A stretch of 64,000 nucleotides of DNA from positions 1-64,000 of IMG/VR virus record IMGVR_UViG_3300035034_001349, one strand, 5' to 3'. The notes under the pieces are model-generated. The model did no database searches and was not told the DNA's origin. It saw only the letters and a list, made by a program, of their open reading frames with translations. This document shows, in pieces, positions 1 through 64,000 of this stretch. Both the position numbers and the translations under genes were made by a program. This DNA is from a virus. The number at the start of each line of letters is the position of its first letter. The stretch's first letter is position 1.

Positions 1-3000
1 CTTAGCCACTCCTCCACCTATAGTTTTATCATATACATTCTTAATACCACGCTTAGCTCTACCTATAGTTTTGTCTTTAATTATACCTAGTGAACTATCT
101 ACGACGTCTCCCATAACTTCATCTAGTGAGCCATCTTCTTTCATAATATGGACTCCATTAATCACAGAGTCTCTAGCTATTTTACCAGTCTTCTCAGTAA
201 ACTTTTCTTTAAACTTTCCGAATGGTGCTTTTATGAAGTTCTTTACTTTTGCAAATATACCTTCTTTTTCTTCTCCACTCTCTCCACCTTTAAATAAATT
301 GCTCATAAATGCCTTAATTTTATCAACAAAGGATACAACAGGTGCACCTATAAATCCAGAACCCAACTTAGGCATTTCTGTCTCATAGAATGGTAGTGCT
401 TTTGTTGGAGGTTGTGGTACTATATCTACAATTCTTACATTCATAATTTTATCTTTAATCTTTTTAGTTATTGATTTACCGTCTTTACCGTCTTTTCCCT
501 TTCTAGAAGCCATCCATCTAAAAGGTGATGTAGCCATGTCAATCATAGATTTACCTAATCCGCCTAGTCCTCTAAGAACTGATGGGATTATATCCATAGC
601 CATTTTAGTAACTCCAGTAACTACTTTGCCAATTGACTGTGCTAGTTTTGTTGCATTATCTAGTATACTAGTAGTAATCTTAGTTAAATTATCTGCCATT
701 GAACTGATTACATTACCTGCAGATTTAATTGCTCCTGATACTACATCTACTGCAACATTCAATCCTTTACCTATTCCCTTAGCTAAAGTTGGACCTATAG
801 TTTTAACAGTTTCTCCAATAAGTGATACTAGTTTCATAGGTAATTTAGCAATCTTCCATAAACCTTTACCCATTTCTTGTACTGATTTAACTGTCTGTCC
901 TGCAACATTAGACATTGACTTAAAAGGGAATGAAATGATTTTAAATGCTTTACCAAAGAAACCTTTTCCTTCTTTAATACTTTCTTCGAACTCTTCCATC
1001 TTTCCACCTAAGCCTACATTACCAAATTTTCTTCTTAAATATAATGCAATATTCTTAGTGTACTTCTTGGTTCCTGCAGTATTTCTACTGATTGATGAAA
1101 GTTTTTCTATTGAGTGTATAGACTCTAAATCATCTAATTTACTCTTATTACTCTTATTAGCTTTTGAATTGATATTTGCTGAAGATATAGAACCATTACC
1201 CATTAATATATCAGGTATACTTGCACTAATTCCATTACTCCCACTTCCACTACCTTTACTTCCAATACCAAATGCACCTAAGAACTTTTCCATTAGTCCT
1301 GCAGTCTTTTTAGTATGTGTAGCAATCTCAGAAGATTTTTCAGCAGTTGTCTTTATATTAGTTGCCTCACGCTCTTTAGAAGACTTTTCTATACTATCTG
1401 CCTTCTTACGTTCTTTTCTTTCAGCTTTACGTCTTGCTCTTGCTTCTTTACTCATGAAGTTTAGTATTCCATTACCCTTCTTATCAACTTCTATTCCTAA
1501 GTCATCTGATTCACCAGTTAATGCACTTCCTGCATATGCTAAGTTCATTCCTCTATGCTTATTTCTTAGGCTTTCACTAGCATCCTTTATAATACTCACT
1601 GGTAATTTAAACATTGACTTAAATATATTAATTAAAGAGTTCTTAATTGTGTCTAATGCATCACTCATTGGCTCTACTATTTTCTCATGGAATGTTTCAG
1701 AGAAAGTAGTACCATAGTATTTAGCAAAACTTTCATTTAAATTATCTGCCATATGCTTTATTACACTTGAACCCCAATCTTTGAAATTACCCATCTGAAC
1801 TTTAAACTCTTCCCAAAATGGTCTCATAGATTTCTTAATTGGATTAAATACTTCTTCAGTCATAAAAGTTCTTAAGTCATCAAATGTGTCAAATATAGTT
1901 CTCTTAATTGGTTCATAGATATTTTCTCGTGTATATGTTATTGCTGATGAGAATAAACCTTCATTATCTTCATCACCTAAAAGGAATAATTTACCCTTTT
2001 CAAATAGTTCAGAAGTCTTTATCTTAACTTCATCAACAAATCCACCAGATCTAAATAACTTACCATCTTTCTCATATTCTTCCCCAAATAAATAATTCTT
2101 AGCAGGATTTATAATATTGTCAGTTATAGTATCTTGTGCATTTTTCAGTATACCACGTTTCTTAATAACATTACCTTCAGAGTCAAGTTCTTCTTCACCT
2201 ACGAAGAATTGCTTAAAGTTTCTTCCCCATTTATAGAATAAACCATCATCTTTGTCATATAAGTATTCCTGAACATTATCCATTCCATGCACATAGCCTG
2301 CAACAGCACCAATTACCTTACCATACCCTGGTATAAACATTGAGCCTAATAAAGAACCTGCAGTAGCATGTGCTAAACTAGTCTTAACTTCTTCATTAAT
2401 AACACCACTAGCTACACGATTACCATCTGAGTCTAGTTCCCCAAATAAATACTGTTCTACTTTATTTCCATAGTTAATCATATTTTCTCTAAATGACTCT
2501 AATATTCCCATACCTTTTTCTTTAACACTATCAGCATATCCATTTTCACCAAATAATGATTCAGATATATTTGCAGAGATATTGCTTACATTATTCTTAA
2601 ATCTTGTTATTACTCCACCACTCTTAATGATATTTCCTTTAGCATCCATCTCTTGCTCACTGAATAAGAAATTCTTAGTAGGGTTTACTAGATAGTCACT
2701 AAACCATTCCTTAACAGATGTGAATATACCTTTATCAAATATTGAGTCAGATGGTACATTCCCATTACTATCTTTGTCACCAAACATTAATTTATTTAGT
2801 GGCTTAAATATAGACTCATTAAACTTTTTACCTATCGAGTTAAATAAACCGTCATCCTTCTCTCTATTCTTATCATTTCCAAAGAAAACGTTAGCTAATG
2901 ATTTAGATGCCTTATCAGCACCTCTTTCTAATGCCTTAAATGGTACTGATAATAATTTCTTAGCTTTATCGGTAAATTTGTTATCAGATGAAAATATATC

Positions 3001-4689
3001 ATTCATGAATTCACTTACGGATTTGTCTTTATCATCTTTCTTATTCTTCTTATCATAGAATGTAGAATTTTTAGTATCTCTAGTACTATTAAAATCCTTT
3101 TTAAGTTGTCTATCATTAAGTGCCTGCATTATACCACTATCTGCAAAATCTACACTAGAGCCTTCTTTAAATAAGAAATCTTTATATGAGTCCTGTGCCC
3201 CAACTATGGATGATGATATCTTCATAGCTAGTTCAGGATTATCTTGAATTAAACTGTTAACCATATCTACTGATGTCGAATTATTTAATGAACCGTCTAT
3301 ATGCTTCTTAGTCAATGCTTTATCAGGACTTTTACCTCTCATATTATAACCGTCTAATATCTTATCTATATCATTTCTTAATGACTTTCCTAATTCAGAA
3401 TCGGCAGTTATCCCTTTATCCTTAAGGATACCATTATACACTTCTAATTTGTCTTCGTCTCTTCCACTCATTATGTTTCGAATACTATCTTTACGGTCAT
3501 CTAATAATTTTTGCTTACCACGAAATACACCTTCTTCATAGTCATATACCATTTCTTTTTGACCTGATATTGCACTGTGAATTTTAGATAATAATGTAGG
3601 TATAACTTCTGTTATAGCTTTTCTAGTAACACCATCAAAACTAGTACTACCCTTTTTATATATATCTGATTTAGGCTCATTAGACCAACCAGTAGATAGT
3701 CCTAACATTCCACCTAAGAATTTCTTAAATGGATTGTCCTCTAATGCCCAATCATTCATTTTTAATATAAATGCGGAAGGAAGTCCTTTAATAATATCAT
3801 CTAAGTTTTTCATAGAGTCTTTAAAACTTTGCGGTATTACAGCATTAATAGTTTCTTCCATTACAAACTTAAGTGGATTAGCTATTACTTCTTCTAACAG
3901 CATACCGAACATTCCACCACCGCTTTTAGCATTCTTAACTACTTCACTCATATAATTACTAAAGCTCATTTGACCATTATAACTTATAACTCTATCAAAC
4001 TGAGATTTTCTTCTTTCAATACTTTCATCTTCATCAGTACCCATAAATTTATTTCTACTAGTTTGTAAATCTACTAGCTTTTCTAACTTATTATTTATAT
4101 CTGCCATGTTTCCAACCATTGCAGCTCTGTACTTACCAGTCTTTTGATAATGAGTAAGTGTAGCTTCTTGATTGAATTGATTTATTTGATTCATCTGCTC
4201 TGACATAACTGACATAGATCTTAGTATATTATCATTCAATAATATATTTAATCCTGATTGCTTCTTCATTTCATTAGCAACAACTTCAGTGTCGGGTCCA
4301 TTTATATTAACTTGATTCATAGTCTTCCGATTGTCTTTTATTATTTTATTTGACTGTATATTGGTTCCACCATCTGATGTAGTAGTTTCACTAACATCAT
4401 CTTCAAAATCGAAGTCATCATCAAAACCATCATCAAAAAAATCACTAGTATCATTATCACTAGTACCATTCTTTATGTCATTCTTTAAATTCTTCATCAA
4501 GTTTCCGCCAGTATCATCCCACTTAGTCATACCACGTTCAACTAATCTGCGATGGTCTATCATCATCTTTCTAGACTGCTGGGGAAGGCTTATATTTCTT
4601 TTATAATCAGCAACAGTAGGCATTACTGTACCTAACGCACTTGGAATAGAGTATAGGAACGACTTACCTAAATTTTTTATTACACTCAT
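1..4689 (-). CDS. Tape-measure-like / large tail protein, partial (>=1563 aa, runs off the left edge; absent from the ORF track)
   Basis: ATG at 4689 follows an AAGAAAGGGG SD and a late promoter. The frame was open wherever I spot-checked it (MSVIKNLGKSFLYSIPSALG..., FDGVTRKAITEVIPTLLSKI...YD, MFIPGYGKVIGAVAGY glycine zipper, down to position 1). The + strand shadow ORFs all lie in one register, as expected over a single long gene. Confidence 0.75.
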   Translation of the reverse strand, partial: MSVIKNLGKSFLYSIPSALGTVMPTVADYKRNISLPQQSRKMMIDHRRLVERGMTKWDDTGGNLMKNLKNDIKNGTSDNDTSDFFDDGFDDDFDFEDDVSETTTSDGGTNIQSNKIIKDNRKTMNQVNINGPDTEVVANEMKKQSGLNILLNDNILRSMSVMSEQMNQINQFNQEATLTHYQKTGKYRAAMVGNMADINNKLEKLVDLQTSRNKFMGTDEDESIERRKSQFDRVISYNGQMSFSNYMSEVVKNAKSGGGMFGMLLEEVIANPLKFVMEETINAVIPQSFKDSMKNLDDIIKGLPSAFILKMNDWALEDNPFKKFLGGMLGLSTGWSNEPKSDIYKKGSTSFDGVTRKAITEVIPTLLSKIHSAISGQKEMVYDYEEGVFRGKQKLLDDRKDSIRNIMSGRDEDKLEVYNGILKDKGITADSELGKSLRNDIDKILDGYNMRGKSPDKALTKKHIDGSLNNSTSVDMVNSLIQDNPELAMKISSSIVGAQDSYKDFLFKEGSSVDFADSGIMQALNDRQLKKDFNSTRDTKNSTFYDKKNKKDDKDKSVSEFMNDIFSSDNKFTDKAKKLLSVPFKALERGADKASKSLANVFFGNDKNREKDDGLFNSIGKKFNESIFKPLNKLMFGDKDSNGNVPSDSIFDKGIFTSVKEWFSDYLVNPTKNFLFSEQEMDAKGNIIKSGGVITRFKNNVSNISANISESLFGENGYADSVKEKGMGILESFRENMINYGNKVEQYLFGELDSDGNRVASGVINEEVKTSLAHATAGSLLGSMFIPGYGKVIGAVAGYVHGMDNVQEYLYDKDDGLFYKWGRNFKQFFVGEEELDSEGNVIKKRGILKNAQDTITDNIINPAKNYLFGEEYEKDGKLFRSGGFVDEVKIKTSELFEKGKLFLLGDEDNEGLFSSAITYTRENIYEPIKRTIFDTFDDLRTFMTEEVFNPIKKSMRPFWEEFKVQMGNFKDWGSSVIKHMADNLNESFAKYYGTTFSETFHEKIVEPMSDALDTIKNSLINIFKSMFKLPVSIIKDASESLRNKHRGMNLAYAGSALTGESDDLGIEVDKKGNGILNFMSKEARARRKAERKERKKADSIEKSSKEREATNIKTTAEKSSEIATHTKKTAGLMEKFLGAFGIGSKGSGSGSNGISASIPDILMGNGSISSANINSKANKSNKSKLDDLESIHSIEKLSSISRNTAGTKKYTKNIALYLRRKFGNVGLGGKMEEFEESIKEGKGFFGKAFKIISFPFKSMSNVAGQTVKSVQEMGKGLWKIAKLPMKLVSLIGETVKTIGPTLAKGIGKGLNVAVDVVSGAIKSAGNVISSMADNLTKITTSILDNATKLAQSIGKVVTGVTKMAMDIIPSVLRGLGGLGKSMIDMATSPFRWMASRKGKDGKDGKSITKKIKDKIMNVRIVDIVPQPPTKALPFYETEMPKLGSGFIGAPVVSFVDKIKAFMSNLFKGGESGEEKEGIFAKVKNFIKAPFGKFKEKFTEKTGKIARDSVINGVHIMKEDGSLDEVMGDVVDSSLGIIKDKTIGRAKRGIKNVYDKTIGGGVAK

Positions 4690-4751
4690 ATGACACATTG
4701 CCCCTTTCTTTAACTATTTATTTATATGTATATCCGATATCTCAATTTAAT

Positions 4752-4763
4752 TAATCTATTGTT
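4752..4763 (-). promoter_or_regulatory. Late promoter AACA-N6-TA
   Basis: AACA ATAGAT TA on the minus strand, upstream of the tape-measure-like gene. Confidence 0.7.
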
Positions 4764-4791
4764 ATAGTATAACGATTATATGAAAAATAAT

Positions 4792-4830
4792 CAAAAAAAA
4801 AATACCTACCGTATGTGGGTGGTAGGTATT
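4792..4830 (-). terminator. Intrinsic terminator
   Basis: AATACCTACC/GGTAGGTATT stem followed by a T run on the minus strand. Confidence 0.7.
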
Positions 4831-4893
4831 TAACTATATACATACAAGGCGTGGTAGCATTATAGTATATAAGCGTAACTCGTATGATGAATT

Positions 4894-5110
4894 AACATCA
4901 TAATAAAGTAGTCTATCCTAATTTGAAAAATTATATACTTAAGATAGTATCAATTTGTTAACTAGATTAAAAGGTTTTAATTAACATTGATAAAGATTCC
5001 CAACATAATAGCTGGTTAAAGGATGTTGATATACAACTATGTTACGTCTACCACTTTATTCGATCGTTTCGTTTATTTACGATTGTGTGGATAGACTACT
5101 TTATTATGAA
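4894..5110 (+). ncRNA. Candidate structured non-coding RNA
   Basis: A 21-bp perfect inverted repeat (4898-4918 / 5089-5109) encloses several internal hairpins. AACA-N6-TA at 4894-4905. No ORF in the track. Confidence 0.4.
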
Positions 5111-5145
5111 CACGAGATACCACTAATATAGTAGTATCTCGTGTT
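5109..5145. terminator. Hairpin / terminator
   Basis: AACACGAGATAC...GTATCTCGTGTT stem, downstream of the HU-like gene. Confidence 0.6.
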
Positions 5146-5182
5146 AAAATTTATATAATGATTTATTTAGAATCTATTGATT

Positions 5183-5797
5183 CTAAACTTCATATTCTTC
5201 ACCTTCAAGTGTAGTGAAAATTCCTTTTTCTTTGTCATATTTACCTTTAACTTTTAAATCTTCTGGGTCTACATTAACATATTCTATACGTAATTCAACA
5301 CGGTTATGTGGGAATACTAATGTATCATGTTCGACCTTTTCTAAGTTAGAACCATACGCACGTAAATCAACATACTTATTCTTGTAAGCTGCACCTAATA
5401 CAGTATCTTTGTAAGAACACCCTGAAATAACATCTTTTAATAATGTACTGTATACTTCCATGATATCTCCAGCAACTCTCTTATTAACTCCAATACCTGC
5501 ATCATTTAATCTCTCAGCAAAGTTGTGTAAGAATTGTGCCTTTGTACATGTGCCTTCTTCTGGAATTTCAAATTGAGACATATCTACTTCAGGTTCATTA
5601 GTTAAATCAACCTTCTTCTTAACAGTTGTTTCTTTCTCAACGATTTCTTCTTCAGAAGTCATTTCTTCTTCAACTACTTCTTCCTTTTCAACTGGCTTCT
5701 TTACAGGTGCTTTCTTTACTACTTTCTTCTTAACTACCTTCTTGTTTACTTCCTTAGGTGAAAATGACTTCTTTTTAATATTCTTCTTTAGTGCCAT
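5183..5797 (-). CDS. HU/IHF-like DNA-binding protein with Lys-rich (histone H1-like) and acidic N-terminal extension
   Basis: KKVVKKKVVKKAPVKKP tail; TKAQFLHNFAERL...NKRVAGDIMEVYSTLLKDVI resembles HU helices 1-2 and is followed by a beta-arm-like region. Confidence 0.5.
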   Translation of the reverse strand: MALKKNIKKKSFSPKEVNKKVVKKKVVKKAPVKKPVEKEEVVEEEMTSEEEIVEKETTVKKKVDLTNEPEVDMSQFEIPEEGTCTKAQFLHNFAERLNDAGIGVNKRVAGDIMEVYSTLLKDVISGCSYKDTVLGAAYKNKYVDLRAYGSNLEKVEHDTLVFPHNRVELRIEYVNVDPEDLKVKGKYDKEKGIFTTLEGEEYEV

Positions 5798-5869
5798 AAT
5801 TATAACATCCTCCTCATTAATCTTTTATAAGTATTTATTTACTTATAATTATCCTTATAACTTCATTTA

Positions 5870-6360
5870 AATAATATATAATTAAAAACTATAATAACTT
5901 TAAATATAACCATATTTAGTACCTGTGATAGATTAAATTTGACTATATACAATATATTAATAACAATACTTATTGTATTAAATATAAGTAAAATTAAAAT
6001 TATTATAATTATTATCACTATAATAATATATAATTAGATATCATATTAAAATAAATTATTAATTAATTATTAATTTTAAATCTTTAAAAAATATTATATT
6101 ATTAATCATAATCTTCAATTATTTATTATTAATATTTTTTATTTATATCAATATTATGTATTAAGGTAAATATTTTTTGTTAAAATACTATTATAACATA
6201 GATATTAATAAGGTTAAAATTATATTAATATTTAAAGTAAAGGGGATATGGGGTTATAATTAATTATTTATATTTATTATAATTATATTGAATTATCATA
6301 AATTATACAAATAATTTTAGTTATAACAATTAATTAATCGAAATATAAATAATAAATAAT
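5870..6360. other. Extremely AT-rich intergenic tract with divergent promoters; origin-like
   Basis: Nearly G/C-free. Early motifs at ~5871 and ~6014-6032 (-), late motif at 6325 (+), G-rich box AAGGGGATATGGGTT at ~6240. Confidence 0.4.
6325..6336 (+). promoter_or_regulatory. Late promoter AACA-N6-TA
   Basis: AACA ATTAAT TA upstream of the RNAP beta gene. Confidence 0.7.
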
Positions 6361-6382
6361 AAATGAAAGAGAGGTATATTTT

Positions 6383-9300
6383 ATGATAAAAGTTTTATCA
6401 GAACTAAAGGATACTTATATCTATAAAAATTTGAAACTAATCTTCAATGAAGAAGATAAGCGTAATAACACAGTATTATTCCATTTATCCAATGGTAAGA
6501 ATGATTTAAAAGAATTGGTAAAAATGGATTACTATAAACCTAATCATATACGGTCTTATTATTGTCCAAAGACACTAAGTATTAAATCTGCTCCAATTAA
6601 TAAAATCAAAAGAATAGACCAGAATGAAGTATACAAGGTTGTAAAGAACGAGTATAAATATATAAATTACTTCAGGGTTAAATTGAAAATGTATGGTACA
6701 AAGAATATGTACTATGATATGTCTTTTGAAAATAATCACTTCTTTAATAGTGTAACTATGAGTGGACCAGTTATGTATGGCTATTATAAGAACTTTTTAA
6801 ATGAGGTTATAAATCAAAAAGAATTTGAGGGTAAGAAGAAAGTTGTATTTGTAAAGATGAATAATAAGTTATCATCAGACGAACCTAATAATCCTGCTAA
6901 AATATTATATAGTCTTATATATAGACGTATGTTATTAGAAAATGATTTAAAAGATATAACATTTATATTCTATTCAACTAAACAGAACTTACTATTCAAA
7001 GTTAGTAACTTCAATGATATTAATATATCTAAATTTAAGAATTTACTAGGATTAATTAATTCCTTAGAGACTGGTAAAACTATGACTCCTACTGAACTAA
7101 ATTTACTTAATTCAGATAGCGATAGTGAAGGAGAAATGAATATAAGTAAGGAAGCTAATAAAAGTGGTATGTTAGATTCCTTAATGAGTAAGATTAAAAA
7201 GGGTATGAATTTGGAGCCTAAGGTACATGCGTTGACAGGTGAAGATATAGATGTCATTGATAATATAGAAGAAATTACTGAAAAATTTATAGACGAACAT
7301 CCTGATATAGATAATATAGAAGACTTAGAGGATTCATTAAATGATAATGAAGAATTCCTAAGATATCTAAATGATTTAAAAGAAGAAAAAGCTGAAGCAG
7401 TAGAAAATAAAGTCATAGATTCAAGAGTTAATAAATTAAAGTCTGCACAGAGTGAAGTAGAGTTAGATAATGTTACTATTGACAGTATACTCGATAATTT
7501 TAAGATGTCATCAATTGAAATAGATGAGATGAATAATATAGGTACACTTCATGACGAAATAAAAATAAGTAAACTTAAAGACTTAGATAGTAATTATAAC
7601 AAGTATCAAAATCAAAAAGACTTTTCATCAGTAATAACAGCATTTAATAATGATGACGATATCAAATTATATGTAAGAAATATTGAAAGAGAAGATACAT
7701 CTGATTCATTCAATAAAAAAGAAACTATTACTATCAAGTTTAGAGATTCTAAGAATGAGGACCATACATTTAAGGTTGATTTACCTAAAATAGTAGACGA
7801 TAGATTTTTATTTTTAAATGGCGGTAAGAAATCAATAGCTAAACAGTTGACATTGTTGCCTATCGTTAAGACTAAGGAAGATACAGTTCAAATAACTTCA
7901 AACTACAATAAGATATTCCTGACTAGATTTGGGAATAAGATAAATCCTAATACTGAGAAGATAAGAAAATATTTACTTGGTAGTGATAGTCATGAGTCTA
8001 TTAAAATCCAAAAGGGTAACAATAGTGAAGTTAATAGTAACTATGATAATACATTAGAATATGATGATATATCGAATAATTTTATTAGAATTGATGTTGG
8101 AGATTATACATTTAGATTCAATCGTGGTAAGATAGAGAATGAGGTTGAAAGTAAAGGTATAAATCTTGATGGCTTGATAAATGGTAATGAATACTTATTA
8201 GGTTGGATTAAGAGAAAAGCATTAATAGTAAATAAAGAAGATGGTCATGTATATATTCGCCATCACTATCATAATGAAATAAAGAGTGAAGTGTTTGCAG
8301 AGTCAGTAGTTAAGGCTATCATAAATGCAATAGTTGTTACTTCAGGTGATGAGACTATAAAAAGTGATATAATGAATATAAATACTGGTTCTAGATTTGT
8401 TTATTCAAGAGCATCAGTAATAGGTAGAAAATTTCCGTTAGTTATAATATTAGGATTCTATAAAGGTTTAGAAAATATTATGAATAGCTATGAAATGGAA
8501 TATGAATTTTTAGAAGAGCGTAAGAAATTAACTCCAGATGAGAAAGCCAACTATAATGTAGTTAAGTTCAAGGATGGTTACTTATATTATAAAAATAATA
8601 TGATACGTTACTCTTTACTAATGAATGGACTATATGTAGCTAATACTGAAGAATATAACTTCGATGATTTCAATGATACTGAAGTATACCTTGATGTATT
8701 TAGTAATAAATATGGTAGTAGAAATATTTCAAAGGGTATAAATAATATGCTTAATCTTATATTAGATCCTATCACTATTGAAGTACTGGAAAATATGGAT
8801 ATGCCAACTGATATAGATAAACTATTATTAGAAGGTAATACATTATTAGAGAATAAAAACTACAGTGGTATTAATAATATGACTAACTATCGTATTAGAG
8901 GCAATGAATTAATTAATGCACACTTATACAAAGTATTAGCTGATGCATTTAGAGTTTATAAGGATACATCTAGATTAGGCACACCTAAGAAAATCACTGC
9001 AAGACAAGATGTTATCACTAAAAAACTTCTTGAGAGCCCGTTAATAGATGAATATTCAGTACTTAATCCAGTAAGTGAAGTTGAAAGAATGGGTAAAGTA
9101 TCCTATAAGGGACTAAGTGGAACAAATAGTGACCATGCATTTACTCTTGACATGAGAGCATATGATAAAAGTATGTTAGGTTTCTTTGGAATGAATAGCC
9201 CAGATAGTAGTAAGATAGGTACAGTTAGACAATTATCATTTAATCCTAAGATTAAAAATACCCGTGGTATAATTGATGATGACATTGATGTTAATCATAT

Positions 9301-10537
9301 GAATCCATCAGATATGCTAACACCTGCTGAGTTGTTATCTCCGTTTACTTCTCGCAAGGCAGATCCTCCAAGGATTGGAATGCAAGTCACACAGAGTAAA
9401 CACATCATGCCTACAAAGATATCAGATAAACCATTATTCGGCTCAGGAGTAGAACGAGCTTTACCTCAAATGATTGGTTCTGATTTTGTATTTAAGTCTA
9501 AGCAAGATGGTGTAGTTGAAAGGTTAGATGAAAAAAATCAATTAATGATATTAAAATATAAGGATGGCACTAAGGATATTGTGGATCTATCTCCAGTGCA
9601 AGCTAAGAATAGTAACGGTGGGTTTTACATTACAAATAAAAAAGATCCCCTAGTATCAGAAGGGGATAGTTTTAATAAAAGCGATATACTTGCTAAAAAT
9701 CCTCAATTCTTCCAATCTGTAAAATCGTTTGGGGATGATTGTGAAACATATGTTACTGGTAAGTTAACAAAGGTAGCTATAGCAAGTGGTGATTATACTA
9801 TGGAAGATAGTAGTATGGTAACTACTAATCTATCTAAGGATATGTCATCAAAGGTAACTATGAAAAAGACCTTAAACTTAGGTGTTAACTCTAATATAGA
9901 CTTTATGATAAAAAATGGTTCTAAAGTTAAGACGGGTGACCCATTACTTAAATTTGAACAATCATTTGATGAAAAGGAAGCAAATAAATTACTGAGTTCT
10001 ATTGGTAGTGAATTTGATAGTATGATTGATGAGTTATCTAAAAATGTTGTGAGTAGTAAATATACAGGTGTTATATCTGATATTGTAATCTACTATAATC
10101 GTGACATGGAAGATTTTACAGAGTCCATACAAAAGGTTCTTAAGAAATACATTAGGAACATAGAAAGACGTAAGAAAGTTGCTAAGGATATTAGTGATGA
10201 AAATCTAGTATTCCCACCTACATCAAAGGTTAATAGTGATAAAATCAATGGCGAAGAAGTTGATGGAATCATGATTGAGTTCTATATAACATATGAGGAT
10301 AATATGGGAATAGGAGACAAGGTAGTATTTGATACTAGTTTAAAGTCAATTATAGGTAAGACAATTGATAGTAGTAAAGCACCAACAACTGTTAGAAACA
10401 CAGATGAGGAGATTTCAGCAATAGTATCGCCTTTGTCTATAGTTTCACGTATGACAACAGATGTATATTCTAAGTTATATTTAAATAAGGTGCTTATAGA
10501 ACTGAAGGATGAAGTTAGAAAGATAGTTGAAGAATAA
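6383..10537 (+). CDS. Virion RNA polymerase beta-like subunit (PhiKZ gp178-type)
   Basis: 1384 aa. Beta motifs FLNGGKK..QL, SPDSSKIG, DPPRIGMQVTQSKH, MEDS, GIGDK, and PLSIVSRM. Late promoter. Confidence 0.88.
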   Translation: MIKVLSELKDTYIYKNLKLIFNEEDKRNNTVLFHLSNGKNDLKELVKMDYYKPNHIRSYYCPKTLSIKSAPINKIKRIDQNEVYKVVKNEYKYINYFRVKLKMYGTKNMYYDMSFENNHFFNSVTMSGPVMYGYYKNFLNEVINQKEFEGKKKVVFVKMNNKLSSDEPNNPAKILYSLIYRRMLLENDLKDITFIFYSTKQNLLFKVSNFNDINISKFKNLLGLINSLETGKTMTPTELNLLNSDSDSEGEMNISKEANKSGMLDSLMSKIKKGMNLEPKVHALTGEDIDVIDNIEEITEKFIDEHPDIDNIEDLEDSLNDNEEFLRYLNDLKEEKAEAVENKVIDSRVNKLKSAQSEVELDNVTIDSILDNFKMSSIEIDEMNNIGTLHDEIKISKLKDLDSNYNKYQNQKDFSSVITAFNNDDDIKLYVRNIEREDTSDSFNKKETITIKFRDSKNEDHTFKVDLPKIVDDRFLFLNGGKKSIAKQLTLLPIVKTKEDTVQITSNYNKIFLTRFGNKINPNTEKIRKYLLGSDSHESIKIQKGNNSEVNSNYDNTLEYDDISNNFIRIDVGDYTFRFNRGKIENEVESKGINLDGLINGNEYLLGWIKRKALIVNKEDGHVYIRHHYHNEIKSEVFAESVVKAIINAIVVTSGDETIKSDIMNINTGSRFVYSRASVIGRKFPLVIILGFYKGLENIMNSYEMEYEFLEERKKLTPDEKANYNVVKFKDGYLYYKNNMIRYSLLMNGLYVANTEEYNFDDFNDTEVYLDVFSNKYGSRNISKGINNMLNLILDPITIEVLENMDMPTDIDKLLLEGNTLLENKNYSGINNMTNYRIRGNELINAHLYKVLADAFRVYKDTSRLGTPKKITARQDVITKKLLESPLIDEYSVLNPVSEVERMGKVSYKGLSGTNSDHAFTLDMRAYDKSMLGFFGMNSPDSSKIGTVRQLSFNPKIKNTRGIIDDDIDVNHMNPSDMLTPAELLSPFTSRKADPPRIGMQVTQSKHIMPTKISDKPLFGSGVERALPQMIGSDFVFKSKQDGVVERLDEKNQLMILKYKDGTKDIVDLSPVQAKNSNGGFYITNKKDPLVSEGDSFNKSDILAKNPQFFQSVKSFGDDCETYVTGKLTKVAIASGDYTMEDSSMVTTNLSKDMSSKVTMKKTLNLGVNSNIDFMIKNGSKVKTGDPLLKFEQSFDEKEANKLLSSIGSEFDSMIDELSKNVVSSKYTGVISDIVIYYNRDMEDFTESIQKVLKKYIRNIERRKKVAKDISDENLVFPPTSKVNSDKINGEEVDGIMIEFYITYEDNMGIGDKVVFDTSLKSIIGKTIDSSKAPTTVRNTDEEISAIVSPLSIVSRMTTDVYSKLYLNKVLIELKDEVRKIVEE

Positions 10538-10540
10538 AAA

Positions 10541-10572
10541 AAAAAGAATATACTTAATTGTATATTCTTTTT
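10541..10572. terminator. Bidirectional terminator
   Basis: AAAAAGAATATAC-TTAATT-GTATATTCTTTTT between convergent genes. Confidence 0.8.
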
Positions 10573-10579
10573 ATTCTTA

Positions 10580-11206
10580 CTATGCTAACTCTTCTTCGTT
10601 ATTAGGTGTTGAGAATAATGAAGAAAACATTTCAATGTAATCTGAATAGTGTTTAACAATTTCTCCCTCAGAATCATCTAATAGACCTCTAATTTCATCA
10701 TATAATTCAGGATCATAATAATCTCTAACAGACTCCATATATAAATTAGTTACTTCAACCATATTTTTAGCATCTATACCTAAGAAGAGATTATCAAATA
10801 AATTACCTAGTTCGTGTTTAATACCAGTTGTATTAATCTTAAAAGCAGTACTATTTCTAAACTCTGATTCGTTTGTAGAGAATTCACCTAATAGTAATGA
10901 AGCAACTCTTAATGAACTATTGAATGCGTCTACCATACTCCAATCGACTTCAATATGAATATTATTATCAATACGCTTAATTGAACCTTTGTTCATTAAC
11001 TCGAGCATTTTACCCTGATCATCAACTAGTTTGTTAAATACATCATCATCATTTTCAAAATCATACATTAATCTTTTGATATCAATTATTTCACTAATTT
11101 CATCAATATCTAGGTTTCCCAATAAACCATTGTTTAATAAATCATCCATCATTTCTCTGTTAATACTAATTAATTCCTGTTTTGTCATTTTCATTGTTAC
11201 TTTCAT
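10580..11206 (-). CDS. Hypothetical protein (early)
   Basis: 208 aa, AAGGAGG SD, early promoter at 11252-11270. Confidence 0.8.
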   Translation of the reverse strand: MKVTMKMTKQELISINREMMDDLLNNGLLGNLDIDEISEIIDIKRLMYDFENDDDVFNKLVDDQGKMLELMNKGSIKRIDNNIHIEVDWSMVDAFNSSLRVASLLLGEFSTNESEFRNSTAFKINTTGIKHELGNLFDNLFLGIDAKNMVEVTNLYMESVRDYYDPELYDEIRGLLDDSEGEIVKHYSDYIEMFSSLFSTPNNEEELA

Positions 11207-11251
11207 AACAACCTCCTTTTAATCTTCTAGTAATCTAAATAAACCTTTTTA

Positions 11252-11270
11252 ATCATTATTATAATATATA
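11252..11270 (-). promoter_or_regulatory. Early promoter TATATTATAA-N3-TGAT
   Basis: TATATATTATAATAATGAT on the minus strand; the motif recurs upstream of non-structural genes. Confidence 0.7.
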
Positions 11271-11286
11271 ACTATAAAACGTTTAT

Positions 11287-12252
11287 TTACATATTTTTAA
11301 ATAGATTGCTTTTTATTCTATTCGTAACCTTATCAGAATAAAATTTTTCATTGATGAATGGTAATGCTTCATGAATATTATCAGAGTGATCAATAAGTCT
11401 AAGTATAACTTTCTCAGTTATTTTATCGTACTGGAACATAGAAAATACTTCTAGTACATCCATAAAGTCGTAGGTGTCATTTACTCTTTGAAATGAATCC
11501 AATGAACTATATGTCTTAAATTCATCTAATGCTTTAATCATAACATCTTCATCACTTATAGATATCTTTTTAACAATATCACTAGTTAAGCTATCTTTAT
11601 TTTTAATTACCTCATTTATTAGATAATTATCAATTAAATGATGACCTTTTAGCATAAAATCATCAAATTTACTAACTAGAACATCTTTTAAATCCTTACT
11701 AACTTGGTTGTCAAAGTTAAAATATATACCATGTATATTATAAAACCAAGGATCTAACTTAATCAAATTACTAAAAACTTCTTCATGTAGATATACATAG
11801 TTTAATATAAATTTATTTTTTATGATCATAGTCTTATCCTTTTTGAGTATAAACATTACTAAGTCAGTATTTAAATATGCTCCATATTTGAATGACATAT
11901 TTATATCATTTCTTATTAAGTCACTTATTAAATCCATACTCACTGGATTAGAATTACTTATTACTATATTCATAACCATTGAGTCTACATCTTTTAGTGC
12001 CCCCTTTAAAGACTTTGTATATGCTTTATTGTCTTTAGTTCTTTTTTCACTATACTCACCATATTCTCTAAGTATTTTACACTCATACTCATTTATATCT
12101 TCTAGTCTTACTATATTTTTAACAGATTCAATACTCTTTAAAAATGTATCATTTCTCTCAGATGGTAGTATTGTAGTAGTATCCTCTAAGTTCAGTTCAG
12201 ATAATACTTTTCTTATTTCATTTAGGTTTTTGTTCATATATTTACTACACAC
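11287..12252 (-). CDS. Hypothetical helical-repeat protein
   Basis: 321 aa; C-terminus resembles that of 25910..27337. Confidence 0.7.
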   Translation of the reverse strand: MCSKYMNKNLNEIRKVLSELNLEDTTTILPSERNDTFLKSIESVKNIVRLEDINEYECKILREYGEYSEKRTKDNKAYTKSLKGALKDVDSMVMNIVISNSNPVSMDLISDLIRNDINMSFKYGAYLNTDLVMFILKKDKTMIIKNKFILNYVYLHEEVFSNLIKLDPWFYNIHGIYFNFDNQVSKDLKDVLVSKFDDFMLKGHHLIDNYLINEVIKNKDSLTSDIVKKISISDEDVMIKALDEFKTYSSLDSFQRVNDTYDFMDVLEVFSMFQYDKITEKVILRLIDHSDNIHEALPFINEKFYSDKVTNRIKSNLFKNM

Positions 12253-12305
12253 TCCTTTATTGTATAAGTCAAGTCCAATAGTATATCATTATAATTACAA
12301 AACTA

Positions 12306-12746
12306 TTACCTCATAAATTTAAATTCAAGTATTCTTCTTAATGTCTCTGAGTACTCATGAAAATCATTAGACGATGAACCCATAATTATTGTTATAGACA
12401 CATATCCAAGATGCTCATAAACAAATTCCTCACTCATCCTTTGATTCTTACATAAATAGAACCAGTCTAGTTTATCCTTATGTTTTCTCATGAAATCTTC
12501 ACTCAGTGTCTGAAAAAATGATGTTGATGGATAATTAAAACACTCAGGATTATCCTCTATGAATTTCTCACTCACTACTTGACTAGATAGAACATAATTC
12601 AAGGGTACATATTCTATATATTCATTTATAATTTCTTCAGGGAATTCATAGTCTACTAAAATAACCTTCCACTCACTCTTACTGTTTACATCTAACTCAT
12701 CTAATATATCTCTGGTTATTTTTCCTTGTTTATCACGAATAATCAG
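12306..12746 (-). CDS. Trp-repeat (LSEDF..KLDW) family protein with probable CTG/ATT start
   Basis: The frame is open 48 codons upstream of the track's TTG (12602), up to CTG at 12746, directly after a GAGAGGAG SD. Repeat units FPEEII / VSEKFI / LSEDFM / MSEEFV. Confidence 0.65.
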   Translation of the reverse strand: MIIRDKQGKITRDILDELDVNSKSEWKVILVDYEFPEEIINEYIEYVPLNYVLSSQVVSEKFIEDNPECFNYPSTSFFQTLSEDFMRKHKDKLDWFYLCKNQRMSEEFVYEHLGYVSITIIMGSSSNDFHEYSETLRRILEFKFMR

Positions 12747-12791
12747 TCAGCTCCTCTCTATTAATAATAAAATATTACTTAAATCCTTCTA

Positions 12792-12840
12792 ATCACTATT
12801 ATAATATATATTTAGAAAAAAATATAGAAACATTATATTA
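12792..12840. promoter_or_regulatory. Back-to-back early (-) and late (+) promoters
   Basis: TATATATTATAATAGTGAT (-, 12792-12810); AACA TTATAT TA (+, 12829-12840). Confidence 0.7.
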
Positions 12841-12872
12841 ATCACTGAATATAAAATGAAAGGAAGGTTATA

Positions 12873-14072
12873 ATGGGTAGATTAGTAAATGATGAGCAAG
12901 AAATAATCAGTAAAAATATAGATAACTACTTAGATGCTTCAACCTCAGAGTACAGTAAGTACCTCAATGGAGTACCAACATTTACAACTTATTATCATAA
13001 AAATGTAAATGCATCACACCAAGATGTAGGTCTAGAACAAGTGCAGGAAGTCATAGGAAGTGAGTCTCCTATACGATATGATAAAATAGATGACCTATCG
13101 TTATACGGAATATCACAGGCGGATTTACAATATGTTGTAGATGAAAATTATGGAGTGGAAAGTGAAGTTGAAGGTGATGCTATTGTACTACCAGATACAA
13201 TTAAGCCATTACCAGATGATTTCTTCTTAGTTAATTACAATGATACTGATTTATTATTCAGAGTAACTAATGTAAATATAGACAAAATGAATGGTAAAAA
13301 GTATTATAAGATAGACTTTGTATTATCTACTTATGACGTAGCACTAATAGAAGAACAAATTGAAGGCAACTATACACAATTCTTCGAAAATATAGGTACT
13401 GAAAAGAATACTATAGTTGAAAATAAAGATGGTCTTATAATCCAATATATAGACAAACTATTAGACTCTTTAACTACGAACTATTTAGAAGACTATATGA
13501 ATAAAAAAATTGATATATTGACTTATACATTTAACGACAAGATTCTTTATAACGAATTCCTAATAGAGTTTATAACTGACAATAATGTAATGTCTGAGAA
13601 TAATAATGTATTCTCCCAATATGTAATAGACAGTATTTTTGAGACAAATGATCGTAATTTTAACAATATGTATGATAAGACTATATATAGTGCATTAGAA
13701 TTAAATAACACTGATGATTTAGTGCCAAATAACTTGGTTGCTACTGAAATAACTAATGTAAATACTGTATTCTATTATGATATTAATACTTACTACTTTT
13801 TACAACATACTATTACAGAGAATGAAGAAGAAATAGTTATACCTTATAGTATGGATTTAGTAGATAATATTAAGAATAATACAACTTATACAGATGTCGA
13901 ATTATATTTTATAGAGAATATATTAGTTAATCACTTTAATGATAGTCTAGTTATTGATGAAGAATTCTTGGATACTATTAACAATCATGATTTTTCCATA
14001 GGTCTTTCAAACTTCTTACTTATTCCAGCATTAATGTTTGTATTACAACTTTATAAGAAAAAACTATTATAA
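12873..14072 (+). CDS. Probable virion structural protein
   Basis: 399 aa, late promoter, acidic; LPDTIKPLPDDFF beta-rich N-terminal domain. Confidence 0.55.
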   Translation: MGRLVNDEQEIISKNIDNYLDASTSEYSKYLNGVPTFTTYYHKNVNASHQDVGLEQVQEVIGSESPIRYDKIDDLSLYGISQADLQYVVDENYGVESEVEGDAIVLPDTIKPLPDDFFLVNYNDTDLLFRVTNVNIDKMNGKKYYKIDFVLSTYDVALIEEQIEGNYTQFFENIGTEKNTIVENKDGLIIQYIDKLLDSLTTNYLEDYMNKKIDILTYTFNDKILYNEFLIEFITDNNVMSENNNVFSQYVIDSIFETNDRNFNNMYDKTIYSALELNNTDDLVPNNLVATEITNVNTVFYYDINTYYFLQHTITENEEEIVIPYSMDLVDNIKNNTTYTDVELYFIENILVNHFNDSLVIDEEFLDTINNHDFSIGLSNFLLIPALMFVLQLYKKKLL

Positions 14073-14128
14073 ATTAACATTTAATTAATCAATACTAATA
14101 TAACAATAGAAGGGAACAGGTGGTTTTC

Positions 14129-14257
14129 TTGCTACAAGAATTTATTAAGATATTTAATGAGCAGAAAAAGGTTAACTTAAATGAGTCAAATCAAAATCTA
14201 GATGAAGAAAATATGAAAGTTCTAAAGGAAGAAGATAAAGGAAGAGTTTTATTATAA
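14129..14257 (+). CDS. Small late protein (42 aa, not in ORF track)
   Basis: Late promoter 14076-14087, AGGTGG SD, TTG start: MLQEFIKIFNEQKKVNLNESNQNLDEENMKVLKEEDKGRVLL. Confidence 0.55.
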   Translation: MLQEFIKIFNEQKKVNLNESNQNLDEENMKVLKEEDKGRVLL

Positions 14258-14279
14258 TTTAGAAGGGAGAAATGTTTAT

Positions 14280-14714
14280 ATGAAAAAAGTAAAAGTAATT
14301 GTTAAGCATAGGGGTCATGTACCATTTATCGGTCATGGACCAGTTACTAAGCCAATTTTTATTAATGATTCACAATTCAAAGTGTTGAAAAAGGGTGGCT
14401 ATGATGTTGAAAAGGTAGAAGAGCCAAAAATTAAGGAAGTAGAAGTAGCCGAAGTAGTTGAGGAAGAGATCGTTGAAGAGCAGGTAGAAGTAGAAGAAGT
14501 TACTGAGCCTGAAGAAGAAATCATTGAAGAAGTAGAAGAAGAAATTCTTATGGATGATGAAAACTTAAGTGCTGAAGCTTTTTATAATAGAGACTTCTTA
14601 ACAGTTTCAAAGTCAAAAGAAATATTAGATGCTAGAGGCATTGAATATTCTCATGATGAAAAAGCTAGTCCTTTAAAGGATAAGGTTGAAGAATCTAATC
14701 CTGAAACAGTATAG
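14280..14714 (+). CDS. Acidic hypothetical protein with C-terminal HeH/LEM-like helical motif
   Basis: E/V-rich linker; TVSKSKEILDARGIEY...LKDKV. Confidence 0.6.
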   Translation: MKKVKVIVKHRGHVPFIGHGPVTKPIFINDSQFKVLKKGGYDVEKVEEPKIKEVEVAEVVEEEIVEEQVEVEEVTEPEEEIIEEVEEEILMDDENLSAEAFYNRDFLTVSKSKEILDARGIEYSHDEKASPLKDKVEESNPETV

Positions 14715-14720
14715 CAAAAA

Positions 14721-14756
14721 AAAAACAGTAATAGCTTAATTGCTATTACTGTTTTT
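14721..14756. terminator. Bidirectional terminator
   Basis: AAAAACAGTAATAGC-TTAATT-GCTATTACTGTTTTT. Confidence 0.8.
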
Positions 14757-15149
14757 ATTTCCTTTATCAACTAGACTGAGTTCTACATTAAGAATTTCAA
14801 ACCAGCGTTTAAGTGTGGTAGTTGACATTGATGGTCTTGTTGCTAAACCGTAAAATAAATTGTATCCATCATGACCTTTTTCATCAGCATAATCATAGAT
14901 ATCATTTAACGTTATTTGTTTTTTATTAACTTCACTCTTGATTACAGTTACTATTTCATCATCAGTGTCAAAATGTTCCATCACAATTATTTCATCTTTA
15001 GATGTTCTATCCCCACCTTTAGTTCTTTTTAATGTAGATTTCTTAGATTTGGTACTCTTAACTTCTTTATTCTTATTTTTATCTATTCTGTCCTTTAATT
15101 TTTCATTACTATTTAAATATTCTTCATATAATCCGCCTACGTCTGACAT
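14736..15149 (-). CDS. Hypothetical protein, possible HTH-like C-terminus
   Basis: 137 aa, AGGAGG SD; GYNLFYGL...MSTTTLKRWFEILNVEL. Confidence 0.65.
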   Translation of the reverse strand: MSDVGGLYEEYLNSNEKLKDRIDKNKNKEVKSTKSKKSTLKRTKGGDRTSKDEIIVMEHFDTDDEIVTVIKSEVNKKQITLNDIYDYADEKGHDGYNLFYGLATRPSMSTTTLKRWFEILNVELSLVDKGNKNSNSN

Positions 15150-15157
15150 AACTCCTC

Positions 15158-16240
15158 CTATTCTGAATATTTTGCAATAGAACTAAGGTTAACTATAGTA
15201 TCAGTCTCATCTTCATATTCTGAATTACCTTTAACCATATCATCTAAACCATTAAATTCACCATCTTCTTTATCGGCTACTTCCTCAGTTTCTTCATCGT
15301 CATCACCTTTAAGCCATTCAGGTATTTCTTCTTCACTCTCTTTTTGTTCTTCATCAGTTAATTTGTATTCCTCTTCCTCTTCACTTTCTTCAAATGGTAA
15401 ATCTTCTTCATCATCACTTGAACTGCCAAACATATCATTTATCGGAGTACTATAACTGCTATTATTCTTAAATTTTCGTGTTATCTTTTTCTTAGTACTC
15501 TTAACTTTACTCTTAACTGTATTTGGAACTCTATTTGATTCTGAGCTACTCTCTGATTTATGTGATGATAGAGTTAATAACGCAGTATTATATATAAGTT
15601 CACTACTAGTTACTAAGTTAAATCTATCAAGGAAATAAACTAATCCATCCAACATCATTTCAGAAACTTCAGCACCATATCCACTATCATTCATATAAAA
15701 TATAGCACCCTTACTCTCGTTCATACCCTCTCTATCATGAACGATAACATCAAATTCAATTGATATAACTTTATCGAATATAAGTCTATCTATATTAACA
15801 CGTAAGTCCTCATACTCTCTATTTAGAAATATACCCTCATCAGTTTCAAAGAAGACTTCTACTGGCTCATCATCATGCACTACTTCATTTTTAATTATAC
15901 TTTGTGCAAATTTAAGTTGTTTAATCAAGTGTGGTATATGTGGATAGCTTAGATAGATTTCCTCATAATTCTTATTTTTTCTATCACTATACTTAAATAC
16001 TAGGTAATCTTGTGTATCTATAGATATTTGACTCAATTTACTGTAATTACTATACTTACTTGAGTCATAACTTCTTTCATAATGAGGTTCAATCTTCTCA
16101 TCTCTACTGTTCTTTTTACCTAATAGAACTACATTCTTAACTTCTAGATTCTTTGATATGCGTAGTAATGATCTTTCTATTTTTTCATAATTATTGAACT
16201 GAAACATAAAACGTTTGCCTACCTTTCTATATATACTCAC
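15158..16240 (-). CDS. Hypothetical protein with basic then very acidic C-terminal tail
   Basis: 360-aa ORF downstream of the helicase. Confidence 0.75.
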   Translation of the reverse strand: MSIYRKVGKRFMFQFNNYEKIERSLLRISKNLEVKNVVLLGKKNSRDEKIEPHYERSYDSSKYSNYSKLSQISIDTQDYLVFKYSDRKNKNYEEIYLSYPHIPHLIKQLKFAQSIIKNEVVHDDEPVEVFFETDEGIFLNREYEDLRVNIDRLIFDKVISIEFDVIVHDREGMNESKGAIFYMNDSGYGAEVSEMMLDGLVYFLDRFNLVTSSELIYNTALLTLSSHKSESSSESNRVPNTVKSKVKSTKKKITRKFKNNSSYSTPINDMFGSSSDDEEDLPFEESEEEEEYKLTDEEQKESEEEIPEWLKGDDDEETEEVADKEDGEFNGLDDMVKGNSEYEDETDTIVNLSSIAKYSE

Positions 16241-16255
16241 TACTATAATATATTA

Positions 16256-17710
16256 TTATAATTCTATTTCAAATGCTTCTTTTGCTATTTTATTTAGTGT
16301 TCTACGCTTGTAGGTCAATTGTTTCTTACACTCATCGAATCCCATATCAGTTATATCAAAATATACTGATGGTTTATCTTCACCTCTAAATCTTAATCTA
16401 CCTATTATTTGCTTGAGAAGAGCAGATGAAGACATAGGTACAGTATTAATTAATGCACTAACATTATCCACATGAACTGCTTTATTAAAACTTTTAACAG
16501 TAGTTATTACAATATCTTTATCTAATTCTTTATCTCTTTTATCTCTCTTAACAAGTCCACAAAATCTACCTATATTCTTACTCTCAAAATCTTCATCTAA
16601 TTTTTTATATAATTTTTGTATAAGGTCATTCTTCTGTATCATAATAAATACTCGATTACTATTTTCCTCAGGCTTACTCTTTAGAACCATATCATTGACT
16701 ATATTGAATAGAATGCCATAAAACTGTTCGAATTTATCATCTTTTAAATAATCTGAAAATGCATTAGCACTAAATCCATAATTCCCTGATACCATACTTG
16801 CTTGTTGCTTTACATTAGGTTTTGTATTTATTTTAGTGTAAACAACTGTATGATATCTCTCATCATCATGTATATGAAGACCATGTACCACTACTGTCTC
16901 ATACATGCGTTGATAAATATAATCTTCTTTATAGTCACTTCTTTCAGGAGTAGCTGTAAGATATAAGGTTTCAGATATATCAGTTAATGCATCTATATAG
17001 AATATATTCATCCATTCTACATGTGCTTCATCATAAATCTTGATACCTACACCTAAGTTTCTCATTAAATCTCTAAATTTATTAGGCTTATCTGTTAGAA
17101 AGTTTGACACAGTTCTATGCATTGCAATTATAAATTTATAGTCATGGTCATGATATTTTATTTCCATAAGCTCTTCAATTGTTTCTTTACCAGATATAAT
17201 GAATATTTCATCTTCAGTTACATCAGTGAACTTCAATACTGAGTCCTTCCATTGTTGTGCAACTCTATCTAAGTCAACAAATACCATTGGCAACTTCTTT
17301 ACTGTAGATATATAATTTATAGCACAATATGTTTTACCATCACCTGGTTTCAATGCTAATATCTTTTGAGTTTCATTATCTAAATCATCAAACTCCTTTC
17401 GTTCATTTAGGAAGTCTAATGCCCTCTCTTGTATATTGTCTCTAGGTTGTGATATCATATTATATCTAATACTCATATACTTAGAGTGGGACATAGATAA
17501 ATCTACTATATCATCCATATTTTTGTCAAGATGTTGTAAAAGTTTATTTATGTTATATCCTCTAGGAATGAGTAATGAACCGTCTTCCTTAATCATTGCA
17601 CTAAAATCTACACTGAAGGTAGCTGGATTCCATAAGTTTAATGAATATTCCAGCTTCTTAACAGTCTTATAATTTTCTATTTCTATATGACTTGGTTTTA
17701 ATTTAATCAT
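16256..17710 (-). CDS. Superfamily 2 DNA helicase (UvsW/XPB-like)
   Basis: Walker A PGDGKT, DEAH, motif III TATP, motif VI QIIGRLR. Confidence 0.9.
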   Translation of the reverse strand: MIKLKPSHIEIENYKTVKKLEYSLNLWNPATFSVDFSAMIKEDGSLLIPRGYNINKLLQHLDKNMDDIVDLSMSHSKYMSIRYNMISQPRDNIQERALDFLNERKEFDDLDNETQKILALKPGDGKTYCAINYISTVKKLPMVFVDLDRVAQQWKDSVLKFTDVTEDEIFIISGKETIEELMEIKYHDHDYKFIIAMHRTVSNFLTDKPNKFRDLMRNLGVGIKIYDEAHVEWMNIFYIDALTDISETLYLTATPERSDYKEDYIYQRMYETVVVHGLHIHDDERYHTVVYTKINTKPNVKQQASMVSGNYGFSANAFSDYLKDDKFEQFYGILFNIVNDMVLKSKPEENSNRVFIMIQKNDLIQKLYKKLDEDFESKNIGRFCGLVKRDKRDKELDKDIVITTVKSFNKAVHVDNVSALINTVPMSSSALLKQIIGRLRFRGEDKPSVYFDITDMGFDECKKQLTYKRRTLNKIAKEAFEIEL

Positions 17711-17725
17711 TCAATTTTCACCTCT

Positions 17726-19992
17726 CTAAATAAATACATTATCTATTATAGATGTACCATCCTTTTGATATAGTAATGGTGATAAGAATTGCCCTTTGAG
17801 TCTCTCAAATGCTAAACTAACTGAAGGACTCTTACTATTCTGTATTGCTGATGACACACGTAATACCTTGTATGGTGGAATCTTTTCACCAAGGAAATTA
17901 GGTTTATTTAATAAATTATCTGTATCTCTAATTAATTTACTTACAATTAACTCTGCATGAACACTATCTAAATTAATACCACTCTCTTGTATTAACTCTA
18001 TAAATTTATTATGAATATCATTAAAATTACTTAAACCTAAGTGATCTTTATTCTCAATTAATTTAAGTATTTTCTTTAATGGTTTAGATAGTTCATTGTT
18101 CTCCATTATAAACTTGAATAGAACATCCATATCTGAGTACTTGATAGTGTTTATTTTAATAATACCGTCTACATTTACACTATTGATTCTTTCAAGTAAT
18201 AATTCTGATGGGAAGAATGTTATAGGTAACTCAATTAATTTTTCATCACCATCATCATTCTCTATATACATTTTATCGATAGCATAACTACTATGCTCAT
18301 CATCCATGTATAAATCTTCTTCCTTTATAATTATACTTACATCTTTTGTTATATTATCTCTGTTAATAAATACCATATTTCTATCTACAACAAAATACTT
18401 AGTAAACGTATTACTCCAATCAAGTTCATCTGATACTGCTTGCAATAAGTGTTTAGCAGATAGTAATCTTTGTGTTATCTGTTCTGTTAAGAATAGCACT
18501 GCTATTATACCAATATGAAGGTTTCTATTTATCTTAGCCATTTTACCATAGCAAATATCACATGCACCTTCATCTTCATTACAAGTAATAGGACTCCTAA
18601 GTTTTATAGTCTTGCCAATTAAATGATAATAATCTTTATCAATTATTTTTAGACCACTATCTGTTATATGGTAACGTCCTAATACTTTCTTCAATGTGTC
18701 TTCATTAGTCACATCATATTTTAAATAATGTTTAGTCTCACAATCTTCAATATCACTAAGTTTAGTATCAATCATTAAGAGTGATAACTTTCTGGTTAGA
18801 TCGCTTACATTCATGTGAATTCGTTAGACTCACACAGTTCTTTTATGAACTTCTATATGTTTCCATATAGGCTAGACTATATCTTTTCACAATATGAGAT
18901 ATTGTTTATTCTCCGTTTCGATTTAAGGGATTCTCACCCACGCCAATAACTTGCGTCCTACTCCTAATGCATCATATGATGCCAATGGGATAGTCGTTGA
19001 ACCTTACTCTTATAAAAGAGTCTTGGATGCTGATTGTCTTCACCACCATGTGTTAAGATTTCCCAGCAGTTAAAAGAATTTATTCTGAGCTATAAATCTA
19101 AAAAGTTTAGTATCTTATCTTCTCTAAACTTTATATCTTTATTATTCATATTATATCTCCTCTAGATAATAATACGTGCGGTTAAGTTTAACCCAGATTT
19201 CCTTACTTGCTTATAATTTGTTATGATAGCCTTTCTAGCACCTGAAGCGTTTATAACAAAATCATCTACATTTCTCATTCCATTTATAAGACTAGTATTT
19301 ACAATCTTCTCTAATATACTTCCATCTAATCCTGGTTTAGCTCCAACTGCAATGGCATACTGTCTTAACTGTTTAACATTAACACCAGTACCACTATTTA
19401 GATAATTTTTCATTACATTATCTTCAGTCCTTAATATCTCTAATAATTCATCCAACTTACGATTACCCATATCTTCAATCTCTTTATATTCGATATTAGG
19501 TGGGAATTTGAAGTTTAATAAATTATAAAGGTCTTCATTCTTATTTGATAACTCTATTAGAGAGTATAGATTCATACTATTTCCATACAACACGTTGTAT
19601 GTGCCTGAGATATCATCTAGTGTATTAGTAATATCTGAAATTATACCATTAATCTTTATGAATCCTTCTTCACTTTTACCGAACTTATCAATAATACGAT
19701 TGTAATATTTCTCTAGATTACTTGATTTAAAGTTATTTGGGTCTGTTATAATAAAGTTATCATCTATACTATTACATTCAAATGTAAAGAAAGGTTTGAG
19801 TAATATTACATTAGTTACAAAATTTGCAAAAGGCATTTCATATGTTTTATCACCATTTATAACCTTTACCTTATCCTTTCTGTCACTAAATTTTTCTATA
19901 GACTCATCTACTATATGTTCAAGATTTGTTTCATAGTTATTGAGTACTAACTCCTCTAAGTTATATATCTTCAAAAAATCATCTCCATTCAT
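17726..19992 (-). CDS. Non-virion RNA polymerase beta' C-terminal subunit, spliced: join(19992..19191, 18801..17726), 625 aa
   Basis: Splicing restores the bridge-helix motif RKSGYLTRKL. Zn site LRSPITC..CDICYG, trigger loop EQITQRLLSAKH, VHAELIV. Confidence 0.9.
18802..19190 (-). ncRNA. Group I self-splicing intron (IA-type core), 389 nt, no intact homing endonuclease
   Basis: P AACTGCTGGGAAA, Q AATCAGCA, R GTTCAACGACTA, S AAGATATAGTCT. 5' splice follows a U, with P1 UCUGGGU/GCUCAGA (U.G pair). Terminal G at 18802; P10 UUAGAU/AUCUAA. Confidence 0.93.
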
Positions 19993-20001
19993 GTTATAAA
20001 C

Positions 20002-20292
20002 TTAAACTGCTAAATTCAATACTGCCGATACTAATAGTCCTCCTAGAACTGTTCCTAGTAACATAGTTAATAATAATGATACGCTAAAACTTGAGAGCAA
20101 TGACATATCTGTTCTAAGACATCCTATAACTGTAAGTAAGCTATAAATTAGAAAAACTGTAAATGATGATATTATTACGTTTATAGAAGGCATTGCAGAG
20201 AAAATTAAAATCATCACTGATGCAATCAAAGTAAACATAAGAGTCCATTCTATTAATAATTTTGTCATTGCTATTTTCTTACTTTTCTTCAT
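20002..20292 (-). CDS. Small 3-TM membrane protein
   Basis: 96 aa, hydrophobic, SD present; paralog of 20304..20594. Confidence 0.8.
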   Translation of the reverse strand: MKKSKKIAMTKLLIEWTLMFTLIASVMILIFSAMPSINVIISSFTVFLIYSLLTVIGCLRTDMSLLSSFSVSLLLTMLLGTVLGGLLVSAVLNLAV

Positions 20293-20303
20293 TGGTATTC
20301 CTC

Positions 20304-20594
20304 CTATATAATATTATACCCTGATATACTAAATATCATTCTGACTACAACGTTTCCAATTAGTGCACTTGATATAAGGCAAACTAATACTAAACCGTTT
20401 TCTTTTGTAAATAAAGTCCCACTATTAGAAGCACCAGTTGTTGTTAATACTACTGTAAAAATTAAACCTGATATGAATGTAGCAAGTATAATATTAATAA
20501 TGGGTAAACTTGTAAGTATCAATATTATGATTGTTTGATATATTGAAAGTAACCATACACCCTCTAGAAACCACATTAAGCCATCTTTTTTCAT
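20304..20594 (-). CDS. Small 3-TM membrane protein
   Basis: 96 aa, hydrophobic, SD present. Confidence 0.8.
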   Translation of the reverse strand: MKKDGLMWFLEGVWLLSIYQTIIILILTSLPIINIILATFISGLIFTVVLTTTGASNSGTLFTKENGLVLVCLISSALIGNVVVRMIFSISGYNII

Positions 20595-20606
20595 TATCTT
20601 ATCTCC

Positions 20607-20852
20607 CTAGTTAAATAAAATTACAACTACTGCAATTATTATACCTATTAAATTAAACTTTATATCGCTTGGTATCTTTATATAATCTTCACTAACCATA
20701 CTTTTAAATACTTCAGATAATACACTTACAATCACTACATTTAGTACACTCAAACCCATACCAAAATACGGTATTACATAATATGAAATTACCATAAATG
20801 TTGATGATATAGTCATGCGATAGAAATTACTAATTTTTGGTTTTTTACTCAT
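20607..20852 (-). CDS. Small membrane protein
   Basis: 81 aa, hydrophobic, SD present. Confidence 0.75.
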   Translation of the reverse strand: MSKKPKISNFYRMTISSTFMVISYYVIPYFGMGLSVLNVVIVSVLSEVFKSMVSEDYIKIPSDIKFNLIGIIIAVVVILFN

Positions 20853-20871
20853 TTGATTTCCCCTTACTTTT

Positions 20872-21129
20872 TTATATAGTTATTGCCAGCATTGCCAATA
20901 GTGTAGATACTGTAAACATTAATGCACTCGACCAAAAATTTGAAGTAAAATATTTAGGATCAAAATATCTAAAGGCAAAATATGCATCTATCGATAATAT
21001 CAAAATAACTGTTGATATACCAGACCAAACTAATGTTAAACCCACTAAAGTATTAAACATAAATATGCTTAAGAGTGATGGGAATATAAGTACAAGTGTC
21101 TGATAATATTTGTTAGTTAATACTTTCAT
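20872..21129 (-). CDS. Small 3-TM membrane protein
   Basis: 85 aa, hydrophobic; ATGA overlap with the upstream gene. Confidence 0.8.
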   Translation of the reverse strand: MKVLTNKYYQTLVLIFPSLLSIFMFNTLVGLTLVWSGISTVILILSIDAYFAFRYFDPKYFTSNFWSSALMFTVSTLLAMLAITI

Positions 21130-21404
21130 ATTATACTAATCACCTGCATTCCAACTAAATACAGTACTAAGAAATTTAAACTACCTATTAACATAGATAT
21201 GTATATAAGTAATAAATTCTTAGTTGTAGTATCAAAGTTCTTCAATGAATATATAGTAAATCCAAGACCTGCAGAGTTTACTGTAATTAAAAACGTGGAA
21301 AATATACCTAAGTCAAATATTAATTTACCTAGTACTAATGTTATAGCATGAATTACAAACATAACTGCAACTATCAGTGGTGTATTCGTTTTATCATATG
21401 TCAT
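21126..21404 (-). CDS. Small 3-TM membrane protein
   Basis: 92 aa, hydrophobic, GGAGG SD, early motif at ~21467-21484. Confidence 0.8.
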   Translation of the reverse strand: MTYDKTNTPLIVAVMFVIHAITLVLGKLIFDLGIFSTFLITVNSAGLGFTIYSLKNFDTTTKNLLLIYISMLIGSLNFLVLYLVGMQVISII

Positions 21405-21623
21405 TTATTCCCTCCATTTATTTTATTAACTAAATAATAGATGTCCTCCCTTCAAAAATATATACATCATGTTTATAATATATAATTGGTATACTAACTA
21501 AAATTTACTCTTTTTTACTTTAAAAAAGATATTAAATTGTTATAATTTTTTATTTAAAAAATTATTTTTTGTTGATTAATTAATATATTCATAACATTTT
21601 ATTAATAAAATAGATGGAGGAGT

Positions 21624-22352
21624 GTGAATATGAGTATTAAAGAAGAAGAAGTAAAAGATAATAATCTGGAGAAATATGAAGAAGTATTTAAAGATGAAAT
21701 AGAAATGATACAAGAAGAAATGAGTGAGATGGATAGTCTGTATGAAGAAACTAAGAAACATTTTGATGAGGTTAAAGGTAACCCTCAACGTGCTACTCTA
21801 CGCTTCATCCAAGAACAAACTTCAAATTTAATAAGTATGAAGGATAGTAAGATAAAGATGATAAAAAGTAGTGTAGATGTCAAGAAAATAATATCCGACT
21901 TTGCATATAAATATGATAAAATGGAAAATAATGATAGACTTGATACTGACTTATCATTGCAATTATTTGAAAGAATGATGGAAAGTCAAAAGAGAGAAGG
22001 AGTAAGTCTAAGTTCAGATGATAAAGATGATTCTATGGATGATGAAGAATTAAATGGAAGAATTGAGGACTTAATTGCTAATGATGAAGAAATAGCAGAT
22101 GAAATAAATACTATAGTTGAAGGACTTAAGGATGAAATAGATAGTGATGATGAGGAATCTTCTGAATCAATCGTTTCAGATTTATATGGAACATTATATG
22201 TATATGATAGTGATACTAATGAAATAACTAAAGAAGGTGTTCCTGAGGGTCTAGAAGTTATAGATATAACCATAGATGAAGAAAATGACGAGTATTATGT
22301 AGAATGTAGTGATGGTAATAAATATGAAATAGTTGAAATAGACTTATCATAA
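21624..22352 (+). CDS. Acidic coiled-coil hypothetical protein (late)
   Basis: 242 aa; AACA TTTTAT TA at 21593-21604. Confidence 0.75.
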   Translation: MNMSIKEEEVKDNNLEKYEEVFKDEIEMIQEEMSEMDSLYEETKKHFDEVKGNPQRATLRFIQEQTSNLISMKDSKIKMIKSSVDVKKIISDFAYKYDKMENNDRLDTDLSLQLFERMMESQKREGVSLSSDDKDDSMDDEELNGRIEDLIANDEEIADEINTIVEGLKDEIDSDDEESSESIVSDLYGTLYVYDSDTNEITKEGVPEGLEVIDITIDEENDEYYVECSDGNKYEIVEIDLS

Positions 22353-22365
22353 AAAAAAAAATAAA

Positions 22366-22395
22366 AAGACTTAAGGAGAATTCTCCTTAAGTCTT
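22366..22395. terminator. 30-bp perfect palindrome / terminator between convergent genes
   Basis: AAGACTTAAGGAGAA|TTCTCCTTAAGTCTT preceded by an A run. Confidence 0.7.
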
Positions 22396-22460
22396 GCTTA
22401 TTATTTAATGGATGATGATTATTTATGCCTTATAAAATTGTTTAATTTAAATATTTAAAA

Positions 22461-25196
22461 CTACGATACACTGAATAGAACATTCTTATCAGACATGAAG
22501 TCTTCATCTTCAATATCAACTCCACTATCTCGTAATAATATCATATCAATAGGTTGACTAAAGAATTCTTGATTATGCGAGATAATAAATGTCTGTTCAG
22601 AATTTAATTCATTCATTTGTTTCTCAATCATAGTAATAAATGAACGTCTATTCTTAGTATCTAATGGACCATCTATCTCATCAAGATATAAAATATTGTA
22701 CTTTGTTGTAGCCTTCTTAATCATAGCTAATGAAATTGAAACAGTAGTTAATGCTGTCTCACCCTGTGATGCTATATTAATATCCTCAAGAACATCACCA
22801 TTATCCTTATATACATGGATGTAGAAGTTCTTATCATCAATATCAAATAATATTCTAAATCTACCATCTTGTGATATATCTAATAATTGGTTAGCACTAT
22901 CTTGAATATCAACTAAATAGTCTCCAATAAAGTGTAAAGGTATTCCCTTCTTAGGGTCTAATGAGTCTTTAACTAATTCATCAAACTTAAAGTTATCATC
23001 AAGGTCTAATTTACGTTTTTCATAGTCATTAAGTCGGTTAATACTATACTTTATAGAATCTAAAGATTCATCTAATGGAGTTAATTCTTTTTCTAGACGT
23101 TTGACATCTTTATCTAATTCGTCTATTTCATCATTAATAGTATCTACAGTGGTAGATTTTTCTAATAACTCTGTATACTTCTTTTCAGCAGAGTCCATTT
23201 CCTTCTTAGCTTCATCCACATTCGTAGTACTTTCTAATAATGTTTCTAATATATTAAGCTTACTTTCATTATCAGATATATCATTCTTTAATTTAGGCAT
23301 TGATTCCATCTTAGTATCTATAAAATCATTCAATACCTTCTTCTCATCATTAAGGGTTTCTATATCCTTCTTGATCATTTCAATTACTTCCTGATTATTT
23401 AGTATATTCTTACGCTTTTCTTCAAGAGAGGTAATTTTATCTTCCAATAGTTCTATATTATCATTTAATTTAACAAATTTAATTTCATCACTAATATCAA
23501 ATAATTCATCTAATTCTTTTTTAGTACCATCTATTAGAGATATAAAGTCATCTTGATTAGCTATACTTCTATCTTTTAGTAGTGTACTAGTATTTCCACT
23601 AAAGTGCTTATCATATACATTAACAGTTGAATTAGCATGACGAACTACATTTTCAATAGTATCCTTCTGATACTCTAATTCTTTTAACTCTTTCTTATAT
23701 TCATCCTTCTTAACATTAAGTTTTTTTATATCTTCTTCAGCATTTTCAAACTTAAGTGCATTCTTAATAAACCCACAATCATCTATTGTGCATAATTCAG
23801 GTCGTTTAGATAATATACTAGACTGCTCATGAAAGTTCTTAGTCAGATAATTTATCTCATCATTAACATCTTGCACTTTATCATTAATAGTATTAATATC
23901 AGTATTTAGTGTAGTTAACATATTTTCTAAATCCGAAATATCGTTATCTCCATTAATAACTGTATCAAATATTGTCTTCTCTTGAGTATTTATACCGTAA
24001 ATTACGTTATTAATAGCTTCCTCAAGTAACCCAATTGAGACTTCCATAGTCTTAAGTTCTGTTTCTGTAAAATTACAATTTGTAATTTCAGTTTCTTCTA
24101 ATGCATCTTTATATGACATTAATTCTTTCTTCTTATTACCTATTGTAGTATTAATTTTATCAATAGTTACATCACTATCATATTTACTAAGTTGAACTTC
24201 TTTAGATTTAATTGCTTTGGATTTATTATTGACTTCTACACGCTTACTATCTACAGTACTCTTAAGATCTTTAACTTTCTCATTCAAGGACTCTATTTTA
24301 GATTGTGCATTTGCTATTCCCTTATTCATACGCTTAATATCATATTCTTTTAAACTAGGATATGATTCAAGATATTCATCAATAGTAGTCTTCATTTTTT
24401 TATATTCTTTCATAGCTGTTGAAAACTCTTTCTTAAGCTCAAGAACTCTCATATCGATATTATTATCAGGGTCAAGATTACTTACTTTGCCTCGCTTTTT
24501 ATTAATAGTTGCATTCGTACTTTCTATGTTCCTTTGTTTAATATTAATTCTTTCTTGAGTAGACTCAAGGCGATTATTAAGTACTTCTCTATCCTCAATT
24601 TTATCTAATTGATCTGCAACATACTTAATTTGTTTCTTATGTGCTAGATACTTAGTATTAACGATAGAGTACTTCTGAAGAAATTCATCAATATTTGGTA
24701 AGAAGTTTCCCATAAATTTCTTTCTCTGTGCAGTCTTAAGGTCAATAAAGTTAGTAACATTACTCCCTATTCTAGATAATTTGAAGAACTCCGTATCAAC
24801 ATTTAAGTGTTCACTAACCAAGTCTTCAAAACTTCTAACACCACCATTTTCATTTAGTTCTACACCATTCTTTTTTATAAAACACTTATTAGATGATTTA
24901 TAATGATGTTCAATTTCATAAAGATCTTCACCATCTTGAATATGAATTTCTTTATAACCATCTTTTCCTTCAATGATCAAATCTTTACGCTCATCATTAT
25001 TGGAATCTTTGAATGGTGTTAATGTACTTAGGATAGTACTTTTACCACTACCATTAGCACCGAATAACATAACTATGTTATTAGACTCTACATCTTCTCC
25101 TAGATGATTTTTAGTAAAGTCAATTTCAATTTCCGTTCTATCCATTCCTGCATAAACCCCTGCAAAGTTTATAAGTTTAAGATAAGTTATCTTCAT
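22461..25196 (-). CDS. sbcC: SbcC/Rad50-like SMC ATPase
   Basis: GANGSGKS, long coiled coil, central Cys pair, signature ASQGE, Walker B/D-loop LYLDEIDGPLD, H-loop ISH. Confidence 0.9.
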   Translation of the reverse strand: MKITYLKLINFAGVYAGMDRTEIEIDFTKNHLGEDVESNNIVMLFGANGSGKSTILSTLTPFKDSNNDERKDLIIEGKDGYKEIHIQDGEDLYEIEHHYKSSNKCFIKKNGVELNENGGVRSFEDLVSEHLNVDTEFFKLSRIGSNVTNFIDLKTAQRKKFMGNFLPNIDEFLQKYSIVNTKYLAHKKQIKYVADQLDKIEDREVLNNRLESTQERINIKQRNIESTNATINKKRGKVSNLDPDNNIDMRVLELKKEFSTAMKEYKKMKTTIDEYLESYPSLKEYDIKRMNKGIANAQSKIESLNEKVKDLKSTVDSKRVEVNNKSKAIKSKEVQLSKYDSDVTIDKINTTIGNKKKELMSYKDALEETEITNCNFTETELKTMEVSIGLLEEAINNVIYGINTQEKTIFDTVINGDNDISDLENMLTTLNTDINTINDKVQDVNDEINYLTKNFHEQSSILSKRPELCTIDDCGFIKNALKFENAEEDIKKLNVKKDEYKKELKELEYQKDTIENVVRHANSTVNVYDKHFSGNTSTLLKDRSIANQDDFISLIDGTKKELDELFDISDEIKFVKLNDNIELLEDKITSLEEKRKNILNNQEVIEMIKKDIETLNDEKKVLNDFIDTKMESMPKLKNDISDNESKLNILETLLESTTNVDEAKKEMDSAEKKYTELLEKSTTVDTINDEIDELDKDVKRLEKELTPLDESLDSIKYSINRLNDYEKRKLDLDDNFKFDELVKDSLDPKKGIPLHFIGDYLVDIQDSANQLLDISQDGRFRILFDIDDKNFYIHVYKDNGDVLEDINIASQGETALTTVSISLAMIKKATTKYNILYLDEIDGPLDTKNRRSFITMIEKQMNELNSEQTFIISHNQEFFSQPIDMILLRDSGVDIEDEDFMSDKNVLFSVS

Positions 25197-25310
25197 TAAT
25201 ACACTTCCTCTCTATACATTTATTTTAAATTATTATTATATCATCATTATAATATATGATTAAGGTATTGTTTTAATTAATCAAAAAAAAAACACTTACG
25301 TAAATGAGTG

Positions 25311-25475
25311 TTATTTTCTTCTTGCTTCACGTACTTCTTCAATCGTTCTATCAGCATCCTCATAATTTTTTATATTTGTTGAAGTAATTCTTTCATCATC
25401 TAGTTTACGCTGTATAGCATTTTTTAATTCTTTATTAATTCCCTCAAATACTCTCCCATTGAATCCCTTAAACAT
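25311..25475 (-). CDS. Small hypothetical protein (54 aa, not in ORF track)
   Basis: AAAGGAG SD, ATG: MFKGFNGRVFEGINKELKNAIQRKLDDER...EARRK; followed by a hairpin and T run. Confidence 0.65.
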   Translation of the reverse strand: MFKGFNGRVFEGINKELKNAIQRKLDDERITSTNIKNYEDADRTIEEVREARRK

Positions 25476-25548
25476 AACAACTCTCCTTTCTAATAATTAA
25501 TTTAAGAGGTCAACATAGATTGTTGACCTCAATACAATGTGTTTGATA

Positions 25549-25575
25549 CTAATCTTCAGTAACAACTTCAGGCAC
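25549..25575 (-). CDS. Candidate 8-aa micro-ORF MPEVVTED
   Basis: AAGGAGGTG SD 5 nt before GTG; followed by a 10-bp-stem hairpin at ~25506-25530. Confidence 0.35.
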   Translation of the reverse strand: MPEVVTED

Positions 25576-25611
25576 CGTACCACCTCCTTGAGAGGTTCTA
25601 TAATAGTACAT

Positions 25612-25833
25612 TTATGCTAAACTCTTCTTTATCATTCTTATTAATTTATCAGGTTTTGATGAATGTCTAATTAGACCAAATTTAACAACTCTAAATTCAT
25701 TATCAATAAAGGCTATTGAGCTCTTATCAGTAATTCCTCTTTTCTTTCTATTTTCTAAAATTGCTACACATCGTTCTAATGACTCTCTTTTATTTTTTAG
25801 CTCTGTACTAGTGAATGACATAATTGACTTCAT
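25612..25833 (-). CDS. Small basic hypothetical protein (early)
   Basis: 73 aa, AAGGAG SD, early promoter 25868-25885. Confidence 0.7.
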   Translation of the reverse strand: MKSIMSFTSTELKNKRESLERCVAILENRKKRGITDKSSIAFIDNEFRVVKFGLIRHSSKPDKLIRMIKKSLA

Positions 25834-25909
25834 GTTATCTCTCCTTTTATATGATTAGTTTATATTTATCATTATTATAATATATGATTACATACTAATT
25901 TACTACAAT

Positions 25910-27337
25910 TTAATAGAATTTAGTAAATACATCTTTCTTAACAGATGAGATAGTATCTTTAGATATATAATCTGTAAAGTGAATTAATTCTGTAACTAAA
26001 TATGGGAACTTTACTATCAAGTCATTAACTAGACCGTTATCTAAATCATCAAAACAGCATATATAGTTTATATTACGCATTAATATCTTTCTCTGAGTTC
26101 TTTCTTCAATTAATAATTCAGATGGGATACACTTCATATATGCATTAGTTCTTACAACACTTTCATAAACCTGGTCAAGTGTAGGATTATCTATATATAA
26201 TATAGACTCTGCAGACTTACTAACTGCATAATCCGCCATTTTTTCACTAATCTCATTAAAGAATCTAAGAACTGATACATTTGTGTTTATTGCAATTTTC
26301 TTAATTTCATCATCAGTGTGTCTTAGGTACCTATAATTAGTATATGTAGCCCTTTCTATAACTTGTTTCTCAAACTCCTTACTTACGGGGTGTATAACTT
26401 GAGTAAGTATATCAGAATTAATCTTATAATTATCATCTGTAAGATATAATTCAGCTATATAGTCATTGAGAATAGTTGGTATATTTGTCACTCCACTATT
26501 ATCCCTGATGTTCTTGATATCATCCTTAGTCAATAATAGTCCGTTAGATAGTGTACTTTTACTACTTGCATTTCCAGATGCTTGCCCTATAATTGCATTT
26601 AAGTTTTCAATGAAGTATTTCTTAGTATCATCACTTATAACCCCTGATATATCCTTTAAGAAATTACTATCCAATACTAACCCAAAATCATTTTTAGTAG
26701 CATACTCAATAAACTTAAATGCAAGTTTATCTGCATCAATTTTATCATTTAGTTGATGTATAAATTGTATAGGGTAAAATGAACTGTAATTACATTTTAT
26801 GAATACTTTAAATACCTTATCTGCATTAAGATTCTCACTTTTCTTTACACAAGGCAATAATCTAAATATATCAATTTTAGTAGTTGCATAATCATGTGTA
26901 CCATTCTCGTTCATTAGTTCAATTAGATCATCTATATCTACCCTATTTTTAAATCTTAGATACACACCATCATGCGTCATTCTATCATTACTATATAATT
27001 CAACTCTTTCTTCAGGACTATATAATTTTCTAATAAATTCTCTACTCACATGATTACCATACTTGAGTAACATATTTAATAAATATTTTTGTGAATTACC
27101 ATTCTCCATACCCTTAATGCCCTCAGAGTAATCAGGGAATCTCTTTTTATTTGCAAATATACCAACTGCATTATTGATGATGTCATTATTATCTTTTATT
27201 TTATCCATTACATCTAATTGTTTTTCATAAGTAGCACTATCAAATACACCATTCGAATCAACTGATATAAATTTTGTATCTTTATTATCTTCTATAAATT
27301 CTTTTAGTTCATCATAATAATTCTTATCTACATTCAT
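25910..27337 (-). CDS. Hypothetical protein with C-terminal helical repeats
   Basis: 475 aa; repeats such as DEIKKIAINTNVSVLRF / KMADYAVSKSAESILYI. Confidence 0.75.
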   Translation of the reverse strand: MNVDKNYYDELKEFIEDNKDTKFISVDSNGVFDSATYEKQLDVMDKIKDNNDIINNAVGIFANKKRFPDYSEGIKGMENGNSQKYLLNMLLKYGNHVSREFIRKLYSPEERVELYSNDRMTHDGVYLRFKNRVDIDDLIELMNENGTHDYATTKIDIFRLLPCVKKSENLNADKVFKVFIKCNYSSFYPIQFIHQLNDKIDADKLAFKFIEYATKNDFGLVLDSNFLKDISGVISDDTKKYFIENLNAIIGQASGNASSKSTLSNGLLLTKDDIKNIRDNSGVTNIPTILNDYIAELYLTDDNYKINSDILTQVIHPVSKEFEKQVIERATYTNYRYLRHTDDEIKKIAINTNVSVLRFFNEISEKMADYAVSKSAESILYIDNPTLDQVYESVVRTNAYMKCIPSELLIEERTQRKILMRNINYICCFDDLDNGLVNDLIVKFPYLVTELIHFTDYISKDTISSVKKDVFTKFY

Positions 27338-27779
27338 TTATTATATTCTCCTTTGATTTGCTTCTAAAGAAGTTACTTATCTTATTAAGAAGTAACTCCT
27401 TATCACTTACATTAGTAAATACAATTTTATAATCTGCCATACATTCATTAGGGTCACACCCTGGATAATTAAGCAATGATGCTGAATATACTCTGAATAT
27501 TTGCATTTCTATTTCTAGAGTTAACTCCATTACCATCTGTTCCACTTCATCCTCATAACCTTCTAAAACGCCAAACAAAATATAACTAATAGGTGCATGA
27601 CCGCCAGAGTAACCGTCTCCTCCCCCTTGACAACAATTTAGAGATACGACACGTGTACCATATGAGTTTATAGCATCAATAGTATCCTTCAGCATAGGAT
27701 CTATCTCTATTTCCCCACTAATTATATTTCGTGTGATATCAGTTTTATATTCTTTAGAATGATAATTTTTAAACATCAT
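27324..27779 (-). CDS. Hypothetical protein, TYW3-like N-terminal motif
   Basis: IDPMLKDTIDAIN...SLNCCQG resembles the ID...IN...TxSCxG motif. Confidence 0.45.
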   Translation of the reverse strand: MMFKNYHSKEYKTDITRNIISGEIEIDPMLKDTIDAINSYGTRVVSLNCCQGGGDGYSGGHAPISYILFGVLEGYEDEVEQMVMELTLEIEMQIFRVYSASLLNYPGCDPNECMADYKIVFTNVSDKELLLNKISNFFRSKSKENIINECR

Positions 27780-28299
27780 ATCGTGTCCCTATTAGATTAC
27801 TTATCTTTCTATCACATTCAGAACAATAACCAATCTCATCATGGTTATCAATAGTATCAAAACAACAAGATGTTTTGGATTCTTCATCTGACTTAACTAT
27901 ACCTGTCTGACCTTGAGGTAACGCATACTTAAATTTATATGTTGGAGTACCTTCATATTTTTCTCCATTTATATATTCTTTACTCCGTAAGAAATACTTA
28001 TATTCACACTCATATAACGGTGTATATAAATAAAATTCTTTCATTGTTGCACCTATTACATTATGATGTACAGCACCTGTAGTATTGTGTATAGGTATTA
28101 GAATACTGTTTGTACATATAACATAATCTTTAGATTTAAAATGTTCCCTAACTTCTAGTGACACACCACTCCATCCATCTAGTAGCTCATGAACAACACT
28201 CATGAATTCATTAGTTGAATCGTAGTTAATTAAATCAAACTCCTCATCTTCACCATTAAAATCATTGATAAGTAACACAGTTTCATTCTTCATCTTCAT
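27769..28299 (-). CDS. Hypothetical protein with C-terminal Cys cluster
   Basis: SCC...YCSEC; early motif at ~28326-28342. Confidence 0.7.
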   Translation of the reverse strand: MKMKNETVLLINDFNGEDEEFDLINYDSTNEFMSVVHELLDGWSGVSLEVREHFKSKDYVICTNSILIPIHNTTGAVHHNVIGATMKEFYLYTPLYECEYKYFLRSKEYINGEKYEGTPTYKFKYALPQGQTGIVKSDEESKTSCCFDTIDNHDEIGYCSECDRKISNLIGTRYDV

Positions 28300-28370
28300 C
28301 CTCCCTAAAATCTACAATTTTATCTTCAATAGTATAATATATGCTTAGATAGATAATTAGAGAAATACAA

Positions 28371-28400
28371 ATAAGCATAACCAATTAAGGTTATGCTTAT
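28371..28400. terminator. Terminator hairpin
   Basis: ATAAGCATAACC-AATTAA-GGTTATGCTTAT. Confidence 0.7.
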
Positions 28401-28417
28401 AATGATTAATATTGAAC

Positions 28418-28678
28418 TTACCTCTGTAAGTATAAATATAATTCAGTAATCCTTTTATATCTTTGAATTCTTTCATTCTTATAAAACTGCATTGTTTGAA
28501 TTAGCCATTCTTCACAATCATCAAAGTTCTCAAATGGTTCTACTACAAATATAGATGATATACTCTCATTGGTTATATTATCAATTAGAGTACATGTGAA
28601 TGTATAATCTAATTCCATGGTATAAAACTCAAAGTTGTTAGAGAGTACTTTAGTATTTGATAATTCCATACTCACCAC
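28418..28678 (-). CDS. Hypothetical protein
   Basis: 86 aa, SD present. Confidence 0.65.
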   Translation of the reverse strand: MVSMELSNTKVLSNNFEFYTMELDYTFTCTLIDNITNESISSIFVVEPFENFDDCEEWLIQTMQFYKNERIQRYKRITELYLYLQR

Positions 28679-28707
28679 TCCTTCTTAAATTGTTAGCGTT
28701 AATATTA

Positions 28708-29061
28708 TTATCTTAGTCTATTAGCACTATTTTCTAATTCATCCTTATAGTCAGTCTTTAAGAATTCTATATGTTGTTCTATTTCTTTATAGTTAGGACT
28801 ATCTTCTAAATAATTGCCCAACATCTCGTCCAGTTGAGTTATAAATACTTCCCTATCTCTCATTAGTAAATCTACTTCCCCTATACTTGTTGCACTTTTA
28901 GCCATCTTTATTAATATAGGTTCGTTTTTATTTAATTCTAGTCTCATATAGTTTCTTCTAAGACTTTTACCGTCTCTTTTTCTCATTATCTTAAATGTAT
29001 TATATAAGTCGGGTATTATACCTTCTAAGAATAGACATTCATTATACATTTCTCTTTTCAC
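28708..29061 (-). CDS. Hypothetical protein (late, possible virion component)
   Basis: 117 aa, downstream of virion RNAP beta'. Confidence 0.7.
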   Translation of the reverse strand: MKREMYNECLFLEGIIPDLYNTFKIMRKRDGKSLRRNYMRLELNKNEPILIKMAKSATSIGEVDLLMRDREVFITQLDEMLGNYLEDSPNYKEIEQHIEFLKTDYKDELENSANRLR

Positions 29062-29071
29062 TCCAAACCTC

Positions 29072-30580
29072 CTAATTTTTAGTTAATGTAAATATTGTCT
29101 GTACTGCTTCATTTCCTATAGTTCTATTAAAATTACCAGATGGATCTAAGAAATTCCTTAAACTATTTATAGTATCTTCAGCTTCAATATTTGCTTCATT
29201 ACTCCATACTGCTCTTAATGATACTGTATCACCATCATAATCACCACCAAGGGCATCCAAAACTGCATTACCTACAACAATAGTATCTATAAATTCATTT
29301 TCTTTAGCTATATCAGTTATGATAGGATAATCTTCAAATAATGTATTTTGTACCTCAACATTTTTATCTACTTCCTTGGTAGTCATAACTTTTATCCTAG
29401 CAGGATATATATTATTAAAAGTTTCGACTGGATATCTAGTTACATATACATGTTTACCCTCTACTACTTTTGTAGCAATTATATACAGTAAATCAGTAAG
29501 TGTAAATATTCTAGGTTCTCCATCTACAATTATATTAAGTTTCTTTTTACCTTTTTCAGTATTAACTTCAATAGGCATAAATCTTTTATCAGGACTCTTA
29601 ATATATAGGTTAAGTAGCTTCTTAAATTTATCAGGCGTAAAGTCATCCATAGGATTTTCTAACATATACTGTTTGCCTGACTTAGTCTTTATATACTTAG
29701 TAACTGAAAATATTTCTTCGAAATAACCAGTTAAATGGTATATAAAAAAAGGAAAGAATAGATTTATTACATGACTTAAAGGAACACCACAATAACCAAA
29801 CTTTATATTACTGCTTTCCCAACTATTAGAATCATACGTATTGGCACTTATAACCCCACGTGTAGCATAATCAATAGCCTTTCCCATTAAACCTTGTCTT
29901 ATTATTCCTGTCTTCTTACTAACACTATCCTTAAATAAATTATATATATCCATGATAGTCTGTTGAAGTTTATATTCAGTTAAATTACCCATAAAACTAA
30001 AGTCACTACCTTGGTCTATTGATTTAGATAAATTTATTAATTTTGAGTATAGACTATTTATCTCATCTACACTTAATTTACCAGAACCTGACTTAGTCAT
30101 ATTTATATCTCTATAAAATGCAGGTATCACTAACCATTTAGACTGAAATGCTTCAGTTCTCTTGACAGTATTGAACACATCAATCTTTTCATTTCTCTTT
30201 CTACTCTCATTCTTTTTAAAATCCATTTTATAAAAGTTCTTATATAGAAATGATAAACCAGTTCCCCCATTTTCATCATCTTCTACAAGATAACCATTCT
30301 CATCAAGACTTACAAACTTCTCACCACTTATTACTTGTACTATACTTCTATCAATAGTGGTTAAGATTTTATATACTACTGGATGAAGAAAGTTATGTTT
30401 TAAATCTACATACCCAAATATAGTCTTTCTATCATAACTACCAACTGGTCCAAATAAAGAATATGAAAATAAACCATCTTCAGTAGGATGCCTAGATTTA
30501 TCTAAAAATATAGGATTCTCTACTTCTGGACATTCATTGATTTCTATAAATTTATTCACATCAAAAATATCATTTTTCAT
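29072..30580 (-). CDS. Virion RNA polymerase beta' N-terminal/catalytic subunit
   Basis: PTEDGLFS..FG, GIIRQGLMGKAIDY, TRYP, catalytic LGGDYDGD; late promoter 30616-30627. Confidence 0.9.
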   Translation of the reverse strand: MKNDIFDVNKFIEINECPEVENPIFLDKSRHPTEDGLFSYSLFGPVGSYDRKTIFGYVDLKHNFLHPVVYKILTTIDRSIVQVISGEKFVSLDENGYLVEDDENGGTGLSFLYKNFYKMDFKKNESRKRNEKIDVFNTVKRTEAFQSKWLVIPAFYRDINMTKSGSGKLSVDEINSLYSKLINLSKSIDQGSDFSFMGNLTEYKLQQTIMDIYNLFKDSVSKKTGIIRQGLMGKAIDYATRGVISANTYDSNSWESSNIKFGYCGVPLSHVINLFFPFFIYHLTGYFEEIFSVTKYIKTKSGKQYMLENPMDDFTPDKFKKLLNLYIKSPDKRFMPIEVNTEKGKKKLNIIVDGEPRIFTLTDLLYIIATKVVEGKHVYVTRYPVETFNNIYPARIKVMTTKEVDKNVEVQNTLFEDYPIITDIAKENEFIDTIVVGNAVLDALGGDYDGDTVSLRAVWSNEANIEAEDTINSLRNFLDPSGNFNRTIGNEAVQTIFTLTKN

Positions 30581-30681
30581 TTATTATACATTGCTCCTTT
30601 CTTAAAATTAACTATTAATGTAATGTTAAAGACAATGCAAAAAAAAAACATTATATAGAGTTAACTATATAATGTCTTATT

Positions 30682-30957
30682 CTAATATATTTTAACAACA
30701 AAACTCTTTTTATTAGATACCATAATATTAGCACTAGTTCTACCAAATGGTATTTCATTATTGCCATTATTTATTATAATATTCTTATATATTTCTCTTA
30801 TAATGGTTTGTATATCATTATCATCTTTTATAATAGATTCATCATTAAGAAGAGTACATGATATTCTCTCATGCTTCGTTGGAACATCTATCATAAATCT
30901 ATCTAGAAACTTGAACTTAACCTCTCCAAACCCCTCTACATTTCTGTTATCTTTCAT
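30682..30957 (-). CDS. Hypothetical protein
   Basis: 91 aa, AGGAGGT SD. Confidence 0.7.
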   Translation of the reverse strand: MKDNRNVEGFGEVKFKFLDRFMIDVPTKHERISCTLLNDESIIKDDNDIQTIIREIYKNIIINNGNNEIPFGRTSANIMVSNKKSFVVKIY

Positions 30958-30966
30958 AACTACCTC

Positions 30967-31155
30967 CTAGGAGTATTGATCCTCTAAATCTAGAAATTCT
31001 TCTAATGAATTTTGTCCTTTTTCACACTTCTCTGAACAACATCCATCATGTAACTCTAATTGTTCTGTAGATGACTTCTTATTACAGTATCTACAATACC
31101 CACCTTCTGTACTACAATACTTTTCAGCCATGTCTTCATATCCGTCCATTGTCAA
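30967..31155 (-). CDS. Small Cys-rich (Zn-binding) protein
   Basis: CRYC...CCSEKC. Confidence 0.6.
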   Translation of the reverse strand: MTMDGYEDMAEKYCSTEGGYCRYCNKKSSTEQLELHDGCCSEKCEKGQNSLEEFLDLEDQYS

Positions 31156-31848
31156 CTATTCACCTTCCCTAAATATTCTACTTTCATAAAGGTATACAGT
31201 TGAAAGATTATTAGTTGCTAGAGAAGAAATTTTCTCTCTCATTTCTTCATCCTTGTTGTATCCATACTTAGGTATAAAGAATGACTTATTATAAGAATTA
31301 GTATTCTTAAGTACATCATATATGTTATCCAAACAGTCATCAATAAATAAATCATATTCAATACCTAACTCATTTATAGCTTCAGACTTTTTAGTATCTC
31401 CATCTACTGAAATAAAGGTTATATTCTCAGTACCTAAATATTTAGCAACCCATCTTTTCTTATAATCTTCTGTACCTTCTATTACTTTAGTCACTATATA
31501 GATATGTTCAATCTCACCTCTATCAAGTAGTATTTTCAGAGTCATTCCGAAATTAGTTATTCTACAATTAGAGTAAAATTTATCATTATCTTTATATAAC
31601 CCTAAGAATAAGTCAAATACTTCTTCAGGCAATTCTTTACCATTTGATAGCCAATTATTTAGATAATATTCATCTCTGTTTAAGACGTGCATCATACTAT
31701 AATCAAAATCTAAGTCCATATATTCTGAAAAATGTGTCTTATTTTCCAATAATAAATATGTCCACAATGGGGATATAAGAGTTAATACCTCATCCATATC
31801 AGTTGCTATTTTCTTTTTATTTTTAAGATTTGAAAGTTTCTCTAACAA
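31156..31848 (-). CDS. HAD-family 5'(3')-deoxyribonucleotidase-like phosphatase
   Basis: Motif I DMDEVL, motif II VTK, K..W, motif IV DLFIDD. Confidence 0.8.
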   Translation of the reverse strand: MLEKLSNLKNKKKIATDMDEVLTLISPLWTYLLLENKTHFSEYMDLDFDYSMMHVLNRDEYYLNNWLSNGKELPEEVFDLFLGLYKDNDKFYSNCRITNFGMTLKILLDRGEIEHIYIVTKVIEGTEDYKKRWVAKYLGTENITFISVDGDTKKSEAINELGIEYDLFIDDCLDNIYDVLKNTNSYNKSFFIPKYGYNKDEEMREKISSLATNNLSTVYLYESRIFREGE

Positions 31849-31923
31849 TTAAAATTCCTCCTCAATTCAAAAAAATTAATCAATATTATATTGTGAGTAT
31901 AATATTGATTAACTTATATTTAT

Positions 31924-32709
31924 TTAGTCATTAAACATTCCTTTAATAGTACTCTTTTCAACTTTCTGTGTTTCTACAGACTCAGCTTCTTCATTCTTTT
32001 GCTTCTTATTACTTCTTGAAGAAATACCACGTGTCTTCTTACTTCTAGAACCTTTAGCAATTCCGCCACGTACATTTCTTGAACTTGTTGATGCTTTTAA
32101 ACTATAGTGTGAGTTGAATAAACCACCAGCAAATGAAATAGATGTCTTGATTACTTCATAGAATGATAAGAATTCTACATTAATTGCTAACTCATTACCT
32201 TCGCCAGTCTCTGGATCTACGTCTGTCATTATTGTTTGGATTCTATTTAATTGGTGAGTATATTGGCTTTTAATTTCACCATTTTCATATACATAAATAT
32301 TAATAATAATAATAGTGTTACCCTTTTCATCAAGGTCAGATACAATTTCAAGTAATGAACCTGTCATATCTTCTTGATTTACATGGTTCAGTTCAGTCTG
32401 AGATATTTTACCCAAGAACATTAGGTTCAATGCCTTCTCTAATCTGATTAACTCAAATTGTGTTAATGAAAAGAAACCTTCATCATAAATTGTTGTACTA
32501 CCCTTTTTCTCTAATTCAATCTTCTTACCACTATCACTTAATGGAATAATTTTAATTAAAGTATTAATGTAGCCTTTGTCTTTATCTTCTCTTACGCCTA
32601 CACTTAAAATCTGCTTATTATCATCACTATATTCCCAATATGTTACATCATCCCTGCTGTATTTATAGTTTGGCTTATCGCTTTTTGTACCTTTTCCTTT
32701 TCTTGCCAT
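31924..32709 (-). CDS. Hypothetical protein, possibly nucleic-acid binding
   Basis: 261 aa, basic N- and C-terminal tails, strong SD. Confidence 0.7.
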   Translation of the reverse strand: MARKGKGTKSDKPNYKYSRDDVTYWEYSDDNKQILSVGVREDKDKGYINTLIKIIPLSDSGKKIELEKKGSTTIYDEGFFSLTQFELIRLEKALNLMFLGKISQTELNHVNQEDMTGSLLEIVSDLDEKGNTIIIINIYVYENGEIKSQYTHQLNRIQTIMTDVDPETGEGNELAINVEFLSFYEVIKTSISFAGGLFNSHYSLKASTSSRNVRGGIAKGSRSKKTRGISSRSNKKQKNEEAESVETQKVEKSTIKGMFND

Positions 32710-32764
32710 TGTTAAATTCCTCCTTAGAATATTCTTCTCATTTGTAATAAATAGTTTAAATTAA

Positions 32765-33018
32765 ATAAAAAATATGGGAACGCTACTTCCCATAATAAAG
32801 CTCTAAAGCTTTTTAAGATCTAAGTCTTAGCTAGTCATCACTCCCTAATAGTATGCCAAACACTTGCAATACTATAAAACGACTTAATCCCGCACTAGGC
32901 TTGGTGACTGCATAATTACATAAAACGGTTGGCGTGTACTCCACCAGTTTTACTATATACAGTTCTTAGGAGTGTAGCAATAGCAAGGTTTATAGCGGTG
33001 ACTACTTAACCTTTATCT
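32765..33018 (-). ncRNA. Candidate structured ncRNA with its own early promoter and terminator
   Basis: Early motif at 33019-33037. GC-enriched sequence with multiple hairpins and no ORF in the track. Terminator TATGGGAA-GTAGCG-TTCCCATA-TTTTTT at ~32766-32794. Confidence 0.55.
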
Positions 33019-33039
33019 ATCATAATAATAATATATATT

Positions 33040-35019
33040 TTAAAAGTCTATTATATTCGAGTAATATGTTTTCTGGTCTGTTAACTTTAGTTCTTTGAAT
33101 CCTAGTGATTTAAGTATTATTAAACCATGTCTAATATTATCCCCTACAATTTCATTAACTGCAATATAAGGTCTAATCCATTCAGGAATATTATCTACAT
33201 TCTTTGGGAATGCAATAGTTGTAAAACCAAATCTACTTACATCAAAGCTAGGTTCACCTGGGAGTGGCTTTATACCATTCTCATCTAAATGGAATACTTC
33301 TTTCATTAATATCTTATATTCTTCTTCATGACCATTTTCTAATAAATCTTTTAAGTCTTCTGGATTACCAGCATTCAATTTTAACAAGTTAATTTTCTCT
33401 GGTGGTGCGATTGGATCATTAGGGAATAACTCATTATGAATGATAGTACCACGTAATTGAGCCATTCTATCAGGAAATGCATAATTGCTTGATGGATTAA
33501 CTTTAAATGGTGTAGTAAACGTCATTTCACCTTTAGCAAGACTCTCATTAACTTCAGCTTCAAATGCCTTAAATTCTTTTAGTACTCTAGATAGTGATAT
33601 ATCATCACTGCCTAATATTTCATCTTCAATAACTTTTGTTAATACTTCTTCAACTCGCTTACTAACATTAGATTTCTTAATCGATAAGCCTTTCATATCA
33701 GTTATAGGTGGGTCTAACATAACACCTTCTCGTGATAATAGTCTACCTACATACTGTTTCTTATTTTCAGTAGACATAAACTTCTCGTATAAATACTCAT
33801 TCTTCATATTTATTATGGGTTGCTTTTCTTCACTTAAGTTACAATTCTCTGTTAATCTCTTTAGTGATGCTTCTATAAAGTGAGTTAAGAAGTATACACC
33901 TATGTTAACTACACTTATAGTATCTTCTTTAGTATCTTCTACTTCAAATCTTTCAGATATAAATTCATAGAATGGATTCATATAGATAAAGTTAGAATCT
34001 GTATCTACTGTTAATATAGACTCTCTTTTATCTTTGATAGCACGTTCATATCTATCATATATACTATGGTCATGATATACAAATTCTTCAAGTAAATCCC
34101 ATAGTAAATCAAGATTAGTAGATATTTCCTCATTAGCATCACCTGCATCAAGGAACTCTGTTCCGACTACATTACTTAAACAATTCATAGCCATATCACA
34201 TGCATCAAGAAATTTATATATTTGATTCTTATAGTAAATTACATTACGTTGTTCTTGATTAAGTAGTGACACTAAATTCCGAACTTCCTCAAATCCTTCA
34301 GTATCTTTTACCATACCCTCTAGATAAACTAATAACTCATCTTCATCTATGAATGAATCTTCTCTTATAATCTCACTAATTATAAATTCAGAGTCTATGA
34401 TAACATCAGTCATAAATTGAAGCATTTCAGATACATTATTTAGTTTTATATTATTACTTAGAAATCTCTCAAAACTCAACATACTGTGTGTAATAATCTG
34501 AACTCCCGTATATGTTACTGAAGCCGCAACTCTATTATTATAGAACTGACTTGTAGGCATACCTGATGCACCGTAGTATGAGTTTGCAAGTAATTTAAGC
34601 ACTGAGCCTTGGAGTCTGTCTAACGCTTTTGCTAATTCTTCATTACCATCTTTCTTAGCTTCAAACATTCTCTGCTTGGCATCATTACGTTCACTAAGTA
34701 AATAGTCAAGCATGCTTGTTATTAAGTTATTTGTTTCATCATGTTGCTTATAGAATACCCCGAAACCTGTTAGGATATCACCTTTCTTCATAAAATTATC
34801 AAGTAAATCTAGTAACTTGAATTTACCTTCTTTTTGTTTATAATCATTACTGAAGATAGCATCAGGTGATTCAAGCCTCTCATCAATTATAACATCTACT
34901 TGTCTACTTAATTCATCTTCATCTATATCTGGTTTGCTTAGACGAAGACCATTCATTATTTGCTCCTTGTATTCATTAATAAATATTGAATCTTTATTCT
35001 CCATTGACACTCCTTTCAT
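33040..35019 (-). CDS. Family B DNA polymerase, polymerase (fingers/palm/thumb) subunit of a split enzyme
   Basis: KLLANSYYG, VDTDS, KKQYVG, MKGL; AACA CATGAT TA at 35026-35037. Confidence 0.9.
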   Translation of the reverse strand: MKGVSMENKDSIFINEYKEQIMNGLRLSKPDIDEDELSRQVDVIIDERLESPDAIFSNDYKQKEGKFKLLDLLDNFMKKGDILTGFGVFYKQHDETNNLITSMLDYLLSERNDAKQRMFEAKKDGNEELAKALDRLQGSVLKLLANSYYGASGMPTSQFYNNRVAASVTYTGVQIITHSMLSFERFLSNNIKLNNVSEMLQFMTDVIIDSEFIISEIIREDSFIDEDELLVYLEGMVKDTEGFEEVRNLVSLLNQEQRNVIYYKNQIYKFLDACDMAMNCLSNVVGTEFLDAGDANEEISTNLDLLWDLLEEFVYHDHSIYDRYERAIKDKRESILTVDTDSNFIYMNPFYEFISERFEVEDTKEDTISVVNIGVYFLTHFIEASLKRLTENCNLSEEKQPIINMKNEYLYEKFMSTENKKQYVGRLLSREGVMLDPPITDMKGLSIKKSNVSKRVEEVLTKVIEDEILGSDDISLSRVLKEFKAFEAEVNESLAKGEMTFTTPFKVNPSSNYAFPDRMAQLRGTIIHNELFPNDPIAPPEKINLLKLNAGNPEDLKDLLENGHEEEYKILMKEVFHLDENGIKPLPGEPSFDVSRFGFTTIAFPKNVDNIPEWIRPYIAVNEIVGDNIRHGLIILKSLGFKELKLTDQKTYYSNIIDF

Positions 35020-35053
35020 AAAATATAATCATGTGTTATTTTTAAACCAAAAA

Positions 35054-35475
35054 TTAGATAGATACATCCCACGATTTACCAGTAAACTTATTCTTAGTAT
35101 CACATATCTCACACTTTGTTTTACTAAGTATAAATACTGTTATAGTATCACCCTTTATTATATTACCACACTTGATATGTTTTAGGGTAAAAGGTCTGTC
35201 ATATGATAACGCTGTTAGTGGTTCGTATTCGTCGCTATCTAACATTTCTAATAAGAATTTATGCTCATTAGTCCTCTTTAATCTTGAACACTCTGGACAC
35301 CGTCCACCTGAGAATAAGAAACTATTAGGTATAACTTTCCAAGAATGACCACAGTAATTATGTCTTACCATTAATTTTGTATGTGAATTAGTGTATGAAT
35401 CAATGACACTATATTCATCCCAGCTAATTCTTCAACTTCATTTTCAAATTCTTCTTGTGTTTTAGCTCTGCTCAT
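35054..35475 (-). pseudogene. Frameshifted Zn-ribbon-repeat protein (homing-endonuclease-associated type), no nuclease domain seen
   Basis: MSRAKTQEEFENEVEELAG / DEYSVIDSYTNSHTKLMVRHNYCGH..RCPEC joins only if one base is added at GGG near 35420. Confidence 0.65.
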
Positions 35476-36436
35476 ATCTTCTAACTTCTAAACCTTTTTC
35501 TCCATATAATAAATGAATTAATAGGTTATCTATATCCTCTTTTTCATTTTCTTCAATAGTATTACCTTCCACTAATAGATTTAATACAAGTTTACGTATC
35601 CTTAAATTATTGTAATATCTATCAGTATTAAAGTCTACATTCGCTAGAAGGTGCTCTAGTACCTCAGATACAATTTCTGAAGTACTAGTAATATTTGGTA
35701 ATTTATCCACAGGAGTATCTATAAATGCAAGTAAATGAGATTCAATAGCAGTACTAAGCCCATCATCTCGTTGCATTTTAGAAATGATTTCATTAATTTC
35801 ATCGGTTCTTTCTAACCTTCTATTGAAATTGAACTCATCATCAGTTTTTTCTAAATTATTATAAGGATTATATTCATCTTCTTCATTATTATCTTCATTT
35901 ATTATAACAAATTCAACCATATCACTTGTCTTAGCATGCTCAATCATTGCACTTTCCCTAAACTTTTTATCAGATACTACACGCTTAATACCAGCTGATA
36001 TCAAAGCCTTAGCACAGTCATTACATGGACTATGAGTTGTATATGCAGTAGCACCATTTATACCTATATTATTCTTACTTGCCTTAGTGATGGCATTTAT
36101 TTCCGCATGTACTTCATACATTTTAGACCATTCTCTATGTGCAAGAGGAATTGAATTCCCTCCATATAGTTCTAACCACTTATCACTATTTACTTTGTTT
36201 TCACCATCTTCATGTGTATACAATTCATTACAATTTACATCACCTGATATAGTTCCATTTAATCCTATTGAAAGAATATTATTATCTCTAACTATAATGC
36301 ATGCTACCTGCTTGCTAGCACATTTACTATGTGTAGCCATTAATTTAGCCATACTTAAATAGGTTTTATCCCACTCTCTATTATCTGTATTATAACTATT
36401 AACCAATTTCATTGTAGTTACTGTCATATATTTCAC
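35462..36436 (-). CDS. dCMP deaminase with ~140-aa C-terminal extension
   Basis: SKC..QV, GLNG, HAEINAI, SPCNDC. Confidence 0.9.
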   Translation of the reverse strand: MKYMTVTTMKLVNSYNTDNREWDKTYLSMAKLMATHSKCASKQVACIIVRDNNILSIGLNGTISGDVNCNELYTHEDGENKVNSDKWLELYGGNSIPLAHREWSKMYEVHAEINAITKASKNNIGINGATAYTTHSPCNDCAKALISAGIKRVVSDKKFRESAMIEHAKTSDMVEFVIINEDNNEEDEYNPYNNLEKTDDEFNFNRRLERTDEINEIISKMQRDDGLSTAIESHLLAFIDTPVDKLPNITSTSEIVSEVLEHLLANVDFNTDRYYNNLRIRKLVLNLLVEGNTIEENEKEDIDNLLIHLLYGEKGLEVRRYEQS

Positions 36437-36493
36437 CCCTTTATATTAAAAAAAGATAGGAACATAGAAAATGTCCTATCTTTATAATTTACT

Positions 36494-37270
36494 CTAATCA
36501 ACCTTAACAATTCGTCCGTAATCAATAATACTTAACACTGATTTATTATCTAAGCTATTATCTTCTGTTGTAAAGATAGTTAACTTACCGTTAATATTTG
36601 ATTTATTAAACATTTTTAAAGCTTGAACCATTGAATTTCTAGCTGAATCCATATTGCCGTCAGATGCAACATTATAACCAGTGGATACAATAGTGTTATC
36701 TATTGTAAAGACTGTTGCATCATTTCCAAATTCACTTAATTTTCTTAATTCTTTAGTTAAGTTAACTACAATTTCTTCAAATTCTTTACTCTTATCATAC
36801 TTATATGACTCTTTAATGTTTGATATATCTAAGTCCTGAATAAAAGTTGAACTTTGACTTTTCATTCTCCGTTCTATAATAAATTCACTAACATCAGATG
36901 TAAATTCAATATCAACATTTGTCACATCATTTTCCCAAGATTGCATTTCAATTGCACCACTACCTAAAGTAATTACTGCAAAGCTCTTAGTGTTAATAAA
37001 TTCTTCCTTATCTGGTGCTAGGATTAAACCATACTCTCCAGTCTTCTCATTAAGAGCAATAGAACCTATATAATTAGACAGCTCACCTATATTGTCTTCG
37101 TTTTTTAAATACTCCTTAGAAAACTCAGTGACCATCTCTATATGCTTTTCTAATAGTTCATTCAGATTATCAAAGTCCTTATCAGTTATACATTCAATTA
37201 AATCTATTAATACAATAGTTACATTGTTCTCTAATTCCTTATCTTTAATCAGTCCTAAAGTGTTCTCCAT
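36494..37270 (-). CDS. Hypothetical protein
   Basis: 258 aa, SD present. Confidence 0.75.
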   Translation of the reverse strand: MENTLGLIKDKELENNVTIVLIDLIECITDKDFDNLNELLEKHIEMVTEFSKEYLKNEDNIGELSNYIGSIALNEKTGEYGLILAPDKEEFINTKSFAVITLGSGAIEMQSWENDVTNVDIEFTSDVSEFIIERRMKSQSSTFIQDLDISNIKESYKYDKSKEFEEIVVNLTKELRKLSEFGNDATVFTIDNTIVSTGYNVASDGNMDSARNSMVQALKMFNKSNINGKLTIFTTEDNSLDNKSVLSIIDYGRIVKVD

Positions 37271-37293
37271 AAATAATCATCACTCCCACTCTT

Positions 37294-38094
37294 TTAAAAA
37301 TCTACAACATTGAAAAATTGACTATACTTATACCTATTTCTAATCTCTATATTTATCTCTATAGTATAGATATCATTATCAAGGTCAGTGAAATATAACG
37401 CTACATAACCTTTACCCTTTTTAGTAAATTTACTAAAGTATCTATAATTAAACTTAACTAATAAAAAGTTCTCATCCAAAGGCTTTTTGAAAGTTAGTTT
37501 TTTACTGTCTAAATTAATATAGATATTAGCATCATCTCTAAGGTCTTTCATTTCCTGAAATTGGTCATAGTCTATAGGCATTTTAAATATAATTACATCA
37601 TCAATACTTTTTCTAAAATTTTTAAGTAACTCCATATCATCCCTATACTTATCTTTATCTACAATAGTTTCATAGAACTCACCATCTTCAGTTTCAATTC
37701 TAAATAATCCCTTGTCATGATTATAGATTATTCTAGACATAATATCTTTTCTCTTAACTTTATTATCATTCTTCTTATTGTAAAAATCATAAAATGACAT
37801 TTTATCGTCATCATATTCATCTTCATTAAAGGTTCTCATCATCACTAACTTACCCTTGAAGAACTCAATAAAATCATCTTTTCTACTGTATTTCTTTTCA
37901 TATGGAACACCTGTGATTATTGGTGTAATTTGTTCATCATCAATAGCAATCACTTCATTGTCATCAATAAAATAATAATACCCTGATGAGTCAAAATTCT
38001 TTTTGAATCCTTGATTCAGATGATGTAGAAACCATAGTATTGAATCTACTTTTTCTTTATCATCAATTATTATATCATCTGACATCTTTATCAC
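37294..38094 (-). CDS. Hypothetical protein (early)
   Basis: 266 aa, early motif at ~38131-38142. Confidence 0.75.
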   Translation of the reverse strand: MIKMSDDIIIDDKEKVDSILWFLHHLNQGFKKNFDSSGYYYFIDDNEVIAIDDEQITPIITGVPYEKKYSRKDDFIEFFKGKLVMMRTFNEDEYDDDKMSFYDFYNKKNDNKVKRKDIMSRIIYNHDKGLFRIETEDGEFYETIVDKDKYRDDMELLKNFRKSIDDVIIFKMPIDYDQFQEMKDLRDDANIYINLDSKKLTFKKPLDENFLLVKFNYRYFSKFTKKGKGYVALYFTDLDNDIYTIEINIEIRNRYKYSQFFNVVDF

Positions 38095-38147
38095 CCCTCT
38101 CTAGTTATATAAAATATCACTCAACCAATTTTATAATATATACTTTA

Positions 38148-40016
38148 TTATGAGACTAATTCTATCATTTCTTTTAGGTTAGGTAAGTTGAAGTACTCTT
38201 TACCTAAACTTATATAATCTCTACTGGATAATTTATCAACAAAGTCATAACCTTTATCCTCTGATAATAATCCCTCTTTACGTATCTTTCTATATACATC
38301 TGGATATTCTTTCTTACATGCTTCTATCCATAGATCACTACCAATACCATACTTATCAATATCATCTAAGAATATTTGTTTTTCATCTAATAATTCAATT
38401 ATATCATTTTTCTTATTTTCAAGTTCTAAACTATCATATAGAATGATCTTACCACGTTGTGTAGTAATATCTATATTAAATGCAGATAGTATAGATGGGT
38501 ATAATGAAGATAAGTCCATATCGATAACTAAATCAAATACAAATTTAGAGTTTTTACCATTAATCTTAACCCCCACATTCTTATTTAACTTAGGATTAGC
38601 CACATACGCACCACGGAACTTACCACTTATAGGTCTAACTCCTCCATAATTTTTATTTCTATTATTACTAAGAATGTAGTCTTGTTGGAAATAGTATTTA
38701 ATAGCTAGGTTCTTAAGACAAATAGTCTTTTTTAGTGCTTTAATATTTCTAGTATTTGTCATAGAAGCAATCATATCTAAAGTTTCTATATCTTCATTAT
38801 TATCTTCAAGTAAACCCAATAGCATAACATCATGAATATTGTATTCAACAAAACGTTCATAATTTTTATATGGGAAATTCTTTATATCAATTCCTTCATT
38901 ATTAGGATCTATTGGTAACTTTTGTTCATTTATTTCTTCTTCAACAATAGCATCTAATTTATATGATTCTTTTTGTCCACTTACCTTACGTAAGTTTGCA
39001 TATAAAAGTAGTAAATCATTATATTGAGTATATGAAGCACATTTAAAGTAGTCACCTTTATCAGTAAATTTATTATTGTAATCATCATCATAATAGTATG
39101 CCATCTTATAGGGCATATCTGGATGACTAACTAATTCATCAGCTTCTATTCCACCTTGATTTTTAGCACGATTAATTAACGTAAGAATATCAAACTTCAT
39201 ATTCCACGCATTGTTAAAATCAGGTTTAGTGATATTGACTATATTGAAGTAATCTTTAATTAACTCAACCTCATCATCATAGAATTTAGTCTTAAATGTA
39301 ATATCTAAACCATATTGGTCTTTATACTTCTTGTTCATTCTCTTATTAAATTCATCTATATTCTTTTCAAACTCAGGAATTTGTGGATTTGGTCTAGAAG
39401 CATGTCTTAATAGCAATGTGAATGATGTTTCACTTTCTCTATCCCAATGTGTTATAGCATTTACTGGAGCTTCAGCTTTAGATTCTTCTGGGAATCCATC
39501 TACATCAATACCATCTACCTCGATATCAAAATATGCCTTAGTTGGTTTGTAATCGCTTTCTTCCATAGGATTATCTAACATATGCTTTGATATATAATAA
39601 TCTTCTATATTCATATCACTTCTATGAACATTTGGGTCTAAATGTAATTTTCTTGCATGACCTGCATTGCCACTCTTTAAGCAGTCATAAAAGAATGAGG
39701 TATTGTAGTTAACTTCTTCCTCATATACCCTAGATTCTAATTCATCTAGTTCATTAGCTACACTTTTTAATAAATCCCTATTATTAACCTCTACAAAATT
39801 TACCTTCTCAGGTTCTATATGTGCAGTAGGTATTTCTTGGTAATGCTCTGGTTTATTTATGAAATATAACATCTTTGGATCACTTACTAACTCAAAATAC
39901 TTCTCTCCAGTTTCCTCATTTCTAAGTATCTTAATTAGTTTATCATTAAACTTATTTCCTTTTCCATACTTCTGTGGGAAGTATATTGTATTAATTAATT
40001 TTATTCTATCTCCCAT
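38148..40016 (-). CDS. Family B DNA polymerase, 3'-5' exonuclease plus motif A subunit of a split enzyme
   Basis: ExoI FDIEVD, ExoII WNMKFD, YKLD, ExoIII YNIHD, GAYV, motif A DLSSLYPS; AACA AATCAA TA at 40057-40068. Confidence 0.9.
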   Translation of the reverse strand: MGDRIKLINTIYFPQKYGKGNKFNDKLIKILRNEETGEKYFELVSDPKMLYFINKPEHYQEIPTAHIEPEKVNFVEVNNRDLLKSVANELDELESRVYEEEVNYNTSFFYDCLKSGNAGHARKLHLDPNVHRSDMNIEDYYISKHMLDNPMEESDYKPTKAYFDIEVDGIDVDGFPEESKAEAPVNAITHWDRESETSFTLLLRHASRPNPQIPEFEKNIDEFNKRMNKKYKDQYGLDITFKTKFYDDEVELIKDYFNIVNITKPDFNNAWNMKFDILTLINRAKNQGGIEADELVSHPDMPYKMAYYYDDDYNNKFTDKGDYFKCASYTQYNDLLLLYANLRKVSGQKESYKLDAIVEEEINEQKLPIDPNNEGIDIKNFPYKNYERFVEYNIHDVMLLGLLEDNNEDIETLDMIASMTNTRNIKALKKTICLKNLAIKYYFQQDYILSNNRNKNYGGVRPISGKFRGAYVANPKLNKNVGVKINGKNSKFVFDLVIDMDLSSLYPSILSAFNIDITTQRGKIILYDSLELENKKNDIIELLDEKQIFLDDIDKYGIGSDLWIEACKKEYPDVYRKIRKEGLLSEDKGYDFVDKLSSRDYISLGKEYFNLPNLKEMIELVS

Positions 40017-40099
40017 GAACTTTCAACCGCCCTTTCATTTATTTTCTCTTAAAGTTTATTGATTTGTTAATAGTTATTTTATGCAAAAAAATAGTGAAA

Positions 40100-40591
40100 T
40101 TATTCCTGACTTGCAGATATAATCCCACTGATTTTTGCAGTCTTAAAGAAGCCTTCTTCATAGACATAACTTGTTGAAAAAGATAGTTCTACAGAAAGGA
40201 TTCCATTGTAATCACCTGTCATTATTTTAAACAAGTCTGTCTTAAATTCATTAGCGAAGTTGTTTTCAAGTGTATATTCATTTATTAGTCTATAATCGAT
40301 GTGTTTCTTTATATCATTCTCTTTTTCTTTAAATATTAATATACTGCCATTCTCATACATAATAAATATAAAATTCATATTATCTATTTCAAGTTTTATA
40401 AAATTTGAGTATGTCTTATTGATTTCTACATCCATTCTAAGTTCACTAGTTACGATTTCTAATATAGTATACAACTTATCTATATTCACTAAGATCTTCA
40501 TTTTTTCATAATAATCAGTAGGTGACAAATCTAAAAATTCACTCTTAATTTTATTATATTTACTAGAAACTTTATTAAGATTCATATTCAC
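40100..40591 (-). CDS. Paralog-array member
   Basis: NEFKTDLFKIMTG motif. Confidence 0.75.
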   Translation of the reverse strand: MNMNLNKVSSKYNKIKSEFLDLSPTDYYEKMKILVNIDKLYTILEIVTSELRMDVEINKTYSNFIKLEIDNMNFIFIMYENGSILIFKEKENDIKKHIDYRLINEYTLENNFANEFKTDLFKIMTGDYNGILSVELSFSTSYVYEEGFFKTAKISGIISASQE

Positions 40592-41063
40592 CTAATTCCT
40601 TTATAAAATTGCTAATACCTTCATTAATATCTATAACGGATAAACTAAACATAAAATCTCTTGTGAGTTTATCAACTCTAAGATTGAAAGTCGCATAGAA
40701 TATAGGGGATCTATCAGGGATTCCATTCATATGAAGTTTAAGTAATTCAATTATTATACTATCTCTTAATTCATCTGATAATATACTGCTTTTTCCACTA
40801 CATATATTTAACAATAGAGCAATAGACTGTGTATCATCATCAATTGATAATAATTCCAACTTATTATCATGTGTAATCAATATACCTAATTCAGTACCAT
40901 TAAGTGAAAATTTAACTATATTACTTCTATGGTCATTAATAAACAACTCATGAACACTTACTTTCATTCCTGATTCTATTCTAAGGTCTACTAGTATTTT
41001 CCTTATACTTTTCTGGACTTGATTGGAGTAAAGATACCGTGCAATGGATAATTTATTTTTCAT
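40575..41063 (-). CDS. Paralog-array member (divergent)
   Basis: Helix-beta-helix pattern, IIIELLKLHMNG. Confidence 0.7.
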   Translation of the reverse strand: MKNKLSIARYLYSNQVQKSIRKILVDLRIESGMKVSVHELFINDHRSNIVKFSLNGTELGILITHDNKLELLSIDDDTQSIALLLNICSGKSSILSDELRDSIIIELLKLHMNGIPDRSPIFYATFNLRVDKLTRDFMFSLSVIDINEGISNFIKELGEYES

Positions 41064-41236
41064 ATTATATTACCTCCTTAATCGCCATAATATACACTTG
41101 CATTCATAACTATCTTTTCATGTATTTTCTTATTTAGGTTGTCAATATTTGTTATATTGAATCTTCTATGCTTATCATATTGCTTTTCAAGTGCATATAA
41201 AATCTTAAAATCCACTAATGGTTTTACCCTTTCATT

Positions 41237-41689
41237 TTATACTGCAGTCAAAGAATAACCTAGTATTGATGGATGCTTACTTAGTCTATATGTGTTTCCA
41301 TGATCTTCAGTAAATATACATGTTTGCAAATTATCCATTCCAATTTCATTACCTACAAATATCTTAAATAGCTCAGATTTAAAAGAGGCTAGATCAGTAT
41401 AATTATATTCCCCAATGACTTTATAAATGTTGGACCAACTTACATTAACAGTAAGTGTTACGTTATCCCTAATTAATATTGCATATTCCGTTCCCCACAC
41501 TCTTAAACGTATTACATTGCACCTCGACTCTATAAGCTGATCTAAAGTGTCATAATAATATTTAGTATCACCAGATTTAGGTATACCAAATATACTGTAA
41601 AGTATATTATATACAACATCAAGCGATTCTATTAAGTTATAGTCAGGTTTTCCAGGTTTACTTACTTTAACTTTCTTTCTATAATGCAA
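41237..41689 (-). CDS. Paralog-array member
   Basis: ASFKSELFKIFVG. Confidence 0.75.
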   Translation of the reverse strand: MHYRKKVKVSKPGKPDYNLIESLDVVYNILYSIFGIPKSGDTKYYYDTLDQLIESRCNVIRLRVWGTEYAILIRDNVTLTVNVSWSNIYKVIGEYNYTDLASFKSELFKIFVGNEIGMDNLQTCIFTEDHGNTYRLSKHPSILGYSLTAV

Positions 41690-41710
41690 CAGTACGCACC
41701 TCCTTTAATA

Positions 41711-42277
41711 TTATATTATATCGCTAATTGAATTATCACAATCACCATAGTTGTATCTTTTAACACTATAATTATTTTCCCTTAGTTCATCTATATTATC
41801 AAACTTTTTATATAAACCTAGAAATAAACCTACTCCTGATGCCTTAGTATATCCTCGTATATTATTAAGTGTATAATATGAATCTGATACGTTATATAAA
41901 GGGTCTATAATCCCTAGGCTGGTAAATATCTTAAATAAATCTGGCTTTAATTTACTTATACCATCCTCATCTAGACTATATTCACCTACTACTAACACGC
42001 ATTGATTCTCACTAGCTTTCACACTTCTTGGGTTTGATTGTATACCATGCATGTTTATAGCTAAATTATTAGTCACTATTACTGCAAAGCAATCCAATAT
42101 AACCATTGTAAAATCTGGACTTAATTTTATGATATTGTCTGAATTTGGACTGGATACTTTATCTTTATGCTTTAGTCCTGGTATAACTTGTTCTATTTTC
42201 GTATTGAATATCTTAGTTGTGTTAGCTATTTTATCATATTCATAGATTTTTTCGTCTTCAAATATAAGTCCTCTCAT
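41711..42277 (-). CDS. Paralog-array member
   Basis: SKLKPDLFKIFTS. Confidence 0.75.
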   Translation of the reverse strand: MRGLIFEDEKIYEYDKIANTTKIFNTKIEQVIPGLKHKDKVSSPNSDNIIKLSPDFTMVILDCFAVIVTNNLAINMHGIQSNPRSVKASENQCVLVVGEYSLDEDGISKLKPDLFKIFTSLGIIDPLYNVSDSYYTLNNIRGYTKASGVGLFLGLYKKFDNIDELRENNYSVKRYNYGDCDNSISDII

Positions 42278-42289
42278 TTTATCACCTCA

Positions 42290-42694
42290 TTATCTATTTT
42301 CAGAATGTAATAATCTTACATAGTCACCATTATTTTCAATGACTGTTTCAACTACACATCCACTTGATTTATTACTAATATCGACACCATAATCTCCATC
42401 TGTAAACATTTTAAATACATGTGATTTGAATTTAGTAATTCTTTCATCATCTATATCCATTGTATCAATTAGGTATATAGGTCCTTTATGTTTAAAATAT
42501 AAAGCTAAGTCGAAAGTGTTAGAATACACAACTATTAATATTCTTCTATCTGTACTCGTTGTAATAGTTAGTGTATTCTTAAATATACTCACACTAGTCT
42601 CCCCAAATGTTTCATCTATAATAGATTTAAATAACTTTTTAAATCTATCAAGACCTCTAAGAACCGCTAACTCACTTTTTAAAGGGAAGATCAT
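42290..42694 (-). CDS. Paralog-array member
   Basis: FKSIIDETF; TKFKSHVFKMFTDG. Confidence 0.75.
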   Translation of the reverse strand: MIFPLKSELAVLRGLDRFKKLFKSIIDETFGETSVSIFKNTLTITTSTDRRILIVVYSNTFDLALYFKHKGPIYLIDTMDIDDERITKFKSHVFKMFTDGDYGVDISNKSSGCVVETVIENNGDYVRLLHSENR

Positions 42695-43074
42695 AAGTTG
42701 GATACCGTATTGATCATATTATATTTTCTAGAACCATACTCTTTTACTGTAAATTCCACTATTTTAACATCTTTAGTAAATACAACAGTATCATGAACAA
42801 GTTCAAATAAATAATGTCTAAAATCTTCGACCTCATCAATTGGTATACTATAAAATAATGCATTATCCTTTGGTCTTACTATGTTAACACACTTATCATC
42901 CCAATTGAATATTACATATGGTTCATCATCTCTTAATTTAGTCACTTTCATTTCATTAGAGTAATCCATAGAACTTTTAATTCCATTAATAAATGTATCA
43001 CATATGATTGGAAAAAAATCACTCATAAATTTTGAACCTAGTAAATTAATATCATTAGCATAATTATGTTTCAT
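42691..43074 (-). CDS. Paralog-array member
   Basis: FFPIICDTF; EDFRHYLFELV. Confidence 0.75.
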   Translation of the reverse strand: MKHNYANDINLLGSKFMSDFFPIICDTFINGIKSSMDYSNEMKVTKLRDDEPYVIFNWDDKCVNIVRPKDNALFYSIPIDEVEDFRHYLFELVHDTVVFTKDVKIVEFTVKEYGSRKYNMINTVSNL

Positions 43075-43075
43075 A

Positions 43076-43531
43076 TTATCTCTCCTTTAACTCAACTTCT
43101 CCCACTTTAATTTTATAATGTTCTGTATTTCCCGACTCAAGCACTAACGTATCTGTATTAAATTTAGTAACAATGTCTCCATCTTTTGTTTCAGGTGTAC
43201 CATTGTTAAATAATTTAAACAAAGCTGACTTGAATTTATTAATGTCATCTAATTTTATTTCATCTATCTGTAGGTCATATACAGAGTCTACAATAGTTAC
43301 AGAATCCTCACCTATGATAAAATCTATAAATCTATTCCAATCACTTTCCATTTTTGGTTCTATTAATATTAATATTGATAGTGAATTTTTATATTCCCAT
43401 GATGTTACATATTGTGAATTGTCATTAAGGAATAATTCATTTATAACAGGTTTAAAGTTTATAATGAATAAATCTATATTTTTGTTAATCTTATCTACAT
43501 CATATGAAAATTTTTCTTTACTAGCCCTCAA
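43076..43531 (-). CDS. Paralog-array member
   Basis: FKPVINELF; NKFKSALFKLFNNG. Confidence 0.75.
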   Translation of the reverse strand: MRASKEKFSYDVDKINKNIDLFIINFKPVINELFLNDNSQYVTSWEYKNSLSILILIEPKMESDWNRFIDFIIGEDSVTIVDSVYDLQIDEIKLDDINKFKSALFKLFNNGTPETKDGDIVTKFNTDTLVLESGNTEHYKIKVGEVELKER

Positions 43532-43536
43532 TTACA

Positions 43537-43756
43537 TCATCCTCCCATACTAAATATTAAACCTAAGCCACCATTGTCTATATAATCACCCTTTACAGAC
43601 TCAGTCGTTTCTATACTATCTTTCTCAGTCTTTATTCCGAATAATGTTAACTTAAACTTATTTATCAAATTCTCATCAGAGAAATTTATTATATTGATCG
43701 CCATGTGATGTTTGAAGTATAAATGGTTTTAAATCTTCTGAATTTTTATTATTCAT
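43537..43756 (-). pseudogene. Internally deleted, frameshifted paralog-array member
   Basis: MNNKNSEDLKPFI, then out of frame LYFKHH...NKFKLTLFGIK (compare LYFKHK...TKFKSHVFK in 42290..42694). Confidence 0.55.
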
Positions 43757-44178
43757 TATTCAACCTCCATTACATAACTATCATATCCAGTATTAATAAT
43801 CTCTTTGAGTTCAACTAAGTTATATATCTCATTTTCAAAACCTAAATTAATACCATACATTTTGTCATAATCATCAACATCAATCATACTGCTATTAATT
43901 CTAAATACTACATTTTTCCAGTTATTTAAGGAGTTGGTATCATTAGGTATACTTTTAATTCTCCTATACGTATCAATGAATCCAAGGTCACTCATATCTT
44001 TTATAAGTATAGATGCTCTTCCATTAATCATAACCTCAATACATTCATCAGATAATAATACACACAACTTCTTATTTATAGCTCTATGGCTTATCATTAT
44101 TGTGTTTAATTTAATATCACAATGTATATCTAATATACTTTCATATACAGGTAAATACTCTTTAATAAATGTTTCCAT
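43756..44178 (-). CDS. Paralog-array member; true start may be ~44234, across an A9 frameshift
   Basis: YLPVYESIL; NNWKNVVFRINS. Confidence 0.65.
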   Translation of the reverse strand: METFIKEYLPVYESILDIHCDIKLNTIMISHRAINKKLCVLLSDECIEVMINGRASILIKDMSDLGFIDTYRRIKSIPNDTNSLNNWKNVVFRINSSMIDVDDYDKMYGINLGFENEIYNLVELKEIINTGYDSYVMEVE

Positions 44179-44345
44179 ATTTTTTTTTCTCTAATACTTT
44201 CTTTATTCATAGTAGGTTCTTTTATATTAATCATTATCTTGTCTTACTCCTCTCATATTCATAAACATTAAAGTGACTATTGTCACCATCATCTACTTTT
44301 TTTTTAATATAAATACTTCTCCTTCTTCCATATTCTCATTACACC

Positions 44346-44684
44346 TTAGTTTAAATATAAATTTTTCCAATTTGAAGTATAAAATTTATCGTTAGCTATG
44401 TGCTCAATCTCGGTATATTCTGTTACAATACTATGCTTATACATTCTCCCCAAGTCTTTATCTACGTACTTCTTTCTTCTTACTCCTGTAGATTTATGTC
44501 TAAGTATATATGTTGCATCTTTCTTAAATACTGCCTTAACACTTTTAATATCTTCACTTAGTTTAAAATATAGGACTACGGAATTTAAATCAACCGAATG
44601 ATTTGAGAGTATAAATAATTCTTTAAATATAGGTAGTATATTCTTATTGAATCTGTCGACTTGACTTAATTCATCATCATACAT
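44346..44684 (-). CDS. Paralog-array member truncated by homopolymer frameshifts
   Basis: ILPIFKELF; adding one A after TGG gives WKKFIFKL, matching WRKFIFNL of the neighbouring gene. Confidence 0.65.
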   Translation of the reverse strand: MYDDELSQVDRFNKNILPIFKELFILSNHSVDLNSVVLYFKLSEDIKSVKAVFKKDATYILRHKSTGVRRKKYVDKDLGRMYKHSIVTEYTEIEHIANDKFYTSNWKNLYLN

Positions 44685-45214
44685 TAGATTAAATCCTCCT
44701 CAAATATATACTCTGAGACATTGAAGCGTTTACGTATTACACCTCTACTTCTTCTACTTATACTATATGACCTAACCTCATTATATGACACATTATCACT
44801 ATTCAGATTAAATATAAATTTCCTCCAATTAGTATTATAATTATAGTCATATTTAATATACTCTAGTTTTAAATATGCTTGGAATTGTTCTTTAGTATTA
44901 TAATTATAGTCATATTTAATATACTCTAGTTTTAAATATGCTTGGAATTGTTCTCCAGGCTTATCTCCTCCAGCATGTCTAAAACTATGATACTCTATCG
45001 GTGCTCTTATGACTAAGGTATCCTGTTTCATTATGTAGACTCCACTAGGTTCAAATACAAGATATAATGGCTCTATTTGAGCAAATTCCAGATTAATCAC
45101 ATTAGACATTTGACCATTTCTTAATACTTTGAATACTGATTCAAATTCATTAAGAGTATACTCAATAAAATCACTTATTTTTGTTGAAATTATATTATTT
45201 TCTTTTTTATCCAT
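44684..45214 (-). CDS. Paralog-array member with a 21-codon tandem duplication
   Basis: TNWRKFIFNLNS; EQFQAYLKLEYIKYDYNYNT occurs twice. Confidence 0.7.
   Translation of the reverse strand: MDKKENNIISTKISDFIEYTLNEFESVFKVLRNGQMSNVINLEFAQIEPLYLVFEPSGVYIMKQDTLVIRAPIEYHSFRHAGGDKPGEQFQAYLKLEYIKYDYNYNTKEQFQAYLKLEYIKYDYNYNTNWRKFIFNLNSDNVSYNEVRSYSISRRSRGVIRKRFNVSEYIFEEDLI
44829..44954. repeat. Perfect 63-bp tandem duplication
   Basis: 44829-44891 is identical to 44892-44954. Confidence 0.9.
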
Positions 45215-45248
45215 CCAATCATCCTTTCATTATTAAAATAAAAACCTT

Positions 45249-45283
45249 AACAAATTATTAATTAATCAATATTATAATATATA
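45249..45283. promoter_or_regulatory. Face-to-face late (+) and early (-) promoters
   Basis: AACA AATTAT TA (+, 45249-45260); TATATATTATAATATTGAT (-, ~45265-45283). Confidence 0.6.
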
Positions 45284-45343
45284 TTTAAATTTAAAACATA
45301 AATTAGGAGGTGTGGTAAGTCTAATAACTTAGACTTGTATAAT

Positions 45344-47623
45344 ATGGCTAAAAAGAAGAACAATAAGATACTAGATACTTTAAATCGTTTAACAACGGGT
45401 GCTATATATGGAACAGATCAAGATGTTCATGATTCCAATAAAGCAGATATAACCGAGATTAAGGGTATCATAAACAAAATTAATGGTAAGTATAAGCAGA
45501 ATACTGGCTCAGAAATGATGGACTTTTTCAATAGTGTTAGTAATAATGAAAACCGCAAGAAGAAGGATGAAGATAGTAAGAAGAATAAGAAGAAAGAACT
45601 TATAAAATTAGATGATATAGTCAAGACTGATGAATATCAGAATGCTATAAGTGATATATTCTTCTCAGAGAAAGATAGATTTAATCTTTATCATAACTTC
45701 GACTTAATCTATAATAATATACCACAGATGGGACAAGCTTTAGATACATATGTGGATAATATATTATCACCAGATGATTTCACTAAGAACATATTTAATG
45801 TAAAATATAATGATATAGCTTCAGAAGTGACTAAGGATATTGTAATGTCTAATTTAAATAGGATAAAAAAGAATTACAATATTAAGTATAATGCTAAGAA
45901 GTATATTAAGAATGCTTTAAAGAATGGTGATGAATTTGTCGCAGTACTAAAGATAAGTAAAGAGATTGATAGATTACTTGTAGAAGATGAAGATGAAGAA
46001 CTTTTCTTTGATAGAAGTAATGATGATGGAAAGAAGTTAGGTACTGAAGATATACGTTTAACTAATGAAGAATTATCAGTGCTTGAATCAATGAATAAGC
46101 AGTCTAAAGGTGATAAAGTACTAAACTTACAAGAGAGTATGAAAGGTAATGATTACAAACAGTTAAAAGAAAACTGGCAAAGTTATATATCTGAGATATT
46201 AAATGAAAATATTGAAGTTGAATATGATAGTAAGTCATTAACAAATAAGATAAAACAAGTACAAAAGGACTTTGCATCTGATAAAAGTACTACTATTGGA
46301 GACAATATTGGGGGAGATAATAATAAGTCTAAAGATGATAAGAATAATGCAATTGAACTTAATGGTTCTATAGTAAAGAGGTTAGAACCTGAGAATGTTA
46401 TAAAACTAGAAGTAGAAGGCGTTAACTATGGTTATTATTATATTGAAAAGAGAGATGAAAGATTTGGTGAATCTAAGAGTACTAATCAAGCTATAACTGA
46501 TATAGACTTAAGTTTCTCAAATGGTGACCTTGACGATAATACAAATAAAAAAGTAAAACTTGTAAATGATATATTTGCTAAGAATATAGCTAGTAAAATA
46601 GATAAGACGTTTATAAAAGATAATCCTGAATTCAAGAATATTATTCATAACCTTTTAAGAAATAACTATATAACAAATGGTAAGGTAAAAATTATATATC
46701 TACAACCAGATGAGGTAGTACATTTCAAAGGTGATGATGATGGGTCTGTTTACGGGGAGTCTTTATATAAAAATATACTATTTACAGCTAAAATGTACTT
46801 AACTGTTTTAACTAGTGATTTAATGAGTAAATTAGTTAGAAGTCCAGATAAGAGAACTTTTTATATAGAAGTTGGGTTAGATGAAGATAGCGAAGCAGCT
46901 GTAGAGAGTTTTGTAAGAGATATTAAGACTAAAGATATAACTATGGATAACCTTAAAGATATAGATACTGCTATGAATTCAGTTGGTACGTTCCAGGATT
47001 ACTATATTCCAGTAGTTAATGGAGAAAAACCAGTTGAAATTGATAGAACTGATGGTCTTGACACTGATATTAAGAATGACTTCTCTGAGTATCTACTTGA
47101 AGCTATGATTTCAGGCGTAGGTATACCTAAAGATTTCCTTTCTTATAGTGATACTGAGTTTGTACGTTCGTTAGCAATGCAGAATGGTAAATTCATTAGA
47201 AGCATTATAGTAAAGCAATCTATGATGGCAGAAGGATTCAATAAGTTGATTAGAATGATTTATAAGAATGAATTTGATCATAAAGGTAAACAAGGTGAAG
47301 ACTTTGATGTTAGAAGTATACTTCAGAATATATCTGTAGAATTCCCACCACCATCATCACTTAATGTAAGTAACTTAAGTGAACAGATACGTAATAGTGG
47401 TGACGTTATAAATTTCATAGTTGAAACTTATATGGGTGATAGAACAGAAGATGAAGAATTAAAGAGAAGATTTAAGAAGACAGTTACTAAAGAATTTATT
47501 CCATCAATTGAATGGAGTAGATATGATACTATTTATGAAAATGCTATTAAAGGTAAAACAAAGGATGAATTACTTGTAGACGGAGGAGAAGACGAAGATT
47601 CAGGTGGAGGAAGTTCTTGGTAA
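45344..47623 (+). CDS. Portal protein (T4 gp20-like)
   Basis: ALDTYVDNIL, LKNGD, RSPDKRTFYIEVG, QDYYIP, GVGIP. ATG 45344 is preferred over TTG 45335, which lies inside a hairpin. Confidence 0.8.
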   Translation: MAKKKNNKILDTLNRLTTGAIYGTDQDVHDSNKADITEIKGIINKINGKYKQNTGSEMMDFFNSVSNNENRKKKDEDSKKNKKKELIKLDDIVKTDEYQNAISDIFFSEKDRFNLYHNFDLIYNNIPQMGQALDTYVDNILSPDDFTKNIFNVKYNDIASEVTKDIVMSNLNRIKKNYNIKYNAKKYIKNALKNGDEFVAVLKISKEIDRLLVEDEDEELFFDRSNDDGKKLGTEDIRLTNEELSVLESMNKQSKGDKVLNLQESMKGNDYKQLKENWQSYISEILNENIEVEYDSKSLTNKIKQVQKDFASDKSTTIGDNIGGDNNKSKDDKNNAIELNGSIVKRLEPENVIKLEVEGVNYGYYYIEKRDERFGESKSTNQAITDIDLSFSNGDLDDNTNKKVKLVNDIFAKNIASKIDKTFIKDNPEFKNIIHNLLRNNYITNGKVKIIYLQPDEVVHFKGDDDGSVYGESLYKNILFTAKMYLTVLTSDLMSKLVRSPDKRTFYIEVGLDEDSEAAVESFVRDIKTKDITMDNLKDIDTAMNSVGTFQDYYIPVVNGEKPVEIDRTDGLDTDIKNDFSEYLLEAMISGVGIPKDFLSYSDTEFVRSLAMQNGKFIRSIIVKQSMMAEGFNKLIRMIYKNEFDHKGKQGEDFDVRSILQNISVEFPPPSSLNVSNLSEQIRNSGDVINFIVETYMGDRTEDEELKRRFKKTVTKEFIPSIEWSRYDTIYENAIKGKTKDELLVDGGEDEDSGGGSSW

Positions 47624-47638
47624 TATAATAAAAATAAA

Positions 47639-47668
47639 AAGACTATAACCAATTAAGGTTATAGTCTT
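47639..47668. terminator. Bidirectional terminator
   Basis: AAGACTATAACC-AATTAA-GGTTATAGTCTT. Confidence 0.8.
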
Positions 47669-47684
47669 ATTTTTATTATTTATA

Positions 47685-48506
47685 CTAACCAGCACTACCA
47701 TGAGCTGATCTGTCAATTTCAGTGGATGTAATATCTTTAGATTCATCATATGAATCAGAAATATTATCGCTTCCGTTATCTCCTGTAGGATCAAACGCAC
47801 CCATTTCTTTGAAACCATATTTATTTTTCTTAAGTAATTCTTTAGCAAACTCATCAACTTTAGCTGAAAGATTCAAATCACCAGTGAATGATTGTTCATA
47901 TTCAACTTGGTCATGTGTACCTTGAGTGTAGTTGAAGTGGCTTAATCTAATTGCCTTAGGCATTACATTAGTATAATAAGCCGCAAATTCAATATTGTTT
48001 TTATCAACGTTGTTCGCATCAGGTCTAGTAACAATGTAAATTAGTTCTCCAGTATGATTAGCAGATGCATAATCGATATCATGAATCTTTGGATAAGTTG
48101 CAAGACCAGTTTCAGGGTCTCTAATTCCAGTTACCCAATACTGATACATATTCTTCATTGGTGAACCACTGAATTCTTGGTGCTTAATTGTAAATTCAGT
48201 ATTTTGCTTCTTAATTCCACCTGCAATATGGTACTCATTTGCATTGAAGCCATGTGTAACAGAGATTGTTTCTAATTCAATGTCACTTAAACCGCCAAAT
48301 TCTTTGAAATTCTTTTCAGTCATTACTGCAAAATCAGGATAAGTATCTGTTACCCACTTAGGTAGTGTTACCCAAATGAAGAACGCATAACCTGTAACAA
48401 GATTATCATATTCCATCTTTTGTAAGTCGAATGAACCTGTAAAGAAATTCGAATTGGAAGCATTTTTAACGTTAAAGCTATTTATAGACGCTCCAGGTTT
48501 AATCAT
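47685..48506 (-). CDS. Tail tube protein
   Basis: Directly downstream of the sheath; EFSGSP..YQYWVTGIRDPETG; late promoter 48542-48553. Confidence 0.75.
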   Translation of the reverse strand: MIKPGASINSFNVKNASNSNFFTGSFDLQKMEYDNLVTGYAFFIWVTLPKWVTDTYPDFAVMTEKNFKEFGGLSDIELETISVTHGFNANEYHIAGGIKKQNTEFTIKHQEFSGSPMKNMYQYWVTGIRDPETGLATYPKIHDIDYASANHTGELIYIVTRPDANNVDKNNIEFAAYYTNVMPKAIRLSHFNYTQGTHDQVEYEQSFTGDLNLSAKVDEFAKELLKKNKYGFKEMGAFDPTGDNGSDNISDSYDESKDITSTEIDRSAHGSAG

Positions 48507-48611
48507 ATATTCCCATTCCTTTCTTTATATTCAAATTATATTAATTATTTGTTAGTTATATAAAATAAAGGGAGAGTTTATAGTAAACTCAACCCCTTAG
48601 TCTAATTATTA

Positions 48612-51464
48612 TTAATTAACAGTTAAGCTAATGAAAATTCTTTCGATTGTTGAGTTAAACTCTAACTCAATTCTTACTCTAGCTACTTTCTGCTTTCTAT
48701 CATACTCAGACGCATATACAGTACCACTAATTGAAGTACAAGCTTTATTAGTAACCCACTTCTGAAGATATCCATTTAAATTGCTTTGTGCAATTGTTAA
48801 TGTATTAGGATCATTAAATTCAAATTGATAATCTTCCATCATTAATTCAGCATCTCTCTGAATCTTAAGCAATACACGTACATTATTAATGTTACTTAAT
48901 GCAGATGTTGCTTTCTGAGAAGTTAATTGAGTACCAAATCTAGTACGTCTATTATCAGACTCTATATAGTTAAGCTGATTTTTATATAACTGTGTCTTCC
49001 AAGGTTCATTAGGGTTATAAGATAACTTCTTAAATCCTGATACTATACCTCTTCTATTTCCTGCTAATGGGTATTGAATACCATTAGAATCATCATTAGT
49101 AGGAATCATTCCCGCTAACATATACGTAGGTGTTACTTTAATATCTTTACCAGTATATTCTGCATCACTAACAATTAAGTCTTGTGTATATACTGCAAGT
49201 CTAAAGTCACTAACGTTATTAGCTTTTCTATAATCAATAGACTGCTTTGGTGTTGCTTGGAATCCAGTATCAAGGAAACCCATAAAGTCACGTCTAATGT
49301 CTTTAACTAATTCAGAAATTGCATCTTTAACTGATTGTGTGTAATTTGCATCTAATACTAAGTCAACAGGTATTAATTTCTTATTAAGAATATTATCATC
49401 TACTAGACCAGTATAAGCACGAACTAATAACGACTCAACAGTTTGTGATCTTAATGCTGAATCTGATACATCTAAATCTCCATCAGAACCATTAACTAAG
49501 AATGTTCCAGTTGGTAAATCTTCTAATGTATATTCGTGTGCATTACTTTCAATATCTACTAATTCTAATTGATAATCTGCAATTTTACCTTCAACGATAT
49601 CAACTATAGCAGGTATATCAGAGCCATTTACATTTCCTTCTGCAGATGTAGCAACTGCATTTGCATATGTGAAAGCATCATCAATTCTAATAATTAGTGA
49701 ATCAACGATATCAATTCCATTTTCAACTCTTACTTTTTCTATTGCATCTAATAGAGTATCTGTTAAACCAGCATAGCCAGTTGTAATAGCTTCTAATGCA
49801 ACAGTTTTATCAGACTCAATAGCAAATGAATTTATAACTTCATTATATTCAGTCTGTAATGTGGCTAATGTGCTCTCTGCAGAAGTAATATCATCATCAG
49901 CATAAGTATTAGTGTCGCCATCATTTATCTTTAAGAATGTGATTAATTCATCAGCAGTTCCTAAGTAATCATAAATAGAAGTAACTAATGATGTTGAAGT
50001 AATATCATCACCATACTTAGCATATTCAGTGTCTACATTCTTATCAGCATCTTCTAAAAGACCCTTGTATTTACCCAATTTTATATTAACGATATCATAA
50101 TCAACGATTTCATTTCTGATAGCATCGATTTCATTATTTAAATTAGTTGTTTCAGCTATGCTCTCGATTGTCTCACTATAATCACGTATTTCTTCATATA
50201 ATGGAACAATATTTCTAGAACCAGTAACTAACTGTTTAGCTGAGGCTAGTACAGATGAAGCATCAGATTGGTCTGTGTCATAAGTAGACTTAACAGATTC
50301 ATATGTTGTCATAACAGATTCTGTCACACCAACTAAGTCATCATGTGCTACATATAAAGTACCATCAGTAGTATTAACTAATTCAGTGGTTAATGTATCA
50401 AAGCTACCTGCTTTAACGTTAGAAAGAACTAACTTAGCATTATCAATTGTATTATTCATAGCATCTAAATCATGACTACGATAATTATTATCTGCAGTTA
50501 CGATGAATTTTTCAATACTATCGTCAACATCTACTAGGTTATTAGAACCTGTAGCGTTTCCATTACTATCATATTCATTAATAGCAATTAATAAATCTTC
50601 TTCAGAACCAGTAATGCTATCTGCATATACTTGTTCCATACTATCAAATGTGATCATGTCTAATTTCTTAGGATGAACATTAGGATTAATGATTTCTCCT
50701 ATCTTACCATATGCGTCTTCATTGAAGATAACATTAGCAATATTAGAATACTTATCAACCATATATTTTATGAACATTGACTCTCCACTAATACTTTGTG
50801 CATCAGGGTCAAGTGAAACATTGAAAGGACCTTCAATACTCTCAATAGAACCTGAAGAACTAATTTGTGTAATTTCTAATGAATAAACATTGAAATCATA
50901 TGTCTCTTTGAACTCATCATTAAGATACATTTTGAATCCTAATTTGTAACTAGTACCTCTACCTTTTGGATATAAACCGAAAAGCATATTTGTTTCAAAT
51001 CCATCAACTGTCACGTCACGTTCCTTAGTCAATTCATTAACTAAAGCACCATCACTAACATTATTAACTTCAGTAGTATTAACGACTGTTTTAACTTCAA
51101 CGTCATCAAAACTAACTAATGTACCAGATGAATCTTTTACTTGTTTACTACCTATTTTAGTCTGAAGACCGAACATTGTATGTGAGTAACCTGCATTATC
51201 AGGCATTACTCTTAATCCGTAAAGTCCTCCACCACTTTGAAGCCAGTTCATTATATTGTATAATGATTGTCCATGCTTACGCATATTAGGCTCACCATAC
51301 TCGAATAAGAACTCAGACGGTGATGTAATCATTTTAATTACATTATCCTCACCCTTATCAGAAGTGAAAGCGGCAAATAATTGTGTTGTACCTTCAGATG
51401 TTAAAAAGGTAATAGAATTATCAACTATTGTACTTTCTACACTTGGATGTAAATATTTCGCCAT
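48612..51464 (-). CDS. Contractile tail sheath protein
   Basis: MAKYLHPSV, EFLFEYGEPN, PLAGNRRG, SALSNINNVRVL, FEFND; late promoter 51555-51566. Confidence 0.9.
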   Translation of the reverse strand: MAKYLHPSVESTIVDNSITFLTSEGTTQLFAAFTSDKGEDNVIKMITSPSEFLFEYGEPNMRKHGQSLYNIMNWLQSGGGLYGLRVMPDNAGYSHTMFGLQTKIGSKQVKDSSGTLVSFDDVEVKTVVNTTEVNNVSDGALVNELTKERDVTVDGFETNMLFGLYPKGRGTSYKLGFKMYLNDEFKETYDFNVYSLEITQISSSGSIESIEGPFNVSLDPDAQSISGESMFIKYMVDKYSNIANVIFNEDAYGKIGEIINPNVHPKKLDMITFDSMEQVYADSITGSEEDLLIAINEYDSNGNATGSNNLVDVDDSIEKFIVTADNNYRSHDLDAMNNTIDNAKLVLSNVKAGSFDTLTTELVNTTDGTLYVAHDDLVGVTESVMTTYESVKSTYDTDQSDASSVLASAKQLVTGSRNIVPLYEEIRDYSETIESIAETTNLNNEIDAIRNEIVDYDIVNIKLGKYKGLLEDADKNVDTEYAKYGDDITSTSLVTSIYDYLGTADELITFLKINDGDTNTYADDDITSAESTLATLQTEYNEVINSFAIESDKTVALEAITTGYAGLTDTLLDAIEKVRVENGIDIVDSLIIRIDDAFTYANAVATSAEGNVNGSDIPAIVDIVEGKIADYQLELVDIESNAHEYTLEDLPTGTFLVNGSDGDLDVSDSALRSQTVESLLVRAYTGLVDDNILNKKLIPVDLVLDANYTQSVKDAISELVKDIRRDFMGFLDTGFQATPKQSIDYRKANNVSDFRLAVYTQDLIVSDAEYTGKDIKVTPTYMLAGMIPTNDDSNGIQYPLAGNRRGIVSGFKKLSYNPNEPWKTQLYKNQLNYIESDNRRTRFGTQLTSQKATSALSNINNVRVLLKIQRDAELMMEDYQFEFNDPNTLTIAQSNLNGYLQKWVTNKACTSISGTVYASEYDRKQKVARVRIELEFNSTIERIFISLTVN

Positions 51465-51634
51465 AATAACTCTCCTTTTCTTGTAATTTTATTAATAAAA
51501 TTGAATTAAATATAATTCTTAATATAAGTTGTTTAACAACTATTATCATTTATTTAATTATTTGTTTTGTTATAATATCAGAAAATTGTTGAGTTAATGT
51601 CCCATTACCCTTAATAGGTAATGGGATTTTGTGT

Positions 51635-52036
51635 CTATTTAACTAAATCTACACTACTTTCAATTATGATATCAATAAAGTTATCTAAATCACCATACAT
51701 ATCTGTAATATATTTCTTAGTTTCATTATTTATAGTTGTTTTAAATTCCTCAGTAACATCCTCTTTAATTTTTATACCTTCTTCTTTACTTAGTTTACCC
51801 TCAGAATCTCTAAGAGACTTAACTATACTACTTTCTGTAGCCATCATGATTTCGAATAATACATCTTTACCAATAGTGATGTATTTAGCCTTAAGTTCGT
51901 AGTACTTGTCATCTTTTTCACTTTCAATTAACTTAATCTTTGATGTTAGATATACTTGTAATAATCTAACCACAAAGGTGAATAAACCTGTTATCAATAC
52001 CACCAATACATTTGTAATAATTTCATTAAAATCCAT
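51635..52036 (-). CDS. Holin-like membrane protein
   Basis: One N-terminal TM helix, then a charged helical domain ending IIIESSV (LL-H-holin-like layout). Confidence 0.5.
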   Translation of the reverse strand: MDFNEIITNVLVVLITGLFTFVVRLLQVYLTSKIKLIESEKDDKYYELKAKYITIGKDVLFEIMMATESSIVKSLRDSEGKLSKEEGIKIKEDVTEEFKTTINNETKKYITDMYGDLDNFIDIIIESSVDLVK

Positions 52037-52051
52037 TATTTAACATCCTCT

Positions 52052-52795
52052 CTAGTATTTCATAGTTTTCTCTAACGGAGATTCATTTTCATCCGCACCA
52101 GTTCTTGTTTTGTTTACACTTGATATTATAGCTTGGTTCATGTCTTCAAATGTAATATCTGTAAATTGTGAGTTTAAGTTTGCAAGACTCTTTAAACTAA
52201 CAGTTGCATAATCATACTCAGTTGCTTTAGAATTTTCTTTACCTATAGTTCTTCTAAAAGGTTTATCTAAACTATCCTTATTACGGTATAATTCAGCTAC
52301 TATAAATTCTAGTATAAATGAGGGAACACCTACATTTACGTCATTTATATCTAAATTACTATGATATAAATCAATTACCTCACTATATGGTATAGTATTA
52401 GCTAATTTACCACCATGAAGCAGTTTAACGAAGTTCTCTGTACTAGTTGCTGATTCTTCTATACTGTCCGAGTTTAAGAATATATCACCTTTATATAACT
52501 GAAATATTCTATATTTTTCTTCTCCATCTGACTTAATCTTTAATTTATCCTTAAAGCTAGACGAAAAGTTTATTGTGATATCCACTGGTAAGTCTAAACT
52601 AAATATCTCACCTTTTTTATCTTTACTATCGCTAACCATAAAGTAGAACAGTCCTATGGTATTCAACTTATCTGATGTTATCTTAGAAATTCCTTTTTTA
52701 AAGTAGAATTCGGGTATATATACTTCCATATACTCTTCATCAAAAAAGACTTTATTATTTTCTTCTTTCAAGAATGTAAAACCCATCAATATCAC
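52052..52795 (-). CDS. Virion RNA polymerase beta' C-terminal fragment
   Basis: ILEFIVAELYR...NSQFTDITFE parallels HAELIVSKLIR...SPSVSLAFE at the end of the nvRNAP beta' subunit; late promoter 52812-52823. Confidence 0.6.
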   Translation of the reverse strand: MILMGFTFLKEENNKVFFDEEYMEVYIPEFYFKKGISKITSDKLNTIGLFYFMVSDSKDKKGEIFSLDLPVDITINFSSSFKDKLKIKSDGEEKYRIFQLYKGDIFLNSDSIEESATSTENFVKLLHGGKLANTIPYSEVIDLYHSNLDINDVNVGVPSFILEFIVAELYRNKDSLDKPFRRTIGKENSKATEYDYATVSLKSLANLNSQFTDITFEDMNQAIISSVNKTRTGADENESPLEKTMKY

Positions 52796-52821
52796 TCCTT
52801 TCTTAGATTATTAATAGATTG

Positions 52822-53466
52822 TTATAAGTTATCAACGAACTCGATATGTTCATTTATTTTCTCAACTAAATCGAATTCTGATTCTATACGGTCTAACCTA
52901 TCAATTAGCTTGGAAATAAATACTGAGTTTCTGTTGATATCACATTCAACGATAAATTTAAAAAAAGTGTAAATAAAATATCTCTTATTCTTTCTATTCA
53001 TACCATTCAGTACTTTATTTAACTTAGTAAATAAGAATCTAGGATTTTTGAAAGTATACATACTATTGCCTAATATATGGATAACTTTTTCTGTAATAAT
53101 TTTCATTTCACCATTAGATAAATCTTCTTTAACATCCTTAGCCAGTTCCTTATCAAATAGAGGCTCAATACTGTATATAAATTTAAATTGATTCATTAAG
53201 TAGTCAACTTCAATTATTTTCTCAGTATCACTCTCATCTAATGTATCTCTCAACTTCTTTAACTTATATAAATAAATCTTTTCATCATCTAATAAATTAG
53301 ATAAGTCAAAACCATCAATCTCTTCTTCTAGATCTTTATTTAGATTATCTATCTGATTGATTATTTTATCTAATTCTTTTAATTCTTTCTTATCACTCTT
53401 ATCTAACTCATCAAAACCTTTAAAGGCTTCTACTAAATCTTTCATAGTATCTGTTTGCATGTCCAT
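52822..53466 (-). CDS. Hypothetical protein
   Basis: 214 aa, SD present. Confidence 0.75.
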   Translation of the reverse strand: MDMQTDTMKDLVEAFKGFDELDKSDKKELKELDKIINQIDNLNKDLEEEIDGFDLSNLLDDEKIYLYKLKKLRDTLDESDTEKIIEVDYLMNQFKFIYSIEPLFDKELAKDVKEDLSNGEMKIITEKVIHILGNSMYTFKNPRFLFTKLNKVLNGMNRKNKRYFIYTFFKFIVECDINRNSVFISKLIDRLDRIESEFDLVEKINEHIEFVDNL

Positions 53467-53484
53467 CCTCCTATTATTATATTA

Positions 53485-54243
53485 TTAATCATCACTCTTT
53501 GGTAACATTTTAGTCACTTCATTAGTTATTTGTATTATCAAATCATTTCTATTTTCAGACTCTGATTGTAGTGGTTTAAAAAAGTTAGTATAGAATTCTG
53601 GTCCTACCATTCCCATTAACTCATTTTCCTCAAAGAATATTTCATTGATTAGAGCTAATGACGATTCCATTTCATCAGTAGATATAATACTTTTCATAAT
53701 ATTCTCTGAATTAGTATTAGTATTGATTATACCGTTTACTATATCTCTTACAGATACTATAATAACAACCTCATCAATAGACTTAAATACACGTTTTAAT
53801 GACTTCACTTGAATTGATTTCCTATTTAAATCAGATTTAAAGTTTTCTATATAGTCTTCTTTATTCTCATTAATATCAGACACAATGAAATCTATTAATT
53901 TTTCCTTATAATCTAATATAAATGCTTTGTATAGAGCATCAATATATAGGAAAAAGTCATCATCTAATATTTCATGTCTCCCAATATTTGTAGTTAAGTC
54001 AAATTTAGTCTCTATGTCTTCTAATAAACTCTCGTATATAGAGAATTTTTCTTCTAATATTTTTTCCATTACTTCATCATCTTCAGAGTACTTAAGCTTA
54101 ATTAAATTGTACCTATCTTTGAATATCTCTAGTACATTTGAAGGACTATATGACATTAAAATCTGCTCATCAACCTGTTCTCTTAGGTTTTCATACAATA
54201 TACTGTCTGATAACCTACTGACTACTTCATCTACATAGTACAT
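53485..54243 (-). CDS. Hypothetical acidic protein
   Basis: 252 aa, SD present. Confidence 0.75.
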   Translation of the reverse strand: MYYVDEVVSRLSDSILYENLREQVDEQILMSYSPSNVLEIFKDRYNLIKLKYSEDDEVMEKILEEKFSIYESLLEDIETKFDLTTNIGRHEILDDDFFLYIDALYKAFILDYKEKLIDFIVSDINENKEDYIENFKSDLNRKSIQVKSLKRVFKSIDEVVIIVSVRDIVNGIINTNTNSENIMKSIISTDEMESSLALINEIFFEENELMGMVGPEFYTNFFKPLQSESENRNDLIIQITNEVTKMLPKSDD

Positions 54244-54257
54244 TATCTCACCCTTTC

Positions 54258-54512
54258 CTATTCTTCAATTGTAGCAATTATGTCTCTAGTCGTTATTGCT
54301 AAAATATCTTTTTTATGAAACTTTATCTTTGTTTTCATAGTCATTTGTTGTACAATTAGCTTAGTGCCTTTAGTATACTTAGCACTATCTTCTATTACTT
54401 CACATACTAAATATCCATCATGATTATTTGTAATTAAAGAATCACTACCATCTAGTATATCGCTACTTATTTCCTTTACTAATACATTATCTCCAACTGG
54501 AATTAATTTCAT
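54258..54512 (-). CDS. GroES-like co-chaperonin
   Basis: MKLIPVGDNVLVKE at the N-terminus and DIIATIEE at the C-terminus; late promoter 54549-54560. Confidence 0.65.
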   Translation of the reverse strand: MKLIPVGDNVLVKEISSDILDGSDSLITNNHDGYLVCEVIEDSAKYTKGTKLIVQQMTMKTKIKFHKKDILAITTRDIIATIEE

Positions 54513-54580
54513 TATAACACTCCTTTTTTACGCTATACATTCATTCTATATTGAGTTGTTAATATTAAATAAAAAAAAAA

Positions 54581-56527
54581 TTACTTATTTAGAGACAGTA
54601 TTCTACTTATTCCATTCGTCTTTCTAACTTTCTTATTTAATTGGTCATTTATAACCTTATCCATTAATTCATTTTCACTATTGCTAAATGAACTATTATT
54701 ATAACTAGATACCTTAGAAAAGTCTCTAGCCTTACTTCTATTTTGTTTCTCAAATTCTTTAGTACTATCAAATCCTGGAACTATCCATTTATTTAAGTCC
54801 TCACCATATGATAACACGTAACGCCCTATTAAATAAGCCATAACACTATCATCATGTTCACCATTTCTATGCTCTATTTTCCCTCTGCTATTTCGCTCTA
54901 ATGTCTTAATCTCATTATATAAAGTAGTTGTTGCCACTTCTTCAGGATTATTTTTCACAACATCTGTTAGGATTTCTAACATTAATGGACGAGTCTTTTT
55001 ATTAGTAGGAACTCCATACTCTAATGTTTGAGTTCTATTTTTAATATGTCTTGATTTCTTTACATCCTTAACTTTACGTTTACCTTTAGTTCTTCTCTTA
55101 GTGTAGTATAAATTCTTCCTTATATCTGTCTTCATAAGATTATCAAGAATATTTTTACCATAACTATTAGATTCTATAGCTAATAATGAGTTTGTAAAAT
55201 AATTCTTTATTAATTTGTATAGTAATATATTAAATTCAGCAGTATCTATAACATTATTACTGAACTCAGCAGCTGTTTTCATTGTATTAGGGTGGATTAC
55301 TTGAATAGTAGAGGAGTCTCTTGATAGACCTCCTGCCACATCGACACCTATTACATAAGGATATTCAAAATTGAGTTCTTCATATACGTCAATTCTATAA
55401 TGGTCAATAAAGAATTTACCTATTGGTGTTCTCTCTAAGTCCTTCAATGTTGTTAACTGTTCCTCTGTGTATATTGAATTATCTGTGGAGTATAACCATT
55501 CAAGAAGTATCTCTCTCTTTACCTTAAACATATCACCTTGTAGGGTACGTATTTGAGATTTCAACCATTTTTCATTATGACCTAGTTCCTTATAGGTAAA
55601 TTTTATATAGATAAAGTCATTCTTAGAATTCTTGAGTATATACCTATCTACATCACTATCACTCCAGTCATACATTTCTTCAACAAAGTCACACGAATCC
55701 TCAATCATATCATGACAATGCTTCCCTTCATCAATATCTAAGTTATTTGGAGTGGTTGTTATTATACGTCCATATGGTCTATTAGCTTCTCTAGCTAACT
55801 CCATAGCCTTAGATGTCGCTGGTGCACCTGACTGAATCATTATTTCATTATATTTAATCCATGCGTACTCATCAAGCCATTGACATGCAGTAGTATTACC
55901 TCTACCCTTCTTATCAGCGGCACTAACACTGCTTGCAGGTGATACAGCTTTTATAGTATTATTATTTTTAGTACTTGATATTGACTCCTTCTTATTAGTA
56001 TCATCCTTAGAACGGAACTGTAAATAATCAGGTAAATTCTCATATATATCTTTGAATCTCTTTAAGTTCAGTTTAGAGTCTGATGCTTCCTTATTGAAAA
56101 ATAGTATCTCATTATTTCTTGATGCAAAGTTATAGATATAAATATAATTACACACAGTTGAAATAGTCTTACCATGCTGACGTGGTAGTAATAATATTAA
56201 ACTTTTATTATTAAACATTGCCCATGATAGTGCCAGATTTCCTCTATGTAGCTTATATTGGATATCTCCTGCAACAGTTGGTATTCTTATTACTTCACGT
56301 AATAAATACCATGGATTCTTCATACATTCATTTGCGATTCTAGTTTTTTGTTCTAATGTAAGATCTTCAGAATGAGGGTTGACCCCTTTTAAACTCTTAT
56401 CATATAGTCTTAAAAAAAATTTATTATTCTTGACTCCTAACTTTTTGAGTATAATTGCCATTGATAAAAATGATTTATTCTTTGTAGAAAGATCAATAAC
56501 ATATTTATCACTACTCATATTAATCAT
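54581..56527 (-). CDS. Terminase large subunit
   Basis: PRQHGKT, GRG, WLDE, TTP; nuclease IGVDVAGG, DSS, ESN, HDDSVMA. Confidence 0.92.
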   Translation of the reverse strand: MINMSSDKYVIDLSTKNKSFLSMAIILKKLGVKNNKFFLRLYDKSLKGVNPHSEDLTLEQKTRIANECMKNPWYLLREVIRIPTVAGDIQYKLHRGNLALSWAMFNNKSLILLLPRQHGKTISTVCNYIYIYNFASRNNEILFFNKEASDSKLNLKRFKDIYENLPDYLQFRSKDDTNKKESISSTKNNNTIKAVSPASSVSAADKKGRGNTTACQWLDEYAWIKYNEIMIQSGAPATSKAMELAREANRPYGRIITTTPNNLDIDEGKHCHDMIEDSCDFVEEMYDWSDSDVDRYILKNSKNDFIYIKFTYKELGHNEKWLKSQIRTLQGDMFKVKREILLEWLYSTDNSIYTEEQLTTLKDLERTPIGKFFIDHYRIDVYEELNFEYPYVIGVDVAGGLSRDSSTIQVIHPNTMKTAAEFSNNVIDTAEFNILLYKLIKNYFTNSLLAIESNSYGKNILDNLMKTDIRKNLYYTKRRTKGKRKVKDVKKSRHIKNRTQTLEYGVPTNKKTRPLMLEILTDVVKNNPEEVATTTLYNEIKTLERNSRGKIEHRNGEHDDSVMAYLIGRYVLSYGEDLNKWIVPGFDSTKEFEKQNRSKARDFSKVSSYNNSSFSNSENELMDKVINDQLNKKVRKTNGISRILSLNK

Positions 56528-56579
56528 CCCCTTATATTATTACACCTAACAACAATTAAGTTATTAGGTGTAAGTTAAT

Positions 56580-57440
56580 TTAATTCTTCTCTAAAAATCT
56601 TATTTGAGATTTTAGTAATTCACGTTCATATGGACTATCAGCCATATCAAGATTCTTTTTTATATCCTTAAGAATTCTACGTCTTCGTTGTAGAAAATTA
56701 TCACCTAAATCTAACATAAATCCTATAAATGAATCTCTATCTTCATCATCTAATTGTTGTCCCTTAACAAATGCTCTAACTTTTAGTAATGCTTCAGATA
56801 AAGCCTGACCGTACCCATACTTAACTGCAAATGAGTCTGCTCTTACCTCAGTTTTATTCTTACCCAACAATAAATCACTAGGCATAGAGAATAATGTTGC
56901 AAATGTCATCTTAGTAAATGAACCTACTCTACCCATTTCTTTATAGTTGCTTGAGTTTAAATCCTTTACAGGTTCAGATATTGCAGACATCTTTCTGGTA
57001 TATACATTATTTATCTCATCTGCTATCTTTGAGTTTTCAGCTTTATGACCAATCTCATGTAATAATACCGCTACAATTTGTCTTGTACTAAAGCTCTCGA
57101 TTAATTGTGAATCAATTTCAATAACTACTTCATTGCAATCCTTAAATACATATCCATCATCGTTGTTCATTATTTCCATAGTCTTATTTTGTAGCTCTTC
57201 CTTAGATGGGAATATTCTCATTCCAAAGAAATGCTTATGTGCCTTAACTATGTAGATATCAGATACATACATATTGAATTCATCATATATAATACTAGAT
57301 AACTCATCATTGTGAGTATCCATTGTTTTATACATATCTGAACTACTCTTAATATCTTTAAAAAATAACTCCATTTCTTGAATATTTTCTTTGATATATA
57401 ATTTCTCATTGACTATCATACCATTCATCATATAAATCAA
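56580..57440 (-). CDS. Zincin metallopeptidase-like late protein
   Basis: LLHEIGH plus EVRADSFA..GYG; late promoter 57495-57506. Confidence 0.7.
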   Translation of the reverse strand: MIYMMNGMIVNEKLYIKENIQEMELFFKDIKSSSDMYKTMDTHNDELSSIIYDEFNMYVSDIYIVKAHKHFFGMRIFPSKEELQNKTMEIMNNDDGYVFKDCNEVVIEIDSQLIESFSTRQIVAVLLHEIGHKAENSKIADEINNVYTRKMSAISEPVKDLNSSNYKEMGRVGSFTKMTFATLFSMPSDLLLGKNKTEVRADSFAVKYGYGQALSEALLKVRAFVKGQQLDDEDRDSFIGFMLDLGDNFLQRRRRILKDIKKNLDMADSPYERELLKSQIRFLEKN

Positions 57441-57576
57441 CCTTTCTGTTTTTATTGTAAAAATCCTATTTTTCTATGTTCCTGTAACGTTAATTAATAT
57501 TATGTTAATTTCTTTATCATATGTATATATACAAAAAAAAAATATTCACCTATAATTAAATAGGTGAATACTTCTA

Positions 57577-57885
57577 TTAATTTACTTTTATATGAACTAT
57601 AGTATTGATTAATTCACTACTACCTAGTCCTAAACTATTTGACTTTAATATTCTTTCTATTTCTTCAACAATGTCTGCTTCACAATTATCTGGTTGTTCA
57701 CTTGCATTATGGTAGATAAATCCATCTTTAATAAATACTAAATTACAACTTACCATTGCAAGTAATGCTTCAGATATAGTAGACTTACTATAACCTTCAT
57801 TGATAAATTGAATAAAGAAATTCTCTTTCTTTACTATCTTTTCTTCTACCACCATATCAAACATTGTCTCTTGTACATTTGTCAT
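57577..57885 (-). CDS. Hypothetical protein, possible winged helix (early)
   Basis: 102 aa, AAAGGAGGT SD, early promoter 57931-57949. Confidence 0.65.
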   Translation of the reverse strand: MTNVQETMFDMVVEEKIVKKENFFIQFINEGYSKSTISEALLAMVSCNLVFIKDGFIYHNASEQPDNCEADIVEEIERILKSNSLGLGSSELINTIVHIKVN

Positions 57886-57949
57886 AATTAAATGACCTCC
57901 TTTAATTAATCTATACTATTATTGATACCTATCACTTTTATAATATATA

Positions 57950-58250
57950 AGTGAATATTCAATATATACGATTTTTTTTTAATAAAAAAATATTATATTA
58001 ACAGATAATTACATAAAATATTTATATTAATTATTAATTATAAGGGGATTAGGGGTTTAATATTATTATTTATTTTATTATTAAATTTTATATATTATAA
58101 TTAATTATATATTTATTATTATTATTTTATTATTAAATTTTATATATTATATATTTATTATATTAATTTATATATTATGTATTTTATATTATTTTTAATT
58201 AATTATATTATATATTTATTATTAAATTTATATAGTATGTAAAAATATTA
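57950..58250. repeat. A/T-only tract with direct repeats; origin-like
   Basis: TATTTTATTATTAAATTTTATATATTATA at ~58071 and ~58123, partial third copy at ~58215; G-rich box AAGGGGATTAGGGGTT at ~58042. Confidence 0.5.
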
Positions 58251-58296
58251 AGAATATCTCTATATCTAATAATAGATATAGAGATATTCATTTGTA

Positions 58297-58575
58297 TTAC
58301 TTATTAACTAAATTCTTTAGAGTCTTTCCAGCTCTAAATGTTACTTGTTCTCTTTTACCAATATCGTAAGTCTCATCAGGATTTCTAGGATTTCTACCTT
58401 TTCTAGCCTTCATAGTCTTAACGTTGAAAGATCCAAAACCTGTTAGTTGACATCTTCCTTCTTCCTTTAAGCCTTCACTGATAACCTTGATTACAGCATC
58501 AACAGCTTTCTTTCCATCTTTCTTAGTACAGTTAAGTTCATTTGAAACTTCCTCTGTGATTTGTCTTAAATTCAT
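58297..58575 (-). CDS. hup: HU family DNA-binding protein
   Basis: LTGFGSF, ARKGRNP, VTFRAGKTLK. Confidence 0.95.
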   Translation of the reverse strand: MNLRQITEEVSNELNCTKKDGKKAVDAVIKVISEGLKEEGRCQLTGFGSFNVKTMKARKGRNPRNPDETYDIGKREQVTFRAGKTLKNLVNK

Positions 58576-58811
58576 AATCCACCTCTCTTAAATTCATTTT
58601 TTAATTTTTTAAACATTAATTTTAACAAAGTTATTAATAGTATAAATTTTCAGTTTTACTATGTTAATTTAACTTTATTATTAAATTGTTTATTGACTCT
58701 TATGTAGTTATTTAATTTTTTATTTAAACAACCAATAGATAGTATATAAAAATATTATCTTAATATAATGTTACATAAATTACTATGAAAATTATTATTT
58801 TTTTATTTAAA

Positions 58812-58830
58812 TATATATTATAACAATGAT
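58812..58830 (+). promoter_or_regulatory. Early promoter
   Basis: TATATATTATAACAATGAT upstream of nvRNAP beta-N. Confidence 0.7.
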
Positions 58831-58878
58831 ACAATATGATTAAATTTTATTAAATACTATATTAAGTATTGAGAGGAG

Positions 58879-60354
58879 ATGTTAGTATTGAAGAAACATT
58901 TGTCAGTATATGGTAAAGAAAACAAAGAGAGGTTTAATGAAGATTTCATATATATGAAAAGAACTGATAACGTTCTTGATTATATTAATGATGTATGTAA
59001 AGCATTAGAAGTTATTGAGGGGGTAAAATTTATAGGTTCTGAGATATCCCATGATGAAAGTGAAATAAAGACCAGAGGTAAGAAAAATAATAAGTGGATA
59101 TCATTAGACGAATCAAGACTTGATTTAATTAAGCTACACTTTGAAGTAACTGGTATAGCAGGGAGAAAAAGAGTTACTAAAACAGAGACAGTTGAGAAGA
59201 CTATTTTATATCCTAAGTTAATTGATGATTTCTATTTCTTAATAGACGGAGTTACTTACTTCCCTATATATCAGATAATAGACTTAGCGACGTATAATAC
59301 ACCAAAGTCATTAAGACTTAAGACATTGTTAATGCCTATGGTACTAAGAGAGAAAGAATTGAAGTTTACAAGTGTTGATGACACTGAATTTATTGAATCA
59401 ACGTATCTAGTAGATCTATTCAAGTATAAGTTAAATGTATTATTCTATTATTTTGCTGAGTTTGGATATGATATAGCTGATAAGTTTGGATATTCTGAAG
59501 ATGATATAGGTCTAATGAATATTAATGAAGATGAGCTTACTAATAGAGACGAATACTTCCTATTTGAAGTGAATAAGAAAGGTCTTCATGTATATATTCA
59601 TGAGGGTATGCTGGAAGAAGGAACTTTTAAAAGAAAGTTCTCAATGATGTATTTGGATATGATTAATTTCAATAGTAGAATGACAATTGATAAGATAGCT
59701 AACAATGATTATTGGAAAAAGAGATTAGGTGCTACATTCACATCTAACCCTAATTCTCAAATTGAGAAATCAGATAAGATTTTATTATCATTCAAGAGAA
59801 TACTGGATGAGAGAACGAAGAAGATACTAAGAATTAAGGAAGAATACAAGGAAGATACATTTACTATAATTCAGTGGATGATGCGTAATTATGACAGATT
59901 CATGGAGAAAGATAATATGGACTTATCAAATAAACGTATAAGATTACATGAGTATTTAATATATCCACTACTGACTAGATTCTCAAGTATAACTTATAGA
60001 TTATTGAATAAGACTACACCTACACTTAATCAGAAGATGCAACTATTTAGTACTCTTGGACCTGGCTTTATTATAAAGAAGCTTAAGAAGAATGAGTTAC
60101 TTAGATATAATAACTGTGTTAATGGTTTAGATTTAATTAATGGAGGTCTTAAGTTTACACAATCTGGTCCTCAAAGTCTTGGGGATGGTAATAAAAATAT
60201 TAAAGTAAGATATAGAGGTATACATTCTAGTTATGTTGGACGTATTGGACTTACAGCATCATCAAGTTCAGACCCAGGGATTTCTGGAACATTTGTGCCA
60301 TTTATTGAAACACAAGGTTTATATTTCACAGACCCTGAACCTGAAGATAATTAA
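58879..60354 (+). CDS. Non-virion RNA polymerase beta N-terminal subunit
   Basis: FLIDGVTYFPIYQ, DLSNKRIRLHE, GPQSLG, RGIHSSYVGRI..SSSDPGISG; early promoter. Confidence 0.85.
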   Translation: MLVLKKHLSVYGKENKERFNEDFIYMKRTDNVLDYINDVCKALEVIEGVKFIGSEISHDESEIKTRGKKNNKWISLDESRLDLIKLHFEVTGIAGRKRVTKTETVEKTILYPKLIDDFYFLIDGVTYFPIYQIIDLATYNTPKSLRLKTLLMPMVLREKELKFTSVDDTEFIESTYLVDLFKYKLNVLFYYFAEFGYDIADKFGYSEDDIGLMNINEDELTNRDEYFLFEVNKKGLHVYIHEGMLEEGTFKRKFSMMYLDMINFNSRMTIDKIANNDYWKKRLGATFTSNPNSQIEKSDKILLSFKRILDERTKKILRIKEEYKEDTFTIIQWMMRNYDRFMEKDNMDLSNKRIRLHEYLIYPLLTRFSSITYRLLNKTTPTLNQKMQLFSTLGPGFIIKKLKKNELLRYNNCVNGLDLINGGLKFTQSGPQSLGDGNKNIKVRYRGIHSSYVGRIGLTASSSSDPGISGTFVPFIETQGLYFTDPEPEDN

Positions 60355-60367
60355 GGAGCTGTTATAA

Positions 60368-60739
60368 ATGATAAAAACTGTATATAAAGTAAAATCACAT
60401 TCAGAAGAGGAAGTTATATTCATTGAGAGAGAATTTAATTTCCTTGGATTATTTAAGATACCGTATATTAAGAAGTTGGAGAGTCCTGAGTATGTATATT
60501 GGATAGAACATAGAATAGATGAGGGAAGGTACTGGTACTGCGAATATAAACCAGTTCTTAAACGTATTCATAAAGGTAAAGAAGTATATGAATATAAACT
60601 TCACCAACATCATTCTAAACAAAAAACAGAGAAGAGTGCTACAAAAATAGTTGAAGACATTGAATTAAGATCTGAGAAGAATGGCTATATTAGTGATGTG
60701 ATTACAGACTCTAGGAGTTTAAGGGGATTATATCTATAG
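60368..60739 (+). CDS. Hypothetical protein
   Basis: 123 aa, AAGGAG SD. Confidence 0.7.
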   Translation: MIKTVYKVKSHSEEEVIFIEREFNFLGLFKIPYIKKLESPEYVYWIEHRIDEGRYWYCEYKPVLKRIHKGKEVYEYKLHQHHSKQKTEKSATKIVEDIELRSEKNGYISDVITDSRSLRGLYL

Positions 60740-60748
60740 GAGGAGTTA

Positions 60749-61228
60749 ATGAATAACGGTACAGTGGTTAAGGACTTTAAAGTGTATGAATTGGAGAATG
60801 TAATAGAATCATTAGGTGTTAAGCCTAATGATACAATTATAATAAAGAGTAAAGTAAACAATCCACATTATATTAGTGACGATTGTAAAAAAATAATAAA
60901 TTGTAATGATTCTGAATTGAGTATATTATCATTAATTGGCGAGGAATATATTATATTGCATGGTTATGAACATATAAGTAATGCAATGAGATTAATCAGA
61001 TGTATCAATAATGATATACCTTTGTTTTGCATGATTATTGAACACGGAGAAGTAAAAAATAAATTAAAGCTTCATCCAGTTAAGTATATCAAAAATAATG
61101 CTATTAATTTAGAGGGTTTAGCCATATATCCTCATGATGATATAGAGACTATGAGTAAGCATATTAGTTTCTTAGAGTTTGAAGATTATAAGTTCTTTAG
61201 ACGTAAGAAAGAACGAAGAGCGACATAA
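60749..61228 (+). CDS. Hypothetical protein
   Basis: 159 aa, AGGAGGAG SD. Confidence 0.7.
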   Translation: MNNGTVVKDFKVYELENVIESLGVKPNDTIIIKSKVNNPHYISDDCKKIINCNDSELSILSLIGEEYIILHGYEHISNAMRLIRCINNDIPLFCMIIEHGEVKNKLKLHPVKYIKNNAINLEGLAIYPHDDIETMSKHISFLEFEDYKFFRRKKERRAT

Positions 61229-61280
61229 TAAGTAATAAATATTCCATTAACCTTATGGGTTAATGGAATTTATTTTTTTT

Positions 61281-61970
61281 TTATCTTATAAATATCTTTC
61301 GTCTATTAGCACTTTTATGAGAATGTTGTCTGAATGTTTCCAGTATATCTTTTCTATCATCTTCAGCACCCTCAAGTTTATTCATGAATAGTTCTATACT
61401 CCCATATAAAGTTTCGATATTATTGAACCTAAATCTTATAGGATATAAGAACTTCCTAACATCACAAATAGCTAGCTCATAGAATTGATCCTTAAGAGAA
61501 ATAGGGATAGTCGAAAAATGGTCAGGATGAACTGCTTTTATTTGAACTGTGAATTTACTTACTAAACTTTTTTTTGGAAATATTTCTATAAGTGATGGTG
61601 GATGAAATTGATGTGTTACTGGTTGCATCATCATAGAAGATGCATTACTAGCGGCTTGTCTATCTAAAGGACTTCTAGATAATAATCCACTGTTATATGC
61701 ACCATTACCAGTGTTGCCATAACTTAAAATTACCTTAGAAACAGATAATATATCGTAATCAGTATCTAAGAAATACATTTCTTCAGCACCATGCTTGTCT
61801 TTATCAGGTGTAACAATTACCTCCGCATAATGAGGAAAGTATTTACTAAATGTAGGTAAAGTTTCTTCCCTTATTATATCAAGTATTTCTTCTTTACTTA
61901 TTTCTAATACTTGATGAGTCACACCTAACATACCATCTATATGTCTAATAACTTTGGTAGGTGTTAACAA
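61281..61970 (-). CDS. Virion structural protein, possibly head-completion/neck
   Basis: Follows the prohead protease in a late operon; helical N- and C-termini flank a beta domain. Confidence 0.45.
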   Translation of the reverse strand: MLTPTKVIRHIDGMLGVTHQVLEISKEEILDIIREETLPTFSKYFPHYAEVIVTPDKDKHGAEEMYFLDTDYDILSVSKVILSYGNTGNGAYNSGLLSRSPLDRQAASNASSMMMQPVTHQFHPPSLIEIFPKKSLVSKFTVQIKAVHPDHFSTIPISLKDQFYELAICDVRKFLYPIRFRFNNIETLYGSIELFMNKLEGAEDDRKDILETFRQHSHKSANRRKIFIR

Positions 61971-61986
61971 ATTGGATCACCTCCGT

Positions 61987-62835
61987 TTATTTAAAAATCT
62001 CTATTAAATCAGTATCTAATTGTTTCTTAGCATAATCTTCAATACGAACTTTAAATTTCTTACTACCTTCTTTAACATCTAAAAATCTAGCATCTTCATT
62101 CAAAGTAATATGAGATTCATTCATGGCTAAGTCAAACTTCTTAATTATGTCTTCCATGTCATTATCTTCATCACATATGAAGTCTGTCATATCTTCATTC
62201 TCAGTTAATGGTATTATTGAACCTTCTGATAACAACTTTAAATCAGCATTTTTATTAGGTAAAAGACTATCCATAGTTGACTCAGATAAGAATTTTTCCA
62301 TATATGCTATCTCATGAGATGGATGAATAACCCAGTCATAAGTAAATATTTTAATAGGGTCTTTAACATATAGTATATTACCTTGTTGTTCAGTTTTACT
62401 ACCTAGACCTCTCATTGAAAATGCAACTTCAGAACCTTGACGAATTAGTCCCATCATATCTCTACCACTTCTTGTATTAGCAGTCTCTATAAGACCTTTA
62501 ACTACATTACCTTCAAACCATACCTCACGAATAATATGAGATATTCTAGTCTGATCTATATGTAATTGTCGTTTAACATCATTTGATAAAGGATGTCCAC
62601 ATTCACCATACCATGCTTTTCTTTCTAAGCGTTCTTGAATATAATCACTATTTAGTGCATTCTTTAAACCTTTATACTGATAAGATCTTCTATTTCTATT
62701 AGGAGTATCTGCATCTTGTAATACTGCTTTAAATGTAACAGAATTAGTAGCTTCGTTATATCCTACAATTTCAGGTTTAGAAGTAATTGTACTTTCAGAA
62801 ATTAAAAAGGCATTATTTTTTTCCATAATCATCAT
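61987..62835 (-). CDS. Prohead protease (T4 gp21-like)
   Basis: NRNRRSY, GECGHP, ISHII, FSMRGLG, DWVIHPS; late promoter 62873-62884. Confidence 0.9.
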   Translation of the reverse strand: MMIMEKNNAFLISESTITSKPEIVGYNEATNSVTFKAVLQDADTPNRNRRSYQYKGLKNALNSDYIQERLERKAWYGECGHPLSNDVKRQLHIDQTRISHIIREVWFEGNVVKGLIETANTRSGRDMMGLIRQGSEVAFSMRGLGSKTEQQGNILYVKDPIKIFTYDWVIHPSHEIAYMEKFLSESTMDSLLPNKNADLKLLSEGSIIPLTENEDMTDFICDEDNDMEDIIKKFDLAMNESHITLNEDARFLDVKEGSKKFKVRIEDYAKKQLDTDLIEIFK

Positions 62836-62908
62836 TCCTTTCTTTATATTTAATTAATTTATCTCTTTATTATAATAGAATGTTTAATAATGATAACAAA
62901 ATATTAAT

Positions 62909-63427
62909 ATGAATTTAGATAAGTCAACGAAAGGTGGTAGGAATAGAATGGATAAATATACAAGTAAACAGAAGATAATAACTGAGGGTGCATTATTTCT
63001 TAATGAAGATACTTCCTCAGAGGTACTAAATGAAAAAGTTACCAAAGAAGATGTCAAAGATAAGATGATTAAAGCTAAGGGTCTAATTAAGAAATTAATG
63101 GGTTTAAAGCCTGAAGACTTGGTTAAAGAAAGAAGTTCTATAACTGAAATATTTAAATTAGTACTAGGTACAACAGCATTACTATTAGTACTGAATAGTG
63201 CTTTAATAGCTTTATTAGGCTCATTAACAGCATCTTTCATTAATAATAAGGTTAAAGACAGTGAAAGAAAGAAACTAAAAAGTTCATATGAAACACAACT
63301 GAAGATTGTTAAAGAAAAGTTAGAAGATGCAAAAAAGGAAGATAATAAAAAAGAGAAATACAAGTTAATGAAGCTAGAATCAGAGTTAGAAAATAATATT
63401 AAGAAGTTAGAAAAAGCGGGTATTTAA
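62909..63427 (+). CDS. Late protein with hydrophobic segment, probable internal head protein (start may be 62948)
   Basis: Late promoter 62895-62906; N-terminal ITE/LNE motifs; hydrophobic helix followed by a coiled coil. Confidence 0.6.
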   Translation: MNLDKSTKGGRNRMDKYTSKQKIITEGALFLNEDTSSEVLNEKVTKEDVKDKMIKAKGLIKKLMGLKPEDLVKERSSITEIFKLVLGTTALLLVLNSALIALLGSLTASFINNKVKDSERKKLKSSYETQLKIVKEKLEDAKKEDNKKEKYKLMKLESELENNIKKLEKAGI

Positions 63428-63445
63428 TAGAAAAGAGGTGTTTAA

Positions 63446-63988
63446 ATGGGTCTTAAAGGAATGTTTCTTATACAAGAAGCACCTAATGAGGTTGATGAAA
63501 CTATTCATGAACCAACAGAAGATGATGCTGAAGTTAAATCTGATAAAAAAGATGATGAAGAAGAGGAACAAATTAATAATAATGATTCAGATGACAATGA
63601 AGATGACGTAGATGATGAAGAAATAGACTCTGATGACAATGAAGATGATGAAGAATCTGACGATGAAATTGATGATCCTGAAATTGAAAAGTCTGACGAT
63701 GAGAATACAAAAAAATATAAATTATATGAAGACTATGAGAAACTGTTAGTTATCGCAGAGGAACTAAATGAGTCATTGACTCACATAGATATTTCTAGTG
63801 ATGAGAAAATAGGTAATGAAGTATTGAATACGCTATCTAGTAAGATAGATGATAATGTTGACAAAATGAACTTTGTCCTAGTTAACAGTTTTGATGACTT
63901 TTCATATAAGAAACTACTCACTATATATTTGTATTGCAAGAACTCTTTATCGCTCATATCAGAATTGTTAAATGAGTTGTTAAAATAA
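63446..63988 (+). CDS. Acidic late protein, probable internal head protein
   Basis: FLIQEA N-terminus, D/E-rich linker, helical C-terminal domain. Confidence 0.6.
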   Translation: MGLKGMFLIQEAPNEVDETIHEPTEDDAEVKSDKKDDEEEEQINNNDSDDNEDDVDDEEIDSDDNEDDEESDDEIDDPEIEKSDDENTKKYKLYEDYEKLLVIAEELNESLTHIDISSDEKIGNEVLNTLSSKIDDNVDKMNFVLVNSFDDFSYKKLLTIYLYCKNSLSLISELLNELLK

Positions 63989-64000
63989 TAAACATATTAA

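Follow-up and report, generated by a model that had tools for sequence, protein, structure and literature searches.

Does an uncultured giant phage carry the two-promoter code known from phage AR9, and if so, does that code tell us that its genome contains uracil instead of thymine? The question is raised by a window of 64,000 nucleotides, the whole stretch of DNA analysed here, which is part of a 74-kb IMG/VR fragment that represents about 29% of an AR9/PBS1-like jumbo phage genome. The phage was found in metagenomes from lakes and salt lakes. Its DNA polymerase shares 38% identity with that of PBS1/AR9, followed by those of vB_BpuM-BpSp, Staphylococcus S6, Listeria LPJP1 and Yersinia phiR1-37, and about 30 genes of the fragment have AR9 counterparts, mostly colinear. 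A first-pass annotation had read two promoter types from the DNA. This reading is correct: both motifs are real, they match the consensuses mapped experimentally in AR9 (PMC5312081), and they sort the genes into the two classes known from AR9. The coordinates are collected in the table.

All 17 late AACA-N6-TA sites of that annotation are present, each on the strand of its downstream gene. It could be objected that in a genome of 28% G+C such matches arise by chance, without function, wherever intergenic DNA is AT-rich, and the bare motif is indeed not enriched across the window (83 copies versus 93.5 +/- 8.6 in shuffles). The comparison of upstream regions with background that the annotation had proposed nevertheless bears the motif out. 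Sense copies lie in 18 upstream regions, defined as the 120 nt before genes that are preceded by a separate gap of 25 nt or more, where four to five are expected (4.2 +/- 1.9 after dinucleotide shuffling of these regions). The tighter form AACA-N4-ATTA gives 13 versus 0.8. Intergenic DNA makes up 8.9% of the contig and holds 30 of its 95 copies. Sense copies outnumber antisense copies, spacers of 5 or 7 bases show no upstream enrichment, so exactly 6 are needed, and altered tetramers in place of AACA show none either. Among all 4096 patterns of the form XXXX-N6-YY this one ranks first. When the 17 sites and the one before the capsid gene are aligned (n=18), bases that were not selected for recur as well: T(-12) in 13 sites, A(-3) in all 18, T(-2) in 14 and A(+2) in 15. 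The same pipeline recovers the mapped late motif of AR9 as a positive control (75 versus 19.6).

The promoter class is also conserved at orthologous genes in our phage, its closest relative (G001) and AR9, despite protein identities of only 35-57%. The portal, sheath, g127, g125, g123, capsid and virion-RNAP beta'-N genes are late in all three, and the non-virion beta-N gene is early in all three. A chance origin is contradicted by the shuffles, spacer, orientation, rank, A(-3) and conservation together, and we give it next to no credence.

The early motif, TATATTAT-N5-TG, had been said to precede the non-virion RNAP and accessory genes, and it does. Intergenic copies, all facing genes, number 16 over the whole contig, of which the window contains 14; counted as upstream regions there are 12 against 0.1 expected, and the motif is identical to the 34 annotated AR9 early promoters. 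We regard both motifs, with their enrichment, orientation, strict spacing and conservation at orthologous genes, as demonstrated.

Who reads them is best approached through AR9. The purified non-virion enzyme of AR9 reads the late promoters A(-11)ACA-N6-T(A/G)(+1), and the virion enzyme is credited with the early consensus (PMC5312081, PMC5449584). In AR9 and PBS1 (Takahashivirus) the late promoters are the business of a five-subunit non-virion RNAP with gp226, and the early promoters, AAATATATATTAT-N6-G, that of the virion RNAP. Our phage shares with AR9 both consensuses, the strict 6-base spacer and the ATTA preference at the start site, even though its proteins are only 26-57% identical to those of AR9. 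It might still be argued that both motifs are read by the polymerase of the host, guided by a sigma factor of host or phage origin, since they are AT-rich and resemble -10 elements. We consider this very unlikely. Sigma-70-like matches occur at chance level (109 versus 100 +/- 10), the phage encodes both polymerase sets, and in AR9 the two identical consensuses are associated with polymerases that the phage itself encodes (PMC5312081, PMC5449584).

Table. Promoter sites and key genes. Late, AACA-N6-TA; early, TATATTAT-N5-TG; genes named are those downstream of the site.
Type	Position	Strand	Gene or context	Remark
Late	4752..4763	-	tape-measure gene 1-4698 (AR9 g204-like)	motif also at AR9 orthologue
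Late	6325..6336	+	virion-RNAP beta-like gene 6383-10537 (AR9 g189-like)	
Late	12829..12840	+	virion / head-tail joining protein gene 12873-14072 (AR9 g165-like)	
Late	14076..14087	+	AR9 g163-like gene 14280-14714	
Late	21593..21604	+	AR9 g142-like gene 21624-22352	
Late	30616..30627	-	virion-RNAP beta'-N gene 29072-30580 (AR9 g145-like)	kept in G001 and AR9
Late	35026..35037	-	DNA polymerase catalytic half 33040-35019 (AR9 g152-like)	also at G001 orthologue
Late	40057..40068	-	DNA polymerase exonuclease half 38148-40016 (AR9 g132-like)	weaker, AATA end
Late	45249..45260	+	portal gene 45335-47623	kept in G001 and AR9
Late	48542..48553	-	AR9 g127-like virion protein gene 47685-48506	kept in G001 and AR9
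Late	51555..51566	-	tail sheath gene 48612-51464	kept in G001 and AR9
Late	52812..52823	-	AR9 g125-like virion protein gene 52052-52795	
Late	54549..54560	-	84-aa ORF and AR9 g123-like gene	AATA end
Late	57495..57506	-	g118-like protease gene 56580-57440 and terminase large subunit gene 54581-56527	
Late	58679..58690	-	92-aa ORF 58297-58575, ~100 nt away	AATA end; G001 orthologue has motif at similar distance
Late	62873..62884	-	prohead protease/scaffold gene 61987-62835	
Late	62895..62906	+	172-aa ORF	divergent partner of 62873 site
Late (18th site)	63991		major capsid gene 64061-65653 of contig	
Early	5864..5878	-		
Early	6016..6030	-		
Early	11254..11268	-		
Early	12794..12808	-		
Early	16238..16252	-	inside helicase / g161 operon	
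Early	21468..21482	-	head of operon: five small genes, non-virion RNAP beta'-C gene, helicase gene	
Early	25242..25256	-	SbcC-like gene 22461-25196	
Early	25870..25884	-		
Early	28327..28341	-		
Early	33021..33035	-	ORF-free stretch, 261-aa gene, HAD gene	
Early	38126..38140	-	head of dCMP deaminase operon, running into DNA polymerase catalytic half	
Early	45267..45281	-	head of small-gene array 40100-45214, running into DNA polymerase exonuclease half	
Early	57933..57947	-		
Early	58814..58828	+	non-virion RNAP beta-N gene	kept in G001
Gene	17726..19992	-	non-virion RNAP beta'-C (AR9 g154-like)	two exons
Gene	31156..31848	-	HAD-fold phosphatase, AR9 g151 orthologue	motif I DMDEV, residues 17-21
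Gene	35462..36436	-	dCMP deaminase (residues 21-184)	orphan acidic C-terminal tail, ~140 residues
Gene	58879..60354	+	non-virion RNAP beta-N (AR9 gp105-like)	40% identity

As in AR9, the late class takes in the structural and virion-RNAP genes and the early class the non-virion RNAP genes, and the DNA polymerase genes belong to both. The beta and beta' genes are split and the gene order is largely the same. The first-pass annotation had put all three virion-RNAP subunits and both DNA polymerase halves under late promoters, which needs some revision. Two of the subunits, the g189-like and g145-like genes, are verified by homology; the third is not. A late motif does precede both polymerase halves, but each also follows an early-promoter operon from which no clear terminator separates it, so they fit the "continuously expressed" class of AR9 and not a purely late one. 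Unlike in AR9, neither half has a dedicated early promoter immediately in front of it. In the non-virion enzyme, the beta-N Arg374 aligns with Arg363 of the -10U pocket of gp105, so the uracil-pocket arginine is conserved, and a group I intron (18853-19136) interrupts the beta'-C gene. By synteny with AR9 g103, the 92-aa ORF at 58297-58575 may be an HU gene; tblastn of this ORF against AR9 gave no match. Between it and the beta-N gene, the place syntenic to that of Ugi in AR9, our phage has no Ugi gene, unlike AR9.

The annotation had gone on to suggest a uracil genome from the late promoter, with the HAD and dCMP deaminase genes as fitting that pathway. AR9 and the phages BpSp, S6, LPJP1 and phiR1-37, all with reported uracil DNA, do have the late motif enriched, with z of 5.6-12.4 for AACA-N6-T(A/G) upstream in the latter four. 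The thymine-DNA Pseudomonas phage phiKZ, which also has two multisubunit RNAPs, shows no AACA-N6-TA enrichment (z 1.3-1.7), and the late motif published for it is TATG (PMC7598289). It is important to realize, however, that the AR9-type late promoter does not diagnose uracil DNA, because of G004, a complete uncultured 333-kb jumbo phage from IMG/VR with terminal repeats. G004 has the same motif, even more enriched (80 versus 16.7, z about 17-21), and encodes a homologue of the non-virion RNAP beta-N subunit as well as a member of the gp226 family. A true dUTPase gene adjoins its gp226 gene, it lacks the HAD and dCMP deaminase genes that our phage has, and its gp226 has Arg-Tyr at 206-207, where AR9 has the uracil-selecting Val206 and then Ile207.

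Gene content is the better evidence, and it gives the uracil suggestion partial support. Our phage and AR9 both have a dCMP deaminase gene and, near a DNA polymerase gene, a HAD gene. The deaminase gene of our phage stands under an early promoter and, unlike that of AR9, is relocated beside the polymerase gene and carries the orphan tail. AR9 g151 is annotated as a 5'(3')-deoxyribonucleotidase; the HAD protein has no match to Pfam NT5C. Of 50,697 phage records, just 21 contain a homologue, all of them PBS1/AR9-like, BpSp, LPJP1, phiR1-37 or S6-like Staphylococcus phages, which are listed as uracil-DNA or proposed uracil-DNA phages (PMC10303552). Among these records the HAD gene is a marker limited to reported or presumed uracil-DNA phages. 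It is absent from phiKZ, which has thyA, and present in BpSp, the S6 group, LPJP1 and phiR1-37, none of which has a thyA, thyX or dUTPase gene. The marker also goes together with Val206 of gp226: six of seven complete genomes have both and G004 has neither.

Yet the promoter system could operate as described on ordinary thymine DNA, if a gp226-type subunit tolerates T at -11 and -10, as it seemingly does in the G004 clade; in that case the HAD and dCMP deaminase genes would have their role in thymidine synthesis or in general salvage of nucleotides. The deaminase serves thymidine synthesis too. Apart from G004, this reading gains from the variability of position 206, which is Val in only 62% of 172 gp226-family proteins and Gly in one small subclade, and Gly lets the AR9 enzyme accept thymine (PMC9209446). 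The tree does not nest our phage within a uracil-only clade: with G001 it forms its own clade, apart from BpSp, S6, LPJP1 and phiR1-37, and the trees show this clade, the uracil clades and the G004 clade as a four-way polytomy. BpSp, S6, LPJP1 and phiR1-37 are cultured phages whose uracil evidence is direct (indirect for LPJP1), and ours is uncultured. All four have gp226 with Val206-Ile207-Trp208; those among them that do not infect Bacillus have no recognisable Ugi (see also PMC10303552). Against thymine DNA stand the restricted distribution of the HAD marker and the lack of thyA, thyX and dUTPase genes in our fragment (about 29% of the genome) and G001, together a wider sample of the clade, which is what the annotation had expected; the remaining 71% or so could carry a thyA or dUTPase gene. 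The decisive subunit for the uracil question is gp226, and the search for it that the annotation had proposed found none on the 74-kb fragment or in G001. We treat thymine DNA as a serious but less favoured reading, and on gene content we lean towards deoxyuridine in place of thymidine.

From the sequence we infer the pairing of polymerases with motifs, the transcription starts and the timing as follows. The early promoters, TATATTAT-N5-TG(A), lie upstream of the non-virion polymerase, nucleotide-metabolism and accessory genes and would be recognised by the virion-packaged RNAP, which itself has late genes here. Recognition of the late promoters, tAACA-N4-ATTA, would fall to the non-virion polymerase, which has early genes for beta-N and beta'-C; it would start at their final A and would need a gp226-type specificity subunit encoded off this fragment. 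The late promoters would serve the structural and virion-polymerase genes and both DNA polymerase genes, the latter also through early read-through. Since its early and late promoter signals are the same as those of AR9, this lake-water fragment is a new but unremarkable relative of a system already known. The best explanation of the whole is probably that of an AR9/PBS1-like phage that uses the AR9 two-polymerase scheme, with deoxyuridine DNA the favoured state of its genome.

The record studied here, G000, is a genuine and well-supported instance of the known AR9 transcription system in a new, fairly divergent uncultured relative of AR9, a Bacillus phage with two RNA polymerases (RNAPs). This single IMG/VR virus record is linear and 74,328 bp long, with a G+C content of 28% and a completeness of 29% as estimated by CheckV; the window covers its first 64 kb. 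A 7-kb query compared by Megablast with 50,697 phage records gave no DNA-level match. Among cultured phages the closest by protein are PBS1/AR9, whose DNA polymerase catalytic half is 38% identical, followed by BpSp, the Staphylococcus S6 group, Listeria LPJP1 and Yersinia phiR1-37. Local tblastn maps about 30 genes onto the AR9 genome in an order that is largely that of AR9; besides those in the table they include helicase, SbcC, portal, sheath, terminase and prohead protease genes. Capsid and ligase genes lie just past the window end. Metagenomes of lake water and salt lakes dating from 2017-2019 contain the sequence; no RNA run among the sequencing runs checked contained it.

The closest IMG/VR relative, G001 (97.6 kb, 38% complete), has a beta-N that is 57% identical to that of G000. 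A search for beta-N loci with a single protein found no locus; a search with an alignment brought up 9 loci in viruses and 28 in metagenomes, a set that misses a 233-kb contig encoding a beta-N identical to that of G001. In a five-protein tree G000 and G001 group together with support of 100/100, and their union with the Firmicute uracil clade receives only 44/21. A rooted tree built from 121 beta-N sequences shows a polytomy of four clades, those of AR9/S6, of G000, of G004 and of phiR1-37/G002 (G004 and G002 are uncultured phage genomes).

Features of the window (empty cells: not given)
Feature	Position	Strand	AR9 counterpart	Remarks
Tape measure	1-4698
Virion-RNAP beta	6383-10537		g189	AACA site upstream
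Non-virion RNAP beta'-C	17726-19992	-	g154	exons 19162-19992 and 17726-18814
Group I intron in beta'-C gene	18853-19136	-		Rfam RF00028, 74 bits, full-length model match
Virion-RNAP beta'-N	29072-30580		g145	AACA site upstream
HAD protein	31156-31848		g151	33% identical to g151
Possible small early RNA	32710-33035	-		early promoter 33021; terminator-like hairpin 32794-32773
dCMP deaminase	35462-36436	-	g221
Acidic tail of dCMP deaminase	35462-35880	-		residues about 185-324
Small-gene cluster	40100-45214	-		single early promoter 45267
A/T stretch	57950-58290	+		AACAGATAATTA site at 58000 leads in
Small ORF	58297-58575	-		precedes beta-N
Non-virion RNAP beta-N	58879-60354		g105
DNA polymerase halves			g152 and g132

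The evidence for the late promoter lies in its placement. Bare AACA-N6-TA occurs 83 times across the whole window where 93.5 +/- 8.6 copies are expected, so the raw count is at chance level and uninformative. Nevertheless, all 17 sites proposed by the first-pass annotation do read AACA-N6-TA on the same strand as the downstream gene, and 30 of the 95 contig copies fall within the 8.9% of the DNA that is intergenic. We examined the 120 nt before the 44 genes that have a gap of their own, taking dinucleotide-preserving shuffles as background (4-5 expected across runs). The sense motif was found in 18 of these regions against 4.2 +/- 1.9 expected, and the tighter form AACA-N4-ATTA in 13 against 0.8. 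In this test there was no enrichment when the spacer was 5 or 7 bases long or when the tetramer was changed to ACAA or AAGA, and in an unbiased count AACA-N6-TA ranks first of all 4096 XXXX-N6-YY patterns. When the 17 sites and one before the capsid gene are aligned, bases that played no part in site selection are shared as well: T at -12 (13/18), A at -3 (18/18), T at -2 (14/18) and A at +2 (15/18). Three of the 17 (40057, 54549 and 58679) are weaker matches that end in AATA instead of ATTA. Sigma-70-like promoter matches in G000 are at chance level. The motif has the AACA, the strict 6-base spacer and the T(A/G) of the AR9 late promoter, and it stands in sense orientation before structural and other late genes.

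The early motif is cleaner still. Of the 16 intergenic TATATTAT-N5-TG sites of the contig, 14 fall within the window, and all 16 point at a gene; counted by upstream regions there are 12 against 0.1 expected. This agrees with the AR9-type virion-RNAP consensus, (AAA)TATATATTAT-N5/6-(T)G before early genes. In the AR9 record 34 early promoters are annotated; they read AAATATATATTAT-N5-TG(A), with a core identical to that of G000. The mapped AR9 consensus sequences are AAATATATATTAT-(6N)-G for early and AACA-(6N)-T(A/G) for late genes, the final base being the start site (PMC5312081).

The strongest argument that these sites are functional is that the promoter class is kept at orthologues. It is retained gene by gene across G000, G001 and AR9 despite protein identities of 35-57%. 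The portal, sheath, g127, g125, g123, capsid and virion-RNAP beta'-N genes are late in all three, and the tape measure, virion-RNAP beta, g165 and g142 genes are late in G000 and AR9; non-virion beta-N retains the early class. Late-motif enrichment in G001 is 26 against 6.6. Given only the AR9 sequence, the same pipeline retrieves that phage's late motif (75 against 19.6), which validates the method. Both virion-RNAP genes that we could verify stand under late promoters; three subunits had been claimed, and the third was sought in the window and not found. The genes for non-virion RNAP beta-N and beta'-C are both present.

One assignment does need changing. Each DNA polymerase half has its AACA site, as first annotated, but the halves should not be called purely late, since the early operons that start at 38126 and 45267 lie directly upstream and no convincing terminator separates them from the polymerase genes. 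In AR9 a 'continuously expressed' class carries promoters of both kinds and includes both DNA polymerase genes (PMC5312081). An AACA site combined with read-in from an early operon resembles that class, and on the strength of this arrangement the two halves of G000 probably behave in the same way.

Several other features of the window deserve a record. The group I intron was found by a targeted Rfam scan and missed by the whole-window scan at gathering threshold, which returned zero matches; no tRNA genes were found in the window. Under the promoter at 45267 lie some eleven small, closely spaced genes (55-188 aa) that have no AR9 homologues. Downstream of the early promoter at 33021 come about 250 nt with no ORF and then the hairpin, a stretch that may be a small early RNA and matches no Rfam family at gathering threshold. 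The A/T stretch is ORF-free, almost pure A/T, and holds several TATATTAT-like repeats.

The next question is whether the late promoter tells us that the DNA contains uracil, as the first-pass annotation argued. The non-virion polymerase of AR9 requires that template positions -11 and -10 carry uracil and not thymine (PMC5449584), and the uracil pocket is formed by helix 2.1bis of the specificity subunit gp226 (Val206, Ile207) together with beta-N gp105 (Arg363, Lys375) (PMC9209446). The change V206G makes the AR9 enzyme accept thymine, and Val206 is conserved in the uracil-DNA relatives (PMC9209446). We applied the same upstream test for AACA-N6-T(A/G) to eight comparison genomes. Besides AR9 itself, enrichment was found in the uracil-DNA phages BpSp (z 12.4), phiR1-37 (z 11.7, 66 against 15.3) and S6 (z 5.6), and in LPJP1 (z 8.5), for which the evidence of uracil DNA is indirect; LPJP1 DNA has been examined by PCR with a uracil-sensitive archaeal-type polymerase and a uracil-tolerant version of it (PMC8460666). 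Papers of 2017 and 2020 state that a late promoter consensus had not been identified in phiR1-37. The thymine phage phiKZ showed no enrichment (z 1.7), and the uncultured G002, with 66% G+C, showed a weak one (z 2.7).

The strongest enrichment of all (z 17, 80 against 16.7) belongs to G004, a complete uncultured 333-kb genome with terminal repeats, and it is this genome that breaks the argument. G004 encodes a genuine dUTP diphosphatase, scoring 138 bits with NF010561 and 20 bits with dCTP deaminase; its gene (L077:18331-18738, minus strand) adjoins the gp226 gene, and a gp226 homologue is found in locus L016. Neither a dCMP deaminase nor a g151-type HAD gene was found in G004, and its gp226 has Arg-Tyr-Trp in place of Val-Ile-Trp. 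From its gene content G004 probably carries AR9-type promoters on DNA without uracil. This combination means that the late motif extends beyond the uracil phages and alone is not diagnostic of uracil. The observation of a two-promoter code stands, its interpretation is partly supported, and the step from promoter to uracil should be replaced by marker genes and, at best, by gp226 and the chemistry of the DNA.

The best such marker in G000 is the HAD protein. It has the features of the 5'(3')-deoxyribonucleotidase type, namely motif I DxDx(T/V), here DMDEV at residues 17-21, and the later Thr, Lys and Asp-Asp motifs: Thr120, Lys153/154 and Asp170-171 are invariant in G000, G001 and G002, while in AR9 g151 the first Asp of the pair is Glu. 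An AlphaFold2 model of medium confidence (mean pLDDT 73.5) predicts a Rossmann-like fold closest to deoxyribonucleotidases. Its top Foldseek match is the deoxyribonucleotidase-like 3bwv (E 1e-5) and the human mitochondrial and cytosolic deoxyribonucleotidases are matched as well, with TM-scores of only 0.43-0.56. The protein did not match Pfam NT5C (PF06941) or any other Pfam or NCBIfam family; sequence comparison with the PDB gave nothing meaningful, and one homology search retrieved solely the query. A dTMP phosphatase is known from PBS2 biochemistry, and the HAD protein is a candidate for that role.

What makes the gene useful is its distribution. By tblastn, only 21 of the 50,697 phage records contain a homologue, and all 21 are PBS1/AR9/Goe21/Internexus, BpSp, LPJP1, phiR1-37 or S6-like Staphylococcus phages, and the same phages are listed as uracil-DNA or proposed uracil-DNA phages (PMC10303552). 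In seven complete genomes its presence coincides exactly with gp226 Val206. The gene adjoins the DNA polymerase catalytic gene in AR9, BpSp and LPJP1 and lies within about 1.2 kb of it in S6, G001 and G000.

The second marker, gp226 residue 206, is absent from the G000 fragment: no gp226 homologue is encoded in its 74 kb, nor was one matched in G001 or in two further comparison genomes (G003, G005). Word-based searching with an alignment of gp226 yielded mostly AR9- and phiR1-37-like proteins; a full HMMER search gave 544 homologues, with no genomic context tying any of them to G000. Position 206 is Val in 62% of the 172 homologues examined, and Val, Ile and Thr together make up 73%. The helix 2.1bis Val206 (D-x-V-I-W) is kept in AR9, BpSp, S6, LPJP1, phiR1-37 and G002, and replaced in G004. 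A basal G004-like grade of the family is without this Val, and most of the 150 sequences of a crown clade have D-x-V-I-W. The crown-clade exceptions are scattered and include a small Gly206 subclade of metagenomic homologues (P0262, P0268, P0276, P0282 and P0283), which carries the same change that makes the AR9 polymerase accept thymine in vitro.

The remaining genes say less. The gene for dCMP deaminase belongs to an operon headed by an early promoter, but the enzyme is weak evidence for uracil because thymine phages use it too. The protein ends in an acidic, helix-rich tail of about 140 residues with no homologue in the ten genomes compared, AR9 and G001 included (the G001 orthologue is 173 aa). 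Arg363 of gp105 is kept as Arg374 in G000 beta-N; the counterpart of Lys375 is ambiguous, as the alignment hinges on gap placement. No thyA, thyX or dUTPase gene was found in G000 or G001, both of them fragments (29% and 38% complete). None of the three genes occurs in the five reported uracil-DNA phages tested, while phiKZ has thyA and G004 its dUTPase. The small ORF, an early promoter and beta-N follow in the same order as AR9 g103 to g105, but the AR9 Ugi gene (g104) that lies between those genes is missing from the syntenic spot in G000. Recognisable Ugi is found in Bacillus phages only (PMC10303552), so this absence says nothing either way.

With the HAD marker on one side and the G004 precedent and the absent 71% of the genome on the other, we lean towards uracil DNA in G000 on its gene content, and consider it somewhat better than an even bet. 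A wider reading is put forward more tentatively, and we would place it a little short of even. The lake clade of G000 and G001 would be a further uncultivated uracil-DNA lineage beyond the known Firmicute and Yersinia hosts. The AACA-N6-TA promoter system would predate the switch to uracil, and sister clades would have versions of the sigma-like subunit with a uracil-selective Val206, an altered Arg/Lys206 or a possibly thymine-tolerant Gly206.

For the window itself the result is mainly one of annotation: transcription units and their probable timing can be read from two short motifs. The AR9 late promoter is common to a large, mostly uncultured group of jumbo phages, phiR1-37 included. For calling uracil DNA the promoter alone is insufficient; residue 206 of gp226 and the presence of a g151-type HAD gene serve better. 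If the lake clade does have uracil DNA, this rare DNA chemistry would extend to new habitats and hosts. If the wider reading is true, the sister clades would be a natural series on how a polymerase came to distinguish uracil from thymine.

Follow-up and report, generated by a model that had tools for sequence, protein, structure and literature searches.

Among the early genes of large phages, many are lineage-specific, and the products of such genes have repeatedly been found to inhibit host defences or host core machinery. AR9 is a giant Bacillus phage whose early promoter consensus, AAATATATATTAT-N6-G, has been defined experimentally (PMC5312081). The locus described here resembles AR9/phiKZ-related early units (PMC5312081) in its identical early consensus, in the small genes of unknown function that follow, and in its place beside a DNA polymerase gene. 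In AR9, the early promoter immediately precedes g132, the equivalent polymerase (PolB) gene; this slot is empty and no homologue of the family described below is detectable, whereas in the phage studied here the early unit holds an eleven-member paralogue expansion. Tandem duplication of early gene regions in large DNA viruses is also known from genomic accordions and from the segmental amplification of counter-defence genes, with poxvirus K3L (cited in PMC13359090), T4 tifA amplification (PMC9391042) and SegB-driven amplification (PMC13096335) as examples. Like these accordions, the array appears to have gained and lost copies, and it contains a very recent internal duplication. In known accordions, the repeats are recent and nearly identical, and they appear and disappear within populations. 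In contrast, the copies of this array are ancient, with approximately 20% identity between them, and no change in the number of whole genes was seen among five lake samples.

The stretch analysed as a whole (the window, 64,000 nucleotides) derives from an uncultured AR9/PBS1-like jumbo phage recovered from lake and salt-lake metagenomes. The jumbo-phage context assumed in the first-pass annotation agrees with a portal protein 37% identical to that of AR9/PBS1 and with a CheckV completeness of 29% for the 74-kb record. Between positions 40100 and 45214, twelve small open reading frames (ORFs) are arranged back to back on the minus strand; the gaps between them measure −17 to +21 nt except for two, of 51 and 167 nt. 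Eleven of them form one very diverged family, comprising nine full-length members, a C-terminal fragment (g9) and a truncated copy (g11). Clear Shine-Dalgarno sites are found at 8 of the 12 ORFs, and g6 is stop/start coupled. Judged from the translations, the full-length proteins (127–188 aa) are small and soluble; no membrane segments are apparent in the array translations, and hydropathy is neutral to negative. The features, from the promoter toward the polymerase gene, are:

45267..45286, minus strand: AR9-type early (virion RNA polymerase) promoter, AAATATATATTAT-AATATT-G, exact consensus
44684..45214, minus strand: g12, 176 aa, cluster II, NWRKFIFN helix, internal 21-aa duplication
44829..44954, no strand assigned: tandem duplication inside g12, perfect 63-bp x 2.0, in frame
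44346..44684, minus strand: g11, 112 aa, truncated cluster II copy that stops within the signature helix (NWKNLYLN, then stop)
44179..44345, minus strand: 167-nt spacer without an open frame, stops throughout the three-frame translation
43756..44178, minus strand: g10, 140 aa, full-length cluster II member, YLPVYESIL helix and NWKNVVFR helix
43537..43704, minus strand: g9, 55 aa, C-terminal half only (FKLTLFG helix and G-turn hairpin), without Shine-Dalgarno site
43076..43531, minus strand: g8, 151 aa, central cluster I member, FKPVINELF and FKSALFK
42691..43074, minus strand: g7, 127 aa, FFPIICDTF and FRHYLFE
42290..42694, minus strand: g6, 134 aa, FKSIIDETF and FKSHVFK
41711..42277, minus strand: g5, 188 aa, LKPDLFK, longest C-terminal tail of the array
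41237..41689, minus strand: g4, 150 aa, FKSELFK
41078..41215, minus strand: g3, 45-aa ORF in the gap between g4 and g2
40575..41063, minus strand: g2, 162 aa, divergent member without the FK..LFK motif
40100..40591, minus strand: g1, 163 aa, FKTDLFK, final gene of the array
40057..40068, minus strand: AR9 late-type motif AACA-N6-TA, a pattern match in the spacer that separates the array from the polymerase gene
38148..40016, minus strand: family-B DNA polymerase, N-terminal half, next gene downstream (phrog_3011, E 2.5e-58)

Early expression had been proposed for this array, and the promoter data are in line with it: the consensus at 45286-45267 is exact and places the predicted start (G at 45267) 52 nt ahead of the g12 ATG, and with one mismatch or fewer, 8 copies of the motif are present in the window, where 0.94 would be expected. 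The sequence was found in no RNA run. Within 40000-45400 it is the sole match with fewer than two mismatches. Because it is the only early promoter in the array, the whole array looks like one early transcription unit directed toward the DNA polymerase gene. The late-type motif ahead of that gene is consistent with a late promoter at best, since so degenerate a pattern shows no enrichment (114 found, 132 expected). The DNA polymerase itself is split, and its N-terminal half is probably located on the same early transcript as the array.

The array holds a real, lineage-specific gene family, whose approximately eleven members are tandem duplicates and very diverged. Smith-Waterman z-scores of the 55 array pairs averaged 1.52 and exceeded 3 in 14 of them, versus a mean of −0.13 and a maximum of 1.7 in 105 pairs formed, as controls, from other small genes of this phage (Mann-Whitney p 8e-8). 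With leave-one-out HMMs run against approximately 2,400 real and shuffled sequences, the omitted member ranked first in six of eleven cases (among them g6 with 23.4 bits, g1 with 19.3 bits, g4 and g5) and 3rd to 14th in the other five. Two moderately linked subgroups are discernible, g1–g9 (cluster I) and g10–g12 (cluster II). Within cluster I, z reaches 7.1 for g8 with g7 and 5.6 for g8 with g6; g1 scores 4.6 with g4 and 4.4 with g5, g5 scores 3.9 with g4, and the g9 fragment scores 4.2 with g5 and 3.1 with g6. Profile scores extend these links: g4 obtains 12.1 bits against the g6–g9 profile, and g9 obtains 7.8 bits against the g1/g4/g5 profile, equalled by none of 500 shuffles. The divergent g2 obtains 11.9 bits against g1/g4/g5, a score that one shuffle in 500 also attained, and 6.6 bits against g6–g9, outscoring all 211 other ORFs on both profiles. 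Within cluster II, g11 scores z 5.2 with g10, and g12 scores 4.3 with g10 and 5.1 with g11. Even in DNA, signature-helix codons are 66–81% identical among g1, g4, g5, g6 and g8. Neighbouring genes are most alike, as had been noticed before: adjacent genes show a mean z of 3.29, and similarity decreases with gene distance (Spearman rho −0.32, p 0.019), a decay that supports an origin by tandem duplication. The earlier description of some eleven tandem paralogues thus stands for eleven related genes. It does not extend to g3, which shows no family similarity in any frame (z <= 2.1) and is unmatched by a six-frame HMM search; g3 is not a detectable member, and its status as a gene may itself be doubtful.

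Searches of Pfam, PHROGs, PADLOC, PDB sequences, 50,697 phage records and 1.84 billion protein representatives returned only the phage's own alleles, in agreement with the earlier statement that the family is unrecognised at the sequence level. At a threshold of E <= 0.001, neither the best PHROGs match (E 0.015) nor the best PADLOC match (BrxB, E 0.022, one member only) qualified; ten members gave no match to Pfam PF01491 (frataxin/CyaY) at E <= 1, and no catalytic or known-family signatures were found in the array proteins. No homologues were found outside this phage with a family profile of little power. The family is new but of a known kind, one that is ordinary in large phages. It was not detected in AR9, BpSp, LPJP1, UFV_DC4, phiR1-37, G001 or G002, which have the same polymerase and portal. 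The closer relative G002 displays the portal, an exact early promoter, five orphan genes unrelated to the array family, and then PolB. Since the slot between promoter and polymerase is empty in AR9 and filled with unrelated orphans in G002, we infer that it may be a fast-turnover cargo site.

Structure prediction suggests a common architecture for the family, in which the N-terminal helix leads into an antiparallel sheet of five strands and then the signature helix, in a frataxin-like arrangement. The AlphaFold2 (AF2) models are of moderate confidence, for g8 with pLDDT 62 and pTM 0.56 (helix 12–35, five strands, helix 97–109) and for g10 with pLDDT 67 and pTM 0.64 (helix 2–16, strand meander, helix 83–96). 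In the models, the signature helix follows the pattern [FW][KR]xx[LVI]F and would be followed by a C-terminal hairpin with a conserved glycine. The helix motifs quoted in the first-pass annotation are all present in the translations, in register, and fall within predicted helices in g8 and g10. Its proposal of a constant docking helix is less economical: the conserved F..LF positions fall on one helix face, which fits a helix packed on a beta-sheet, so that conservation may be explained more simply by a role in the structural core. Structural comparison of two AF2 and two Atlas models yielded a common fold and no significant match. In the models, the order of N-terminal helix, five-strand antiparallel meander and C-terminal helix is that of frataxin/CyaY and Nqo15-like alpha-beta5-alpha sandwiches, and frataxins turn up repeatedly among the neighbours listed for g8, g10 and g6. 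Most neighbours of g8 and g10 are small protein-binding modules, namely type III secretion system (T3SS) class I chaperones, PsiB (a RecA inhibitor), AcrIIA11, the TriTu immunity protein, T7 Gp1.2 and Med17C; the MotA C-terminal domain is listed as well. For the chaperones (T3SS class I chaperone/YbjN-like fold), PsiB, AcrIIA11, TriTu and Gp1.2, all alpha+beta modules found in mobile elements, the scores lie within the common-fold background, without sequence similarity. In T3SS chaperones, strand and helix order differs from the array models, with a helix inserted after the third strand.

Traces of gain and loss of copies are visible along the array. What had been called a fresh duplication is the repeat at 44829-44954 inside g12 (100% matches, score 252 by TRF; also recovered as repeat family D2), which is missing from the natural 155-aa alleles P0002 and P0003. 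The deleted copy proves to be g9, which is probably a deletion remnant. Frameshifting, previously ascribed to several copies, holds for g11, whose stop inside the signature helix is accompanied by 1-nt indels that further samples show at 44448 and 44361 and by an alternative tail in allele P0012; it was found in no other copy. The 167-nt spacer at 44179..44345 gives no significant sign of a gene relic (best similarity z 1.7–2.7) and no stable structure (fold z-score −0.55). Contigs of four other lake samples (short, depth 2–6x) gave no sign of the gain or loss of a whole gene that a currently active accordion would produce; they display SNPs and 1-nt indels only, plus one low-support 4.1-kb joint with a 25-nt side. 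By depth bins, the array is fully covered in three runs; in a fourth run, all bins are covered except one outside the array. Nonsynonymous/synonymous population SNPs number 4/3 in the array and 4/7 in the flanks, too few sites to give any signal of the diversifying selection proposed earlier, and changes between paralogues are saturated beyond the use of dN/dS. Of the 12 ORFs, two to three look decayed, which would also fit relaxed selection.

Several readings of these data have to be weighed. The array might consist of two unrelated small-protein families side by side (g1–g9 and g10–g12), the shared aromatic-basic-x-x-hydrophobic-F helix being due to convergence or composition. HHalign comparisons of three-sequence sub-profiles lean this way, as they were not significant (probabilities 0.1–23%). 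The cluster II profile misses cluster I members, cross-cluster pairwise z is mostly below 2.5, and g12 is linked to the family solely via g10 and g11, going undetected at 0.7 bits against the cluster I profile. However, g11 reaches 11.6–12.6 bits across cluster I profiles (12.6 bits against g6–g9, matched by 0 of 500 shuffles), and g10 reaches 8.6 bits (1 of 500 shuffles), above all 211 other ORFs, as is g11. Family motifs align in register, with the same order and spacing in both clusters. The AF2 models of g8 and g10, albeit built from the same paralogue alignment, have the same order of elements, and approximately 35 of the 50 best structural neighbours are common to both. The Atlas models of g10 and g6, which are independent and built from single sequences (pTM 0.53 for g6), both list CyaY/frataxin, with TM 0.42/0.52 and 0.40/0.50, respectively. 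We regard two separate families as very unlikely.

With respect to function, we tentatively favour, at slightly less than an even chance, the reading of the array proteins as early host-directed binding proteins. The absence of catalytic or known-family signatures and of membrane segments, together with neighbours that are mostly protein-binding modules, speaks for binders. In this mechanism, the injected virion RNA polymerase would read the array at the very start of infection and continue toward the DNA polymerase gene. Conserved helices and the hydrophobic strand pattern would make up the fold core, while sheet surface, loops and variable C-terminal tails would differ between copies. Each copy may bind or inhibit its own host protein stoichiometrically, or the copies may be directed at variants of one host protein, in the service of host takeover or counter-defence; targets possibly include enzymes attacking uracil-containing DNA. 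Copies would arise by tandem duplication and vanish by truncation. Alternatively, they may serve the phage's own machinery as interchangeable accessory, adaptor or chaperone subunits, for instance of the split DNA polymerase or the phage RNA polymerases. The shared strand and probable shared early transcript with the polymerase N-terminal half, as well as chaperones and scaffold subunits among the fold neighbours (T3SS chaperones, Med17C, MotA C-terminal domain), are compatible with such a role. A partner of core machinery would be expected to be conserved with it, though, and the family is missing from seven phages with the same polymerase and portal, with unrelated genes in the same slot of G002; we consider this quite unlikely. 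Somewhat less doubtful, yet still unlikely, is mostly neutral cargo: this part of an oversized genome would be prone to duplication and under weak selection, its copies would be drifting and decaying, and few or none of the proteins would have important functions. The g9 fragment, the truncated g11 with its polymorphic indels, the unassignable g3, the dead spacer, SNPs without a selection signal and restriction to one lineage would all fit. On the other hand, nine full-length open frames persist despite their divergence, most copies have good ribosome-binding sites, and the fold-core pattern and signature helix are kept, even in DNA, which long-term neutral drift would have destroyed.

Returning to host-directed binding proteins, a bolder version, which we hold as doubtful, is that the array may be a target-specific inhibitor repertoire on one scaffold, a new early counter-defence or host-shutoff superfamily with each copy directed against a different defence or DNA-repair protein. 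The slot might then serve AR9-like jumbo phages in general as a site for anti-defence cassettes, as G002 fills it with other orphan genes. It is clearly delimited and marked by a promoter, and its content is wholly different between related phages. Eleven natural variants on one scaffold are suited to comparing what changes between copies, and any function found for the family would be new, since it has no detectable relatives.

The array comprises 12 consecutive small ORFs on the minus strand, running from 45214 to 40100 and numbered downwards from g12 at the 5' end to g1 at the 3' end. It is flanked by a portal gene on one side and by the gene for the N-terminal half of a family-B DNA polymerase on the other.

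Genes of the array and its immediate flanks
45335-47623, divergent from the array: portal gene
g12, minus strand: 176 aa
g11, minus strand: 112 aa
g10, minus strand: 140 aa
g9, minus strand: 55 aa
g8, minus strand: 151 aa
g7, minus strand: 127 aa
g6, minus strand: 134 aa
g5, minus strand: 188 aa
g4, minus strand: 150 aa
g3, minus strand: 45 aa
g2, minus strand: 162 aa
g1, minus strand: 163 aa
38148-40016, minus strand: family-B DNA polymerase, N-terminal half

Neighbouring ORFs are separated by -17 to +21 nt, with two wider gaps: 51 nt ahead of g9 and 167 nt ahead of g10. Clear Shine-Dalgarno sequences precede eight array genes, and g6 is stop/start coupled; g9 has no such sequence and g10 no clear one. 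The 167-nt spacer beyond g11 holds stops only, matches no Rfam family and has no stable fold. A putative relic of the g11 C-terminus in this spacer ('FNVxEY' match to g12) was rejected as not significant (Smith-Waterman z-score against shuffles, z, of 1.7), and a terminator-like hairpin at 44287-44272 lies within chance expectation. Farther out are the polymerase C-half, a dCMP deaminase, a virion protein and the tail sheath. The polymerase is split into a C-half (33040-35019) and an N-half (38148-40016) with four genes between them, one of which is the dCMP deaminase (35462-36436); this enzyme fits a uracil-DNA lifestyle as in AR9/PBS1.

Aligned across 84% of its length, the portal protein is 37% identical to its counterparts in Bacillus phages AR9 and PBS1, and farther matches are other phiKZ-related jumbo phages. 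Since the virus record of 74,328 nt is rated 29% complete by CheckV, the genome would measure about 250 kb. Near-identical DNA is present in lake-water and salt-lake metagenomes from 2017-2019.

Experimental work on AR9 established AAATATATATTAT-(N6)-G(+1) as its early promoter, from which the injected virion RNA polymerase transcribes (PMC5312081). Allowing one mismatch at most, the window has eight copies of this motif (0.94 expected; 0 of 100 shuffles reached eight). The seven copies other than that before g12 map the phage's early transcription units.

Promoter motifs in the window
45286-45267, minus strand: exact early-promoter motif, 52 nt upstream of the g12 start codon
38145-38126, minus strand: next early promoter on the same strand, after the polymerase N-half
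5864-5883, 6016-6035, 12794-12813, 21468-21487 and 33021-33040, minus strand: other early-promoter copies, 0-1 mismatch
58809-58828, plus strand: other early-promoter copy, 0-1 mismatch
40068-40057, minus strand: AR9 late-type motif AACA-N6-TA, before the polymerase gene

Early expression of the array is predicted because the motif before g12 is identical to a promoter that has been characterised in a relative; no RNA run was found to carry the stretch. Because there is one promoter copy, no other within the array with fewer than two mismatches, no convincing terminator there, and the next promoter lies past the polymerase N-half, the array would most simply be one early transcript, perhaps reading on into the polymerase gene. 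The late-type motif at 40068-40057 is too degenerate to carry weight; a 1-nt insertion polymorphism near it, at 40092 in the g1-polymerase spacer, was seen in two lake samples. Another AACA-N6-TA motif lies at 45249-45260 on the plus strand, about 75-85 nt upstream of the portal start, so that the 120-nt divergent spacer may hold back-to-back early and late promoters, the late-type motif alone being not enriched in the window.

The first-pass annotation had described about 11 highly diverged tandem paralogs, and similarity among the members is indeed above chance. The 55 array pairs have a mean z of 1.52, with 14 above 3, compared with a mean of -0.13 and a maximum of 1.7 for 105 pairs drawn from 15 further small genes in this genome (Mann-Whitney p 8e-8); pairing array members with these controls gives an average of 0.04. 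Profiles were also built with one member left out, which was then ranked among 223 real ORFs and 2,200 shuffles: g1, g4, g5, g6, g8 and g10 ranked 1, and g9, g11, g12, g2 and g7 ranked 3-14. Two ORFs at 51635-52036 and 69827-70231 appear in these lists, but were rejected as members as they show no family motifs by eye. Profiles of g6-g9 and of g1/g4/g5 find each other, and both find g2 despite its lack of the FK..LFK motif. At the DNA level, g1, g4, g5, g6 and g8 retain 66-81% identity over 31-44 nt of the signature-helix codons. Similarity drops with gene distance (adjacent pairs, mean z 3.29; rho -0.32, p 0.019), which is the pattern expected from stepwise local duplication. The small ORF g3 has no similarity to the family in any frame.

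The connection between g1-g9 (without g3) and g10-g12 is where a second explanation has to be weighed, namely two unrelated families side by side. Profiles of the former group detect g11 (12.6 bits, 0/500 shuffles) and g10 (8.6 bits, 1/500 shuffles) ahead of every other ORF of the genome, while g12 is joined solely via g10 (z 4.3) and g11 (z 5.1). In the reverse test the g10-g12 profile misses all members of the larger group, and hhalign of three-sequence sub-profiles is not significant (probability at most 23%). Within the genome, jackhmmer links only g7 and g8, and the best phmmer pairs reach E 0.001-0.03 in a database of 223 sequences. Because of the failed reverse test and the hhalign result, a single family is likely and two adjacent families are a live but minor alternative, which we regard as decidedly improbable. 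The proposed all-versus-all HHalign comparison gave no support at the level of sub-profiles, and the other signals are strong when taken together; the observation of an array is confirmed and its interpretation in the first-pass annotation partly supported.

Some of the genes are altered or incomplete. A perfect in-frame 63-bp tandem duplication is found in g12, and 155-aa alleles without it exist in other assemblies; there is a slight chance that the duplication is an assembly artefact. The g11 frame ends inside the signature helix; in other samples this gene has 1-nt indels at 44448 and 44361, as well as an allele whose tail differs. Only the C-terminal half is left in g9, which lacks a ribosome-binding site. 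Apart from these changes, contigs from four other lake samples hardly differ from the window and display no whole-gene copy-number change, so that the suggested gene accordion was not seen in them. The 5.1-kb array has 7 SNPs (4 nonsynonymous and 3 synonymous) and its flanks have 11 across 10.9 kb (4 nonsynonymous and 7 synonymous), which is evidence neither for nor against diversifying selection.

Scans of ten members against Pfam, PHROGs and PADLOC returned nothing significant, and neither blastn of the 5.1-kb array nor tblastn of g8 matched any of 50,697 phage records. A word-index search of 5.8 billion proteins and an exhaustive HMM search of 1.84 billion representatives retrieved the phage's own alleles and P0013, a 1,440-aa repeat protein with six weakly matching stretches that we take as chance. 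Searches of viral and metagenome contigs with g12 found nothing, and the sole, marginal match among PDB sequences is the Spc24 globular domain (E 0.026). The family profile recovers all members in the phage's own genome, used as the positive control, and at E <= 10 per genome finds nothing in AR9, BpSp, LPJP1, UFV_DC4, phiR1-37, Flavobacterium phage immuto and the relatives G001 and G002; copies in related jumbo phages, as envisaged earlier, were thus not found with this low-power profile. Since left-out members score just 8-23 bits, far under the need of a billion-sequence search, the large searches could reveal close orthologues only. Absence of relatives hence means none visible to sequence profiles, and about 70% of the phage's own genome is also missing.

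Alignments place an N-terminal amphipathic helix (…F-x-P-[IV]-x-x-E-[LT]-F) in register, followed by short alternating-hydrophobic strands with D/N/G turns between them, an acidic turn and the signature helix [FWL]-[KR]-x-x-[LVIF]-[FY], likewise in register. In most members there is a hairpin whose Gly hardly ever varies (…E-x-x-G-[DN]-x-Y…), and C-terminal tails vary strongly in length. AF2 models were computed with the paralogue alignment as input for g8 (pLDDT 62, pTM 0.56; H12-35, five strands, H97-109, disordered tail) and g10 (pLDDT 67, pTM 0.64; H2-16, strand meander, H83-96). In exhaustive structural comparison, about 35 of the top 50 neighbours are common to both models, namely frataxins (scores 7.4 and 5.1-5.2), PsiB, DR_1245/YbjN-type proteins, type III secretion chaperones, AcrIIA11, the TriTu immunity protein and the MotA C-terminal domain. 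Single-sequence ESM Atlas models (pTM 0.30 for g10, 0.53 for g6) have CyaY/frataxin among their nearest structures (TM 0.42/0.52 and 0.40/0.50), and Foldseek against PDB and BFVD gave no match at E <= 0.001. A YxiG-family lead from the Atlas (feature-based, score 0.80-0.81) was rejected, being under chance level and without Pfam support.

In our reading of these models, the family would adopt a common sandwich fold (helix, five-strand sheet, helix) whose topology resembles that of frataxin. The scores are typical of a shared arrangement without kinship, so the fold tells little of function. The F, L and F of the signature helix lie on one face (i, i+4, i+5), as a helix packed on a sheet requires, and the constant docking helix proposed before is therefore not needed; sheet packing gives no account of the conserved basic residue beside the aromatic.

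A comparison of relatives concerns the slot between the early promoter and the polymerase gene. In AR9 about 100 nt, with no genes, separate the annotated early promoter from the polymerase gene g132 that follows it. G001 (portal 38% identical) has polymerase and portal on one strand like AR9 and no such slot. In contrast, G002 (IMGVR_UViG_3300032251_000002, 97.6 kb; sheath 45% identical) is arranged like the window: the portal is followed by a divergent spacer containing an exact AAATATATATTAT-ATGTTT-G, then by five small genes (104-170 aa; 12752-14776 of locus L017, G002:C1:2000-21000) and finally by the polymerase N-half. These five proteins have no similarity to the window family (mean z 0.02, none above 3), no family matches, and one weak pair among themselves (s2-s3, z 3.0); by eye their sequences too suggest helix, strands and helix. 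Since the layout differs between relatives and the G002 content is unrelated, the slot appears to be a fast-turnover cargo site, filled in the window's phage by expansion of one gene. In a relative with 38% portal identity (locus L001), three genes at 7422-9991, encoding 156, 343 and 351 aa, separate the polymerase region from the portal, none matching the window family. The 343- and 351-aa proteins have an N-terminal segment in common (28% across 72 aa; E 0.004, from a very small database), which may represent a second lineage-specific duplication at the locus.

We hypothesize, with slightly less than even confidence, that the array would be a repertoire of host-directed binders of the host-takeover or counter-defence type. 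This possibility is suggested by the predicted very early, virion-polymerase-driven expression, by small soluble proteins of ordinary charge without catalytic or nucleic-acid-binding signatures, by a conserved core with variable surfaces and tails, and by the exchange of slot content between related phages. Among phages studied in depth, these traits are typical of host-takeover and counter-defence proteins acting through binding to a host protein. As AR9/PBS1-like phages use uracil-containing DNA, inhibition of host enzymes attacking such DNA would be a speculative special case. Extreme acidity of the kind seen in DNA mimics is ruled out by ordinary pI values (4.5-9.2; background median 5.2). 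Amplification of counter-defence genes is documented in large phages (PMC9391042, PMC13096335; review PMC13359090).

Largely neutral, decaying cargo appears unlikely, given that nine frames are intact at about 20% identity. The copies might also serve the phage itself as accessory subunits in replication or transcription, yet the family was not found in relatives with the same machinery, and we consider this quite unlikely.

The most useful new point is that the window's phage and G002 have the promoter-to-polymerase slot in common, with unrelated contents. The array itself represents the tandem expansion, among early genes, of a new orphan protein family, a kind of feature that is well known in large phages.
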